This document shows positions 1 through 64,000 of a stretch of DNA of 64,000 nucleotides, in pieces; the stretch's first letter is position 1; each line of letters starts with the position of its first letter. Source of the DNA: Thalia democratica. Lineage: Eukaryota. The position numbers and the translations under genes are program-made. The notes under the pieces were generated by a model that did not search any database, had not been told where the DNA came from, and saw only the letters and a program-made list of their open reading frames with translations. Location of the stretch: positions 58,032,001 through 58,096,000 of the forward strand of contig OZ241832.1 in NCBI GenBank assembly GCA_965202585.1, read 5' to 3'.

Positions 1-889
1 TTATACATAATGCTTGGATTGTGGTTCAAGAAAACATTTAGCCTGAACTTTTTGGTAAGTAATATTTTTCAAGTTATAGTTTAAACTTGTAATTTAAATT
101 TCAATTAACTGCAAAAGAAAAAAAACTGTCTATCAGGTTGCCAATCTTTGGAGGAAAAAAAACCTAACCTGAATCAGCCTAAGTTATTGTGATAGTTAAA
201 AATGATAGTACGAGTAAAAAAATAAAACAATTTACTGCTAAATTTGAAAATTTAATAACAAAGCTGAATACTTTAAAAAAAATACAAATAAAATTATACC
301 TGGAAGAAAGTTCTTAGCTTTCATTAAAAAATTGGTTTACGTCCTTGTACTTAACCTAAGTTTTAGGATACATTCAAAAAAATTTTTAGTTTTACAAAAA
401 TCTTTAAAGAAGCCTGAATTTTGAAACAGAACAAAAATTAGATTAAAATAGAACAAACTAGCCTTCGTTATTTGAGTCTAATGGCAAACTACAATTTATA
501 AGACCTTCAATATAGTGCAGTTTTTTTACAATAAGTAATCACAGAACTATATTGTTCTGAATTACCCTTAAAATTGTGAAAAACAAGAAACCCTCTAAAC
601 AGTCTCTTTTATAACTTCTGAAGCTTCATTTACTTTTTGAGTTTTATTCACTCAAATAAAAGTATGAACTTAATCGATAAGCTATAAGTTTTTTTTTTCC
701 GTTTGAGGTCAGTGTTAGTTTAGCTTGCTGGAATTCAGTTGAAACAATTTATTAAAATTAAGAATCTTTAAAATAGTAATAAATTAGTCTTTTCTAGGCA
801 AAATATTACAGAAGCTAAGCACGTTCGTGTTTTATTTAAATATTTAATTAATAAATATGTAAAATTAAAAGATTATTAAAAATAATCAC

Positions 890-1059
890 CCTTCTTTGGT
901 CACTGTGACATCATACACCCCTTCGGCCAGCAACCGCCAAAAATCCCCGTCCGCCGCTGACGTGACGTTGTGGGAAATTCCCTTCACCGAAACAACTGCT
1001 CCCTCGATGGGCTGCTTGTCGGTTGATGACGTCACGAAACCGTGCACCCCCTGGTTGAC
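890..1059 (-). CDS. CPD: CPD exon 15 (VNQGVHGFV...GDFWRLLAEGVYDVTVTKEG); the gene continues beyond position 1
   Basis: GD[FY]WRLL..G.Y.VT motif; 170 nt like exon 7; cag / GG|gtgatt. No downstream exon confidently found in 1-889. Confidence 0.93.
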
Positions 1060-4000
1060 CTGTGAAAATAAAATATTTGACCTGTGAAAATAAAACAAAC
1101 TAAATAAATAAAAAACAATTTGAGTGAAAATTAATAGACTGGAAACAAAAAGTGTGGTAAAAATTTGTGACTTTTATTTTTTGAACACTAAAAAAAATTA
1201 AAAATAAATATCTTGGGGGTATTACAATTGATAAACAAATCAAACATCTTAAATGACTAAATAAACAATATCAATGTATTACTAATAATATAATATAACT
1301 GTATTTTTGTTACTTTCTTCTATAACAAAGCATATATAAAAAATATGAATCACTAAAGTAATGTAATATTTGCAATTTATCAAAGTAAAATTATCATAGA
1401 CACTTAAATCAAGTTAGTTTTATATTCAAACATGTAACTTTGAGATCAACTTTATTTAAATATACTTTACGTTAACTTTTATTAACAAAAATATAGACTT
1501 TTTTAAAGTTTTAAATTAATTTATTCTATGAAATTACGATAAAAAAACACAATAAAAATAAATACTTATGAAACGTTTACTGGAAATCTTGATAAAAACC
1601 CTACGAGGCAGCAGATTGCCGAGGGAATCAATAAATTTAATGAGGTATTATTTCAAAATCAATATTTTTTTATTTGGTATTTCATCATATTTTACCTGCG
1701 ATCGATCGGATTTTGTTTGCCGCCGAAGGTTAAGAAGCAAGATAAGTGAGTTATAATAAAAAAAACAAACAGAACAAAACGAAACAACAAACAATCGCTT
1801 TCAGTTTGCAGAGGAAATCCTGTTAGGTCACGTTTGCTTACGTTTGCTTGTTCTATTTTTTGGTCAAAATTAACTAAACTGTTAATTTTATTGCAAATTT
1901 TAAACTTTTAACTGTTTGTTTTTTTGCTTAACATTTAATTTTAATATTTTTATTTTGTACTTTGTTGTTAAAAATTTACTTACTTTTTAAATTTGAATAA
2001 CTATTTAATTAAATTGAATTTAGTTGTCTTATGCATATTTCTAAATTGGTTGATAAAGTAATTTGTAAATTTTAAAAACAAATATTGTATTTATTTTTTT
2101 TTTAGCTTTAAAACTGTTTATCCATTGATCGAGTTTTTAAACAAGGATAGCACTAGATATATTGTTGTTTTTGTTTTAATACAATAATACACAACTAATA
2201 CTATTTATCAAACAAATTCAGTGTTTAAATATTTTTTGTAGTAAGATGTAAATATAAAAACTATCAATGTTGTTAAAAAAATAAACTTTTATTAAAAAAA
2301 AAAATAAACTAAATAAAAATATAAAATTATACTTAACTTAACGTCGTTAATGTTCAAGTTTAAAAATATTTTTCGACTCAAATTAGAAAATCCTACGCGA
2401 AAATAAATTCACGGCATAGTTTAGTAATTCATTACAACAACGTAATAAAATTACTGAGAGGATAAATAGTATAAAGAGCTTATATTATTAGTTCTTGTTA
2501 TGTTTGTTAACTTTTGCTAATTTTAATGTTTAACTTGTTTTCAGTAACAAATTTTTTTTTCTTAGTTTTTTTGAACACTAAAAACAAACAGTATAATTAT
2601 ATACTATATAAAAGGGTGAATAACATTATTTCTTTATACTTTCTTTAGCTAGATAAAGCTTTACTTAATTTGTAAATTTTTAATTAACTAATGTTACAGA
2701 CTTAAGCAATTTTTAAAAGTTTAATTTGAAATAGTTTTATCTGGTAACGAAATTGAAACCCATATACTAAAGTTTTTTTTCTTTTAAGTGTAAACCCAAG
2801 TCCTACACTTAACCTGGGTAAAAAGTTGTGTTCATTTGAACTTTGTATAAAAATATATTAAAAATTCGCTAACTTTAGATATTGATAAGAATTGTTAAGT
2901 TCAAGTTTAAAAACGTGATGTTTGAATCAAACCAGACTCACCTACGCAAAAACTACACTCATGTGATTATTTATTACATTAAATAGTACCAATGCATATA
3001 AATACATGTTTTGTAAAAGTCTTTTACGTATAAAAGCTGTAAAGATGTAAAATTAAATTTTAATACTTTTCAAATTGTCAACAAATCACTCAATAACTGT
3101 GTGTATGACTCTATACTATTTCTTATTCACAACTTGTCATGTTGAAATTTAAATATAATCAGTTAATTTAATGTTAAGTATAGATGTAATTGAGAATAGT
3201 ATACATTTTCTAATTTAAAAATAAAAGTAGATTTTATTTTTGATGAAAGTAAACGTTTATTTTTAATACTGTTATACTTTAAAGTTTTTATAAACAAACT
3301 AAAGATTTTTTCCTAATAAGTAATAAAGACTTATACTTGCTAGATGTACTCCAGTACATTCAAAAAAATTTTTTATCATAAATTACTCTTTTAAGAAGAG
3401 AAAATCAATATCAAATTTAGCTTGAAAAACGTGTTTCAAAAGCAGCTGCTGAGACTTTTGAAAAAACAAAAAACTGAGTTTTGAAAACTACTGACATTTC
3501 TAGTGTATTCAAAACAAACTGGTGAAACTTAAAAGCATCATTTGGTATAGTTGAAGTTTTTATTTTTAACAAAAAAAAAATTAGTTAAAAGTATATGATA
3601 TTTTGTACACAAAGCTTCTCTTTGTCTATTTCAAATGAAGATAGTACTTTAAATAATTTTGTTTTACAAGTTTTACATTTACGTGTTTGCTTTGTTAAAA
3701 AACTTTATTGCTTTTTTTATGTGTCCTCTTTTTACATGGTTTAAGATGTTTAGGGTCGAACGTAGGACAATAAAACTAATAATTAGTATATTTAAAAAGG
3801 TCGCTTTTATAAGGTTGTTGCAACTGATTAAGTGCTTAAAAAAAAATGATAAGCTCGCTTAACTTATTACCCCGAGCATAACAATTAAAATTCTTGATAC
3901 AAGACAAAAGTTTGTTTTTTTATAAATTTAAAAACTTTTTTTGTTTGATATACTTAAAATACTTCAAAATATTGTAAAACTGAAAATTGCTATTGAAAAT

Positions 4001-4076
4001 AATATGCAATTAATTATATACAAGAAGCTCAAAAACCATTAACTTTACTAAATAGCCATATTATATAATCATGTAC

Positions 4077-4219
4077 CTGCTTTATGTATTCAACCAAGGC
4101 CTTCTTGTTATCCGACCAATATTGTGGGAGAGTTTTAGCGTAGGGGAATTTGTAACAACCTAATTCCAGTGTTATTTCGAAACAGTTGGTATTCAGATAA
4201 TTGTAATCTTGCATTGAAC
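4077..4219 (-). CDS. CPD: CPD exon 14 ([25 protein letters not shown]...VEYIKQ)
   Basis: Catalytic Glu motif; 143 nt like the domain-I counterpart exon 6; cag / CAG|gtacat. Confidence 0.95.
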
Positions 4220-4856
4220 CTGGTAATTTGTTAGCAAATATTATTTTTATTGTTTTCTGGTAAAATTTATTGTTTATTTTTTTGGTTCTATTTTACTTAT
4301 TTACATTTCAAAACAGTTGGTTGTAAGATAATTGTAATCCTGGTAACTTATCGTAATTTTTTATTTAGCCGTATAATTAGATACTTTACTATTATTTTTT
4401 ACTGTGATTTTTTTTATATTACTTATAAATTACTACCTGATGTTTTATTGTTTTTTATCTGCATAATAACTATATAATTTTTTTTACAACATGTTAAACA
4501 ACTATACATACTACTGCATTTTTTTTATTTATAATTTTTTTAATACCAACAGATACTTTGCATTTTAATATCATTTTTATCGTTATTTTGTACATATTTA
4601 TACTTATGTCGTATTACTTGATATACATACAATTTAAACTTTTTTTTATCTACCTAAAATTACATCTATTCTCATTATTTTATTGTTACAATAGTTTTTT
4701 TTAAAAATTTATGTTAATTTTTTATACTTTAATACTACCTAATATTTTATTAATACTTTATTTTATTTTTTTCAACTACCTAATATTGTATTTTTTTTTT
4801 TTTTTGTTGTAATTCAAGACATTTTACATTTTATATTAATATTTTTTTTCAACTAC

Positions 4857-4896
4857 CTGATATTGAATACCACTCTGCTCCGTTTGTTATTCCTTC
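4857..4896 (-). CDS. CPD: CPD exon 13, 40-nt microexon (EGITNGAEWYSIS)
   Basis: GITNGA.WY motif; cag / G|gtagtt; phases match neighbours. Confidence 0.92.
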
Positions 4897-5289
4897 CTGT
4901 AAAAATATTAAATAATTGTAATTATAAATACTAAAATAGTTTAATAAATGTGTGGTAATAAGGTTATAATTTATTTATTTCTGAAAAAAAAATTAATATT
5001 TTTAATCATATATATATAATTTTTCAAATAATTTAAAAAAGGTGTAGAGATATGGGTAAAGTTCATTTCTTCCAGAATAAAAAAAAATGTATTAAAACAA
5101 AATAATTAAATTCATGTGTGTTAATATAGTTTATAGTTATTTCTTTTTGAAAAAATACTAACAATGGCAAATGAGTAATACACAAAACACAAACGCATAG
5201 TAATAAGATGTTACACCGTGATAAGTTATACTAAAACATTTTCTTCTTGAAAATACTTTGTCACTGGTCTATGAGTAAATTCTTCTTGA

Positions 5290-5640
5290 TTTTCTGATCT
5301 TTTTCCAGATTTTTAAAAGTACACGTTTTTGGGTCAGTTTTTAAGTTTAAAATTAAGGTTAAGGTTAAAAACTGTGTTAAGTAGTATAACAACATTAAAA
5401 AGATACTGTAAAGCTACTTTAAATGTGTTTTTAAAAAAATAAGTTTTTAATGGTGACAACATTCTTTTATTTATATGATAAATTTTTTGTTTCAAACCAA
5501 AATTTTAATACTTAACATGTGAAAGTTGTTTAAAATTATAGATTTTTCCAGGTTTTTCAGTGGTTTTTCTTCAAAATTCCAGGTTTTTTCAAAATTTCTC
5601 AAATTCAAGGTTTTCCGAGGATTCCAAGTTTTGTGGCAGT
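5290..5640 (+). mobile_element. hAT-like MITE family A, decayed copy in CPD intron 12
   Basis: Collinear with the 16352 element (aagtttaaaattaag, aaaactgtgtt, tggtgaca, ttccaggttttt blocks); TIRs eroded. Confidence 0.6.
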
Positions 5641-7982
5641 ATGATAAATATGAAAAAATTAAGAGAAGCATATGTGGCAATTAATTCCAAAAATCCGTTG
5701 TTCCTCACTCAAAAATTGTAAACAAAAAATTAATTTTAGCATGTAAAAAAAGAATGAAAATTCGAACATAAATTGACAAATAAAAGTCTGATAATAAAAG
5801 TGCCAAATAAAACATTAAGCAGTTTAAAGAAAAACCTTTTAAATGTTTAGCCAAAAATAAACCAAACCGCAACTTAAACACACCTTTATTAGCTGTGTAA
5901 GTACGCTCACGTAAAAAACAAATAAAACTAATACTTTTCCGCATAAAAAGTCGGCACTTGCGTGAAAATTTAAGTTATAAATTAGTAGGTTAGCAAAAAT
6001 TTTACTTGACGATAAAAGTACGTACAAAAATAAATTTCAGAATTCACATATTTTAACTTATTTATTCGAATTTTTCTTTTTAATTTACACCTTTCTGCCA
6101 TTGAAAGTAACTTTTTTCCTCAAACTTATCAAAATCGTTATAAGTTTTATTTTATATTCAAACAATATTATTTGCCAATATAAGTACACAAAAAACATTA
6201 CACACCCCTGCAAGCATTTCTCTTGCAAATACGCAAACAAGACATTACTTTTCACATTTCATTTATACTTTATTAGTTAACGCATTACACCAACGGGTGC
6301 TTTTACTTAGCAGGTTTATATAATCTGCAATAGCAAGCGTACTTATTAGCACATGATTTTTAATGAACCTACGATTTTTTTAATTAATGTCCTTATAAAT
6401 ACACGTTAGAATGAAAAATAAACTTCACCTTTGTGAATTCAAGATTACTAAATTTTACTTGCATAAAATTTTAAGCGTAATTTTGGATGTTTTACAAGGA
6501 CTTACAAGTTAGATTGGAAAGGTAACTTACACGTTTTTTATTCCATGTGGAATAAATGTTTTTGGTGTTTAATTTTTTTTTAATATTATTTTACTATTTT
6601 TAATGGGGTAATTAACGTTTTGAGGTGGAGCTTTCGGACAAGCTTTTGTTTTTTGTAAAACTTTTTTTTATAAGACTAAAGCTTCACAAGATGCGAGATA
6701 ATATAATAAAAGTTAGACTAAATAATAGAAAGAATATTACTTTATGTTTAAATAAGTATTTTAATTAATGAATTTAATTGCCATACTTTTATTAATTGTC
6801 ATTTATTTTTTAAATAGTCATTTCATGAAGAGTTATTTAAAAAAAAATTATAAAACTTTATTTACATATTGCATTAAGATTTTTTTCAAAATGTTAAAAA
6901 AAGTTACATAAAATTATTATCTAACAAAAAGTTAATAAACTTTAAAGCTTAATTAGTTTTTACTTTCTTTTATTTGAAACTTTTTTAATAATAAAAGTTA
7001 AAGTTTATTTTTTGACTATTTTGGTTAACACTCTTATGTTATTATTTTATTTTTAATTAACTTTGAAATGGATATATTGAACAGTCAACTAAAGCAAAAA
7101 GGCAAAAACTCTTCCATACTGTAAATATTAAAAATATTCCATCCATTTAATTAATGAAATTTTCCAATAACTCACAGTAAAATGTTTGTTGTCACTAATT
7201 AATCATTTAATTTAAATATTTCAATTTTTATTAAACTCACAATGAATTTTTTGTTGTTAATTTTAAATCAACAAATATTTTTTTTTAACTAACAGTGAGA
7301 TAATTCAAATTTAATTTTTTATATTTTATTTATTTTGAGTGAAATGCTACTTTAACTAATTTTTATTTCATTCTTTTCTTAACTAAACTCCTAGATTTTA
7401 TTTTTAATTGTTTAAATTACTACTATTTTTATAATAAAAACAACTCACAGTGAAATTTTGATAAGTAGCTAATTAATTTTTATTTTATTTATTTATTTTA
7501 ACTAACATTGAAATGCTCGTTGTAGCAAATTTTATCAATCTTTATTTAACTAATACTTATTTTATTTTTTAATTAATATTTATTTAATTATTTAGTATTA
7601 TTATTTTCTAATGTTTTAACTCACAGTGAAATGCTCGTTGTAGCAAATTTTATTAATTTTTATTTATTTTATTTTTTGACTCACAGTGAAATGCTCGTTG
7701 TAGCAAACTTTATTAATTTTTATTAAACTAATATTTATTTTATTTTTAATTAATATTTATTTAATTATTTATTATTATTATTTTCTAATATTTTAACTCA
7801 CACTGTAGCAATTTTATTAATTTTTATCTATTTTTATTAATTTTTATTTATTTAACTATTTATTATTATTATTTTCTAATGTTTTAACTAACAGTGAAAT
7901 GCTCGTTGTAGCAAAATGGTTATTCATTATTTTAATTTTTTGATAATTTTTAATTTTTATTTATTATTTTTATTTAACTAAC

Positions 7983-8147
7983 AGTGAAATGCTCGTTGTA
8001 GCACGGGTTTCCTTTCCACATGGTGGCGTGGTTCACCGAGTACTCACGTGACAAATGCTTGAAAGTGACGTCATCAGCGCACACTTGCGACCCCTTGCGG
8101 CGGTGCCTGTCGAGCGGGGAGTACTCGTCGTACGGGTAGTTGGCCAC
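7983..8147 (-). CDS. CPD: CPD exon 12 (VANYPYD...ADDVTFKHLSREYSVNHATMWKGNPCYNEHFT)
   Basis: VANYPYD, DDxxF and H..M..G.PC motifs; cag / ACT|gttagt; 165 nt, phase 0 to 0. Confidence 0.95.
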
Positions 8148-8599
8148 CTGTTGCCATGGCGATGAAAAAATAAGTTTTTTCGTTTGAAGTATTTAGTTAA
8201 ATATTATAAGTGTCTTTTTTTTTGGGGAAATATTTCTTTTATAAATAATTTTAGTTTTTCTAACCTTTTGGTTTACATTTCTCGATTATAAAATGTTTTT
8301 AGTTTGAAGTTTGATTTTTTTTATTATTGACTAACTAAATTGTTACTAACAGTTGTTGTTACAGTTTAAGTTTTATTCTTTTTTTACTTAAAATGTTAAA
8401 TATTTTTTTTACTGAAATTAAAATTTGTGGTCATTTAGATGAACCACAATTTTGTTGAAAATCATAAGACTAATATACATCAATAAAATTTTGTGTTTTG
8501 AAACTTTTTGTTAGTCATTACAAATAAACTAAAACAAGACTTGTATTACGTATTTAATGAACAAAAACTTACTTGGAACAAGCGATCAAAACAAGATAT

Positions 8600-9480
8600 A
8601 AGCAAAAGTAATTTTTTGTAAATAGTTTATTCTAAGAACTGTTTTTAAAATGTAAGCTTAATTCTTATAATAAAAAGCAAGATAACAAGAGTTCAATTAC
8701 TTATATTGGCACTCAATACAAACTTACTTATAAGAAAAAACTATTATTCTTTAAGAACCAATAAAACATTCTAACAAATACTTAAATGCCATTTAATTAA
8801 CTTATATATATTATTATAGGGGTAGTAAGAGTATTGAAACAAGTTAATATTACATACAAATATAACTGAATACAAACTAACGAGACTTACGTAGAAGAAA
8901 AACTAACATTCCAATAAGTAAAAAAAAGTTATTAAATTAACTTAAATGATAGGAGTGTTGCAGTAAACTAATATTACATATTTGATAATAACAAAGGCTT
9001 TTAACAAGGAAAACAACGCAGATCAGCATTCAGCACAAACTAATTTGAAATAAACAACCAAAACAAAATGTTAGCAAAATGTTTTTTATAAATAGTTTAT
9101 TCTAAGAACTGTTTTAAAAATTTAAGCTTAATTTTTATAATAAAAAGCAAGATAACAAGAGTTCAATTACTTATATTGGCACTCAATACAAACTTACTTG
9201 TAAGAAAAAACTATTATTTTTTAAAAACCAATAAAACATTCTAACAAATACTTAAAAGCTATTTGACCAACTCAAATGATAGGAGTATTGAAGTAAACTA
9301 ATATTACATATTTAATTGCAAACAAATAGTTGATTTTTTGTAACTTTTGTATACTTAACAAAAAACTAACTAACAAGAATTTAATTAACATGCTAATAGC
9401 TGTAAAAAGTTATTAAAATAACTTAAATGATAGGAGTGTTGAAGTAAACTAATATTACTTATATAACTAAATACAAACTA
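8600..9480 (+). repeat. Nested tandem duplications filling CPD intron 11
   Basis: ~180-bp block at ~8615-8790 repeated at ~9085-9260; aaatgataggagt.ttgaagtaaactaatattac at ~8944, 9274 and 9424. Confidence 0.88.
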
Positions 9481-9482
9481 AC

Positions 9483-9663
9483 GAGGCTTCCGCCGTGCAA
9501 ATTAGCACTCAACACGAACGGGTACTGGTGCAACCAACCGATGACGTTCCTGGTTTCCGCCTGCATCGCTCCCTTCTGCAGGTTGTACTGGTCGGGAAAG
9601 TTCCTGTTCAGGTCGAAGTTCAACCCGTTGCTCCTGCCGCGACTCGAGGACCTGTCTCCCTCG
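9483..9663 (-). CDS. CPD: CPD exon 11 ([12 protein letters not shown]...[10 protein letters not shown]...[12 protein letters not shown])
   Basis: Hand translation gives DLNRNFP and [12 protein letters not shown]; cag / CTC|gttagt; 181 nt. Confidence 0.95.
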
Positions 9664-10479
9664 CTGCGTTGTTTTAATATTTTATTTTAAATAAGGTTCT
9701 TTTTTACTTGTTTATGTAAATTTATTTAATTCAAAATACTTCTACTTTGATGCTTTAAGTTTTTTTTTTGTTATATGAGTGTTTTTCGTGGTACAATACA
9801 CTAGCAAATCTGGTATACTAAAGACGTTGTTTTTTTTTGTGTGTAAAATTTTTGATTCCAACAGTCTGTTTTTGGTCTTTCATTTTAAATGATTTCTTAT
9901 AAAAAAGAAGAATACTAGTTAAAATGTTTACTGTTTGTTCAGGGTTTCATGACAATTCACATTCCTAAAAAATCTTTAAGAAACCACAACTTTAAAAGTT
10001 ACATATTTTCAAAAGAATCAAAAATGCTCATGCAGGTCTAAGTAATAAGATTATGATTTTAATATGCTAAAGTTAATAAACATTTTTTAATAAAGATAAT
10101 AAACAACAACCTAAAAATATTAAATTTCTTTCCCAAACAGTCATGCACCCATTCTTAGCTACTGTATTTTTTTATTGAAAAAAAAACGTAACCGTCAGGG
10201 TTTGTTACAAGTAATGTTCTATTTAATTGATAATCATATTTCTTAATCTCTTAAATATTTTTTTTAACTTTTGCAAACAAATTACAACATTCAAACCAAG
10301 CTCTTTATAGATTTTTCAATGTTAAGTAATGTTTTTTTATATCTCAACTTACATCTTATCTATTAAAAAATGTCGACAAATTCATTGCATTGTTTTATTG
10401 AGTAAAAATATTTTTAAAAATACATAAGTCTTTAAGACTTTTTAGCACAAGTAAGTAAATAGAAAACTTAAGAAGGTAA

Positions 10480-10626
10480 AAAGATATTACAGTAAAGCAT
10501 ATACATACAAGTTTTAAAGCTATATAAACGTAAATTACAATAATAAAAGCTATGAAAACGTTTGAAGAAAAATATAATTTATATAGCTATAAAACTTGTA
10601 TGTATATGCTTTTTTGTAATATCTTT
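10480..10626. other. Long inverted repeat (hairpin) in CPD intron 10
   Basis: Arms 10480-10528 and 10578-10626 are reverse complements with about 3 differences. Confidence 0.88.
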
Positions 10627-10819
10627 ATACCACCTTAATATTTCAATTCATCTACTTATGCATATAAATCTTGTGTGTTTAATTTTCACAAAATTCTTAT
10701 CTTAACAGTATTTATTCCTTATTTTTTATAAAACTCATTATGACGTATCCATTATCTAGCTTTTGTACATGTTAGTATTATATTTCATGGCTTACTTCAA
10801 CACAGCAGTAGCTGATAAA

Positions 10820-11160
10820 TGTGTTTTGAAAAATATTTTCTACTTAATAAAACAACGCAATGAATTTTTCGACATTTTTTATAAAAATTTGTACCCCGTG
10901 AAAGATATTTAAAACTTTTTATTTATTTGTTTATTTATTTATATTTATAACATTTTGTTAAGTTATTTTTCGAACAAAAAAACAAAGTTAAGTAATATTT
11001 AAATAATAAGTGTGTTTTGAAAAATACATTCCACCTAATAAAACAACGCAGTGAAATTTTTTATTAAGTAGATTTTTATTTAATAATATAAATTTAATAT
11101 TTACATTTTTTATTAAAATTTGTACCCCGAAAAAATCATTTAACATTTTATCTAATTTTA
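10820..11160 (+). repeat. ~190-bp tandem duplication in CPD intron 10
   Basis: tgtgttttgaaaaata...taataaaacaacgca...aaatttgtacccc repeated at ~10820-10910 and ~11011-11130. Confidence 0.85.
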
Positions 11161-11182
11161 TCAACGAAAATAAAAAACAAAC

Positions 11183-11369
11183 ATCGCGACTTCGTAGCCG
11201 TCGGGATTCATGCTGGGCATCAGGTGGATGCGGGTCGCGTCCACCACCCTCTTAACGTCGTCTATGACGTCATAGTTGACCAGCAGGTACTCCATCAGGT
11301 TCAGGATCAGCTCCCTGCCGACCACCTCGTTGCCATGCATGTTACCCACGTACTTGAACTCCGGCTCGC
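11183..11369 (-). CDS. CPD: CPD exon 10 ([19 protein letters not shown]...[17 protein letters not shown])
   Basis: Canonical [18 protein letters not shown]; cag / AT|gtttgt; 187 nt. Confidence 0.96.
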
Positions 11370-12346
11370 CTGCGAAATTCATTTTATTTATTTATTATTA
11401 AAAAAATTAACAGTTTAGCGTGTTGTTATTAATTAATTGCGATGTAATTTTTGCTGTTTGCTTTTAAACAATTAAAAAGTTAATTTTTTTTTGCTCGCCT
11501 GCGAAATTTATTTAATTTATTTATACTTATATATATTTATATATAAGTATTATATAGTGTTTATTATTATATGTATTTATATTGTAATTTGATTGCAAAG
11601 AAAAACAACTAATAAGTTTTTATATTGACGTATGTTTTTTTTTCGAACAAATATTACAAGCTTTAATTATTTTTTATTTATTTACATGCTAAGTAAGCTT
11701 TTTTTTTGCATATTTCATATGTATTTGAATTTCGACTCGCCAGGAAATTTATTCATTCTAATATTTATTTATTTCAGTATTTTTATTGTTAGCGATGTAA
11801 ATACATAACTTTTTATTTGCTTTTGAACAATATTTTTTTTTTTGCACATTTTTTCATATACATGAATTCTGGCTTCCTTGTTAGGTGAAAGCTTTTTTTT
11901 ATAACTTGAGGTTTTCATTATTCACAAAGTAAAATATTATAAGTTTTAAAATTGGATTTTTGGTCCGTAACCATCTTTTATTAAAACTAAACGCTTTCAT
12001 ATACTTCCTTTACAATAACTTATTTTGAAATTTATAAGTGTAGAGAATATTTTAAAACTAATACTACCAAATTAAAATTAACTCTGCAAAAATTTATTTA
12101 AACAAACCGGTTCGGTTAAAACTTGGGTTATCAGATATTTAAATCAAAAAAATATATAATAATTCTAATTTTAAACTTTTAAGTGTCAAGTATACGAGAC
12201 ATGAAAAAATAAATTATTTTTGTAAAAATATACTAGGTTCGCGAGCGCCTACTACCTAGGTAGTGTAACAATTCGCTTTAAGTTGTTATATTAAAGATTA
12301 TACTGCTAAATAGTTAAACAAATAAAAAATATTAATCTCAACGTAC

Positions 12347-12538
12347 CCGGTTCGTGCGTTCCCGGGTTGTCTGATATTTCCATCACCCACTGCTCTCTAC
12401 CGCCCACTGCGGACTTGCCCACCGAGTACATCCTGGTCAGATGGGGGTATTCCCCGCTCAACCGCTTCATGAATGACGTCATCGCGACGTAGTCGTGGTG
12501 ACGGAACTCCGAGGGTTCGATCGGTTCTTGCACATGTT
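12347..12538 (-). CDS. CPD: CPD exon 9, start of domain II (HVQEPIEPSEFRHHDY...YSVGKS...MEISDNPGTHEPG)
   Basis: F.HH.Y, YS.GKS and EISDNPG.HEPG motifs; cag / G|gtacgt; 192 nt. Confidence 0.95.
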
Positions 12539-15500
12539 CTGTTTGTTGGTAATATAAATTAATTAATTTAACTGTGAAAATAAATTAAAACTTAGTAATT
12601 GTGTTTTTAAAATAATATATATATAAATAGTTTGAAAAAAGACAAACCTTGTGACAATTAGTTTCAAATAAAAACAAATTTAATGCCTTGTGTTATTTGT
12701 TCTGTTTGAGTAATATAATACTTTGAATAAAAAAATTAAAAAAAAACTTTGGTGTTATATGTAATATATATAAGAAGCAATAAATTTAAGCTAAACTTTT
12801 AAAAACAACAAACAAATGTTAAAAACAATTGATAGAAAATTTTTATCAGTAAAAACTAACTTAGCATATTTTAAAAAATACAGGAATTTAGCTGTGTATT
12901 TGTTATTTTTCCATGTGAAAACAATATTTATTTAACATAACATTGGTTGATAGTGTTTAAATATTTGCGGCTAAAAACAAATAAACTTTTATGGTGACTT
13001 GGTTATAACTTTAACTGGAGCAGCTTAAATTAAGTAGTAAGAAATAAATGTTTATATTACCTGTATACAAAAAAAACACAAAATAATTGAAATTAAATTC
13101 ACCATAAACTATTCAAAAAATTAATATAAGTTATAATAAATTTTGTTAATTGCAAACAAAATACCATGCAAAAAACTAAATTATTCCCGTAGAATGGGGT
13201 TTTTTTAAATAAGCAGTTTTAATTTTTTTATAGTTGCTAACTTTTGTATATTTCATTATTAAGAAATTAAAAAAAAAAACTCGTTTAAATTGTAAATTAC
13301 AATTTATTATAATCAAATAGCAAAATTTTAACAACAAAAGTAATTAACTATTGTTTTATTTGAAATATTAATATAAATAACTTTAAGTGGTATGATTATA
13401 AGAAGCTACTTATACATACTTATATTGTGCTATTTTGACATATCCTATTTTAATTTATATATATGTATGTAAGAACTCATTCACATAAGTCTCATAATAG
13501 AATAAGTAATTTGAATTTAGGGAAACAAGAAACTTGATCATAGCTATAATGTACAAAATAGTTGAGAAATCTACAATAAATAACAGTGATCTCATACACC
13601 ACAGTTTGATTTATTTTTCCTAATTTTTTAAAACTTAACCTGACTAAAATAAACAATAACACTACAAGGTAATCATAACTAAGTTCTATTAAATACTTGT
13701 GCATATTTTAATCGTAACTTGAACATAGTTTGTTACATACTGGCAGTTTATCATTTCTGATAATAAAACAACTTGCATATAAATTTAAATATGTTTAAAC
13801 TATTTGTAACACTGAAGCACATTTATATTGACCACAGAAATTTACATTGTAGCTTTACTTTCCAAATAGTATTAGCAAAAATTAGTAACCATTTTGGCTA
13901 TTAAACAGCTTAAAAAATTAATCTAAATTATATAACTTTCAAACTATTTTTGATGTATATTTAGTACCTATATAATATACTTAATTTAACTTTTAAATTA
14001 ACTGTACTGTAAAAGGTTGCAGGTTATTATTTAAAAAAATATTTTTTAAATTTTGATCGAAAATTTAAGTAGGTGTAATATTTATGTATTGTTTAGCATA
14101 GATTTTACATTACCAATAATAAACATTTAAATACATTAAAAAAAGTTTTAACTAAAAGGGAATCTACTTTTAAATGTTTTTTTAAAACTTTTGATTAATC
14201 ACGCATGCAAATATATATTTTAATTATCAGGTTTTTTTTCGTATTTAAACAGTACGAATGATAAACATTTAACTTTTTTAATAATCTAATGTTTAGCAGT
14301 GCCTCAAATATAAGAGTTTTATCTTTAATTATAACTGTAAAATAAAACTACTCTCAATACTCTTAATAATGAAAATGACTTCATCATAAAGTTAATTAGT
14401 TCTTTTAAAATTTGCTCATTTTTTACAATAACACATACTTAACAACTTTATAACATAGGACTTTAAAAACATTAATACCATATTATATATTATAATATTA
14501 GCCAATAGTGGTTATCAATAATAAATGTTTATTATTAACCGTATTAGAAACAGCTGTTTATTATAACTTGTTTATAAATTTTATAAACAACATATACAAC
14601 AAGCTCCGTGAAAGTGATGATTTATTTTAAAGTGTAATGATTAAACATGCAACTTTTACAATTATTTTTATACAAAACTTAATATTTTCATAAGTAATTG
14701 AACAATAAAAAGTTTAAATATTTCAATATAAGTTGATACATGGTTTGTAAAAGTTTAAGTAAAAAAAGAACGAATTCATTAAGGCTAGATGATAAGCTTG
14801 TATGATTATATTTTTAGAAAATATTCAGAATACAAAATAATGTTTAATCTCTTTTAAGTGTTAACAATGTAAAACGAATGCATAATTTTTTATATATGGT
14901 AAACACTGTAGTCATGCAATGCATAAACAAATCATAAAAAACTTGAAAAAATTGGCATAGAATGTATTGGAAATAATGTAACTGAATTTGAAGATGTATG
15001 AAGAATTAAATTATTAGTAATGAAACTGATTGAAAATAAAAATTGTTAATAAAAATGAATATATGTGAAGCGAACTTTTTCTACAACAGTTTCGACTTGG
15101 TGAGCCTGTTTTTGAAAACATGTTGGAATTAATTTATTTCAAATAGTAAATGAAATAATAAATAACAACAAATATTATTTGCTACATTGGTTCAAAGTGG
15201 TAAACACTAAAAACTTTAAAAGAAAACAATATTTGTCTTAGTTTGGTGTTAGTCTGTTTTACGACTTTATCTAAATTTATCTACTTTAGTAAAAACAAGC
15301 TTGTTTAAAAAAGATTAGTGTTTTTTAAATAATAGTATTAACACTTTACAGTTTTTTTCAAATTAGTGAATAACAAATTTAAGATAAATAAAAGTTAAAT
15401 CTAATGTGTATTTATTTTCAAACAAGCAAGCAACACTGACGAATTCTACAAGCAAAGCGTATATTATTACACGAAAAAATAGTTTTATTTTTTATAATAA

Positions 15501-16351
15501 AGGATATAAGGACTTATTAATAAACATTACTCGTCATTGTCAATTACATTAATAAACGTCTCTATATAATTGATTGGTGGTTTAAATCTATTACTTTCTG
15601 CTAGGTACCAGAATAAATTGTATCAATGCTTTGAAAATGTTTAATAATAAACATAATCATTTTTTATAAAATATTTGTCCATTATTATTATAACAACTGT
15701 TTAAAAAATACTATCCATATAGTAATAAAGTTATGAAACACTTAATTATATATTTAGAACTGTGTTACTTAAATCAGCTAAAATGAGAAAATACTTAAAC
15801 TTATTAAGTTAATTTTGCTTACTTACTTACTTAAATGAGTTAATTATGTTTTTACATTTATAAAATTATGGTAAACATAAGACTATAATTATAAATTATC
15901 TAATTTTCGTGTATTAAAACTAAGCTGCACATGAAATATTAAAACTACTCTCAAAATTATATGTGCATTTTTTTCAAAATTAGTTAAGTTTCTAATAATG
16001 AGCTAGTAACACTTTCTATATTAACCAGTAACGTTCGACTCAATACTTCGCTTGTGTTTTCTTTTGTTACGATGACGTTTTACTGTGATGTCATAATCAT
16101 AATACAGTAATTACGTAATACAGTGATTAAAATGCTATAAATGCTATTTTGTAAGCTTTATATTTTTTGTTTTGTTAAAGTTTAATTTATTTACTTATAA
16201 GTTTTTTTTTTGATACTTTTCATCAAAATACATTAACGTAAAAAGATTTAAAACCAACCATTTGCCAAAGCTTTATTTTTTTTCGGATTGATGAATTTTT
16301 GTAAATAGTATAAAATTCTCACTTAACTCACGTTAATAAAAAAAAATACTT

Positions 16352-16769
16352 CAGGGTTGCCAAATGTTTTTGGCAAATTTTCTCCAGGTTTTCAAAATTT
16401 CTTTCAAGTTTTTTAAACCATACGTTTTTTGGACTATTTTAAGTTTAAAATTAAGTTTTAGGTAGAAAACTGTGTTTAGTATAACGACATAAAAAAAGAT
16501 ATATTAAAGTTTCTATAGATATGTTTTTAAATAAAAAAACTTGATGGTGACAAAAAAAATAACTATACAATAGATTATTTGTGTCAAATCGAAGTTTTAC
16601 TACTTAACATACAAAAGTTGTTTTAAACTCCAGGTTTTTCTAGGTTTTCTGGTTATATTTGATCAAAATTCCAAGATTTTTAGTGATTTTTGTACAAAAT
16701 TCCAGGTTTTTATTCAAACATTCTCAATTTCAAGGTTTTTCCATGATTCAAGATTATTTGGCAACCCTG
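16352..16769 (+). mobile_element. hAT (Blackjack-like) MITE, family A, in CPD intron 8
   Basis: TIRs CAGGGTTGCCA / TGGCAACCCTG; internal sequence shared with the 5290-5640, 45455-45604 and 48463-48841 copies; no clean 8-bp TSD seen. Confidence 0.75.
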
Positions 16770-17473
16770 TTACTTAAACTAGTTATTAAATCGTTGATAT
16801 ATTTTTGTCAGGGTTTGCCAAAAAATTTTTCATTATCACACTCTTGGCAAAAAGATTTTTTTAAAACAATCAACCCCTTTTTATTAAATGTTTGATATAC
16901 TAGTCAATTACCGATTTTTTCTTTTTCTCTCTTCTACTAGCCACCTGCCCCTAGAGACCCACTTTAAAAACCCTTGGTTAATGAAATGATAACATTAATT
17001 TTGTCTATGAAGATGATATATCGAAAAAGACGTGAGTAAAAATGTGTAATTTAAACTTAAATATCAGTCCTAAGCATTTTTTCTTAATTTCACTTAAGCA
17101 AAGTATACTTTTTCTTTTAATCATACCTAAAGTTGAATATTAAAAACCAAGTTAAAATTATTGATACACCAAGCTAAAGAGTAAGACTTTATCACTGCCC
17201 TAATTTTAAAAGTCACCCACCCCCCTTATTATTCATTGTCCACTTTATGGGCGATTTTAGTAAAATGGAGGCAATACCGAAGTCTTTAGTTTAAACGATT
17301 AATGTATTAAACAAAATGTACATTGTGATTTTTGTATACACCAATCCTCACAAAATTTAATGCTCTTAAATTTTACATTTATATAACTCAACTTAAAATA
17401 AGCTAATTCTAGCATAACTTACATTATAGAAAAACACATTAGTTTTCGGTTACAATTTAATAAAAACACGAAC

Positions 17474-17547
17474 CTTGTTGGAGCTGAACATTGTCAATCA
17501 CATAGTTGTCGTCGGGAACGTAAATGTTTCTTTTTACCGTCTTGTAT
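17474..17547 (-). CDS. CPD: CPD exon 8 (YKTVKRNIYVPDDNYVIDNVQLQQ)
   Basis: The open cag...G|gttcgt block (phase 2 to 1) I found that bridges exons 7 and 9 in frame; 74 nt; fits the GY...V...F/V-x-L end of the transthyretin-like fold. Confidence 0.82.
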
Positions 17548-20196
17548 CTGCAATTGTATTTATTCAAAAACTTTCAAAAGTACTTGATTAAATTTTATTA
17601 TTTAATAACAATATATTTAAGAATAATTTAAAAATAAAAAATATATATTAGTTTTTATCATAGATTGCGTTTACTTCGTTTTAAATTCTCTAAGGCATGT
17701 TTCAAGATAAATTAAAAGTAGAATAAAAGTTTAAGCATGTGTGAGTTCAAACAATTGTTTTTTTTTTAATTTTTTATATAAAGTTATGCAATTTAAAACA
17801 AAAAAATCAAAGTTGTAATCACGATATAAAGTTTACCATTGAAGTTAACCCGAATGTATATATATAATCATTATACAACATCAATTTTGCTTATAGTCAA
17901 AAAGCTTGAATAAATATGAAGCTAGTTTATATTTACATACAAACTTGACTGATGAACAAAATTAATAAAATAATAAACTGAAATAAATACTTCATCTATA
18001 TGACCTCACAAGGAAAAATATTTCGAACTATTGAAAAATCAAAATTAATGTCGATATTAGTAAATAATTTATCTAAATAAAAACAATTTTGTGCTTGGGG
18101 AAAATAAAAACTGAAATTTTAAAGAGAAAATATTTTTTTTAAATGCACATGTAAGCCAGGTAGGTATTTATAAGATTTCATGCAAAATTATACTGACATT
18201 TATGAGCCTCATTAATAATTAATAGTTGCGTCATAATGCGAATGTCGTCCGCTTTTTTAAAATCACGGATCCGTACATAATGCGATTTGCGATTTACAAG
18301 GTGGAACTTCTGTGTGCAAAAGTACATAATATTATTTTATTATCAAACCCATACATTCTATTAGAAGTTATGAAGTTTACTTGTTAAATGTGATTTGTGA
18401 TTTTTAAGCTTGGTTCAGAGAAAAAACGACTTTTGTGTATATGCTTAATTATAAAACATTTTGTGTTTATGTTTTCTTATAAGTTTGGCTTTTTTTCGGT
18501 CAGATGTTTCTGCTTATAACACGCGTCGTAATAAAGATTTTTGTTTACTTAATGTTAGACTTCATACATTGTTATAGCATTATTTTTCAAAATGTAAAAT
18601 TTACTTTTTTAATGATTATTATTTTATACGTATAAAACAGTTTGAGTTTAGTTTTATATGTTTTTAAACCCAGGCTAACTGTATATTGTTTTGTTTATTA
18701 TAAATAATTTTATAAAAATTATTTGATATTTTCTTTCAATAACCCTGTATTGATGTGAAATTTAATATTTGGTAAAATTAAAAACTATTCAATTTTTATC
18801 AAATAATCTGCAATATCAACATTTATTTATTTGCTTGCCAAATATCTTGTATTTAATACAATTAAAGTAATACACACACATGATTTTCAAAAACTCACCA
18901 AGTAGGTTATCATCATTTTTGATTATTAGGCGGTAATATACTTATACAAATGTAACAAAAATATACAAGACAACTTTAACTTATGTAGATTAAAAAAATC
19001 TAAAGTTTTATTTACAACACTACTTATTATAACTTAAGTGTACAACCATTAAATAGTATATTTATATAACTGCTTTAAATAACTATCATGTTGTAAAATT
19101 AATCAAAAAATAATTACTAAACAGTAAATCATTATTTAAACAATGACTATAATCTTTTAGTTTGTTTTAATACAAAACTTAACAAAAATTTTACAATTCT
19201 ACTTAATCAAAACAAAAACAAGTATAAACTTTTAAGTTATTATTTCGTTTAAAAACAATTTTGTACCAGAACTCAAATTTGAGAATACTTTCAATTTATT
19301 TCAAGTCGCAATCTAAAGAGTCTTAAACTAAAATCGTTTGCAACTTTAGCACTTAAGCAAATTGAAAAATCAATTTTTTCCAACTTAAACCAGCTAAAAG
19401 CCCTGCGTAAAATACGCTTTAAAATTTAATTAATACGTCATACCTTATTTCATGTTTTTTTCTCATAAATACTTCTCCCAATATGTGACAATGCGTACTC
19501 TTGTTAAATTTTTCATGCAAAGCACATGTAATTACTTGTAATTTTAAAAACAAATACAAAGTTACGGAATATTACAACTATGTACGCTTTCTTACAACTC
19601 AAAACGAACTTTACCTTACTTTAGAATTGAAAACAAATGATGGTAGAATATGTTTTAGGTACTTACATGCTTAAACTTTGTTTGGGTTTTAATAAACACG
19701 ATATTGATGACTGTATTTTAATAAGCTAGTGATTATTTTCAGTTCGAATAAGCAATAAAACCATGTTTTGCTCATAAATACAACATTATATTTCACTTTT
19801 GGTAATTAAGTTTATTTAAAAGGAAACTTACTTCTGAGTTAACACAATCGATTTATTTTTGACAAGCTAATTTATTATAAAGTTCTTCAACTAACTGCTC
19901 AACAAACATGCGTATAATTTTCAATTAAGTTTTGTGCATGCCATACCATAATCTTGTTAATGAAATAAAAAACTAAAATGTATTTGATCAATTTTCTCAT
20001 GAGAAACAACAAAACATTTCATTTTAAAGTAACGTAATCGGGCTATACTTTTATTTATTTAGCAAAAAAAGACACAGAACTTCAATGATCAAACTGCCTA
20101 AATAGTATATAAAGTATAAGTTTTATTCTATTAATTCAATAAATTTAAATAAAAATTAATTAAAAGCCCATAAAATCATAAAATATATACACGAAC

Positions 20197-20366
20197 CCCT
20201 TCTTTTTGTATGTGACGTCATAGTCCTTCCCTCCCACCAGCATGCGGAAGAAGTTGCCAGTGACGTCAGTGGTGACGTTGTACTCGATACCGCCCACCTG
20301 CACTGTGACGTCATCAAGCGGGTTGTTGTTGGCGTCGACGACCTGACCCCTGACTCCCCTGTTCGC
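20197..20366 (-). CDS. CPD: CPD exon 7, transthyretin-like subdomain (ANRGVRGQVVD...GNFFRMLVGG.DYDVTYKKKG)
   Basis: Typical GVxGxV...GxFxRxL...YxVT pattern; cag / GG|gttcgt; 170 nt. Confidence 0.93.
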
Positions 20367-21612
20367 CTGTTTAAATTGATAAAAAAAATAATAAAAAATA
20401 ATATAAAAACAAATAAATAAAATCACAATCCCCCTGTTCGCCTGTGAGTTGAGAATTAATATAATAAATAAAAGTATTGCACAAGATTACCAAAAGAGAA
20501 CATTGTATGTTATTCACAAAAATTTTAGAGTATTAGTTTCAAAATAGCTGATTGTTGCTTCTAAATGTTTTAAATATTATTATGATTGAAACAAAATTGA
20601 ACAAGTCTTGTGAGGCTCCTCTTACTTGACTCAATTTATTTTGAAAACCTCGCCTGTGGTTGGATTAATTTATTAATAAAAAGTATTGCACGTTTTAATT
20701 TCTCGAAACAGATGCAAAGATCTCAACTTCTAGAGGAGAAATAAAATATTATTTATTATGCTTTCAAGACTTTTTTTTCTATTTGAATAAGATTGTTTAT
20801 ATAAGCACTGACGAGGTCTTTGACCGAAACTGAGTTTGCATTGAAAAGTCTTGAAAGAATAATAAAAAAGTATCAATAAAATTAATATCTTAATAAAAAT
20901 AAAACAAAATAAACAAATCACAAGCCTGTGAGTTTAATTTGAAAGATAGCATAAAAGTTTGGTCTAAGCATAAGCTGAGATTATTAAAAGAAAACATTGT
21001 ATGGTTAAACACAAAAAATAGCAAGTTTGGCATCAGAAGTAAACGTTGGAAATTGTTTGATAAAAATCTATCCAGCTGAACAAATCTGATTTAAGATTCA
21101 ATTCATTTTATATTTTAAACTGTAGTTGGGTGTTAGTTTCAAAATAGCTGATTGTTGCTTTCAAACGTTGTAAATAGCATCATGATTAAAACAAAAATTG
21201 AACAAATATTATGAGGATCCTCTTACATAATAAGCTAATAGTTTTAAAATTGGTGGCTGTCGTCTTAAAATTTTATTGTAACTGCAAACACTGTTATATT
21301 TAAATAGATTTGCGATAAAAAAAATATAGAATAATCTTATAAAACACCTGAACTTCATTCATTTTTTATAATTATATAAGTATAATATTATAATTTAAGT
21401 ATTTCAAGTAAAACCAAATAATAAAACCAACCAATTGGACGAATTTTATTAAGCTCATATTATTTTTAACTTTTTTTCACTAAACTTGTTGATTTAAATA
21501 AAAACAAACAATAAAACCAACCAATTGGACAAATCTTATTAGGCTCATAATATTTTCTAATTGTTTTTCACTTAACTTGTTTAATTAAATAAAACCAAAT
21601 AATGAAACCAAC

Positions 21613-21755
21613 CAATTGGACGAATTTTATGAGGCTCATCTTGTTTCTGTTCCACTCGTTTTCCAGTTCGCTCGCGAAGGGGTACTTGCAGCAGGTGAGC
21701 TCCAAAGTGATTTCCATGCATTCGCCGTGCAGGTAGTTGAAATCTTGCATTCCGC
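21613..21755 (-). CDS. CPD: CPD exon 6 (GMQDFNYLHGECMEITLELTCCKYP...IKFVQL)
   Basis: MQD.NY and catalytic Glu in ITLEL.CCKYP; tag / TTG|gttggt; 143 nt. Confidence 0.95.
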
Positions 21756-22414
21756 CTAAGTGAGCGATTTGGATTTTATTTGTAAAAAAATTATCAAGAA
21801 AAACTTTGAAAGCATGCTTATAGGTCGTTCTGATGTTGCTGCGTCAACAATTTTTTTTTAAGTTTCTCATTTGATTTTTTTTAATTATACCCTTATCCCT
21901 AACCCACATTTCTCCATGCAAGCAGTTAAAGTCTTGCAATCCACTTGAATAAATATTAGTCTTTTATAAAGCAAACTAAATGAGAGACATACTTTGTAAT
22001 TTATTGGGTACTAGTTTTTTAATAAAAATGAGTTTTATTTTCGCACTTCACCCCCCACATATATGTAAGTTTTTCAAAATTTTTAAAACTAAATGAAAAA
22101 TTTGATCAGTGGGATTTTATTTTTTTTAATAGTATTTTTACTTGAACAAATGTTTATTTGATATACTTGAACCTACATAATAAAATGATAAACCATTAAC
22201 TATACCATTATCAAATTTAAAAAAAAGTTGAGAATAAATTTAACTCAAAAAAATTTTTTGAAAGTTAGTAATTATTGAAAATAAAATTGATACCAAAATT
22301 TAATAAATTAAACAAACCAGGAACATTGTACCATTCTGCACCCATTAATGTTATCATTGCCATATTTATAATTGAAACTATTAATTAAAATATTTTTATA
22401 AACAGTAAACAAAC

Positions 22415-22570
22415 CAGGCACGTTGTACCATTCTGCACCATTGGTGATGCCACCATCAAACTGGTCTTCATCGCACTTCCTGTTGTTCAGGTGCATGTCA
22501 CGGTGATTGTTCGAATACGTCGAAGCCATCTCGATGAAGAAATCGTTGTCCGGTGCTATGGAGGCCACTC
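22415..22570 (-). CDS. CPD: CPD exon 5 (VASIAPDNDFFIEMASTYSNNH...GITNGAEWYNVP)
   Basis: GITNGA.WY motif; cag / G|gtttgt; 156 nt, phase 1 to 1. Confidence 0.95.
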
Positions 22571-23134
22571 CTGTTATAATTGTCTTTTATTGAAAAGATG
22601 TCTGTTGTAAGATAATTTGGATCTGTGAATAAACAGTCATCTCCTGTGGTACATTAAGCTTTTTGTGATCAGTGATCTATGATAATTAATTGATATCTAC
22701 ATTGTACATGTATAAGTTTTAGCCCAGCTTTAATATACATAAAACTTGGACCTTCCCATATGTAAATACGTAAATAAAATACTTACCATTTTTTATCTTG
22801 TTTAGTAAAAACTTTTTGAAAACAACTACATTGTATATGTTAAACTTTTAAGCAAGCTGTATCATGATATGTAAAATAAGCTTGGGCTGCCCATACGTAC
22901 ATTAATATCAAACTACTGTGAGTTTAGTTTAGATTATTTTTTATACATCTGCATTGTATATGTAAAAGTAAGTGTTGACCAATTTGTATAATAAAATATA
23001 TAAAATAAAGTTTAACCCAATGTGATTGAGTAATCAATTTACTAACCATATTGTAACATAAAGTAACATGACAAAACCACATAAATACGAACAATTAAAA
23101 CTTTCATCGAATATAAAGTATTCAAGTTACTAAC

Positions 23135-23229
23135 CATACTGTTTGTGGTCGTATTTGGTCAATTTTCTCGAATCAAAAGGATAAGAAGCAACTTCGGAGC
23201 CGGCGTGAAAATTCGCAGATAAAATGAAC
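23135..23229 (-). CDS. CPD: CPD exon 4 (FILSANFHAGSEVASYPFDSRKLTKYDHKQY)
   Basis: Not in the ORF track; hand translation gives SANFHAG (third zinc ligand) and YPFD; cag / G|gttagt; 95 nt, phases match both neighbours. Confidence 0.93.
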
Positions 23230-24306
23230 CTGTACACAAAAGTAATATAATGGTAATGTTTATCATGTTATACAATAAAGTTTATATATACAATGTAAAG
23301 ATTATATGTAGCTTTTAATTGGACATAATAAAAGTGAAAATCAATTTTGCAACACATACTTAAATAAATATTTAAACATCAAAAAGGAGTCTCTACCTAA
23401 TACTATAAAGCTGCTATATTTTGCAACTGACAGCAATTCTAATATTATTTCTAAACTGTCTGTCATCAACAACAAACAAACTTAAAGTTTTTTTTTTGTT
23501 TTTTAGTAAGTATTTAGCTGTACCTTATTTTTGATTTAATGTATAAAATTTATCCCCACAAAAACTATAAATTAGTTACTTAGTTAAACATCAGACAGTT
23601 ATTTTGAGTTTGAACATTTCTGTCTAAAATATCAAACGCCTAAACTAATAAACCATAACTATCAACTTCCTCCTAATGATTTAATGCAAAATTTTTAAAT
23701 ACTAAAAATAATAAATAGAAATTTCACAACTTTCATTAATATTAAAAACGCTTCACTTAAGTATTGATTTAAAATAAAAAATCATCAGTGACTCTATATA
23801 ACTTTTTCGAAACATCAGTTTTAAAACTTGTTGTTTTGTCAACTAAATTCTCAAACTTATCACTCAATACTTATACAAGTTAAGTTGACATCAACATAAT
23901 CGAATTTGTTATTGGTGATCCGATTTTGTTTAAAAACAATAAACAACTATAAATTAAATAACCAAACTTATCAATAAATAAAAATAAATAAACATAATAA
24001 ATCAAACTTTTTATTAAATGATCTAGCTATATTTAAAAAGCCAATTATTTTGTACTTGTTATATTTCTAAATACCCTAACTAAACTTATTATTAGAGTTC
24101 TAGTCCAGCATAAGTTTTGTTTCCTTCTCATACAGCATAATATACAACAATACAGTAATGTAACATCTATAGCAATATCATTTATTTTCATAAACAATCA
24201 AACTTGTTACTAGTGATCCAGTCCATCATCAAATATGTCTCTTTCTTGTACAATACAACAACAAAATAACATAATATCTTGTAATAATATAGATAAACAA
24301 ACAAAC

Positions 24307-24519
24307 TTGTTACTGGTGATCCAGTCCATCATCAGCTTCGTCTCCTTCTCGTACTCCCTTCCCCTCCTCTCCTCCTCCGTGTCGAACTGATCCGGAAAGT
24401 TCCGGTTGAGGTCCACCTCGTTCGCGTTCTTCCTCCCCACGTACCCCGCCAGCGACTCGCACCTGCCTTCCTTCGACGCCTCGAAACCGTCGGGGTTCAT
24501 CGACGGCAGCAGGAACAGT
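24307..24519 (-). CDS. CPD: CPD exon 3 (LFLLPSMNPDGFE...[10 protein letters not shown]...WITSNK)
   Basis: PSMNPDG and DLNRNFP motifs; cag / AA|gtttgt; 213 nt, phase 2 to 2. Confidence 0.95.
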
Positions 24520-25666
24520 CTGAGTGTTGAAAAATAAATATTTTGAAAGTTTAGTTGCAGCACACATATGTTTTTAATATTTGTTGGTTGTGGGAACATT
24601 GAAAATCACTTTAACTAAAATTCAGGAAAAGATTTAAATACTTTTGTTAAAAAGTTAAAATAGTTTTGTTTTTTGATTGTTTGAACCTAGACAATAATTT
24701 AAGACAGATTCGTTGAGGATAGCAGGAATAGTCAGGGTGTTGAAAAATATTTTGAAATTTTAGTTGCAGTACACATAAGTTTTTTATATTTGTTGGTTGT
24801 GGGAACATTGAAAACCCCCTAAATTAAAACAATATAGTACTTTTGCATGAAATTTTCTAGTTTTTTTTTTTGACTGTATTAATCTAAACAATGATTTTAG
24901 ATTGATCGTTGAGAGTAGCAGGAATAGTATTGGTGTTTGGAAAAACTATTCATTTTAAAACGTTTTTTCAAGTACACTACTTTCTGGTATGTACAAGATA
25001 GATAAGTTATATTCGTTCTGCAAAATGTTCAAGAAATAAAAGTTTGTTTTCAAGGTGTTATGTATAAGTAATTTTGAAAAATTGTACACAGTATTCTAAC
25101 TTAAAAAACTGGAATAAATTAGTTATGTAAAACCAAGTTAGAAAGGAAAAGAAAAATTATTTTTTATAGCATAATTATTTGTTATAAGATGCTAAAACTT
25201 GTTCTTTCCTTATATCTATTTTGCTGCAATTATAATTTTAACAATAAACTAAATGTTACAGTTTAGCCTACTAGAACATGCAAGAAAATGTTTCTTTAGA
25301 ATATCTATGAAACATAGTTTTAAAATGAATATAACTATCATTTATACAAAACTGCTTTAAAATAATGACCTTGTTTTAAAAACTTGACAACACCAGAAAA
25401 AACTCAGCTTTTTTTGTGGTTAAAAACAAAAACATTTTTAGTACCAATTTTTTGATAACTGATCAAACCACCTTGTGTTTTTCAGTATATTCATGGCGTC
25501 AAGCAATTAACAGAAAGCAATAAATGCTTACTCTGCATATTTAATAATCCTAACCATTGTTTGACTTATTCAAACTTTAGATAATTTTAGATACTTACTT
25601 TGTTTTATATGACACAAATAATGCAACTAAACCTTAAGATTACATAAAAAAAACCTATAATGTTAC

Positions 25667-25890
25667 CTTGTGTTGTTGAGTATGTTGATGGCATCACTGT
25701 CACCTCCTTCATACAGCAGATATTGGGCCAGGTAGACGATGAGCTGCCTGCCAACCGTCTCATCACCATGCATGTTGCCTACCAACTTCACCTTTGGTTT
25801 CCATGGTGACTTGTTATTGACCTGATTGGTCAGTTCCAAGTAGATGAGTTTTCTGCCCTTGACAGATGTACCTATGTCTCCCACGCGTGC
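25667..25890 (-). CDS. CPD: CPD exon 2 (ARVGDIGTSVKGR...KLVGNMHGDETVGR...NNTR)
   Basis: Zinc ligands in the HGDE motif; acceptor cag, donor AG|gtaaca; 224 nt, phase 0 to 2. Confidence 0.95.
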
Positions 25891-26770
25891 CTGTGTTGGT
25901 TAAAAACAGTTTTTTGACAGGACAATTATTTTTTTTTGATAATTAAAAATATTATAATATAGTAAAATGATAACTTAAACAAAACAAACTTTTCAACTTG
26001 ATAAATAAATTCAGTATGTTGGATTGAAAGCAATTTTTTTTTGTTTTTAAATGCACAACACAAGTAAGACAAAAACTTCTGTATAAAATAAAATATGTAA
26101 GATTTATATTTGATTGTTAAATTTTTTGAAAATTACAATTTTAGTAGACTTTTTTTTAATACTTTGGAGCTAAGAATTAATTTAGGTGTTAGCCTAAAGT
26201 TTAATAATAAAAACAAACTTGCTGAAAAAAAAAAACTTTGTTTACATTTTAATGTAGTTTCCACCCTTTTGAACACTAATATATTTTTTTCAATTTACAA
26301 TTGTAGTATCAAAAATGTCTTTTCAAAAATTTTAACCCTATGAAGTTAACTTAAGTGAAACACAACTGTATAAGAATCATAAAAAATCAAATTGATATAC
26401 TGCAAAGAATTTTTTTACTTTTTGAAATAAATTATAAAACAAACTCCAAGTCAAAAATCATATTTTAAAAATGAATTGGTTGTACAAGGAAACTAAAGAT
26501 AACAAAATTCAACTTGTAAAAAATTTGTTTGAATATTTTTAATGAAAACTTGACAACATTTTTATTGTAGAGTGTTTAAATTTAATTTGGTAAATATTAC
26601 CTAACCAAAATAACTGTTATCAAACCTCCTTTAAAACAATCATGTATTTTAAATAAAGTACTAAACAGCTTATGAGTGATAAAATGTTAAAACAGTTCTA
26701 AATTTTACTCAAACTTAAACTAAATTTCAAACTTTAGATAATCAAAAAATATAATTATCATTTATATTAC

Positions 26771-26917
26771 CTTATCAGGATAGTCTTTTGCAAGCTGGTT
26801 AAACAAATTTTCAAGGTCTTCTTGGTGGTGGTAGCTGCCAAAACTTATAGTGGGCTTTCTTACTGAAAGTGACAAACTTTGACCAGCCAAAAGCAAAACT
26901 GCCAACCACTTTATCAT
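26771..26917 (-). CDS. CPD: Carboxypeptidase D exon 1 (signal peptide MIKWLAVLLLAGQSLS...GSYHHQEDLENLFNQLAKDYPDK)
   Basis: Hydrophobic signal peptide followed by the M14B YH..L motif; donor AAG|gtaata, phase 0. An in-frame upstream ATG at 26947 is an alternative start. Confidence 0.85.
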
Positions 26918-28065
26918 TTTATATTTTTCTACTAAAATGCACATCAATGTTGTTGAGTCCTTATTGCATTTTCTTGTATATTTTCAGAGTGACATATAAA
27001 TAAAAAGTGCTAAAAACATATTTGTTGATTACTACATTTATTGCAGTAATATTATGTAGTCAGAAAAGCAGGGAAAAGCTAAAATAAATACTTAGCTTCA
27101 AACTGATTGACAGCACTTGTACTTGCTTTGGCAGTACATATACTAAAAAATTGGAATATGTGAGATGTGTAGCTTTTTCTAATAACCTTAAAAAGTGCAC
27201 TTCAAAAAGTTTTAAAATTTTTGTGTAAAAAATGTGATAAATTACTTCAATCACATGCATTTTTCAAACTAAAAATGTTTATTCAACTTTTTATAAAAAT
27301 GATTGTTTTACTTGCAAAATAAAACAAAAAATATCATTAAATCACACCATTTTTTTCCATTATCCTTAAAATAAGGTTTAAACATAAAAAATAAATTTTT
27401 AATTAATCTTTATTTTTCATAAACATCCAATTTTTTTCTTCAGCTTTCTAAGTAACTAATATTAAATTACACCTTAGTGGTTGAACAACTTCTTTGTTCT
27501 GAACAAAAGTTTTAAAGTTAGTAGTAAATATTTACTAATTGAATTTTTCTAAAACAAAGTCTTTAGCGGCAGCTAGAGTATAAACTTTACTCAAAATGTA
27601 AAGTTTTTTCAATTTAAATTCTCTTACAAGTAAACATCAAGTTTAAAGCTATTAACTTACGTTTTTTTAACTTTAGTTTGTTAATTAATGGTTTAAATTC
27701 AAGTTCTCTTGTAATAACAATTAGTTTTTGTAAATAATTTTCTAACTTTAAAAAAAAAACTGATCATACTTTCTTTTTACACTTCAAAAGTATTTTTAAA
27801 AGTATTTGAATTCGTTAAATAGTAAATCGAGTAAATTAATAATAAAAGCTTTGACAAATAATGTTATATATATTCAAATGTTACCATATAGCATAAAATA
27901 TTACTTTAAAATTATAATTTCTTATATCAAATAAAGTACATAAGAAAAATAGCCACGAAAAAAGGTTTGCAAATTTTATTACAAGCAACAGAGTACATTA
28001 GTGACTTTTTATTATAAGACATTTAAACTTGCTTGTTTTTATTAGTTCCTTTTTTACTGAATAGT

Positions 28066-28135
28066 TGCGGGGCAGAATCTTATGCTTGGCAGGCCACATT
28101 TGTCAGTCACGTGTACCGCAGTTTACCGACCCCTG
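28066..28135 (-). mobile_element. hAT-like terminal fragment upstream of CPD
   Basis: Reverse complement begins CAGGGGTCGGTAAACT, a hAT-type terminus; no partner end found. Confidence 0.4.
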
Positions 28136-28920
28136 AGTTAAATAAAACTATGCTTAATAAGTTGTAAAAATCGTAAACTAAACGAAAATTAAAAAATTAC
28201 TTTTTCATCCCTTACAATTTTAGCATACTTTGATATAAGATCAAAGAAAAATAAAACTAATAAATCAGTAAGTAAAATCTAACAGCTTCTAAAATTTTGT
28301 TTATTAGAATTCTTGCTATACTATATTTCTCTTAGTATATGCTTTTTAGGCTTTTGACATTAAAACTAGAATAGTTTACTTCCATTACTTCAAACATTGA
28401 CAAGTAAACTTAAAAATCAGGTTATGAGCTCAAACTCAAACAAACAAAATGAGAATAAGATCACAAAAATTATTACTAAATAAAAGGGTTTAGTTAAAGT
28501 TTTGCTTATGTTTGCATAAAAAGTTAAAAAAAATCTTTTAAAAAAATTATGACCTTTTTTTCATATTAATTTTATAAAATAAGGTTCGTAAACATTAAAA
28601 ACCAGAAAAAATGTATGTATAGTAATAATTTAAATTAATCTTGATTTTTGTCACTAACCTATACTAAGCAAAATTTAGTTTAGTTACATGGCATTTCAAA
28701 CTATGGCATTTCAAATTCTTAAAAAAATTAAAAAACTTTACTTGAAAAAGTAATAATGTTTAAAAAAAATTTAAAAAGTATCTTATTTATAAATCTAATT
28801 ACTAAAGTTATGATAATAAAAAACAAAAAAAAAGAATAAATCAAAAACTTCTTGTCTTTAAATCTTTTTTAATTTAAAATCTTTAAAAAACTTGTAAAAG
28901 CCATATCTATAAAAATATTT

Positions 28921-29148
28921 AAAGTTGTTTTGTAAGTACTAATTAGACCTAAATAATCAATTATTACTATTTTTAGAACTCATATCCCTTTTTTGTTGCT
29001 TTTTTTGTCTTTAAACATATTTTTAATTGTACGAAAGTTGTTTTGTAAGTACTAATTAGACCTAAATAATCAATCATTTTTACTATTTTTAGAACTCATA
29101 TTCCTTTTTTGTTGCTTTTTGTCTTTAAACATATTTTTAATTGTACGA
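28921..29148 (+). repeat. Direct tandem duplication, ~114-bp unit x2
   Basis: 28921-29033 and 29034-29148 are near identical. Confidence 0.9.
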
Positions 29149-30962
29149 ATTTAAATAGCCGGGCCCGTGTAACTACTTAACATTTACCACTTAACTTACC
29201 ATTTCTTTTGTATAGAAAAGGTTTCACGTGTAAAAGTATGTTTAACATTTCAACAAATATGTTTTGCTAAAAAAATACAAATGTTATAAACTTTAAGCAA
29301 CTTAAAATTCTAATGCTAACGAAATGTTAATAACTGGGTTAAGCATTTATTTTTAACTGTTCTTTTTTTGATAAGTGTTTACAATCATTATTTTGATGTT
29401 AAGATAAGAATATACTTTGTAATAACTTAGTTATTTAAAAATGTTTATAATATTGTATACGACTTTCAAAATTACAACTTTAAAATATAGTTATTATCAA
29501 ACTGAATTTATTTTAATCTATTTGATTTTAACAAAAGTTTTATTAGTTAAAAAACAATAGTACAATTGAAACACAACCGGAAATAAATGTTTTTAAAATT
29601 ATAATCGAGATGTTACTCATACTACGTGTACTAGAGAAAAGTAATAAAAATAAGGTAATACTTTTGAATTTCTCTATTAGTGAAAGTAAGCTTTCGATCA
29701 AGTGGTTTTGATATTTAAGCTAATGTGTACTTAATTTTATAAATAAATCAAACGAGGAGTTTCGTTTTAATAATATATTTTTGTTTAAAAAAAAAAAAAG
29801 TTTTGCATTTTAGTTAACTGAAAAAAGTGACATAGTGCTGTAATAATTTTTTAGAATTTGTTGATTTAAAGTAAACTAATTATTTTAGTTAAAAGTGTAT
29901 TCAATTTAACTAGAAATTATAAACATTAATAAAAAAGACTTTTAGCAGTTTAAAGAGTGCTTTATTATGTATAAGAAATGTATTCACTAATTTTGTACTT
30001 GATTAACCAAAAAAAATGTATATTTAAAGTATTTAGGTTTGTCTATTTCAAATATAATAATATAGTTTTATGTCAAACCAACTTTAATTATTTGTTATTT
30101 GATAGCACAGTTGGATAAAATGTTTAAAAGTTAGTTAAATCCGTCTTTTTAAGCAGAAATCTTTATTGCTAGATTTTTTAGCTCGAAAACAACTTGGGTA
30201 AAATAAATCAATAATTTTTTTCATAATATATCCTTACAAACGTGATAATTAATAAATTAAAGCGGGGTTTATCAAAGTGGCCAAACATTTTCTTTTAAGG
30301 GCAAGTGGAAAGGAAGTAACGGTTGTATTAAATGAATGTATTTTCTTATAGGTAATTTTTATGTTTATATATTAAGAATTCATTTAACGAACTTATTAAG
30401 AAAAAAACTGAAAAATATATAATTAAAAGAATTTAATCTAATCCATACAAATTTAATTTCTACGTTTTAATTGTAAAACTTAATTGTAATATGTTATGTA
30501 TTTATGTTTTTTATAAAAATGCTTTCTTAGTAAAATTAAGACAAAATTATTTAACTAGATTTAAAATGTTATGTATTTAAATATTTTTTTTTAACTAATT
30601 TTAATTATTAGTTAACGGTATTCTCTTGACACTAATAACACAAGGTTATTCATGATAAGAATCTATCAAAAACTTACAGTTTATACAGTTTAAGTAAAAT
30701 AAAATTAGTTAATTAAAGTATTTAATTTGAGATTATTAATTAAAAACCTGTATACAAAGTAGTTGTTACTAACTATGATTTTCCAGTACTTGTTTTCAGA
30801 GGTAAGTTGAAAACTTATATTTATTTACCAGCCAAATTTATATTATGTTGAGAATTTTATTTATCAATCTAGTTATCACGTGGGAAGTGATAATTAGTAT
30901 GTAAAAAACTGTTTTATCTTTTACAAGTTGTAACACTAAAATGTCTTATTTATAGAAAAATA

Positions 30963-32030
30963 ATGTCTTATAACGAACCATTAGAAAATGGTGAACAAGA
31001 AACAGCTCGACCAATGACAAGTGAGATAAATAGAACAAATTTTATGAAAAACAACCAGCAGAACGAAGTTCCACCACCAACTTACGAGCAGTCTTTTCAA
31101 GACCCCAGTGGATTTTACCCAAGTAATACCAACATTGGATATGGTTTGTATCCAAGTCATACCAACATTGGAAATGGTTTGTACCCAAGTGGTACCAACA
31201 CTGGAAATGGTTTGTATCCAAGTAGTATAAGTGAAAGAAACAGTTTAAATTTTAACGAAATCCGCAGTAAACCTAGGTCGCATTTGAATACAGATGAGAA
31301 TAATTTGCGTTCTAACGATACTGCTTTTAATTTAGATTCTACGACTAGTAGTATAAAAATCGATGATAATTTAAACGTGAATTTAAAAAGTGCTTTAAAA
31401 AGTTTACAATCAAATCTAAATAATGATCCCAGTCTATTGAATGCTTTAAATAGTTTACAGTCAAACTTAGATAGTGATACAAATGGCTTACAGACAAATC
31501 TATCGAAAGCTTTAAATAGTTTACAATCGAATCTAAATAATGATCCAAGTTTATTAGATGCTTTAAATAGTTTAAATTCAAGTGTGATAGGCAACACAAG
31601 TGGTTTACAACCGAATCTAATTAATGCTTTAAACACTTTACAGCTGAATTTAATGAATGATTCAAATGGTCTGCTTTCAAATCTAAACAAAACTGCAATT
31701 AGTCTGCATTCTAATCTCATAGATGATTCAAACGGCTCACAAACAAATCTAGTAAATGTCTTAAACAGTTTACAGTCGAACGATACTACTACTAGAAATT
31801 TTTTAAATTTGAACCATACCAATACTACAAATGGTTTCAACTTTAATGAACCTAATACTCGTAATGGTTCCTATTCAAATGAAAACAATACTGGAATTGG
31901 TTTTAACTCCACTGCATTTCATAATCGAAGCAGAAGTAGAAATCGGGCTAATAGATGCAATTGTATATTTGGTTTGGTTTTAATTTTTGTATTTATTCTA
32001 GTTGTTGTGGTTGTAGTCATAACTAAATAA
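30963..32030 (+). CDS. Uncharacterised N/S/L-rich 355-aa protein with a PPxY motif, internal repeats and a C-terminal transmembrane tail
   Basis: 1068-nt open frame in ~80% AT DNA; PPPTY at the N-terminus; ends in a basic stretch, CNC and ~20 hydrophobic residues. Possible 5'-UTR intron (gtaagt at 30802, tag at 30955). Confidence 0.75.
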   Translation: MSYNEPLENGEQETARPMTSEINRTNFMKNNQQNEVPPPTYEQSFQDPSGFYPSNTNIGYGLYPSHTNIGNGLYPSGTNTGNGLYPSSISERNSLNFNEIRSKPRSHLNTDENNLRSNDTAFNLDSTTSSIKIDDNLNVNLKSALKSLQSNLNNDPSLLNALNSLQSNLDSDTNGLQTNLSKALNSLQSNLNNDPSLLDALNSLNSSVIGNTSGLQPNLINALNTLQLNLMNDSNGLLSNLNKTAISLHSNLIDDSNGSQTNLVNVLNSLQSNDTTTRNFLNLNHTNTTNGFNFNEPNTRNGSYSNENNTGIGFNSTAFHNRSRSRNRANRCNCIFGLVLIFVFILVVVVVVITK

Positions 32031-34839
32031 GTAAAACTTTGCTAAATGCTAATTTTTTTCAAAACAATACTAAAAAATGTACAAAGTAATAATTAAATTC
32101 GTATCTAAATCGTTTCAAAATAGTCACTACTCAAAACTTAAAGTGTTTTTGAGTTGATAATCAATGCAAGTAAAAAAAGTTATTTATTTACAAAAAAAAA
32201 GTTTTTAGTTAAAGGAAGACTAAATAAAGGCTAAAAAGTATCGTGGACATGAAAAAAATTAGAAACTGATATTTTTAATTATAATATAACTGTGTAAGAA
32301 AATATTTTTGTAGCTCGCTTTTTATACTACTAATTTTGATAATAAAACTGTGTTACATCTTATAAATTTATAGCTTAAAGTACTTTCTTAAAAACTAATA
32401 TTTTATAAGGAGTTGTTTGTTAAACACGCTTTTGTAAGTTAAAGAACTTGAGTTTTAAAAACAGCATTATAAACAAAATCAAGTACTTAAAGATAACAAA
32501 TGCATCTTTTTTATATACCTACAATTTCAATGTTTTGTAAATAACTTTTATAGATCTTTAAACCGATAATTTATCTTTTCTTTTGGTAAGTTTTTTTTCA
32601 AGGGATCACACTTTTTCTTATCAAATGTGTTGTGATATGTCATAAAAAGGTTCTCGGTTTTAAATATACTTCTAAAATTTATAACTTGGTTTTATGAACA
32701 CTATTTTTTAAAGTTTTAACAAAAGAAACAGCAGAGGAATAAATATTTTAAGATTTTATACTTTTTTAAAAAGTTACAAGCATCTGTATAATGTATAAAA
32801 AAGTTTTTTATTCTTTTACTTATAATAAGATTATTTGTTCTGTATCAGATTACTGTCCGAATATTTGTTATCTGTACGTTGAAACTTATAAGATTTAACT
32901 TATAAAAAACCAAACGTAGTAAACTAATAAGTGAATGATTGATATAACACCAAATATATTAAAAAAAAAAACGACTTTATTCGAATTAAAAACAGTAATT
33001 TAAAAAACAAAGTAAGGTAAAAATAAACTTTTTTGTTGATTTTTTTTTGTTATATTTGCTATTATAAGAACGATTTCTTTAAAAACTTTGACGTTTACTT
33101 ATCAATAAAAATACAATAAGTATTGTACTAAATTTTTTATTTAGACTTTCTAATTATGAAGAAAATTTACAAAAAAAAATTATAACTAAGAAACGCTGTT
33201 TACTTTTTATAAAGTTAGTTTTAAATGAGATGCTACTTGTTTTAGAAACTTTCTGAAAAATTAAGAAAAACTTACATAGACTTTATTTCAAAGATACTTT
33301 TCTACAAATCATAAGTCATTTATATATTTATTTTTTTTGGTTAATATTTTTTTTATTTGTTCCTAACTTGCATCATTAATTTCAAATTAATTATTGACTC
33401 CATATAACAGTCCTTGAAGATGTTACATTACTTTTTATATTCTGATGCCTACTAAGATATTTTTTACAAAAAAAAAGTGTACTTTAACTTGATAAAGCTT
33501 TCAAATACTTTTAAGTTCAAGAAGAGTTAAACAGCATCTTAATTGTTTTTGGTTTTGTAACGTAGTTTTCCTCACGGTAATTGAAAACTGTGCAAACTTA
33601 ATGAAAAAAAAATCTTCACCCAAAGTTCGAAATTTCCTAAAAAAATGTGACTATTTTCGAAATTAACTAAAACATTTAGTGTAAGTTTAAAAATTTCGCT
33701 TAAAAGTTCCTAAAATATTTTTTATTTTTGCTAATCATAGACCCGTTATACTGTGCTAGTTTCAAAACCCTCGTAAATATTTTTTTTTGTTTTTTGCTTT
33801 TCATTTTAATCCCGGAATATTAGTGAAAGTTTCAGAGTAGTTCCGTTCACCCCTAGATTAGTTTCTTGTACCCTGAAGTTCTTGTGCACACTAGTGTGCA
33901 TAGGTGATATTCGTTAAGACCACTCCTTTAAGTTATCACCAAGACGATTAAACGCACCATCTCTAAATTGAATGACCCAGCTATACAAGGACCAAAGTGG
34001 CCTGCTTTTTCGAGATTATTATACTTTGATAAAGATCCAAAAGTATTTGAACATAATGTGAGAAACACAGTCAACAAAAAATTTAAAATGGTTTAACTTG
34101 AATTTTTTATGCCACAAAAATACATTAAATTATATTTGTACAGATATCACCACCAATGTGAAAGTGTGTATATCGGACGAACATGTCAACAAAAGAAAAA
34201 CCAATGTATTTGTAAAGCAGTAAAAATTTAATGGCTACTGGTTTTAATAAGCCCTTAAAAAGCAACTTAAAGTTGCAGAACATTTACTTAAGAGCTTTAC
34301 ATTGTCAGTTTTGATGCCTTTAGTGCGACCGTAGTTGAGCTTGAGACCACTTGATCTGGCCGATAAATAGTTTATTGTGGTGAAGACGAAACTGGCTGTT
34401 GCTTGTATTTTTATTGACGATGGAAAAGCGTCTCAATAATTTGTTAGTTAGTAGAATGCGATAAAGAAATTGAAATATTAGTGTAGAACTTTTCAATTCA
34501 TTGAACGAAAAAGAAAAGCGCTCAAAAATTTTGGTTTAAGTACTTTGTGTACGAAAAAACCTTTTAGTTATCGAGTCATACACTACGGTTACAGTTCAAT
34601 GTTTTGTCCAGAACTAGACAAAAGGCGACAAGTTTTTACTGCCTAAGTGCTTTATAACTTACAAGACAAAGTAACTCACTTTAGAAACATTTATAAAGCC
34701 TGTTTAGTTAACATATAATTCAACTAAACTTTATTTAATTACATCAAAAAAAGGGTATAGGTATAGAAAAATAAATATTGTCGTGGACAATGACGATTAA
34801 CTGTTTCCAAGTGGTCTACTACTCCATAAACGAAAGGTT

Positions 34840-34920
34840 TCTTCGTACACCAAGTCCTCAGGCTCAGACCTAACTTTTTGAGCGGTTTTTTATCGTTCAA
34901 AGACAATAAGATTAGAATTA
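34840..34920 (+). repeat. Short dispersed repeat, related copies at ~35520-35580 and ~50580-50650
   Basis: gtacaccaggtcctcaggc...tttgagcg...cgttcaataaaca core found three times. Confidence 0.5.
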
Positions 34921-35609
34921 GAAATACTCATACTAGACGTTTGTATTCAATTTAAATGATTTTTTCAAATTAAATAAAGGCCTCAACTATAGTTTGTCAT
35001 AGTTAAAACAATTTGTTAATTTGGTTTGTATTATCTGTCAAAGTTTTTAAGCATTTTTAAAACTTAACCTTTTGTAAATACTAGCTAGTGTGAAAACTGA
35101 ACATCAAAAAAAAACATTTTCATATTCAATTCTTAAAATTTAACAATAGTAAAATAAAGAAATGTATTTTAATAACTTGTTATATTCATTCATAAAATTC
35201 ATTGAATAATGAAATTGAATTAACAAACCACTAGAAAAATATGAATTTCTTAGTTTTTAACCAAGCAAAGTTTTGTGAGTTATAAGTAAACAGATAAAAA
35301 TTAAATTGTGTTAGTTAGGTTACACTTAGTTTTAAGATAAAGAATTTGTTTAATACCAATAAGTTTATACATACTTATGTATAAACTTATTCATTTGAGC
35401 CCCATTGCAAAAAGTCTTGGTTAAATTTGTAAATATAAACTTTTCTTAGTTTAAATGGTATAGACCTGAACAAGACTATAAAAGGTATCCAAGTGGTCAC
35501 TCAACAACTAAAATGTTTTTTTGTGCACCAGGTTTTTGGACCAAATATTTTAAAAGCTTTTTCATTATTGTTCAATAAACAGTATATATGGCTATTGTAG
35601 TAATTTTAA

Positions 35610-36299
35610 GACCATATGGGAGTCCAACACTTTTTTTACAAAAATTTTTTTTTGCTTTTATATGATTTGTTTAAGTAACAACTACAAGCCAGTTTCTATA
35701 GAATTCAAAAACTTCATTTAACTTTTGAAATAATTAATTTTTTGTAAAAAGTTTCCAATACAGACTATTGATATTGCAAATTTTTTGGGGTCAATTTTCT
35801 TGGAAATTTTAAAAATCACTAAAAATCTATCTCATCCTTCATTTTTCAAGCAATCTTATTCAAATTTTCTTTGTGGAAATGTTTCTGATATTTATTAAAA
35901 GAAAAAAACATTTCTTATGAGTTAGAAATTAATTGTAAATTAGAAAAAAAAAAATTATGAAAAAATTAAAAAGAAGTATTTTTTCAGAAAATATATATTT
36001 TTACTTAAAAAATTCTTGCATTCAAAAATAAAGTTTTTTCCTTACAGTATAAATATAACACTGTGAAAGTTTGAAGAAGATTGCTTGAAAAATGTAGGAG
36101 GAGATAGATTTTAAATAAAATAGTCTTTTTTTGATGTTTTAGTTTCCCTTCCCATAGGGATCCTATTATGCGACCCGACTTTGACTGGTCACATATAAAA
36201 AATAATTGAATTTTTTGAAACCATATAAAGCATCCTGAAGCTTAGAAAAAACTATAGAATAAGATCAATTTTTAAAAATATGGCTAACCCTCTATGGCT
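35610..36299. mobile_element. Possible Kolobok-like non-autonomous element
   Basis: TTAA on both flanks with weak inverted ends (gaccatatggg vs agccatagaggg). Confidence 0.35.
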
Positions 36300-37021
36300 T
36301 TAATGTTAAATTTTAATACTTATTTTAATGTTACAAGGTTTTTTCAACTATGACTGATACAGTGTGGGAATGGGTTAAATATCTAGACAATTTTACACAA
36401 AAATTAAATTTTGCTTGATGACAACTATTGCTAATTTTTACTAAGAATAACAATAACAGTGAGTATGTAATGCTAAATTATTTATTTATATCTTTTGTAA
36501 TTTTTTACAGTTACAATAACTAAAAGAGGCAGCAGTTGTTCAACTAAACTTGCAATTTTTTCATGATTTTAAAGATGTCTAGAGAAAGTTAACCTGGCAT
36601 TATGTTTAAATGAAACTAAAGATGCATAAAAATAACACATTAAAAAAAGTTAATTATATTGTAATCTATAATATTTTATTCTATTAAATCTTTGACACAT
36701 ATGAATAACGATATTTGTTTTTTTTATAACTCAATTTAAGTAATTCTTATACTAAGTATTTCTTTATAGTGTTATATTTTTTAATTATCAGTTTCTTATG
36801 TTTAAATGATTTAATTACCATACATGATAAATCTAAGCAAATTAATTTATATTAGAGTACATCTTTTCTTTAAACATCAGTCTCAAACTCTACATCTTGC
36901 AACAATAAACCTTTTCTGACAAAAAGCAAGGGTGTTACATCATGTGTAATTTTACCTGCCCCAATGATAATTAACTTTTATTTATCCAAAAGTTAAATAA
37001 ACAAAAAACTATCTTTTAAAT

Positions 37022-37690
37022 TAGAGCCGGGCAACGTTTTTCAATCAACAGGCCAGATCTGAAAATATTTAGCCTTTTGTGGGCAGGAGCATTTGAATTA
37101 GTTATTTATTGGATCCACTTGAATAATGACTTTTTAGATCCAAATCTGACTGGATACTAATTTTAAGTCAAGATCCAGATCCAGTCGGATTCTAATTAAA
37201 ATATAAGTTTTGGATCTGGCCGGAAACTAGTTATATTGATACAGTGAATTACTTTTTTGAATCCCTAAAATTCACTAATCTTTCTGTAATCTGACAACTT
37301 AAGATATATATTGAGACATGTCAGATGTTAAAGCAATGTCTATAAATATAATTGACATTGTAATTGACAAAGGTACGCATGTAAAATATTGTACTTAAAA
37401 AAACACTTTGCTTGGGGTAGTTTGACAAAACGATATTCCAACTAAGTTAGAACAACACAAAATATTAGGACAAAATGGTATATTTATTAGTACACATTAA
37501 TTTACAAAGTCATTTTTTAGCATGTTTTTAAGTCAAATTCCTACAGTTTTGACTTGTATAAATATGATGCAAAGTTTTATAAACACTTTGTAATATTGCC
37601 TCTTTGCTGGTCTGCCACTTTGCTTGCGGGCCGGTCATTTTCACTCTGCGGGCTGGATACAGCCCGCAGGCCATACATTGCCCACCCCTA
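37022..37690. mobile_element. hAT (Charlie-like) MITE with a GATCC-rich insert
   Basis: Right end gcgggccgg...cagcccgcaggcc...ttgcccaccccta is typical of Charlie-type MITEs; left end tagagccgggcaac is an imperfect inverted partner. Confidence 0.55.
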
Positions 37691-38299
37691 TTTTAGTAAA
37701 TAAAAAAAACCTTAGGGACACACCATTTGGATAACTCTCACAAGGCTAAAATCTCAACACCAAAAACCACAAAGTGTGTGAAAATCATGAAGCTCAAGCT
37801 CCCAAGCAAGTACTCCTACAAAAATTCACACCAACCAATCTAACCATGTGATCTATATCACCAGAGTGAACTCACAATCAGTTGTTGAAAACACACATTA
37901 AACTATTATTGAAATAAATACATTAACATTTAATGATATTTTTAACCTGTTAAAGAACTATTCTTCTCTAAGTTACACAGAAAAAAATTGAAAACTTAAA
38001 AGAGAAATTGAAGTTTCTTAAACTTGAATACAAAAAATAAAATTTAGTCTAACACAAGTAAAAAAAAATAGTTGTGTAAGGATAAATACATAAATGCAGT
38101 TAACAGATAAGTACAACAAACTGTAAAACAGCAAATAAACAATTATGCAAAATAAATATTTTTTCTTATCAACAGACCAAAACTAGCTTACCATAAATTA
38201 GGGTAAGCACACATAAAACTGACCATACATACATTGAAATTAACAGGTGACAAATACTGACTAAAACCAACTAAGAAGTGTCAGCATGTTACTTAAATT

Positions 38300-38850
38300 A
38301 CACAATCAGAGCATTCCATACTTAATCAGTATACTGGCTGAACAAAAATTTCTGTAACTGTATTTAACTGATCCTTTTTTATGGTTTGAAAAATTCCGGA
38401 ACAATATATCACAACTTGGGACCCAAATACCTGAAGGAGGCCCTGTTCTAGGTCTTTCAATTAAAACATATATGATTTTTGAATGTCTGGTATTGTTTGT
38501 ATGAACCATATTTACTGGAGTAAACTAACTCAAATTCTCCCAAAGTATTTAGTATCAACTTTAAAACTTGCAAATTAAACACCTCATTAAGTTTCAAAAT
38601 ACCTGTTTTAGCAAACAAGGAATTTGTTGGAGTCAATGCAGTCACTCAACTAAAAAATTTTTCTTTTAATAGTTCTTTTTTGCATACTAATAATTGTCTT
38701 CAAATAACAACTAGCAGCACCAGCACAAGAAGATAAATAATAGTGGGTACTGGAACTTAAATTTATTTACAACATCATATTCTTTTTGGCAAAGTTGAAA
38801 TGACACTAATAGTAGCAGTTAAATAGACATTAATAAGAAACAAAAACAAT
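38300..38850 (-). mobile_element. Decayed LINE (CR1/L2 group) ORF2 3' fragment
   Basis: Frameshifted peptides LKTIISMQKRTIK, TNSLFAKTGILKLNEVFNLQVLK and HTNNTRHSK...ERPRT match the post-RT C-terminus of L2/Crack/Daphne LINEs. Confidence 0.7.
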
Positions 38851-40985
38851 TCCTTTTGTAGTCCTGGTATGTATGAAAAATTAACATAGAACCTAAAAGA
38901 GTAACATCAACATATAAATAAATGTTGTCTTAAATGTATTATAAAACTTGGTCATAGGGGAATAAATCTTTTTTACAGTTTTACAATAGGTATGATATGT
39001 AAGTAAGTAGCGTAAAACAGAAAAAAAAAGCTTACTTTATTAAAAACTTCTCTTCACCTACAATTTTTAAATGTCATGCTTTTTAAACTTTCTTGATCTA
39101 ATCTTCATTGAATTTTTAGTGTCTGCGTAGAAGATTAAAAAGAGTTAGAAATTTTTTTTTAAGTAATAATTATTATTTGTATTCATAAAACACCTCAATT
39201 TTATGTTTTAACTGCTATAATTCAGTTATTTAAAGACAGGCAATTAACAATTCCTTTAATGTTTATGGTTTTTAGTATATAATACCTAGAAGTAGATAAA
39301 GTTTTAGTGATTTTTTGTTTAAAAAAAACAAGTCTTAAAAAGTTATTTTTTATACATGTTTAACAGAAAAATTTTATAAAACTGACTATATTTTAGAAAA
39401 CAATTCAAATTCTTTTGTTCTTTAAAAAACTATCTCAGAATGTTTTTTTCTTTTGGCACCCTTGTGTATTATTACGACCAATTGTAAAAAACAATGTGGA
39501 CCATTTGACTTAATTTAAGAAACAGTGTTGGTATATGTAAAAAGAAAGTCTTGTTTTGAATATTAAATAGTTGACTCTACTGTTTAGTAGTACAGTACTA
39601 TTAACAGATATAAAACTGCTTACACAATATAACACTGCAACCTTTTAATTTGTGTTATTTTATTTGTAAAAAAATGTATATTATGGTATTTTTTATTTAA
39701 ACTGTAATAAAGTTTGAAAAGTGCAAATTTTTTTAAGTATATTAAGATAAAGATGTTGTTCATTTGCTGCAATCCAGTGTTGTAACTTTTTATTAAACTT
39801 TCTTCATTTTTTTATTAAAATATATCATGTCTATTGGTACTTATATTTGGCATTAATCAACAGTCCTATTAGTTTAGTTTTATAAACAGTAATTTAAAGC
39901 CCTTAAATAAATAGAATTTAATTTTTATAATCAGGATGTATAAGTATTGCTTTTAATAAGTGTTTTTTATCTTAACAATATGTTTTATTTTACAACTAAG
40001 TATTAAATATGTAGTGTTTGATTTAGCAAAACATTATTTTTTTTAGTAAGAATTGAAAAGTGTTTTTATAACATTAATAAAGTAGTTTTTATAAAATACT
40101 TTTAGTATTAATCTTCAAAGTATAGTTTTTAAGCTTAAACAGTGTTAAAAAGAATAACAAGGTTTATAAGTTAAAAATTTGTTAATAAAAATCAAATTTT
40201 TTATAGTTCATTGAAACATTTAAAAAAATATTCTAAAGGTTAGTTTACAAGCTTGTGTTTATTGGAGATATCAATCATAGCTTTTGTTTATTTTATAGTT
40301 TATGTTCAAAGTTATTAACAATTAGGCTAACTTATGCTAAGCTTAATCTTTTAATTTTTTCAATACATTTTCTAGTTATTTTGCTTTAGTGTTAGTTTTT
40401 TTGTATTGTTTTTATAATTTCTAAAATTCAACCTTATTAACTGTAAAACTCTCAATTTTTTACTTGAAGTATTACTATCTTAAGTTTCATCTTATAAACT
40501 GAAAGTAGGTTTTTACTTGCTTTTTTGCTTTGATAGTATTACTGCTTTAATTTTTATTTTGTCTCTCTCAGTAATGAGTTCTTATTTAGTAACTTTAAAA
40601 TTGGTAGTGTAGCAGTTTTGCTATGTGTATCTTCTCTAATAATTGAAATTCATTAGTTGTTTTACATAGTTTTACATCTTATTTTTTACAAAATTACTAC
40701 AATATATTTAAAGTAAAGCCATTGATATTAAACTTTTTAGTATTTTACTTATATTTTGTTTTTATTAATTGATTTCAAAAACTCAGGCTAGTTTTAGGTA
40801 GCACAGTCTGGTGCCTCTTTTTCAAAAAGCGGCAATCTTGTAATATGTTTAAAGTATTAAAAACTTCTGAATAAAATTAATTAATTGAAAACCCTATAAT
40901 AGTATATTTTTGATTAAATTACATAAAATAATTAATTTTTGATCAAAGCAATTATAGTTTGTGAAGACCTTTTAGGGGCATGTAA

Positions 40986-41605
40986 CAAGGTTGCCACTCA
41001 CTTAAGATGTTTCTTTTAAATTCAGGCTAACTAAGTTTTAAGATTTTTACAAAACCTTAGGACATATTTTTTCTAGATTTTGATTGAGATTCAGTTTATG
41101 TAGTTTCAATATTTAGTTATTTTATAATTAATTTTTTAAAAGAACTAGATTTTTAACAAATTTGAAAAGTAAAAACCTTATTTGAAAAAACTCAGGAAAA
41201 TTTTAAGGTCACTCAGGACAGCTTTTTTGACTAAAAGAGCAACAACCATGATGTAAGTTATACCTTGAACACAGTTTTATGTCATACACAGTTGCCACAA
41301 ACTCAGAATAACTCAGATATTTTGAAGTTTTGAAAATCTCAGGACAACTCAGGATTTTTTGATTTTTTTTAAACTCAAGATTGAATACATCTTCATAATA
41401 TCAGGGGAGTTTTTTTTGTAGATTTAAATGTGACTTAGTTGATTTAGTTTAAATTTTTTTCTTTGCAACCATTTTAGTTGAAGAAATATTTTATTTTTGA
41501 AATAAAAAACAAAGAATTTTTTAGCGTTTGAAAAAATTCAAGATTACTCAAGACAGTTTTTGGTCACTCAGGATAGTTTTTTTGACTCATAGAGTGGCAA
41601 CCCTG
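40986..41605. mobile_element. Second hAT-like MITE (probably two tandem copies) just upstream of the ELL coding exon
   Basis: CAAGGTTGCCACTC / GAGTGGCAACCCTG inverted ends (13/14 match); repeated actcagga and ggtcactcagga blocks inside. Confidence 0.55.
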
Positions 41606-41911
41606 GTCATATAAATAAATGTTGCTTTACAAATTACTTTTACTTTTAGTTTTAAGTCAGATTTATTATTTCGATACAAAAAACTTACCCTTAAAGACCT
41701 TTCACATATTACTGCTGATTTGCAATACATTTTTTTTGTAAACATTACTTCATGCTGGAAGTATATAATGCTTTTTGAATAGTTATAGTATAGTACAAGT
41801 TTTAAATTAAATATATATTATATAGATATTTTTACTTCAAAAATGTTTTCTCACTAACAATCACCACAATCTGATTTTTTTGCAGAGTTTTTCCGTAACT
41901 AAATTTATAAA

Positions 41912-44208
41912 ATGAAGGATAAAAAAGTTCATGAAAAGTTCCCAAGCGCAGAGCTGGAGCAGTGCGTCAAAAGACCCATCCTTATTGAAGAGGTGGCGAG
42001 AAAAGCACAGCTGAAAATAACAGAGGCGTGCGAGGACGCCATACTGACCCACCTGCAGTGCAAAGACCCCAGCAAAAAAATCAAAATCAAACTGAACAAC
42101 GGAAAACTGCAGCTGGTCTTCAAAGGCAACGGCAAGGAGAAAAAGTTTGAGCTCAACGAGAGCGAGCAGACAAAAATACTGAACGTTTGGAAGTCACACT
42201 TTGTCGTGGGAACGTGCTCTGTGCTGAAGGACATCGGCTCAGTCCAGCACAAAGTTCAGGTCAGGGGAAACAACGAGGCTTTTCTGTCCACTAAAAAGAA
42301 GGTCAAGTGCGCGGAGGCGGAGTCCAAGAAGGTGACAATGAAAGTTTTGAAGGGGAAGGTGGGCAAGAAGAGCCAGATGAAGTCAAAGGTTGTCAGGACA
42401 ACCAAGCATCTGGTGCCCACTGAAGTTGAAAAAGACTCACCTTTGTCTAATTCATTTGGTGGTTTGCAGTTTCCCACCATCAAAAGGCCTGTTAGTTTGA
42501 TAAAAAACTTGAATGCAAGCTTGCCAGTTAGCAGGAAGAGGAAAGGAGGGTTGGACACAAAACTGAAAAGATTTGAGAGCCACCTGAGGGCGCAAAACTC
42601 CGGCTACCCGCTTGCCAAAGTCAAAAAGCTCGAGTCAGAATTGCTGAATCACCCAGCTACAAAAAAGAAGACCATCCCAAAAAGTCCTCAAAACGCGACG
42701 CAGAACGCCAGCCTGATGAAAAGGCAGCTGTGCCACCTGGCCATAGTGCGACCCACTTCAAGGAGAAACCTGATGGACAAGCTGAAGCGGCTGAAGACGG
42801 AGAAGCCCTGGTCTTTCAAGGAAACCGACAAGCAGAACTTGATCAACAGGTGTTTGGAAGAAGTGTGCACCCTGATACCTGAAACTCTTCAGTACTGTCT
42901 GAAGAAGCAGTACTACTGTTTTGTGTCTGCTGATTGGCCAGAGTACACTCCGCAGAACAAGAAGATTGTCAAAAAGAAGCTGAATGAGTACTTTTCTTCC
43001 AAAGAAGTGAAACAGGAGATCAAAGAAGAAGTTGAAGATGAAATGCCTAAGAAAGCTTCTGCAAAGACTCTGCCCAAAAAAGCTTCAACAAAGGCTCTAC
43101 CCAAAAAATCTTCATCAAAGGCTTTGCCTAAAAAATCTTCATCAAAGTCCAAGAGTAACTCTGACAACTCGCCCAAAACTTACAGCAATGACTTTCTATC
43201 TAAGAACTTTGGCAGTTTTCTTGACTCCGCTTCCAAACCTGTGGAAAAGACAAAGTACAAAAAAAAGCAGTTTATCTCAAAAGTGCAAGCCAAGAAAAAT
43301 GCTATTGGTTTTGATGAAACTGGTAGTTCTAGCCAAAGCAGCTCTCAGTCGTCTAGTGTAAACAGCATGAATGAAAAGAGTGCAGATCATATTGATGTTG
43401 TTGAAAAAACACCCTCTCAAAATAATTTTGCTACAACAGATTCAGTATTACCATCTGCAAATGTCCAAAGCAACAAAGTAAATGAAAATGTTCAAAGGAA
43501 AAAACAAAGTGTCCACGTAGAAGAAATGATGTCAACGGCTTGCACTAGCAAAGAAGTCATGACTGAGACGACAATTGACAATCTTGTAGAATGCAGTATG
43601 GATTCGAGTGAGCTGTCACCTGAAACAAACAAGATGACAGTTGAAACAAGCGAAGAAACCATCACCAACACTCCCTCTGAAGTCACAAGCAGCCAAACCT
43701 CCCAATCAAGCATGAGTCCCACTAAGAAGGTCAAAAGCAAAGGAAAGCTCAACAACATAATTAAAAAGATCACTCAAAACCTGCATCTGAACGCCAATGA
43801 AGCCAGTCAAAACAACAGTGAACGGACGTGGGAATTTTTGACGAGGCAGCCATCAGCACATGTCTCCAAGGAAAGTAAAATAAATAAAGTGAACAACTTC
43901 ACGCAGCTCCTTTCACCAGCTGTATCCAGCCAAAGTAAAACTAAACCCACCAGAAAAAGCCAAAACAGTGCGCTTTCACCAAGTGATCAAACCAGTCCTT
44001 GCACCACAAACGGCCACCAGAGCCTCCCTTCAAAGCCAAGCTCGCCCGAAATACCTCCAGAGAAAATGATCAGCAAAAGGATAAATGAACTGGAGCAATC
44101 AAACCATGATCCAACGAGGGAAGATTTCACTGAGATTGAAAACTTGGATCAGTATTTGGACTACAGGAACTGGTTTAACAAGGAGCATCCAACGTATAAC
44201 AATTACAG
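41912..44208 (+). CDS. ELL: RNA polymerase II elongation factor ELL, coding exon 1 (N-terminal ELL domain, central winged-helix-like region, S/K-rich linker, start of occludin/ELL domain)
   Basis: Recognised similarity to ELL: LKITEACEDA (VKLTDSAL), IGSVQHKVQV...KCAEAESK (LGSIQDKITV...AQAEEETR), HLAIVRP...DWPEY (HLLALRP...DWPGY), YRNWFNKEHPTY (YKNDFNAEYNEY). Donor AG|gtattt at 44209; acceptor tgcag just upstream of the ATG. Confidence 0.88.
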
Positions 44209-44473
44209 GTATTTATTATTATTATTTGTTGTATTTTATGTTTTGTATAAAAATTAAGAATTTTGCCCGGGAAAGTTGTTTCAGCGCTCTAAAAGCTTAT
44301 TTCAGCCAAGTTTTTTATTTAACAAAAAGCAATCTTATAAGTACAACAACAAAATTTTACAACATTGTATATTCCGTAATAACAGTAGTACATTTTAAAC
44401 AAAACTACCAACACAGTTTTAATATAAATTGTTTTGCATAATTCAATTTGTTTAATACTAATCAAATTTACAG

Positions 44474-44552
44474 GATCGAGTTTGAGAGGGGTAAAAACGA
44501 AATTGAGAACATTATGCTAATGAAGGAAGAGAATGGACTCACTGATGAACAG
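44474..44552 (+). CDS. ELL: ELL coding exon 2 (IEFERGKNEIENIMLMKEENGLTDEQ)
   Basis: cag / CAG|gttttt, 79 nt, phase 2 to 0, links exons 1 and 3 in frame. Confidence 0.8.
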
Positions 44553-45454
44553 GTTTTTGTATTTGTTATGTTGTAATTTTCTTTAAATAAAAATTTAAAA
44601 AGTTCCTAACTTATGTAGCTATAGGGAGACATCATATTTTCACAGATTTTTTAAAACAATTTAAAGTTTCACTCATAAAGCAAACTATAGTATATCATCA
44701 GTTGTTAAAACAATTCTTATTCAAGAAGAACAAAGTTTCAATTGAATAAAAAATATTATAAGAACTGATGATCTCTTTTAGTTTGCTAAAAAATAGAAAT
44801 ACTGTAGCGTTTGTAACAATTTACTAAACAAAATATACTTTATTTTACATGTAAGTTTGTATTATAGTTGTTTTTAGAGGATCAACAGTGTTGTTTTTTT
44901 TTTCATGTTTTTAGGTTGTATATTTTTTATTTGAGTACATAAGTAAAATTATGTTCTACATTTAATTTATATATATTTTCAAATCTTAATAAATAAGTGC
45001 TATGTAAATTTTTATGTTTAATTTCTATTTTATTTTTTTCCTTTTCTATAAAATACTAAACTCTAGCATAAAATATTTGTACATTATGTTGATAAATGAA
45101 AAGAATCACCAATAAATAGTGTTTTAATATTTTATTTTTTACAATTATATGCTTAAGTATTAAGTTTTTTGTTCATATATTGAAGTGTACAAGTATTTGT
45201 TATGAAAAATAGAATATATAGACTATAAGGTTCAATTAAGAATATTAATATTAAACGTTTTGGTTTTAGTAAATATTGCATTTTTCCTTTTAAGAGTGGC
45301 AACGCTGTTAAAACTTTATTATTAACTTTTTCAATTTTTCGTTCAACCTTTTTAATGGGTGGAAAGGGATTTATAAAAAATGTTAGCAATAAATTTTTTT
45401 CGATATCATCAATTTTTTTTTTGTTAAAAACACATTTAAAGTAACTTAATAGTA

Positions 45455-45604
45455 TATATTCAATTTTTTTATACTATACAACATTGTTTCTTACCTTAAA
45501 CTTAATTTTAAACTAAAAATCTACCAACAAAAGTGAACTTTTAAAAACCTTGAAGAAACTTAAAAAACCTGGAGAAAATTGGCCAAAAATACTTGGCAAC
45601 CCTG
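45455..45604 (-). mobile_element. hAT-like MITE family A, truncated end in ELL intron 2
   Basis: ...aaaacctggagaaaattggccaaaaatacttggcaaccctg is the reverse complement of the start of the 16352 element. Confidence 0.6.
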
Positions 45605-45690
45605 AACTAGCTATAAAACTTTACCATTGCGCTAAATAGTGTTATAAAAATCAAGTAGTTCTTTTAATAATTACTTCTTAATTTCAACAG

Positions 45691-45843
45691 ATGGAAAGAG
45701 ATTTCAAGCCTTCGTTCACGAGAGAGTACTTCGTTGGTATGCAAATAAAATACATTAAACTACACCACAAGCTAGATAGGCTGAAGAAAATTATTGTAAA
45801 GTACGAAGATGACAATGAGTTCCAGGAATTATCTATTATTTGA
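45691..45843 (+). CDS. ELL: ELL last exon (MERDFKPSF...KYIKLHHKLDRLKKIIVKYEDDNEFQELSII*)
   Basis: LHHKLDRLKKIIVKYE matches the occludin/ELL C-terminal LHxKLxHIKxLIxEYD; acceptor caacag; TGA stop. Total about 842 aa. Confidence 0.88.
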   Translation: MERDFKPSFTREYFVGMQIKYIKLHHKLDRLKKIIVKYEDDNEFQELSII

Positions 45844-48462
45844 AAATTGTGTAAACTGAAACTTTTAAAAATAAGTTGTTGAGTTTTTTCTGATCGTTAG
45901 TGGCTTAAACTTTTGACGTTTTCTAAATATAAGCATTTGATCTAAAACTTGTGTATTACATAAAATAATAAATAATTGTGAAATATGAAGATTACAATGA
46001 ATTCCAAGAATTATCTATTATTTGAAAATTGTGTAAATGTTAAAATTGAAAAATACAATAAAAATTTAAAAGTTAAGTTTGAAAATTGTGTAAACTAATA
46101 CTTTTAAAAATAAGTTGTTGAGTTTTTTTCTGATCGTTAGTGGCTTAAACTTTTGACGTTTTCTAAATATAAGCATTTGTTCTAAAACTTGTGTATTACA
46201 TAAAATAATTGTGAAATATGAAGATTACAATGAATTCCAAGAATTATCTATTATTTGAAAATTGAACTCAATGTTAAAATTGAAAAATACAATAAAAATT
46301 TTAAAGCTAAGTTTTTAAAATATATTTGTGGCTTAAAATTTTGGCGTTTTCTGAATATAAAGACTCGTTCTAAAACTTGTGTACTGTGTAAAAGAGAAGT
46401 TTTAAAATTATTTTCAAAAGGAAGTTTTATAATTAACTTCGCTTTTAATTAAATAGTTATTGTGTTTTGCAAAACGTATGTAAACAAAATTTACTTTGGA
46501 AACAATTAATTGTAACTTACATAGATTTGTCCTCAGCTTTCTGTTCTATAGTAAATTAGTTATCTTTTAGCATTTTAATATTATAAATATTGTTTTGTCT
46601 CTCTAAATTAGGCTAACTTGAGCAAAACTCATGTAAAGTTTAAATGAGTAATATGCTTTGCTTTTTAAAATAAATCCAAGTTATAATATAGAAAATTGTC
46701 ACTTTTAGAAAATGTTTGTTTAAATATAATTTACTTCAGCTTTTGATTTTTTTGCAACATAAATATTGCTTTTGTACTAGCAGAACTTCTAAAAAGTTTA
46801 TTTAAATTTTATAAAGTATAAAAAATTATGTGATTTTTTTTTTGTTTCATTTGAACGTTTTGTTATTTTTGTTTAATTTTTGTTATTTTTATTCACATTG
46901 ATTTTTTAGAAAGCACATAATTATTTATGCATGGAATTTCGCACCATAGTGGTAATACTTAAAAAATGTTTGTTGATTTTTATTAGTAAGTAATCCGCAG
47001 TGCATTATTGTAAACCACTATAGAATTTTGTGAATCAGTTAAACTTTTTCTTTACTTGTTTTTTTGTCTGATTTCGCCTTCAAAGTTTAATTTTATGATG
47101 GTACATGCTAAGATTACTTTTTTATAGTGACATTATTTTTTGGTTGCTTTTTTGTAAGCAACTTTTTTATAGCAAATTTTCATAGAATATTAAGAATAGA
47201 TGAATTCAAGTTTATGCATTGATATGTATTTATACATTGTTTTATACCTCTGGTTAAATTGTTTGTTTGTACTCACTAGAATACTAAGTCATTCTTTTGA
47301 GTTTCCTTAAGGTAAAATTTGAATTAAAATAATTTAAGTTGAACTAATAATTTTTGAGATTAAAGTTTGAACTGTCTTTTTTTTATCTGATTTTAAGTAA
47401 ACCTAGGTGCAAGTGTATTGAAAATGGTTATTAACAACTTGTGTAGCGTTCAAGCAATACATTTTGTTAATTCCTTAATATATTTCATTAATTTAGTAAA
47501 TAAAAATACTTTAGAACAATATACAATTTTTCAATAGTACATTAGCCTCTTTTTAAAGTAAATCTGAGATTACAAAAAAATGTGTTTTTGTTTATTCTAA
47601 ACTGTTAAAAATTATGTTGCGTTTCACAATACTAATAAAACTGAATTTTTTTACAATACCAATAACGTCATGATGAAGTAGAAAGTAAGTATGAGTTAAA
47701 CTAAGTTGTATAAATGATAATTAATTTTTATTTAAAATGGGTTTATTGACTGTTTGAAATGAATATTTTTGAGTAAGTATGAAGTTAAAAAGCTTGTTTT
47801 ATTTAATGAGACAATTTTAATATCTGTGTGTTTTTGAAGAGTTTTCAATTAAAACTTTTAACAAAAATAGCTTGTATTAGTATATTTATTTTAGCCTTCG
47901 TTACTCTTTTATTAACTTCATATAAATGTTTAATTTATTACTTCGGAGTATATTTTTACTTTAATATTTAGAATAGTGATCTTTCAGAATTTTTCAACAC
48001 AAATACTCAGAATATCAAAAAATTGTACTTTTTGTAAAATACGTTAAATTATAGTATTACTTAGTTTATCATTTCTTAAAAAGATAATATAATCTTACCA
48101 TAAAAAACAATAGGTGATCTAACAGATCCAAAAAATTGTATCAACCGACCAGATCACGATCCGAATTTAATTTTTTAATCAAGTAAATTTTCCCGTGTAA
48201 CTTTCAAAGCTACCCTCAATTACGCCTAAGACCATTGCAATTATTTGTTTCGTCCAAAATTGTAGTTTAAGTAATTAAGTCTGCTGTATATCACACTTTA
48301 AAATTTTCAGCTTACTTCTAAGTAATTTTTCTTTTTAAAACTTATGAAGCTATTTGTCAGAGATTTGAACATTTGTTGTTATAAAAAGAGTCCTAAGTAG
48401 AGACAGTTGTATACAATACAATTTATATTGTCATTTGATACACAATTGCAGGAACAATAGTA

Positions 48463-48841
48463 CAGGGTTACCACTTTACCTAGAAAAACCTTGAAAAAAT
48501 CTAGAATTTGACTAATTAGGCAAAAAAAATCCTGGAATTTCAAACTATATTCACTAAAAAACCTGGAATTTTAACAATTTTCACATGTTTAATAGAGAAT
48601 TTCGATTTGTCTCAAAAAATCTATCATATAAATAAAAAATTTTTGTCATTATCAAAATTTATATTTAAAAAAAAACATGTTTAAAGTAGCTTTACAGTAT
48701 CTTTTCAATGTTTTTATACTATTAAACACAGTTTCTTACTTTTAAACTAACTATAAATATACCTAAAAATGTGTACTTTTAAAAACCTGGAAAAAATTTG
48801 GAAAACATTAAAAAAAATTGAAAAAACTTGTGGCAACCCTG
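48463..48841 (-). mobile_element. hAT-like MITE family A, inverted copy
   Basis: CAGGGTTACCA...TGGCAACCCTG ends; the interior is the reverse complement of the 16352 element. Confidence 0.75.
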
Positions 48842-51800
48842 ACAACTCTTTGAATTCAAAAGATTAATTGGCTAGTCATATATAATACTAATAACCTCAT
48901 AATAATAAAAATAAAATATATGGTATGTGTCGTTCTTTGATTTGTTATCAATAAAATTTTCTAGATAACCAAAAAAGTTTTTTCGTATACCAGGTTTTTA
49001 AACAAAATCATTTAGGCGATTTGTTTTTCATTCAACAAATTCAAATTTTATGTACCAAATCCTTTGAGCTTAGAATTCTCTATTGTGTTCAATTAAAATA
49101 ATGTTTTTGGTTGAGATGTTTTCCACCGTTAACAAAAATACAAGCAACAGCCTGTTGTTTTTTGACCTAAACACAACATCAATAAAGCGGGCAAGCTACG
49201 GTTGCACTAAAGAAATTAATACTGACAACGTAAAAGAAGACCTTAAATTGAGATATTTGGTTCAGTCATAGTTTTAAACTGTGCCCAGAAACAGGTGTTA
49301 TAGTGCATATTTTCAGTAACTTATACTACTAGAGACTTTTACTTTATAAGTCTGATTAAGTAGCTCCCTGTTGTCAAAAAGTTTTGAACATTTGTATATT
49401 TATTTTTACGCTTTTTTTTTTGTGATTACTTCTCTAAAAAAATTTGTATAAAATGCTAAGATACGTTAAAAAATAGGGACAACGCTAACTAGCGTTATAC
49501 TGTTAGAAAATAAATAAAAAAACGTCTAAGAAAATTTAAAAAACTTTGTACTGTTTTGCAAATCAAGGTTTTTCAGGAATAAATCTACAATATTTGGTTT
49601 TATTATGTATATATATATTTTTAAATAATCAGCTTTCAGAAGTAGGCTTTTTTTTTCTAGTTTGCCCCAGTTGATTTTAAACTGCTGATTTAAAGAGGGA
49701 AAGATATACTATTTATTAAAAAAAAAATCCTATTTTTATAAAGAATGAGTTCTATATTTTTAAAAATCTTCGAATAAAAAAAATAATAATATTTTAGTAG
49801 ACTTTGAACAGCAAATAGTTATAATAAGAGGATAGTATGTGTATAAAGAAAGACTCTCAGTCGTCAAGCTTCACAACAACGTTTACTTTTACTATTTTTA
49901 TTTAACTTAAACTTAAACATTACAGAAACAAACTAAAAAATAAACAATACTAAATAAAAGTTTGAATTAAGTACATATAAAAAATATATATAACCTTATA
50001 AGGACTTATACATATTTTAGTCAAGAAAACAAGTTTTTAAAAATTTTGAAACGTACAGGTACCTGGTTTAGGTTACTGTCTGTTCAGTGTAGGACTATAT
50101 GTTCTAAGGTTTACTTTCGTAAATGTTTTAATTTTTTGTTACACTATTTTAAGTTATATTGACAGTCATTGTTCGTTTCTTACTATTCACAAACTGAAAA
50201 CTAATCTAAAACTTGTTTGTTGACAATGCCTCTTCAGTTTTATTTTTTACACAAAAATAAGAACCTATTAGACGTAAAAAAAAATGTGTTTGAAGATTAG
50301 ATCAAGCTTGTCAGAAACCTATTTAAATCTAGCTGCTTAAAATCGTATTCGCCTTGGTACTTGCAAATTACATCCTCTATTTCAATCGGTTTTAGACAAA
50401 ACACTTTCCGGCGCTAGGTTACAACAAGTCCTAAAATAAATAAAGTTTAAATCAAAAACAATTTGAATTATGTTTTTAAGGCATATGTGTTTGTAGATTT
50501 GAAGTTAAGAAACTTATTTTTTCTTATGCTGTTTTCTATGATTTACTGAATTATTTATATAGACCAATTTTTAAAAGATTTTTTGTACACCAGGTCCTCA
50601 GGCCAAACCTTTTGAGCGTTTTTTTATTGTCGTTCAATAAACAATAGAAGTGAAAATGTAAGATTTTCAAAGTTTACATTAGTTAATCAAATTTCAAAAC
50701 AGTACCCAGCTTTCTCGAATAAGTTCACGGCAAATGTATTTTTTTAAACAGTGTCTTCATTAAATGAATAAAGCATTTGTAAATCTAGCCTTTGCTATTA
50801 TTACTGTTTTGATAAATGAATTTAAACAAAATTTTTAAGGAATGATTATGGTTAATATCTATTATGAGTAATGTAACGTCAAAAAATTTCTATAAACGAT
50901 ACATTTTAGAAAGCTGTTGTGTTTTATTATCTGTTTAATATCTGTAATATTATAACTAATTTTTAGAGTTTATAGAATTATTACTTTTTCTTTAAAATAC
51001 TATGTTGATCATCTTTTAAATATGATTAGGGGGTTTCTTCTTTGCTTTTAGCAACTTTAACAAATTGTTTAAGTTAAGAAAGAATTAAATTGATTCGTTA
51101 TTGTTACACCTACTTAGTGCAAGTTTTGATTAATTTTTGAAGTAAAACTCGATCTTAGAGTTTTAGAACTACTAATTTAAAAAAATAAGTACTGAATGTT
51201 TTTTCAACTTTTACCTAAAAAATTGATAAGTACACTTCGATACGTAAGTAGATCGTGGTATAACTAAATAAAAGTTGAAAAAATCTGTAAAGTAGATAAT
51301 TCAGTATACAAAGTTAAACTACTCAAAAAAAAGTACTAGTATTAATTTATTAGCGTTTAAAAAAATAATAAAAGAGAAAACAACAAAGAAAAACTTAGAT
51401 ATATTGTTAGAGTTTAAAACATTAGTGTGATGTAATTACTCAAAACACCTTAAAATAATTGATTAACAACTGTTAAGAAATAAATTTACATAAGCAATGC
51501 AAATTTATATAAAAAAAATTACAAGTCTGACTTTCAAAGCTGTTTATCTCAATTTAATTTATATAAAATTTATTTATATTAAAAGTTCACAATTAATGCT
51601 TTTGTATGAACAAATGGTTTTATTTCAGTAGAGAAAATGCATAAAATTATTTCTAATAAATAATTTGAAATTTTAAAAGTATCACAACTTAAACATTAAA
51701 AACGTATCATGTAAGAAGCAACAACGTTAGATTATTCTATAAAGTAAAAAGATTTTTTATTTGATAATAGATTTTGTACAAAATAAAATGGTACATGTTT

Positions 51801-52315
51801 ATTATTTGTTAATGCAGCATCAATGATATATTTCAGTAAATAAAACGACTATAAGTTTTTTTTTGATTTGAAATGATCACAAGCAGCTAAGTTAAAAATT
51901 TTAAGTAAAATCAAACTAAAACATGAATTTAAAAAACGTGTTTAATTTCAATTAGTTTTTTTTTCAACTTTCACCTAAAAAGTTTAGTACAGTATAGCGT
52001 GATACGTACATACTTCGTGCTATTAATATTTTTTTTTGAAACTTTATGACTCAAAAAATTTCAATTTTTTGAGTCATTTGTTAAACATAAGTCGCATAAA
52101 TATTTTAACCTGCAATTTAGATGAGCTTATTTTAAATGAGCAAAAAAGTTATACTTTACGGTAACTTTTTTACAAGAAACTAAATAGTAGTAGACACAAT
52201 TTAAACTTACTAAACAAAAAATCAGTACTAACTCCAACTTGATATTAAAAAAATCTTGAAAAAGTTATTGGTATATGCTGTAAGTTTAAAAATATTCTTA
52301 AAAAATTAAAGTTAA

Positions 52316-52747
52316 CTAGAATCCGTGAATAATTACCACCAAAAGAATAACAAGTGTTAAGGCGTTCAACAAAACAATAAACAAACAGCATTTGCCGTCA
52401 GTTTTTATGGAAGGTTTTCTATTAAGTTGACGAAAAAATACTTTGCCTCTACTGAAACGTACTCCTGTTTCAGTATTGATGTTGTTAGGAAATGAATTTT
52501 GTTGAGTATAAATGCTGTTTAGTGAATATGTTTCTGGCTCAGTAATGATTTCATTAAATCGAAAGTCGTTTTCACTATTGATGCTTATTGAGTGGCTGTC
52601 AGTGTTTATGTTGTTCCAGTTTAAACCATGTCTAGTGTTGAAAGTGTTCAGGTATAAAGTTGAAGTAGATTGTTGGTAGTTTGAAGGTAGAAATACATTT
52701 TCCTTGGCATTGACTGAAATATTTGTCGAACTTTGGACATTGTCCAT
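52316..52747 (-). CDS. Uncharacterised N-rich 143-aa tail-anchored protein, probable paralog of the 30963-32030 ORF
   Basis: ctaccATG start preceded by a candidate acceptor (ttaattag ~52771); C-terminal K..CC followed by ~20 hydrophobic residues; shares PxxY[EQ]QS and FNEI motifs with the 355-aa ORF. Confidence 0.62.
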   Translation of the reverse strand: MDNVQSSTNISVNAKENVFLPSNYQQSTSTLYLNTFNTRHGLNWNNINTDSHSISINSENDFRFNEIITEPETYSLNSIYTQQNSFPNNINTETGVRFSRGKVFFRQLNRKPSIKTDGKCCLFIVLLNALTLVILLVVIIHGF

Positions 52748-55102
52748 GGTAGAAGTTTTTTTTATAAAGTCTAATTAATTTTGATGATATATAATCAAGC
52801 CTGCATTCACTTCTAACTCAACTAACATTTCAAAGTAATTAAAAATAAAACCGTGTTTATTTTAGTTATAAGTAACAGGCTAAGATCACTACTTTATTTA
52901 GAAAAAAGTATAAACATACAAAATTGTAATGATTTTTAATTTTGATAAAAAATATAGTTTTAATTATAAACTATTTATAAAGTTTGTTTAAATGTAGTAA
53001 AATTCAAGACTAGTTTTTATTTTACATGGATAACAGGTGAATGAGAAAAGTAATAAACGTTTAAAAAGAAAATAAACAGTTATATTGTTTTAATAAACAA
53101 GGTGCTTTTAAGTGGTCTTAAAATATTTTTTCATACTCTAAAATGATACATTTTATATTCCAAATAATAGTATTGTTTGCTTTCTTAACATTGACTGCTT
53201 GTTTTTAACTAACGGTGATTTTTCTTAAAGTTTATAAATGTTTAAAGGTTTCAAGTTTGTAAACTTTAAATCAACAAAATATTCAGGATTGTAAAGTTCA
53301 TACTAAAATTAAATTGCTTTTTCTTTTTAGATTATACTTTAAAGTTTAGACAAAATAAACATAAAAAAATGATGTTCACAAACTCGTCGAATACTAAACA
53401 AAATAAATGAACAAAGAAGTTTTCAAAAAAGTTAGCAACTGTTATAATCTGTTCTAAAATACTTGAATTCAGTTACAAATAGTTTCATATAATCAATGCT
53501 TTTTAAAATTTTGGTTCATAAATATTGTAACATGAGTAACAACACGACATAAACTTTAAATAAATATTTTTTCTCAATAGTTTAACATCAGGATATGATA
53601 CCTTTTAACATGTTTCTTGTAATAACTTTTAAAAGTGTCTATCAAAATAAGCTTAAGATACAAAACTAACTGTTAAAAATATAGGTTTAATCGTTTGCTA
53701 ACAAAAGATCCTAGTTTATTTTATTAGAACATGTAAATAATTTTGTCAACTCTTACTTTCTATAATACTGCTCTAACCATAGTACAACATAATTTCTATC
53801 TGTTACCTTGAAAATTTGTACAACTTTTTTTTGCTTTCTTACTAAACGAACTACCTTTCTAGTACAAAATTGTTTTATACTTTTACTGATAAGTATGTTT
53901 ACTGCTATACTTTAGAAACAGTTATATACATACTAAAATTTTCTAAATAAGATATATCACAAACTAATATTTAATACTGTTTTAACGAAGGAACAACAAT
54001 TATTACATAATTTTTATCATAGTATTGAACTTACAAAGTTAAAAGGTTTTCAATTACATATTTAACTGCTAAATGATAAATTAATTAAAACACTTTTTTT
54101 TTATTAGTTTAAAGAACGCTTTAGTACTACATTAAGCTCGTTTACCCTAAAAAGTATTGATTAATAAGTAGTTTAAACTTAAAGTTTTAACAAATAAAAT
54201 TTAATTTAAACACTTTCACTAACACAAAAAATTAAGATTTGCCTAATATTGGAAAAAAATATAAATTGCTGTCTTAGTTGTCTGAAAAAAATGAGAAAAA
54301 TTAAATTTTCAATACAAGCTAGACAAAATTTCTAGTACAGTTGCATTTAAAATAAGTTAACTGCGAAATATAAAGTAAAAATAAGTATGTATATTTATAT
54401 TAATAATAAGTATATAATATGTATATTTGATTTACAATGTAAAGATTTTTTACAAGGCTTATAAAATAAAAACAACTCCTTTAAGTTTAAAAAGTTTTTT
54501 TTAGTTATGTAAACACATTCAAAACTTACCTTTAATATGATATTAATTACATATGTATGCCTATATACTTTAATAAATTTGGTAGCTATATATCTCAAAA
54601 CCTATTTTTAATGATAGAAAATATATATAATTCTGTAAATTTTAAGAAAACGATGATATAAGATCAAAAATAGCTAAAATATAACTTAAAAAATAAAAGT
54701 TTGTGGTTTAAACTTGTATTTAATAAATAATTGCAAACAAATATTTGATATTTGAAAAAAGTAGTATAATCAAAATACGCGTTTATTAGTAAGTCAAATA
54801 CAAAATATGAAACATATTTTACGTTTTAAAAAACTTTAAAAAAAAAAACAACTAACCCTGTTTTTATATCAGGACCCCCCAAATTTTTCTCAAGACCCGT
54901 TGTCAAGAAATTTAAAAATCAATGGCACCCTCTAATAAAATTCCTCTTAAAATACGCCCAAGACCAATAATTTGGCTCTTCATAGTCGACTCAAGAACAT
55001 CTAGTGTAATTTTCAAATTATAGCCCCTTTACTAGTCAATAACTCCAATGGGCCATATCGCCCACTTAGTAAAAACCCTGATTTAGATCAAGTTTGTATA
55101 TA

Positions 55103-56010
55103 CAGTAGACTACCGCTTAAGTACGCACTTATTTTGGTACGCACCCCGCTTTAAGTACGCACTTATTCAGAAAGACAAGAAAGATTCTAAATTTTTATTT
55201 TTTTTTTACAATTTTTTTAGATATTTATATCAAATTTAAATAAACAAATAACCTGAATAATTGACTGTTAACTGACTAATTAAAAGACTTAATGTCACTG
55301 TGAGTTGCTTGATGTTAAACTAATGAACATTGTAAAAAAAATTTTAATAACTATGTTAACGAAACTAAAAAATAAAAGTTTTAAAAATACAATTCAATCT
55401 ACAATTTTAACTGTGCCGTTATATGTTCAATTTATTTATCAAAATAGAGGATGTTATATTAGAAATTCTAAGAAATTCCATTTTTTTTTGTCAAAATTTC
55501 AATCATCAAGTTTTACTAGATAATTTTATGTTTCCTGGTAGAATGGCCAACCTGCTGAGTTAGCCTGATACTTTCACAACTTTTAAACTAGGGTGAGTAA
55601 TCCTGAGTAGTCTAAGTGGCCTGAGATTGTGACAGTCCTGTTATTGAATGTTCATAAACTAAATACTTATGTAGTCGTTGCAGAAAAGTGAAAAGAATAA
55701 TTATATTCGAGCTGTAATGCTATAAAAAAAATAAATATAGACTACAAAGTTTAAAAAACCTACAAATACAGCATAGTTACGTCATAATTTAATTTAAATG
55801 TACACACACTGATGTTTTGAAAATGTTTGGTAAACACAATGTAGTTTCGTACTTTTCCTCTAACAAAACAAAATAAGTGGCTAGTTGTAGGAAAGAAAAC
55901 AAACAACTAAATTTCATATTATACTATGACTTCAAAAAGTACGCACTACCCGTGCTAAGTACGCAATTTTTGGTCGGGTTCAATTTGCGTACTTAAGCGG
56001 TAGTCTACTC
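55103..56010. mobile_element. Tc1/mariner-pogo-type MITE
   Basis: 23-bp perfect TIR agtagactaccgcttaagtacgc (55104-55126 and 55987-56009), TA on both flanks, subterminal aagtacgca repeats, no transposase ORF. Confidence 0.85.
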
Positions 56011-57128
56011 TATTTGCAGCATTTTTACTACTGTAAAGTGTAAAAAAGTTTCAGGTAAATTTGATGAATAAATGTGTTGCTAGGTTTTAATATTAAATAA
56101 CTTAATAAAATTTCAGGAATTACAAACAGTTTCTACTTAACTTATTTACTAATACTAGATCTTTAAGTTTAGAGACTTTAACTTTCAGGTTAAGTACAGT
56201 AATTTACTATCAGTAACTAGAAATTTAAGTTATTTAACTTTTTATGAATTGTAAACTTTGTTTTTTTTTTTTTGAAAAGTCTTTAGCTTAGTGAATATCA
56301 AATACAAACACTAAAAATTTACATTATATCATCAAAAACATAAGTAAGCTAAACATAATACTTTTCAGCAAAAAAACTATTAAGTACTTAAAATGCATAC
56401 AATAAAATAGGTGCAAATACAAAACATTTACTATTTAGATACATTTCTGTAATGTTGTTAAAAGACACTAAAAATTATATATAAATAACAAATTGCTTGT
56501 ATTATTATGCCTCTGATTGCTTAGTATTCTATAATTTCATCATTTACTAAAACTTTTGAGAGCATGTTGGTAAAACAATTTAAGTTATAGTTGATAAGTT
56601 TTCATAAACCAGTTTGCTAACTTATTCATATACATACATCTTTAATATAGTTGTTTATTAAAAACTAAATCTTTTAATATTTAATTTATCAACCATTTAA
56701 AATTTTCAAGAAGTAGAGATCTCTGTATATTATTCTCAAAAAATATAACATCTTCATTCAAAATAGATGTACAAAACTTATTTTTAACTTAATTAAAATA
56801 GAAGTTCTTGCCCAAAGATTACTTTTTTCTTGCAAACTAATTAATGACTGTTTAAAAGAAGTACAAAAATTTTATTAATATAATTAAGATTTGATGTATT
56901 TTTTATTTACTGAATGGTAATTAAGAGTGCCATTTAAACAAGCTTGTTGAAAACATAAAATATTTGGTATAAAAAAAGAATTGAACAAGATAATCAAACT
57001 TAAAAGTTTACTGAAATAAGTTTCATTAAATCAGTTTTGTAAAAATCACTATATATACTGACATGAAAATATACATATCTTAATAAACTTTGCTCAGTAG
57101 AAAAAAAAACTATATATATATCTAAATT

Positions 57129-57538
57129 GGGTAGATGTCAAAAATGCATGAAGGGAAACTTTTGCACGAGTTGAAGTTTTATTATTAACTTCTTTTTATT
57201 TACTTTCACTGTTACTCCTAACCCTAGGTCGATAACTTTTTTTTCTTATCACCACTTTTATTTATTTTTTACCATCACTGTTACCCATAACTTTTGGTTA
57301 TTTTTTTAATACTTTTATTTTTTATACTTGTGCAAAACTGTCACTCGTGCAAAAGTGTGACCCTTCGTGCAAATTGTCTTCGTGCATATTTGACCCTTCG
57401 TGCAAAACTGTCTTCGTGCAAAACTATCTACGTGCAAATTGTCTTCGTGCAAAACTGTCAAAACCTTCGTGCATATTTGAACCTTGGTGCAAATTGTCTT
57501 CGTGCAAAATTGTTTTCGTGCATATTTGATCCGTCCCC
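57129..57538. repeat. Foldback/MITE-like element with a cttcgtgcaaa(a) minisatellite
   Basis: About 13 tandem cgtgca units at 57329-57525, inverted ttttgcacga units at the left end, imperfect terminal inversion, internal cctaaccct. Confidence 0.6.
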
Positions 57539-58756
57539 ATCTACATTTAACCTTGACTTAAGAACTTGTTTAACTGAAAAAGTACATAAAAGAAACAAAA
57601 TACCAACAACGTTTTATTGAACAGTAAAAATATATACTGCAAAACACAATTCAAGAAAAGAATAAATTGTATCGTATTGTGTAAGTTGATTTTATGTACA
57701 AATATGTATCTGTTTTATCAATTGGCATATAACTTAAATGATTGTGCATTTAAAACAATTTATATGGAATAAATGAAAAATAATATATTATCAAACTTAA
57801 ACATGATATGAAACAAGTAAGATGCTAATTTAAATTAAAATGGATTAGTTTCTTAATGAAAAGCTGATACTTTTATGTTTAAACATCATTAAACGCTATT
57901 TGTTATCTTATAGTAATGCTTAAAATAAGTTCATTTTCACAATTTTTAGAAGTAATGGAAGTTCATAGCAAAAATTAAAAAACGAATCAAAAGAAAAACT
58001 AAGAAATTTTAGAGCCTAAGTGAAACCTTAACACGTTAGTACATAATTTAAAAAATTTATTAAAATTATAATAAAATACTAAAAGCATAATTATAATTAG
58101 ATAAACAAACCTCGAAAGATTACGATTTTAAAAGACTTGGTAAACAGGATAATTTTAAAATTAATGTTAGCATTAAAATATATAGAAATTGTTAATAAAA
58201 AAAACTTTTTAATGAGATATAAAAGTTTAATAATGATGACAATTCTAACTTTACTTTGAAAATTTTTAATGATATATAGAGATAACCTTTTTATAATAAC
58301 TTTTGAAAAAATGAAAAAGTAATGAAACAACAATTAATTTGAAACAACATTCAAATTAATAAGTATTTGTAAAAAGCTAGAGTGAGCCTTAGACTTAGAT
58401 GTGCAATAATTTTCAAGTGTTTTTTATACTAATATACATTTGATATATGTTAAGCATTGAAATACTAATTACTGAACTGCTTTAAAGTTTTAAAAATCAT
58501 GGAAAATAAGTTTTTCGTTTAAAATTTACCAAAATTGTTCATAGTTAAAAATACTGCAATAACACATACACACAGGTAGAGCAACTTTTAAATAAATTCA
58601 ATTGTTTAGTCTGTTCACATACCAAGTAAATACATTTAAATTTTTCTTTACGTTTAAAAAATCTCTTCTCTCCAGCGCAATTCACCAGCAATTCTTCCCT
58701 AATAACCGACTGGTTATTTTTCATATACACGCATATTGTTTACATCAAACATGTAT

Positions 58757-58861
58757 TTAGTAAATTTTTCTCTCCAACACGAAATTGGCGATTCTTCCAC
58801 AACTTCTGAGTAGGTCCACTGCTTTGTGGTGCTGCATCCCCAATATGTTCGTGCCGTTCAC
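58757..58861 (-). CDS. PDZ-domain protein last exon (VNGTNILGMQHHKAVDLLRSCGRIANFVLERKIY*)
   Basis: Completes the PDZ fold (VNG...H..AV.LLR...L.L.R) in a different frame from the ORF track; acceptor ataacag; TAA stop. Confidence 0.9.
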   Translation of the reverse strand: MNGTNILGMQHHKAVDLLRSCGRIANFVLERKIY

Positions 58862-58913
58862 CTGTTATATATATAAATTTAATTCTTATACTATTTTTCT
58901 GAAAATTTAAATA

Positions 58914-59358
58914 AAAGATTAACATGAGCATATTTAAGGGTGGCTGTTTTTAAAGTAAATAGAAACTTTAGTTTGTTTAGCTTTTGCAAATAAAAACTGA
59001 TCAGATGAAGTTAGTAAACATAAACCTGTTGATAAATTTAGTTAATTTTTATAACTATTCAAAATATAAATTTAAGTGTTTGTTGACAAAAGATCCTAGT
59101 GAAACAAGTTCACTGCAATATATAATAAAAACAAATTATACAGTATTCTTCTTGTACTAATAAAACCTGGTACAATAAAAGAAGGATACTGTATATTTTG
59201 CTTTTATTGTCAATTTTAATACTATTTCTATGCAAGTTTTCCTCAGTAAAAGATTAACATGTGCATATTTAAGGGTGGCTGTTTTTAAAGTAAACAGAAA
59301 CTTTAGTTTGTTTAGCTTTTGCAAATAAAAACTGATCAGATGAAGTTAGTAAACATAA
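58914..59358 (+). repeat. Dispersed ~110-bp direct duplication in the last PDZ-gene intron
   Basis: aagattaacatg...aagggtggctg...gatcagatgaagttagtaaacataa at ~58914-59022 and ~59247-59358. Confidence 0.9.
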
Positions 59359-59989
59359 CTGTCAACTGAGCTTGAAATTGCAAAGTTTGGTAAAAACTGC
59401 ACAGCAGCAATTTTATTAGCTGATTTAAGATATACAAACGGATACAAGTTGTATAAATAAAAAATAGTAAATGTTGAATAGTAAGAGAAGATGAACAACA
59501 AACAAAAATGCAAATTAATAAAATTTTTTTTAAAATTAAATTATGAAACAGTTGACTTTACACAAGAGAACACGGATCATCTTTGAAAACTACTTTTGTA
59601 CCTTGCATCAAATACTTTAGTAGAAAAGAAAAAATCAACAAAATCTACCGTTTGAGTAAGCTTTCAGAACCCACAAGAGTGTTAACATGTTGCTCTACTT
59701 TAATACAAACATATTAATATAAACATACAAACAAACCATTTTTTTGAAATTAAATATAATTTTTATGGCATTTTCTACAATTTTCTTTTAAAAGTCTTAA
59801 TAAAAAACATAAAGTTTTCAACTTTAAGGAGGCTGATCGGAGAAGTGACCTACAACTTTGTCTGAACTAATCACCAATGTTGGAGGAAAAGAGTGGGAGT
59901 TTACTCAACCACAAATTGAATGTACTTAGTAGGTACAAATATAAAAACAATGTGGTAAAAACACAATAAAAATCAACAAACAAACCAAC

Positions 59990-60413
59990 CATCAGTATTT
60001 TATCGCCGACCCGCACTTTCCCCTCGGCCGACCCTCCCTTCTGCACCCTCATTATCACCACGCCACTTTCGCCCATAAATTCCCCCGAATCGTGAACGTG
60101 GATGCCGAACGTGGGCTTCTTCACCAAGCACACCCGCACTATCTCCACTTTGCGCGGTTTCTTCGGCGTGCTGCTCTGTGACGTCACGTGCGGGTTTTGT
60201 GACGTAACGCGCGGGTACTGAGGGTCAACATGTTTCTGTGACGTGACTGGTTTGTTTTGTGACGTCATACGGTTGTTTTGCGATGCAATGTAAGGGTTTT
60301 GTGGCATGTGAGGTGAATTTTTTGTCATCACACTACGACTTTGTGACGTAGTTTGCGGACTTTTGGCGGGAACTTTTTGATTTCGCATTCCGTTCGGCTG
60401 ATGATAGTTGTAG
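59990..60413 (-). CDS. PDZ-domain protein exon with VTSQ repeats and the first part of the PDZ domain (VRVCLVKKPTFGIHV...VIMRVQKGGSAEGKVRVGDKILM)
   Basis: PDZ carboxylate loop FGIHV, I.RV..GG.A.G..RVGD.IL; tag / ATG|gttggt. Confidence 0.88.
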
Positions 60414-60605
60414 CTAAAAGTTTTTTTGATTATTTTTATTATTATATATTATTGTTACTTTTTCTTTAATACATTATATGAGGCGTACATACAATAAAAA
60501 AAAAACTAAAAATCTTATGACTAAAAATTTAAGTTATTGTTTGTAACTCATATAACTTCAAAGCGTTCAGAAAAGTTTTTACAGTAAAATTAAAAAACTT
60601 CTAAC

Positions 60606-61097
60606 TTTTTTTTCTGATTGTTGTAATAGTTGCTTTCATTATAATTTATCCTGTTTTGGGGATTCATATAATTATTATTCGGATGAAAATTCGAGGGTTT
60701 TCTCTGATAACTATTATGATCCTTATATATTGGATAATTTTGATAATTATTTTCGATGTTTTTTACTGGATAGTTTTGATAACTTGGCATCTTTTGATTG
60801 CTCCTTAACTTTTTACTGTTTTGGTTGTTTCTAATTGGATAATAAACCTGATCGTTGGCGTCAAAATTATTTACGACGTCACGATTTCTGGGGAAATTTT
60901 TGACGAAATTATTCGGGTAATGGTGGTTTATAGGCTGATTGTTCGACCTCATCCTAGACTGCTCTTGAAACCTGGTCTGGTTGTGGTGATGAGGGTCTAC
61001 TTTGGGATAATTGTCTACTTTGTGATGAGGTCTCACTACTTGGGGTTTTATGTTGAAATACTTGGAACCCACAGAATAGGGCTCGAATGCTGAAGGT
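60606..61097 (-). CDS. PDZ-domain protein N/Y/Q/H-rich exon
   Basis: cag acceptor in the frame of the 160-aa ORF; the phase-2 donor AA|gttaga is the best candidate but its exact position is uncertain. Confidence 0.72.
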
Positions 61098-61689
61098 CTG
61101 GAATATTTATTAAAATTAGTCAGTTGAAGATTATTTTAAACTATTTAGTTTTGAATATTTTAGTACTAGTTTAACTATTTACAAACTAGTTTTCAACACA
61201 AATGAAAAATAAAAAATGAAAATAATTTTGCTTAAAACGAATAAAGGGAACAACTTGTTCTTAAACACCACACTCAAACTTATAAATTATTATTCTTGTA
61301 GTAGAAAGAGTTAATATTAAAATTCTCACAACTAACTTGTGATTCATATAATTGTCATTGCTTTCCAATATTGAGTCGTGAGAATTAGAATATTTTATTT
61401 CATTAAAGTTTGGTGCTTGGTTTTTGTAGAGCGGTCCATCAAAACTGTTGAATATTATTTATACACTGTTAAACTTTTATTACAATTTAAAATAAAATCA
61501 ACTACACTGTATATTAATTCTACCGTTTTCATGTTTTTTTAATCTTTTAATTTAAACTAAAGGTTTTAAATGTTTATTTTGCTTGTAAATTAAAACGGAA
61601 CGAAGACAATTTAACTTAAATATTTGCAGGATTGCAAATTTACACAAGTTATGTACATTTTATAAAAAAAAAAACTAATAATTCATTAC

Positions 61690-61793
61690 TTCAATACAGA
61701 TTCATGGCTTCCGCTTCTTCTGGGTAAAACTTTAACTCTTTTCATTTTCATGTGGTCCTCATAGCTCGGCAGTTTCTTTTTATTTGCAGGTTT
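61690..61793 (-). CDS. PDZ-domain protein exon (KPANKKKLPSYEDHMKMKRVKVLPRRSGSHESVL)
   Basis: cag / AA|gtaatg, 104 nt, phase 0 to 2; contains LPSY. Confidence 0.78.
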
Positions 61794-62065
61794 CTGTGAT
61801 TATTTGTTTGTAAGTTTGTTATGAAAATAATATTTAAATTCTAAAGAAGAAAACACTTATCTAACAAAAGTTAGAGTTGATATTTAATACGTTTGTATAT
61901 TTACTTGAAAAACTTAGTTTATTATTGACAAGACTGCAGCTCATGTAAAATGAGTCACAACTAAGAAGTCTTTTGTAAAAACACTTAGTTGGTTTAATAA
62001 TCGGCAATTTAGAATTCTAAAACTGTTTAAAACAATCACTAAGATTTAATTCAAATAATCCAAAC

Positions 62066-63303
62066 CTCAAAATTTTGCCTTGGCGGATAATTAGTGACGT
62101 CGTTGGCGCTTCTTGAGAAATTACCACTATTCGTCTGTGACGTCATCATTAAGTTCATGGCGCTCTTTGGCCTCATTCTCTGATGATGCGGTTTCTGTGT
62201 CGTCACGAAAGCCGGAGTCTTCGATCTCATTATGACGTCATTGTTGCGATTCAGCGGCGGGATGACGTTTTTACGCCTCAAGTGCTCCAAAACCCGCCAC
62301 CTCCAATCGTCGGGGACTTTGTTAGGTTGCTTGGCAACGTTCAAAGGAGGCTTCTTATTGGTCGGTTTCGTTCCAGTCTGATGGTCGTACAAAACCGTCT
62401 TGCGTTCCTCGTCACCCCTGATCAAAAGGCTTCCCAGCTTCTCCCTCAAGTCCTTTTGTGACGTCATAACGCTCTCTTCGCTCGAGCTTCCCGACGCGAC
62501 CCGCAGCCGCTGACGTATCAGCTCGCTGACGTCGTTTCTTTGAGGCGACGCGTCGTTCCTTTCGACGGAGTTTCTCCTGTTCGGGGGAGGCGACGCCACG
62601 GAAGCTCGCTTCATCATTTTGTCAATCTTGCTCCGAAAGCTGCTTCTCCGCGACAAACTCGAATTCTGAAACAAATTTTCCTGCGACGCCACGACGCTCT
62701 CGTTTGAAACGCTTTTCTCCTCTTCGCGCTTGACGACGTCGCAGTCGTACAAGTTCTGGTCCGCTATGACGTCACCGGAATCCGACTTGCTGCACACGCC
62801 GCTGTCCTGGCAGTCCGATGACGTGGTGGTTACTTCGGAGTCCTTGGTGACGTCATAACCAGTGTAATTCAGTTCGGGTTGACTTTTGCTCGTCACGTCA
62901 TAATCAACAGTAAGCTGGTTCTTGTTTGTTACGTCATAATCGACAAGGAGCTGATTCTTGTTTGTTACGTCATAGGGCTCGAACTCGAGCAGCGAAGGAG
63001 TTTTGGCGACGTCATAACCAGTACTTTCGGAAATATTGGTTACGTCATCATCGGCTGAGTTTTCCGTGACGTCATTTAAATTGCCCACTTCAGAAAAATC
63101 AGTCACGTCACTTTTCGCCTCCGTTGAACTTTTTGTGACGTCATCGCTTTTAATTTGGGAGAAATCGCTTTTCAAGGGAGAAGTTTCGACCACTTTTAGA
63201 CTTGTGACGATTTCGTCGTTGGTATGTGACGTAATAGTTGCTGAGTAATCGTCTCTCAATGTGACGTCATAAACATCTGTGTCGTCCAAAATAAAGGAGC
63301 AGT
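62066..63303 (-). CDS. PDZ-domain protein, 1238-nt low-complexity exon rich in YDVT/DDVT/MTSQ
   Basis: 412-codon GC-rich open frame; tag / GAG|gtttgg, phase 1 to 0. Confidence 0.85.
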
Positions 63304-63435
63304 CTAAAAATTTGTTTAAAATATTTATTATGAAAGTAGTTAATAGATATCTTATTTACATTTGAACAGTTTTTGATAAAGATTTTAGCTTAATTTAAAT
63401 TTTAACTGCTCATTTAAACATTATATCTATATTAC

Positions 63436-63503
63436 CTTTAGAAGAAGTGTTATTTTCAGATTCAGAACCGACTACGATCGTGTCATTTTCATTGAAAGAA
63501 GAT
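63436..63503 (-). CDS. PDZ-domain protein exon (SSFNENDTIVVGSESENNTSSK)
   Basis: cag / G|gtaata, 68 nt, phases match both neighbours. Confidence 0.72.
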
Positions 63504-63720
63504 CTGTTGATTATAATTTTTAAAAATGTATATAAAAATAAGTTTTTAAGAAAGATATAACAATAAGTTCTACAAAAAAAAATCTGAGCATTATTTAAAA
63601 TTATACTTAAATAAAGTAAAAACCAATTACAGATGATCATTTTCTCAAAAACCTTATTATATTTTGTAATTTAACTATTAAAAACACTTTTAGCAACTAA
63701 GCAACAAATAAACAACTTAC

Positions 63721-63858
63721 TCATTTGTATTTTCAAGAAAACTTTCAGTAATTTCAACTGCTTCAATTACAGATTTACTTTCATTTTCATCTTTTTCTTC
63801 ACTTTTTTCATTTGTTACGTCACAATTATGAATCGTCTCAAGTTCCGGAGTCATTGTG
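63721..63858 (-). CDS. PDZ-domain protein, first exon visible in the window (TMTPELETIHNCDVTNEKSEEK...); 5' exons lie outside
   Basis: cag / GA|gtaagt, open frame, phase 2 to 2, acidic low complexity with the same DVT motif as downstream exons. Confidence 0.7.
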
Positions 63859-64000
63859 CTGTTTTATGAAGTAATAAATGAGTAAGAAAATTTTTATTAC
63901 GTTTTTGACGTAACGACTATTAAAACTTAATTTTTTACGCTTGCAGATTTTATCAAAATCAATTGAAAACAACAAAAAAAACTTTCACAAAAAAAACAAA

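Follow-up and report, generated by a model that had tools for sequence, protein, structure and literature searches.

Exon-edge echoes in the introns of a tunicate carboxypeptidase D gene: mirage-type structures that probably arose by tandem duplication across exon-intron borders

The CPD gene and its echoed borders

We rebuilt a carboxypeptidase D (CPD) gene on the minus strand of the window, the 64-kb stretch of DNA analysed here, as 15 exons that are separated exclusively by GT-AG introns and form a single open frame of 766 codons. The encoded protein carries two Peptidase_M14 domains with CarboxypepD_reg modules in Pfam. RNA contigs from run X3 contain the exact junctions E2-E3, E3-E4, E4-E5, E5-E6, E6-E7, and E7-E8, and placed the E7 donor 6 nt upstream of our initial sequence-based pick.

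890..26917 (-): CPD gene, exons 1-15 in the window (open frame over GT-AG junctions; RNA contig junctions E2-E8; Pfam)
26917-26771, 25890-25667, 24519-24307, 23229-23135, 22570-22415 (-): CPD exons E1-E5
21755-21613, 20366-20197, 17547-17474, 12538-12347, 11369-11183 (-): CPD exons E6-E10
9663-9483, 8147-7983, 4896-4857, 4219-4077, 1059-890 (-): CPD exons E11-E15

We searched for copies of the exon edges using border queries of 45 nt (30 exon and 15 intron nt) aligned to the adjoining 1 kb of intron, and a border was counted as echoed if it beat every one of its controls (about 120 windows of 1 kb per border, both strands). By this measure 12 of the 29 CPD borders were echoed: E2d, E3a, E3d, E5d, E6d, E7a, E10a, E11d, E12d, E13d, E14a, and E15a (d, donor; a, acceptor). 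Queries of 75 nt added E4d, E6a, and E9d, giving 15 of 29 borders (9 donor and 6 acceptor), such that 5′ and 3′ borders are both affected. A preliminary description of this DNA had named 12 echoed borders, 11 of which were recovered; the exon 9 acceptor remained below threshold with the 45-nt query (score 12 versus a control maximum of 14), while the E2, E4, and E9 donors and the E6 acceptor are new relative to that list.

The same description placed the copies in the adjacent intron and in the orientation of the exon, and the controls agree, with 1/29 matches on the reverse strand of the adjoining intron and 0/29 in the intron on the opposite side of the exon. GC-rich exon-interior 45-mers used as queries gave 0/46 matches, and no border query exceeded its own adjacent-intron score elsewhere in the 64-kb window on either strand. 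Mobile elements or introners were considered and rejected, no border having a better match at an unrelated locus in the window. Exon-edge echoes are thereby confirmed in the CPD introns, where they are exceptionally crowded and cluster clearly at the ends of exons, affecting about half of the borders.

25470..25501 (-): E2 donor echo, 165 nt from the start of intron 2, matching at 27/32 nt (30 exon nt + GT)
24520..24956 (-): E3 acceptor array, 2 additional copies of a ~200-nt unit with 23-24 exon nt; AG lost in both (TG, AT)
24068..24306 (-): E3 donor array, 2 head-to-tail copies (103- and 118-nt units), 48 exon nt, GT intact in both; also in runs X4 and X5
23029..23054 (-): E4 donor echo, borderline, 8 exon nt + GTTAGT + 12 nt, 23/26 identical
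22299..22346 (-): E5 donor echo, 97-nt tandem unit with 28 exon nt + intact donor, 43/47 identical; X1 contig identical over 21694-22536
21910..21967 (-): E6 acceptor echo, borderline, 35 exon nt, 41/58 identical
20593..21612 (-): E6 donor copies, whole region
21373-21644 (-): E6 donor tandem array, three 91-nt units including the real border
21194-21226, 20593-20625 (-): E6 donor, two further, older exon-end copies
20431..20471 (-): E7 acceptor decoy, 25 intron nt + AG + 11 exon nt, 33/36 identical
12088..12146 (-): E9 donor echo, borderline, 35-39 exon nt, 43/55 identical
11493..11771 (-): E10 acceptor echoes; the near copy (6 exon nt, AG kept) matches at 29/31 nt, the far copy has 34 exon nt and TG in place of AG
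8666..9482 (-): E11 donor array, within a ~470-nt higher-order duplication
9133-9201, 8860-8891 (29/32 identical), 8666-8723 (-): copies of E11 exon end + donor
7035..7982 (-): E12 donor array, 8 copies, GT kept in 7/8; TRF period 178
4640..4791 (-): E13 donor echoes, short, 8-12 exon nt + GTAG...; 1 significant copy (29/33 identical), 2 weaker by eye
4305..4363 (-): E14 acceptor echo, 43-46 exon nt, 11-nt deletion
1060..1081 (-): E15 acceptor, 22-nt perfect-type tandem duplication, acceptor + 5 exon nt; its use would shift the frame
45788..46288 (+): ELL, two additional copies of the final ~55 coding nt with stop codon and 3′ flank, at spacings of 182 and 233 nt

Five of the eight E12 copies begin at a common 21-nt exon breakpoint (four at 20-21/21 identity and one internally deleted), and three E12 decoys read GTGAGT while the real E12 donor is GTTAGT. 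At the E14 acceptor echo an AG is apparent by eye, and the gapped alignment reads AA at the splice position. Echoes had also been proposed at two stop codons: the ELL copies were recovered, whereas the echo at the PDZ-gene stop codon was judged by eye. At the ELL stop codon, a border without a splice site, the pattern is that of the splice borders.

Anatomy of the copies and splice-site use

The copies are often arranged head-to-tail, in units of 22-330 nt that combine an exon end, its splice site, and the adjoining edge of the intron (TRF periods 91, 178, and others; find-repeats spacings; BLAST), which is the organization expected from the border-spanning local tandem duplication already proposed for this gene. 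Each border has 1-8 copies with an exon part of 5-56 nt, close to the one to about ten copies and roughly 5-50 nt first reported; the steady decay with distance from the exon that accompanied this report is reduced to a loose trend. Differences between exon and echo are dominated by GC>AT over AT>GC changes (97 versus 15), a drift to A/T that lowers the G+C content of the exon-derived part from 45.5% to 33.8%. The copies contain 7 stop codons and 50 nonsynonymous versus 45 synonymous changes, and are therefore not retained as coding sequence.

The exon-side breakpoint is common within an array, at 21 nt in at least five E12 copies and at 48 nt in both E3 donor copies, which argues for one founding event per border followed by amplification of the array and against the repeated recopying of the exon initially envisaged. 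Higher-order duplications with near-identical units are found in the E11 and E12 arrays, and most other arrays consist of 1-2 decayed copies. In E7a, the near E10a copy, E12 unit 0, E5d, and E13d, a junction patch of 26-47 nt is highly alike (88-100%), while the remainder of the supposed unit has a similarity of 0.62-0.71 where chance gives 0.61. The restriction of likeness to this patch is a counterpoint to a single tandem duplication that decayed uniformly. At E3a and E6d the intron part is better preserved than the exon part.

GT is retained in 19/21 donor decoys, and AG is missing from acceptor decoys about half the time. If used, decoys with GT or AG retained would lead to a stop or a frameshift in 19/20 cases; the exception is the E7 acceptor decoy, whose use would insert 75 in-frame nt free of stops, unlike the distal copies checked in the preliminary description, which were said to shift the frame or hit a stop. 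The authentic donor is the most upstream of its run at all donor arrays. RNA contigs demonstrate use of the exon-contiguous site at E3a, E3d, E5d, E6d, and E7a (real E7 acceptor at 20366), as anticipated in the preliminary description, and donor decoys are silent in these contigs at E3, E5, and E6. Only canonical junctions were present in the X3 contigs, which cover E2-E8 and drop rare isoforms.

Altogether, echo arrays cover ~4.5 kb of the 23.7 kb of CPD intron. They make up 31-61% of the length of introns 2, 3, 5, 6, 11, and 12, and intron 6 reads as repeats of the exon 6 end and intron head, with the final copy ~230 nt from exon 7. Since the arrays amount to 19% of intron length and are absent from introns 7 and 8 and from the interior of intron 14, the claim that these introns are built from recopied exon ends was overstated.

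Origin of the echoes

Border echoes were in excess of what 45-mers taken from within these introns would predict (12 observed versus 2.2 expected), and 6 of 9 BLAST-defined local repeat clusters span a border, with 2 more holding decayed exon ends. BLAST-level local repeats are absent from introns 1, 4, 7, 8, 9, 13, and 14 and from distal intron 12, except for a repeat at the end of intron 9 that spans the E10 acceptor border. In the short introns 4, 5, and 13, 5/6 borders are echoed and no interior event was found.

We consider it likely that the echoes are mirage-type structures, named after similar arrays in amphioxus, produced by small germ-line tandem duplications that span exon-intron borders. 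Duplications of ~22-330 nt would by chance include a border, and each unit would then hold 5-56 exon nt together with the splice signal and the neighbouring intron edge. The spliceosome would keep to the site contiguous with the rest of the exon, leaving the extra copy intronic and the mRNA unchanged, so that a border-spanning duplication would be tolerated; an equivalent duplication lying entirely within an exon would be purged by selection. Some founders may have been amplified by unequal exchange or slippage to as many as 8 copies and to the 178- and 470-nt higher-order repeats, while copies would drift to the A/T-rich composition of the intron. We infer the tandem duplication mechanism itself from the arrangement of the units, and the decoys are probably silent and neutral, with the first site presumably winning at donors and the exon-contiguous site at acceptors. 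By analogy with human F7, donors would be picked by 5′-to-3′ scanning, a choice made easier as the copies lose their exon-like G+C content.

Several other accounts were weighed against this one. Mis-assembly is practically refuted by the present data: X1 DNA contigs, built independently, show 0 differences over the E3 acceptor, E5 donor, and E6 donor arrays, and the E3 donor echoes are also covered by X4 (DNA, ~6% diverged) and X5 (a 2016 marine metagenome). The null offered in the preliminary description, that small duplications are equally frequent throughout the introns and are only easier to see at edges, where exon sequence is rich in G+C and selection has frozen one of the copies, is in line with the abundance of very short tandem repeats (period 7-30) all over the introns, with interior or intergenic duplications at 28921, 58912, and in intron 10, and with a within-intron circular permutation of the intron-only signal that revealed no significant pull to borders (p 0.2-0.57). 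However, simulated 60-100-nt duplications of the same age were detected about equally in interiors and at borders (ratio 0.9-1.7) and the introns listed above lack an interior repeat at BLAST level; given equal detection power and the observed excess, visibility as the sole explanation fails, and we regard it as very improbable. As the permutation was not significant, the edge excess rests on event counts and the simulated decay model, in one gene. Our preferred guess for its cause is that mutation is locally biased at coding islands, which are rich in G+C within a genome of 22-25% G+C. It is also conceivable, if doubtful, that in this salp-like genome templated tandem duplication in the germ line has genuine hot spots at the edges of G+C-rich coding islands, be they splice borders or stop codons, with short-tract exchange with the working border keeping the decoys exon-like; recombination, or replication that stalls at exon islands in DNA of 22-25% G+C, are possible causes.

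Random duplications could instead have occurred in once very short introns (tens to a few hundred nt) that were later lengthened by insertions, which would suit the repeats that fill intron 6 to within ~230 nt of exon 7, exon-side breakpoints scattered over 5-56 nt and not fixed at the splice site, and thaliacean genomes ranging from 106 to about 900 Mb (PMC13746493). The youngest events (E5d, E7a, near E10a, E12d, E15a, and the ELL stop; patch 88-100%) nevertheless also lie at edges of introns that were presumably long already, and the short introns have echoed borders with no interior event, making this history unlikely. A more serious contender is anchored concerted evolution, which we hold to be possible but lean against: copies would swap short tracts with the working border while selection bars transfer into the exon, so that the exon acts as master and the copies stay exon-like. 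Junction patches are much more alike than the unit remainder in 4-6 arrays, four E12 copies are nearly or fully identical to the exon, and third codon positions carry an excess of differences, also when G/C sites alone are compared (odds ratio 1.9, p 0.009). Against this, most copies are clearly decayed in G+C and carry stops, the intron part is the better kept at E3a and E6d, the patches are short for homologous exchange, and the third-position excess is expected regardless, because the exon lineage changes only synonymously and third positions hold most G/C. Selection of decoys for a function, be it as U1 sites against premature polyadenylation in A/T-rich introns, as splicing enhancers, or as alternative isoforms, would account for the GT kept in most donor decoys, the three GTGAGT decoys at E12, and the open, in-frame E7 acceptor decoy. 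It is hard to reconcile with exon-derived stretches conserved beyond the needs of a U1 site, the loss of AG in about half of the acceptor decoys, canonical junctions in the RNA, decay to A/T, and an ELL echo lacking a splice site, and appears highly improbable. Taken together, the first interpretation of these echoes is partly supported.

Relation to known systems and significance

Structures of this kind have already been described, and CPD is a further case in a tunicate. In amphioxus, 'mirages' are minisatellite-like tandem duplications of exon-intron boundaries found in Adh3, the globins BflGb6/9, troponin C, and PGBD5, by a mechanism that the authors call unclear (PMC3087553, PMC3902484, both citing Canestro et al. 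2002). Both systems have tandem units (tens to about 160 nt in amphioxus) over a 5′ or 3′ exon border, keep GT/AG in many but not all units, leave normal splicing undisturbed (for CPD, RNA for E2-E8), and show signs of array turnover. The CPD echoes match the mirage criteria in that the unit spans the border and the terminal unit is the working border (12-15 borders), in tandem on the same strand of the adjoining intron, some echoes being alignable only at the junction patch; traits of the amphioxus class include length instability or polymorphism between haplotypes or individuals and concerted evolution within arrays. The host differs in being a tunicate lineage whose genome is far richer in A/T, a single gene has echoes at about half of its borders compared to one or two per gene in amphioxus, and the CPD copies are mostly old and decayed whereas those of amphioxus are near-identical. 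Unlike the amphioxus reports, the present analysis quantifies the excess over intron interiors.

In human F7, the first unit of a 37-bp VNTR in intron 7 spans the exon 7 donor, and the most upstream donor is used even when downstream sites fit U1 better, silent pseudo-donors following it, an experimental precedent for 5′-to-3′ scanning (PMC1557585), whereas the preliminary description had proposed that decoys are ignored through exon definition. A comparable preference for the upstream site over better U1 matches may hold at the E12 GTGAGT decoys. F7 has one array of identical units in one gene with splice choice tested by mutagenesis, while CPD has many arrays, including acceptor-side echoes, known here from sequence and RNA contigs. 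Intron gain or sliding through tandem duplication of a proto-splice site (Rogers model; Drosophila PMC2891723, potato PMC4974935) likewise yields duplicate splice signals with the stretch between them spliced out, but creates a new intron or a new position inside coding sequence, whereas in CPD positions are unchanged and existing introns lengthen. Intron gain was rejected for CPD because carboxypeptidase domains 1 and 2 have a parallel exon structure and the frame is continuous with exon-contiguous splice sites, leaving no new or shifted intron.

CPD is an ordinary housekeeping gene with echoes at half of its borders, while mirages have so far been anecdotal, recorded gene by gene in amphioxus with their origin stated as unclear. 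A genome of this type suits genome-wide statistics on how exon-edge duplications arise and on their share in intron growth, and raises the further question of how the spliceosome ignores dozens of intact, sometimes stronger-looking decoys in A/T-rich introns. Gene predictors are prone to error at intact decoys, such as the in-frame E7 acceptor. If coding-island edges were indeed duplication hot spots, mirage formation would measurably drive the lengthening of introns and the expansion of genomes among thaliaceans, and would provide a mechanism for the unexplained mirages of amphioxus.

Echoed exon borders in the carboxypeptidase D gene

The G+C content is 20-29% in most 2-kb bins of the window, with short G+C-rich islands interspersed, and the islands on the minus strand form a carboxypeptidase D-like gene.

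890-26917, minus strand: carboxypeptidase D gene (CPD), exons E1-E15

The 15 exons were placed by frame continuity and GT-AG sites and give a single open frame. Single exons match both Peptidase_M14 and CarboxypepD_reg of Pfam, each of them two times, which is the tandem-module layout of carboxypeptidase D. We took sequencing run X3, which has no RNA label, as RNA from its exon-only depth. Its contigs contain the junctions 25667|24519, 24307|23229, 23135|22570, 22415|21755 and 21613|20366, and their exon 7-exon 8 junction places the E7 donor at 20197, 6 nt off the initial model. In nine of the 15 real donors (890-26917, minus strand) the +3 base of the intron is T (GTTTGT, GTTAGT, GTTGGT, GTTCGT) compared to the usual A or G, pointing to an unusual genomic consensus for 5′ splice sites.

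To each of 29 borders we assigned a 45-nt query (30 nt of exon and 15 nt of intron), aligned it to the adjacent 1 kb of intron, and compared its score with those of about 120 control windows of 1 kb, drawn from the two strands of the window. The score exceeded that of every control at twelve borders, namely the donors of E2, E3, E5, E6, E11, E12 and E13 and the acceptors of E3, E7, E10, E14 and E15; queries of 75 nt add the E4 and E9 donors and the E6 acceptor. The preliminary description had listed 12 borders whose exon end and splice signal are repeated in the adjacent intron (echoes), and 11 of these were upheld against the controls, the exon 9 acceptor not being significant in the 45-nt test. 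The reverse strand of the adjacent intron gave a significant match for 1 of the 29 queries and the intron across the exon for none; no significant echo was found for 46 G+C-rich 45-mers from exon interiors. The same arrays were recovered independently by TRF, find_repeats and BLAST.

The echoes are not assembly artefacts, a possibility that the preliminary description had raised, since contigs of DNA run X1 match 24640-25845, 21350-21634 and 21694-22536 with 0 differences, and the E3 donor echoes are covered by both X4 (DNA, about 6% diverged) and X5 (a 2016 marine metagenome). Because of its presence in X4 and X5, at least the E3 donor array is older than the split of those lineages. Two side observations concern the same region.

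20100-25950, X4 (labelled as another organism): about 93-94% match to the introns, with many small gaps
20100-25950, X1: heterozygous sites at about half depth

Together, these provide two diverged lineages and within-sample polymorphism usable for dating. A search of metagenome contigs for orthologous loci brought up relatives of 55% identity at most, which do not help with dating.

Anatomy and decay of the copies

Besides the splice dinucleotide, a copy contains an exon part of 5-56 nt and an intron part of about 15-25 nt or longer; there are 1-8 copies per border, spaced 22-330 nt from start to start. Within intron 6 the exon 6 end is copied four times, and the copy farthest along lies about 230 nt from exon 7. 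The exon-side breakpoint is common to the copies of an array, lying at 21 nt in no fewer than five copies of E12, at 48 nt in the two copies of the E3 donor and at 23-24 nt in the two copies of the E3 acceptor. This favours a single founding duplication at each border that was later amplified, in keeping with the higher-order repeats at E12 (178 nt) and E11 (about 470 nt).

In gapped alignments GT is retained in 19 of 21 donor copies, the GT seen by eye in the E9 copy and two E11 copies hinging on gap placement. Three E12 decoys carry GTGAGT compared to GTTAGT at the real donor. Among the acceptor decoys, the two E3 copies and one E10 copy have lost the AG, which E7, the near E10 copy and E15 retain; in the E14 copy an AG is visible by eye, yet the alignment has AA at the splice position. 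The claim that distal copies would shift the frame or meet a stop holds for 19 of 20 intact decoys and fails for the E7 acceptor decoy, which adds 25 codons in frame without a stop.

20367-20441, minus strand: open frame of 75 nt between the intact E7 decoy acceptor and the real acceptor; the RNA contigs use the real site

Gene prediction programs might place an insertion of 25 residues at this point. Recursive splicing was considered and rejected, as AG|GT occurs only in the E13 echoes and that intron is just 637 nt long.

Across 701 aligned exon-derived positions, G/C-to-A/T differences number 97 compared to 15 in the opposite direction, and the G+C content, 45.5% in the exon, is down to 33.8% in the copies. 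Differences are concentrated at third codon positions (74, compared to 31 and 30), an excess that persists among G/C sites alone (odds ratio 1.9, p = 0.009) and that is largely accounted for by third positions carrying most of the G/C and by an exon lineage restricted to synonymous change. The copies do not evolve as protein-coding sequence, as they contain 7 stop codons and their codon changes are nonsynonymous in 50 cases and synonymous in 45, and there is no evidence that they are kept as such. With one lineage frozen, the exon part reaches 78.5% identity and the remainder 68%, values that give no overall support to uniform selective conservation of the exon-like patch, although this may apply in four to six echoes where only a patch is alike.

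Such a patch, 26-47 nt at the junction and 88-100% identical, is found at the E7 acceptor, the near E10 acceptor copy, E12 (real unit against first copy) and the E5 and E13 donors; the remainder of the unit in these five has an identity of 0.62-0.71 compared to 0.61 ± 0.04 for unrelated intron pieces. At the E3 acceptor and E6 donor the likeness extends over the whole unit. The patch-only cases fit short-tract exchange with the working border, and they equally fit duplication of a small unit followed by growth of an A/T-rich spacer, of which the 22-nt duplication at E15 would be a nascent example.

The exon/intron G+C differential is held, reportedly by Amit et al. 2012, to aid exon recognition; it would help explain how A/T-decayed copies are ignored.

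Edge preference or visibility

The echoes could reflect duplications that are genome-wide and merely easier to see at G+C-rich exons. Intron interiors do duplicate: for 7-8% of intron-only 45-mers, a local copy in one direction is significant. Summing the intron-specific rates, 2.2 echoed borders would be expected compared to the 12 observed. BLAST detected nine local repeat clusters in the 23.7 kb of CPD intron, of which six span a border, two hold decayed exon ends and one (intron 10) does neither; no cluster was found in introns 1, 4, 7, 8, 13 and 14 or distal intron 12, and intron 9 has only the one at the E10 acceptor border. Under uniform placement only about 11-20% of events would be expected to touch a border. 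Visibility was addressed by simulating 60-100-nt tandem duplications with A/T-biased substitution and indels scaled to the X1-X4 gap-to-substitution ratio. Simulated interior duplications were detected as well as border ones up to about 18% per-copy divergence, and the border/interior detection ratio was 0.9-1.7 throughout. When the intron-only signal was circularly permuted inside each intron, no significant pull towards borders emerged (p = 0.2-0.57), in part because arrays take up a good part of introns 2, 6 and 11; the trend with distance from the border thus mainly reflects how the introns differ from one another and is no proof. The edge excess thus has good support when events are counted, though it comes from a single gene and depends in part on a model.

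The echo asserted at the stop codon of a second gene, ELL, was confirmed, the last 55 coding nt and the stop codon being recopied twice, which indicates that the effect tracks the edges of constrained G+C-rich sequence, not splice sites as such. The PDZ gene, for which a similar echo had been claimed, contains a young intron-only duplication near a border.

58912-59358, minus strand, PDZ-gene intron: 112-nt block duplicated 335 nt apart, 98% identical, ending about 45 nt upstream of the last exon's acceptor, with a TACTAAC-like motif and without exon sequence

Intron content and known systems

Echo arrays occupy about 4.5 kb of the 23.7 kb of CPD intron (19%), so that describing the introns as "built from recopied exon ends" was too strong. 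Their share is about 56% in intron 2, 49% in intron 5, 61% in intron 11 and 31% in intron 12, while introns 7 and 8 and the intron 14 interior contain none. The window holds too few dispersed repeats to bear on a transposon origin of the long intron interiors. Other repeats observed are as follows.

5300-5640, 16350-16763, 45393-45606, 48554-48842, both orientations: four copies of a dispersed element of about 300-400 nt, 72-81% identity, which looks like a small non-autonomous mobile element
20688-20883, CPD intron 6: very high-copy repeat at which many contigs break; contig word depth about 1-2.7 x 10^5 in three DNA runs compared to about 100 around it
30894-32027, plus strand: long single open frame for an Asn/Leu/Ser-rich protein with a hydrophobic C-terminus; its internal 33-nt and 117-nt coding repeats are tandem repeats within coding sequence, not edge echoes
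57327-57529: tandem-repeat cluster with units of about 70-115 nt, 77-94% identity, in a stretch of 38-47% G+C

Minisatellite-like tandem duplications of exon-intron boundaries are known as "mirages" in amphioxus Adh3, globins, troponin C and PGBD5; they affect either border, often keep AG/GT and leave splicing undisturbed, and the authors describe their origin as unclear (PMC3087553, PMC3902484). In human F7, a 37-bp VNTR begins at the exon 7 donor, and its pseudo-donors are functional yet silent because 5′-to-3′ scanning takes the most upstream site, even against better U1 matches (PMC1557585). New introns arising from tandem duplication are also established (PMC2891723, PMC4974935); in contrast to such intron gain, CPD intron positions are unchanged. 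Our literature search found no description of mirages in tunicates. The CPD echoes are genuine, dense and backed by statistics, and they belong to a class of structure that is known but obscure; their interest lies in the preference for exon edges.

Follow-up and report, generated by a model that had tools for sequence, protein, structure and literature searches.

The 8-bp palindrome TGACGTCA is identical to the canonical cAMP response element (CRE), to which CREB/ATF bZIP dimers bind. Known CREs occur at few copies per gene, in promoters and enhancers, and bZIP monomers contact half-sites of 5 bp. The fission yeast M26/CRE meiotic recombination hotspot (ATGACGT) is bound by Atf1-Pcr1, and hotspot motifs tend to erode, not to accumulate. 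Exonic splicing enhancers are short, degenerate and strand-specific words that cluster close to splice sites. In cyanobacteria, the highly iterated palindrome HIP1 (GCGATCGC) is of unknown function (PMC5861425). Duons (dual-use codons) and exonic enhancers are sites within coding exons for transcription factors (e.g. PMC13216554). No description of an exon-restricted iterated palindrome in eukaryotes was found in the literature searched.

The element described here has the identical 8-bp palindrome of the CRE with the central CpG kept, and the full palindrome rather than the half-site is enriched. The purine and pyrimidine on its flanks fit the 5-bp half-sites of bZIP monomers. Unlike the CRE, it is present in many copies per gene, all of them exonic; the non-coding DNA around them has no copy, and the protein is altered. 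HIP1 is likewise an 8-bp CpG-type palindrome which is hyper-abundant in genes, far above the expectation from codon usage, and retained across relatives. However, HIP1 has another sequence, is bacterial and is spread over the whole genome, whereas the carrier here is an animal with introns and the motif occurs only in part of the coding exons and matches a canonical site of eukaryotic transcription factors. As in duons, regulatory-type DNA words in coding sequence restrict codon choice. Duons involve many factors at modest density with a weak effect on the protein, while here a single word at about 1 per 150-270 nt visibly shapes the peptide. Exonic splicing enhancers are similar in being enriched in exons, absent from introns and overlaid on coding sequence; for the motif here, 17 copies were exonic and 0 were in introns or intergenic DNA. 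It differs from them as an exact symmetric 8-10-mer, for which no preference for exon ends was seen in a small sample of seven copies in the carboxypeptidase D gene. With M26 the motif has the same core within coding sequence in common, and M26 acts on DNA via an ATF/CREB dimer. The GC-biased conversion expected at hotspots was not seen here, the intron flanks having 13-24% GC.

Distribution of the palindrome in the window

An exact search of the window, i.e. the whole stretch of 64,000 nucleotides analyzed, gave 17 perfect copies of TGACGTCA, compared to 0.27 expected and a maximum of 2 after dinucleotide shuffling. All 17 fell within coding exons, as judged from the exon model and Pfam matches (Table 1). 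Seven copies were located in exons of carboxypeptidase D (CPD), a multi-domain gene on the minus strand, and a PDZ-domain gene at 60-63 kb carried the other ten in its exons. The initial annotation had reported the seven CPD copies as the total of the window. Its positions were confirmed by the exact search, and so were their placement in CPD coding exons (Pfam Peptidase_M14 and CarboxypepD_reg matches), the peptide readings of all seven and a run of half-sites near 959. The total was too low, since the ten copies at 60179-63269 had been missed. No copy was present in 53.2 kb of non-coding-like DNA (introns and intergenic DNA, 23% GC), where 0.08 were expected, and none in the ELL exon, in agreement with the earlier statement that introns, intergenic DNA and ELL lack perfect copies. 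A comparable density in non-coding DNA, set beforehand as a refuting outcome, was thus not seen. Twelve near-matches were found in the non-coding DNA, including TGATGTCA and TGACATCA, and these had not been turned into the perfect form.

Table 1. Coding exons with copies of TGACGTCA and the ELL exon used as internal negative control.
Feature	Positions	Strand	Copies and remarks
CPD exon, second CarboxypepD_reg domain	890..1059	-	1027-1034, read GTG ACG TCA (V-T-S); one-mismatch copies 906, 958
CPD exon, M14 domain 2	7983..8147	-	8066-8073, read GAT GAC GTC ACT (D-D-V-T)
CPD exon, M14 domain 2	11183..11369	-	11265-11272, read TAT GAC GTC ATA (Y-D-V-I)
CPD exon, start of M14 domain 2	12347..12538	-	12474-12481, read ATG ACG TCA (M-T-S)
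CPD exon, first CarboxypepD_reg domain	20193..20366	-	20213, 20261, 20306 (Y-D-V-T, T-D-V-T, D-D-V-T)
PDZ-gene exon	59990..60397	-	perfect 60179, 60260; one-mismatch 60200, 60239; degenerate xVTSQ repeat preceding PDZ domain
PDZ-gene large exon, disordered region	62066..63303	-	eight perfect: 62138, 62233, 62459, 62767, 62848, 63067, 63136, 63262
ELL coding exon (internal negative control)	41912..44257	+	0 copies; GC3 0.52; CpG observed/expected 0.46

The motif was present in only some of the exons. Six or seven CPD exons, e.g. 9483-9663, and three PDZ-gene exons were without it. In the small sample of seven CPD copies, the distance to the nearest exon end was 20-97 nt and no preference for edges was seen. 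The large PDZ exon contained about ten one-mismatch copies besides the perfect ones, and was seen transcribed and spliced in marine metatranscriptomes. Some of the PDZ copies are not independent, because they lie within degenerate tandem repeats whose number differs between relatives. The ELL exon, 2.3 kb and CpG-poor, had no compatible D-V-[T/I..] peptide and no motif excess despite long disordered stretches. The CpG observed/expected ratio was 0.9-1.5 in motif exons, compared to 0.62 in non-coding DNA and 0.46 in ELL. GC in the intron flanks (up to 100 nt) of motif exons was not above that in the flanks of motif-free exons, and regional biased gene conversion is therefore not indicated.

Codon-aware tests and symmetry

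CPD codon usage is rich in GAC, GTC and GTG, with a GC3 of 0.75. Synonymous shuffling of CPD gave 0.62 copies compared to the 7 observed, and shuffling that also kept codon-boundary dinucleotides gave 1.38; the observed number was reached in 0 of 5000 shuffles in both cases. For PDZ, where 10 copies were observed, the corresponding values were 1.82 and 3.93, the latter procedure reaching 10 in 2 of 5000 shuffles. Codon-order shuffles gave expectations of 0.04 (CPD) and 0.14 (PDZ), and the overall excess above composition was 50-180 fold. The excess is not explained by codon usage, dipeptide content or repeats alone, and its disappearance under synonymous or codon-boundary shuffling, named by the initial annotation as a refuting outcome, did not occur for either gene.

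The matching peptides (x-D-V-T/I and M/V-T-S) were themselves enriched 6-10 times. xDV[IMTNKSR] was found 7 times in CPD and 13 times in PDZ, compared to 1.1 and 1.6 expected, and [LMV]TS 3 and 8 times, compared to 0.29 and 0.95. In 6.7 kb of coding sequence TGACGTCA ranked above all other 8-mers with 49 copies vs 5.9 expected (z = 18), and the other high-ranking words were overlapping sub-words. The codon preceding the motif was chosen against the prevailing bias: NNY codons before GACGTCA ended in T in 9 of 11 cases, compared to 76 of 285 (27%) elsewhere (P = 0.0003).

The 49 copies were divided between the two stop-free frames as 26 and 23. One-mismatch variants were distributed symmetrically over the motif positions (5, 6, 0, 2, 0, 1, 6, 6), with the core ACGT almost invariant. 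A purine preceded the motif in 47 copies and a pyrimidine followed it in 46, resulting in R-TGACGTCA-Y. The same flank symmetry was observed in each frame at 75 sites on 19 unrelated metagenome contigs, one set of metagenome contigs having been picked for carrying three copies. Half-sites, AP-1 sites and other ACGT palindromes were not enriched, and TGACG without TCA occurred 21 times compared to 29.5 expected. The unit is the whole 8-mer, and its flanks are two-fold symmetric. Flanks of this kind are more readily explained by a reader with two-fold symmetry than by a usual splicing enhancer, which acts on a single strand.

Amino-acid preferences (Thr or Ile after D-V) might account for part of this flank pattern.

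Copies and residues in relatives

The D-V and T-S residues of CPD are lineage-specific substitutions at positions that vary among solved homologues. At 8066, homologues have DD followed by RV, KL, EV or AV, and 11265 is within a loop where solved homologues have FGTD, DGKD or HERI. At the three sites of the first CarboxypepD_reg domain, human and duck CPD have YNLT/YKVT, TGRF/TYKD and ENAT/LNAT. The conserved CPD peptides HNVTS and YNVTT are not perfect copies; the perfect ones are at lineage-specific residues. The copy at 12474 was kept in the 97%-identical Tara metagenome contig L127. CPD of Nematostella has about 1 copy, and 5.6 kb of an intronless CPD from another eukaryote contained 0.

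Orthologous exons from marine metagenomes, at 35-95% protein identity, contained 9-11 copies each, and their AT-rich flanks (without further exon sequence) contained none. Four to five motif positions were common to 6 of 6 orthologous sequences. In distant pairs, codon identity at positions with the same amino acid was 0.64-0.95 inside the motif vs 0.49-0.59 outside, and retention of the motif in relatives exceeded that of neighbouring synonymous sites. Even between deeply diverged sequences the number of copies per exon is kept; individual positions are fixed in some cases and turn over in others. The motif is a property of an exon class in this genome and its relatives, and CPD is one carrier among many. 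The initial annotation had proposed a second code in exons, with CREB/ATF binding, chromatin or methylation marking or splicing enhancement as candidate roles, and had framed it as a peculiarity of CPD. This framing was wrong, but a non-protein signal overlaid on exons holds, because of the shuffles, the use of both frames, the T-ending preceding codons, the CPD substitutions and the copies kept in distant orthologues.

Alternatives and proposed reading

That the copies are an ordinary outcome of codon usage, of preference for a peptide motif (D-V-T or M-T-S) or of low-complexity repeats is very hard to believe. The GC-rich codons of CPD, the repeats around some PDZ copies and the fact that the carboxypeptidase regulatory domain has Y-x-V-T and H-D/N-V-T-S as genuine motifs (cf. 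the Nematostella copy) would fit such an origin. However, one DNA word is common to two unrelated peptide families in two frames, the preceding codon goes against the prevailing bias, the perfect copies are not those of the conserved HNVTS and YNVTT, and CPD genes elsewhere have 0-1 copy. A by-product of codon usage or dipeptides is also contradicted by the shuffles, as the excess outlasted every codon-aware one (CPD 0/5000; PDZ at most 2/5000). Improbable, though less so, is a functionless by-product of biased mutation, repair or gene conversion favouring the palindrome and visible only where GC-rich codons provide near-matches. Very-short-patch repair, which skews oligonucleotide content in bacteria, would be an analogue, as would protection of bound sites from decay. 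Limitation of the excess to the exact 8-mer fits an enzyme-like specificity, copies turn over among lineages at similar density, and HIP1 is a precedent for a hyper-abundant palindrome without known function (PMC5861425). Against this, a 50-180 fold excess would require the loss rate to be lowered by about the same factor, the 12 non-coding near-matches were not converted, ELL has no excess despite its disordered stretches, and the intron flanks beside motif exons stay low in GC (0.13-0.24).

Two further explanations place the signal in RNA. An RNA-level cis element, in which an RNA-binding protein would recognize UGACGUCA on the pre-mRNA or mRNA and which would act as a splicing enhancer or as an export, stability or packaging mark, is on the whole unlikely but deserves serious attention. 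As it would be read in the (pre-)mRNA, UGACGUCA would have to lie in exons and not in introns. The exons that carry the copies are indeed all transcribed and spliced, and no copy occurred in 53 kb of introns and intergenic DNA, for which an exon-like enrichment of about 100-fold would predict about 8. Amino-acid changes were accepted to put copies in exons, and copy density in the large PDZ exon follows exon length. A single-strand reader, however, predicts no perfect palindrome, no symmetric mismatch tolerance and no symmetric flanks in both frames. The many exons without any copy also speak against it, and so may the distances of the CPD copies from splice sites (n = 7, small). Pairing between self-complementary UGACGUCA copies within a transcript, folding the pre-mRNA and e.g. 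bridging long AT-rich introns, is highly improbable. The purine and pyrimidine flanks would lengthen the pairing between any two copies, the three-copy exon adjoins the longest CPD intron, and its predicted fold pairs two of its copies; yet its folding energy was no better than that of shuffles (z = -0.25). Promiscuous pairing would moreover loop out motif-free exons such as 9483-9663, and at least eight copies lie within one 1.2-kb exon between short introns.

The reading that we prefer, tentatively and on the evidence of sequence, is that R-TGACGTCA-Y would be a selected nucleic-acid element in its own right, probably read as DNA by a CREB/ATF-type dimer. A subset of GC- and CpG-rich coding exons would have acquired the 10-bp palindrome, at the density given above and in either of the two stop-free frames, according to what the protein tolerates, with residues altered at variable positions. 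From motif identity and symmetry, the predicted reader is a dimeric bZIP of the CREB/ATF class on double-stranded DNA. The element may mark chromatin or transcription from within exons, in particular those that retain their CpGs and are presumably hypomethylated. Candidate outputs are recognition of exons during transcription, protection against methylation or regulation of expression.

Introns would host a DNA-level mark more cheaply, and restriction to exons at the protein's cost is what an RNA-level signal predicts; both count against the DNA-level reading. The many CPD and PDZ exons without motif also count against it.

With similar reserve, it is suggested that this marine animal lineage and some other metagenome eukaryotes may carry a genome-wide second code, in which one dense 10-bp palindrome marks exon or gene-body identity. 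Selection would have maintained such a code in a class of coding exons over hundreds of millions of generations, with the protein rewritten, and the code would be read with two-fold symmetry. If real genome-wide, it would be a clear natural example of a non-protein signal that dictates amino-acid sequence. It would also bear on the evolution of overlapping codes, on exon and gene-body marking in extremely AT-rich genomes, and on how far transcription-factor-type words are reusable inside genes. As synonymous sites in motif exons are not neutral, the motif would also distort tests of selection based on codon models. Being simple, exact and abundant, the element lends itself to direct tests of its reader by standard assays. 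For gene finding in this clade, the motif flags exons almost perfectly.

Exonic copies of the CRE palindrome

The 8-letter CRE palindrome TGACGTCA, here called the word, was found 17 times in the 64-kb window by exact search, against an expectation of 0.27 and a maximum of 2 in dinucleotide-preserving shuffles. Seven of the copies were recovered exactly where the initial annotation had placed them. The window has a GC content of about 25% overall, with short CpG-rich islands at 45-60% GC. CPD, a multi-domain carboxypeptidase D gene on the minus strand, was modelled by chaining the GC-rich islands frame-consistently with canonical GT..AG borders. The exon peptides matched Peptidase_M14 and CarboxypepD_reg and could be aligned to solved CPD, CPN and CPM structures. 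All seven copies were inside modelled coding exons, and the peptide readings previously assigned to them agree with the gene model. Ten more perfect copies had been overlooked, within two exons of a PDZ-domain gene (PDZ). In its product, the PDZ domain comes after a long disordered region. Marine metatranscriptome contigs join the PDZ exons at three junctions (see the table), and the gene is therefore expressed and spliced. The original observation is real and broader than first described.

Introns, intergenic DNA and ELL, a coding exon used as internal negative control, had been reported to lack the word. This was borne out, as no copy was present in 53.2 kb of non-coding-like DNA of the window (0.08 expected) or in the 2.3-kb ELL exon. 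One-mismatch words in the same non-coding-like DNA numbered 12, with 5.9 expected.

Exons with copies had a GC3 of 0.6-0.9 and a CpG observed/expected ratio of 0.9-1.5. The ratio was 0.62 in non-coding DNA, where TG and CA were in excess, and 0.46 in the copy-free ELL exon (GC3 0.52). Two compositional exon classes, ELL and the motif-bearing exons, are seen in one 64-kb window. The exon-level CpG contrast may be due to germline methylation that is mosaic from one exon to another. GC was 0.55 inside the exon and had fallen to about 0.2 by 25 nt from the border, and the intron flanks of motif exons were no richer in GC than the flanks of other exons. A regional GC-biased conversion or hotspot model was ruled out, since the intron flanks stay AT-rich. 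The ELL open reading frame probably extends into a downstream exon; ELL is therefore not shown to be intronless, and an exon-definition argument from it was dropped. The three-copy CPD exon folds no better than shuffles (z = -0.25), which gives no support to a structural RNA reading. An Rfam scan of the window gave no match.

Positions of features in the window
Feature	Position	Strand	Observation
CPD exon	890-1059	-	gacctgtgaaaataaaa present twice past the acceptor
Three-copy CPD exon	20193-20366	-	cccctgttcgcctgt present twice beside the exon
Recurring exon-intron border sequence	1050-1100; 20356-20450		Recurs in the intron, some tens of bases from the border
Copy-free exons in the same genes	24307-24519; 9483-9663		GC-rich examples
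First modelled CPD exon	25667-25890	-	CpG observed/expected 0.31; neighbour 1.1 kb away 1.16
CPD copy	12474		Also present in a Tara contig of 97% identity (L127)
AT-rich reading frame, putative gene	30963-32030	+	355 codons; Asn/Ser/Leu-rich repetitive sequence, hydrophobic tail at end; no Pfam match, no motif copies
AT-rich reading frame, putative gene	52316-52747	-	143 codons; otherwise as for the preceding frame
ELL coding exon	41912-44257	+
Ten perfect PDZ copies	60179-63269	-	Within two exons
PDZ junctions	61097>61337; 61444>61690; 61793>62066	-	CT..AC forward, i.e. GT..AG on the minus strand
Degenerate coding repeats, PDZ	60170-60370; 62890-62970	-	xVTSQ units and three 12-residue YDVTNKNQL-type units, with the word or near-matches; copy number differs between relatives
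Absent 36-nt repeat unit	62894>62931		In a related organism's contig
Skipped 151-155 nt	near 60205-60361		In other contigs
PDZ copy	60260		TGATGTCA in a related organism's contig (60263 C>T)
One-mismatch copy	63815	-	C-D-V-T, following the likely start codon
Likely PDZ start codon (ATG)	63853	-
Near-match TGACGTAA	63906		About 50 nt upstream of the ATG (5' leader or promoter)

Codon choice, encoded peptides and symmetry

Codon usage as the source of the excess had been considered in the initial annotation. Synonymous codons were permuted within each gene (5000 shuffles), preserving the protein and the per-gene codon usage, and the excess persisted. CPD has 7 copies against 0.62 expected, a number reached in 0 of 5000 shuffles, and the PDZ exons have 10 against 1.82. 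When third-base/first-base dinucleotides were also kept, the expectation was 1.38 for CPD (0/5000) and 3.93 for PDZ (2/5000). Shuffling codon order, which keeps composition and not the protein, gave 0.04 and 0.14, respectively. The excess exceeds codon usage and has two layers, the protein and the choice of codons.

Peptides compatible with the word were enriched 6-10 fold over residue shuffles. For x-D-V-[I,M,T,N,K,S,R] the counts were 7 versus 1.1 expected in CPD and 13 versus 1.6 in PDZ, and for [L,M,V]-T-S they were 3 versus 0.29 and 8 versus 0.95. The exact word was used in 7 of the 10 compatible CPD peptides. Of the 11 two-fold NNY codons immediately before GACGTCA, 9 ended in T, compared to 76 of 285 elsewhere in the genes (Fisher P = 0.0003). 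This T completes the 8-mer, contrary to the prevailing C bias.

In alignments of CPD to solved homologues, the word-encoded residues stand in place of residues that vary. DDVT is found where human CPD has ENAT and duck CPD LNAT, TDVT where they have TGRF and TYKD, and YDVT where they have YNLT and YKVT. The loop carrying YDVI reads FGTD, DGKD or HERI in the solved homologues. The other DDVT begins with a conserved D-D, after which homologues carry RV, KL, EV or AV. H-N-V-T-S and Y-N-V-T-T, the peptides truly conserved in the regulatory domain, were not among the perfect copies.

Specificity was analyzed by scanning all 8-mers against synonymous shuffles in 6.7 kb of coding sequence (CPD, PDZ and three PDZ orthologues). 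TGACGTCA was the top outlier, with 49 copies versus 5.9 (z = 18), and the remaining high-scoring 8-mers were overlapping sub-words of it. No enrichment was observed for AP-1 sites, C/EBP sites, other ACGT-core palindromes or other CpG tetramers. The half-site TGACG without a following TCA was not enriched either, and the excess of ACGT and GACGTC was explained by full copies. Quasi-palindrome correction as a general process was ruled out, as no other palindrome was enriched.

The 49 copies are read in the two stop-free frames 26 and 23 times. Position by position along the coding strand, the numbers of one-mismatch variants were 5, 6, 0, 2, 0, 1, 6 and 6, with change tolerated equally at the two outer positions of each side and not in the ACGT core. 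A purine preceded 47 of the 49 copies and a pyrimidine followed 46. For copies read in the D-V frame, the next codon could equally well be one for Asn, Lys, Ser or Arg as one for Thr or Ile, yet the former four are almost never chosen. An independent flank sample of 75 copies, from long open reading frames in 19 metagenome contigs of other organisms, had a purine before the word in 79% and, as the complement of the base after it, in 83%, with both frames alike. From the symmetric flanks of both samples, the unit is R-TGACGTCA-Y, and its two-fold symmetry is not imposed by the genetic code.

Conservation and occurrence in other organisms

Proteins called on contigs from marine metagenomes include five relatives of the large PDZ exon, at 95, 62, 39, 36 and 35% identity. 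The architecture is the same in their contigs, with flanks at 21-31% GC around an exon of about 50% GC, and each carries 9-11 copies within the exon. The flanks had no copies, except in the contigs L002 and L004, where exon sequence continues past the called gene. Four to five copies were at identical alignment columns in 6 of 6 sequences and others were confined to one sub-lineage, indicating a stable number of copies with some turnover of position. In distant pairs, identical residues used the same codon in 64-95% of cases inside the word, versus 49-59% outside. The substitution in PDZ copy 60260 exemplifies turnover by CpG transition. For CPD, the conservation check covered one exon in one close relative, that of L127. 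The three-copy CPD exon found no match by protein words, nor by back-translated patterns in JGI metagenomes, and a search of a large protein database with the ELL protein found none.

CPD genes of other organisms were used as controls. The nearest annotated CPD is that of Nematostella, and its gene region carries one copy in an exon and another in an intron. In a different eukaryote, a tandem pair of intronless CPD genes on a long contig had 0 copies in 5.6 kb. Beside CPD on a Nematostella vectensis scaffold (L126:1-900), an intron of an exportin-2-like gene holds non-coding tandem repeats, about 150-190 bp in size. The units each have paired CRE words, e.g. gtgacgtcattgatgacgtcac, with seven perfect copies in 830 bp. 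CRE clusters therefore occur outside exons too, as repeat families, in another animal.

JGI metagenomes were scanned for three copies within about 100 bp, giving at least 120 contigs; many among the matches listed were tandem repeats. In the contigs L008, L034, L063 and L124, long open reading frames carry 7-9 copies at irregular spacing, read in both frames, versus 0.7-1.3 under synonymous shuffling. The frames are 279-1923 codons long, Ser/Thr/Arg-rich and CpG-rich, and no Pfam domain was found in them. The four contigs have 45-50% GC (several such contigs in the scan, 35-55%) and come from organisms that clearly differ from that of the window. Having been chosen for the motif, they demonstrate only the existence of the phenomenon outside the lineage and imply nothing about its frequency.

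Possible readers of the word

The analysis shows TGACGTCA to be a selected nucleic-acid element over coding sequence, an exact and symmetric word that is confined to exons and conserved within a clade. The second code over exons proposed in the initial annotation is supported in this general form, as an element overlaid on coding sequence. The word is the canonical site of CREB/ATF bZIP dimers, and the motif suggests that its reader could be a symmetric dimer on double-stranded DNA. Such a dimer predicts the perfect palindrome, the symmetric flanks in both frames and the need for both half-sites. A methylation-sensitive DNA reader would fit the link with CpG-retaining exons. A CREB/ATF-type dimer is put forward tentatively, as a reading with a reasonable chance of being right. 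What tells most against it is the placement in exons at the protein's cost, for which a DNA mark has no evident reason. That placement would be accounted for by an RNA-level signal, which leaves the symmetry unexplained and is considered unlikely.

A biased repair or conversion process without function is improbable, being hard to reconcile with a 50-180-fold excess, with near-matches in introns that remain unconverted and with a copy-free ELL exon. Self-pairing of RNA copies is a weak and very improbable explanation, and a codon or peptide artefact can scarcely be credited.

The word has the same sequence as the CRE, but its copies lack the locational feature of CREs and are therefore not filed as ordinary CREs. 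No paper on exon enrichment of TGACGTCA was found by full-text literature search. The nearest analogue as a phenomenon is HIP1, the cyanobacterial highly iterated palindrome, which is likewise hyper-abundant, above codon expectation, conserved and of no known function; the two differ in kingdom and sequence, and exon restriction is a feature of TGACGTCA (PMC5861425). Compared to exonic transcription-factor sites (e.g. PMC13216554), TGACGTCA stands out by its far greater density and exactness.
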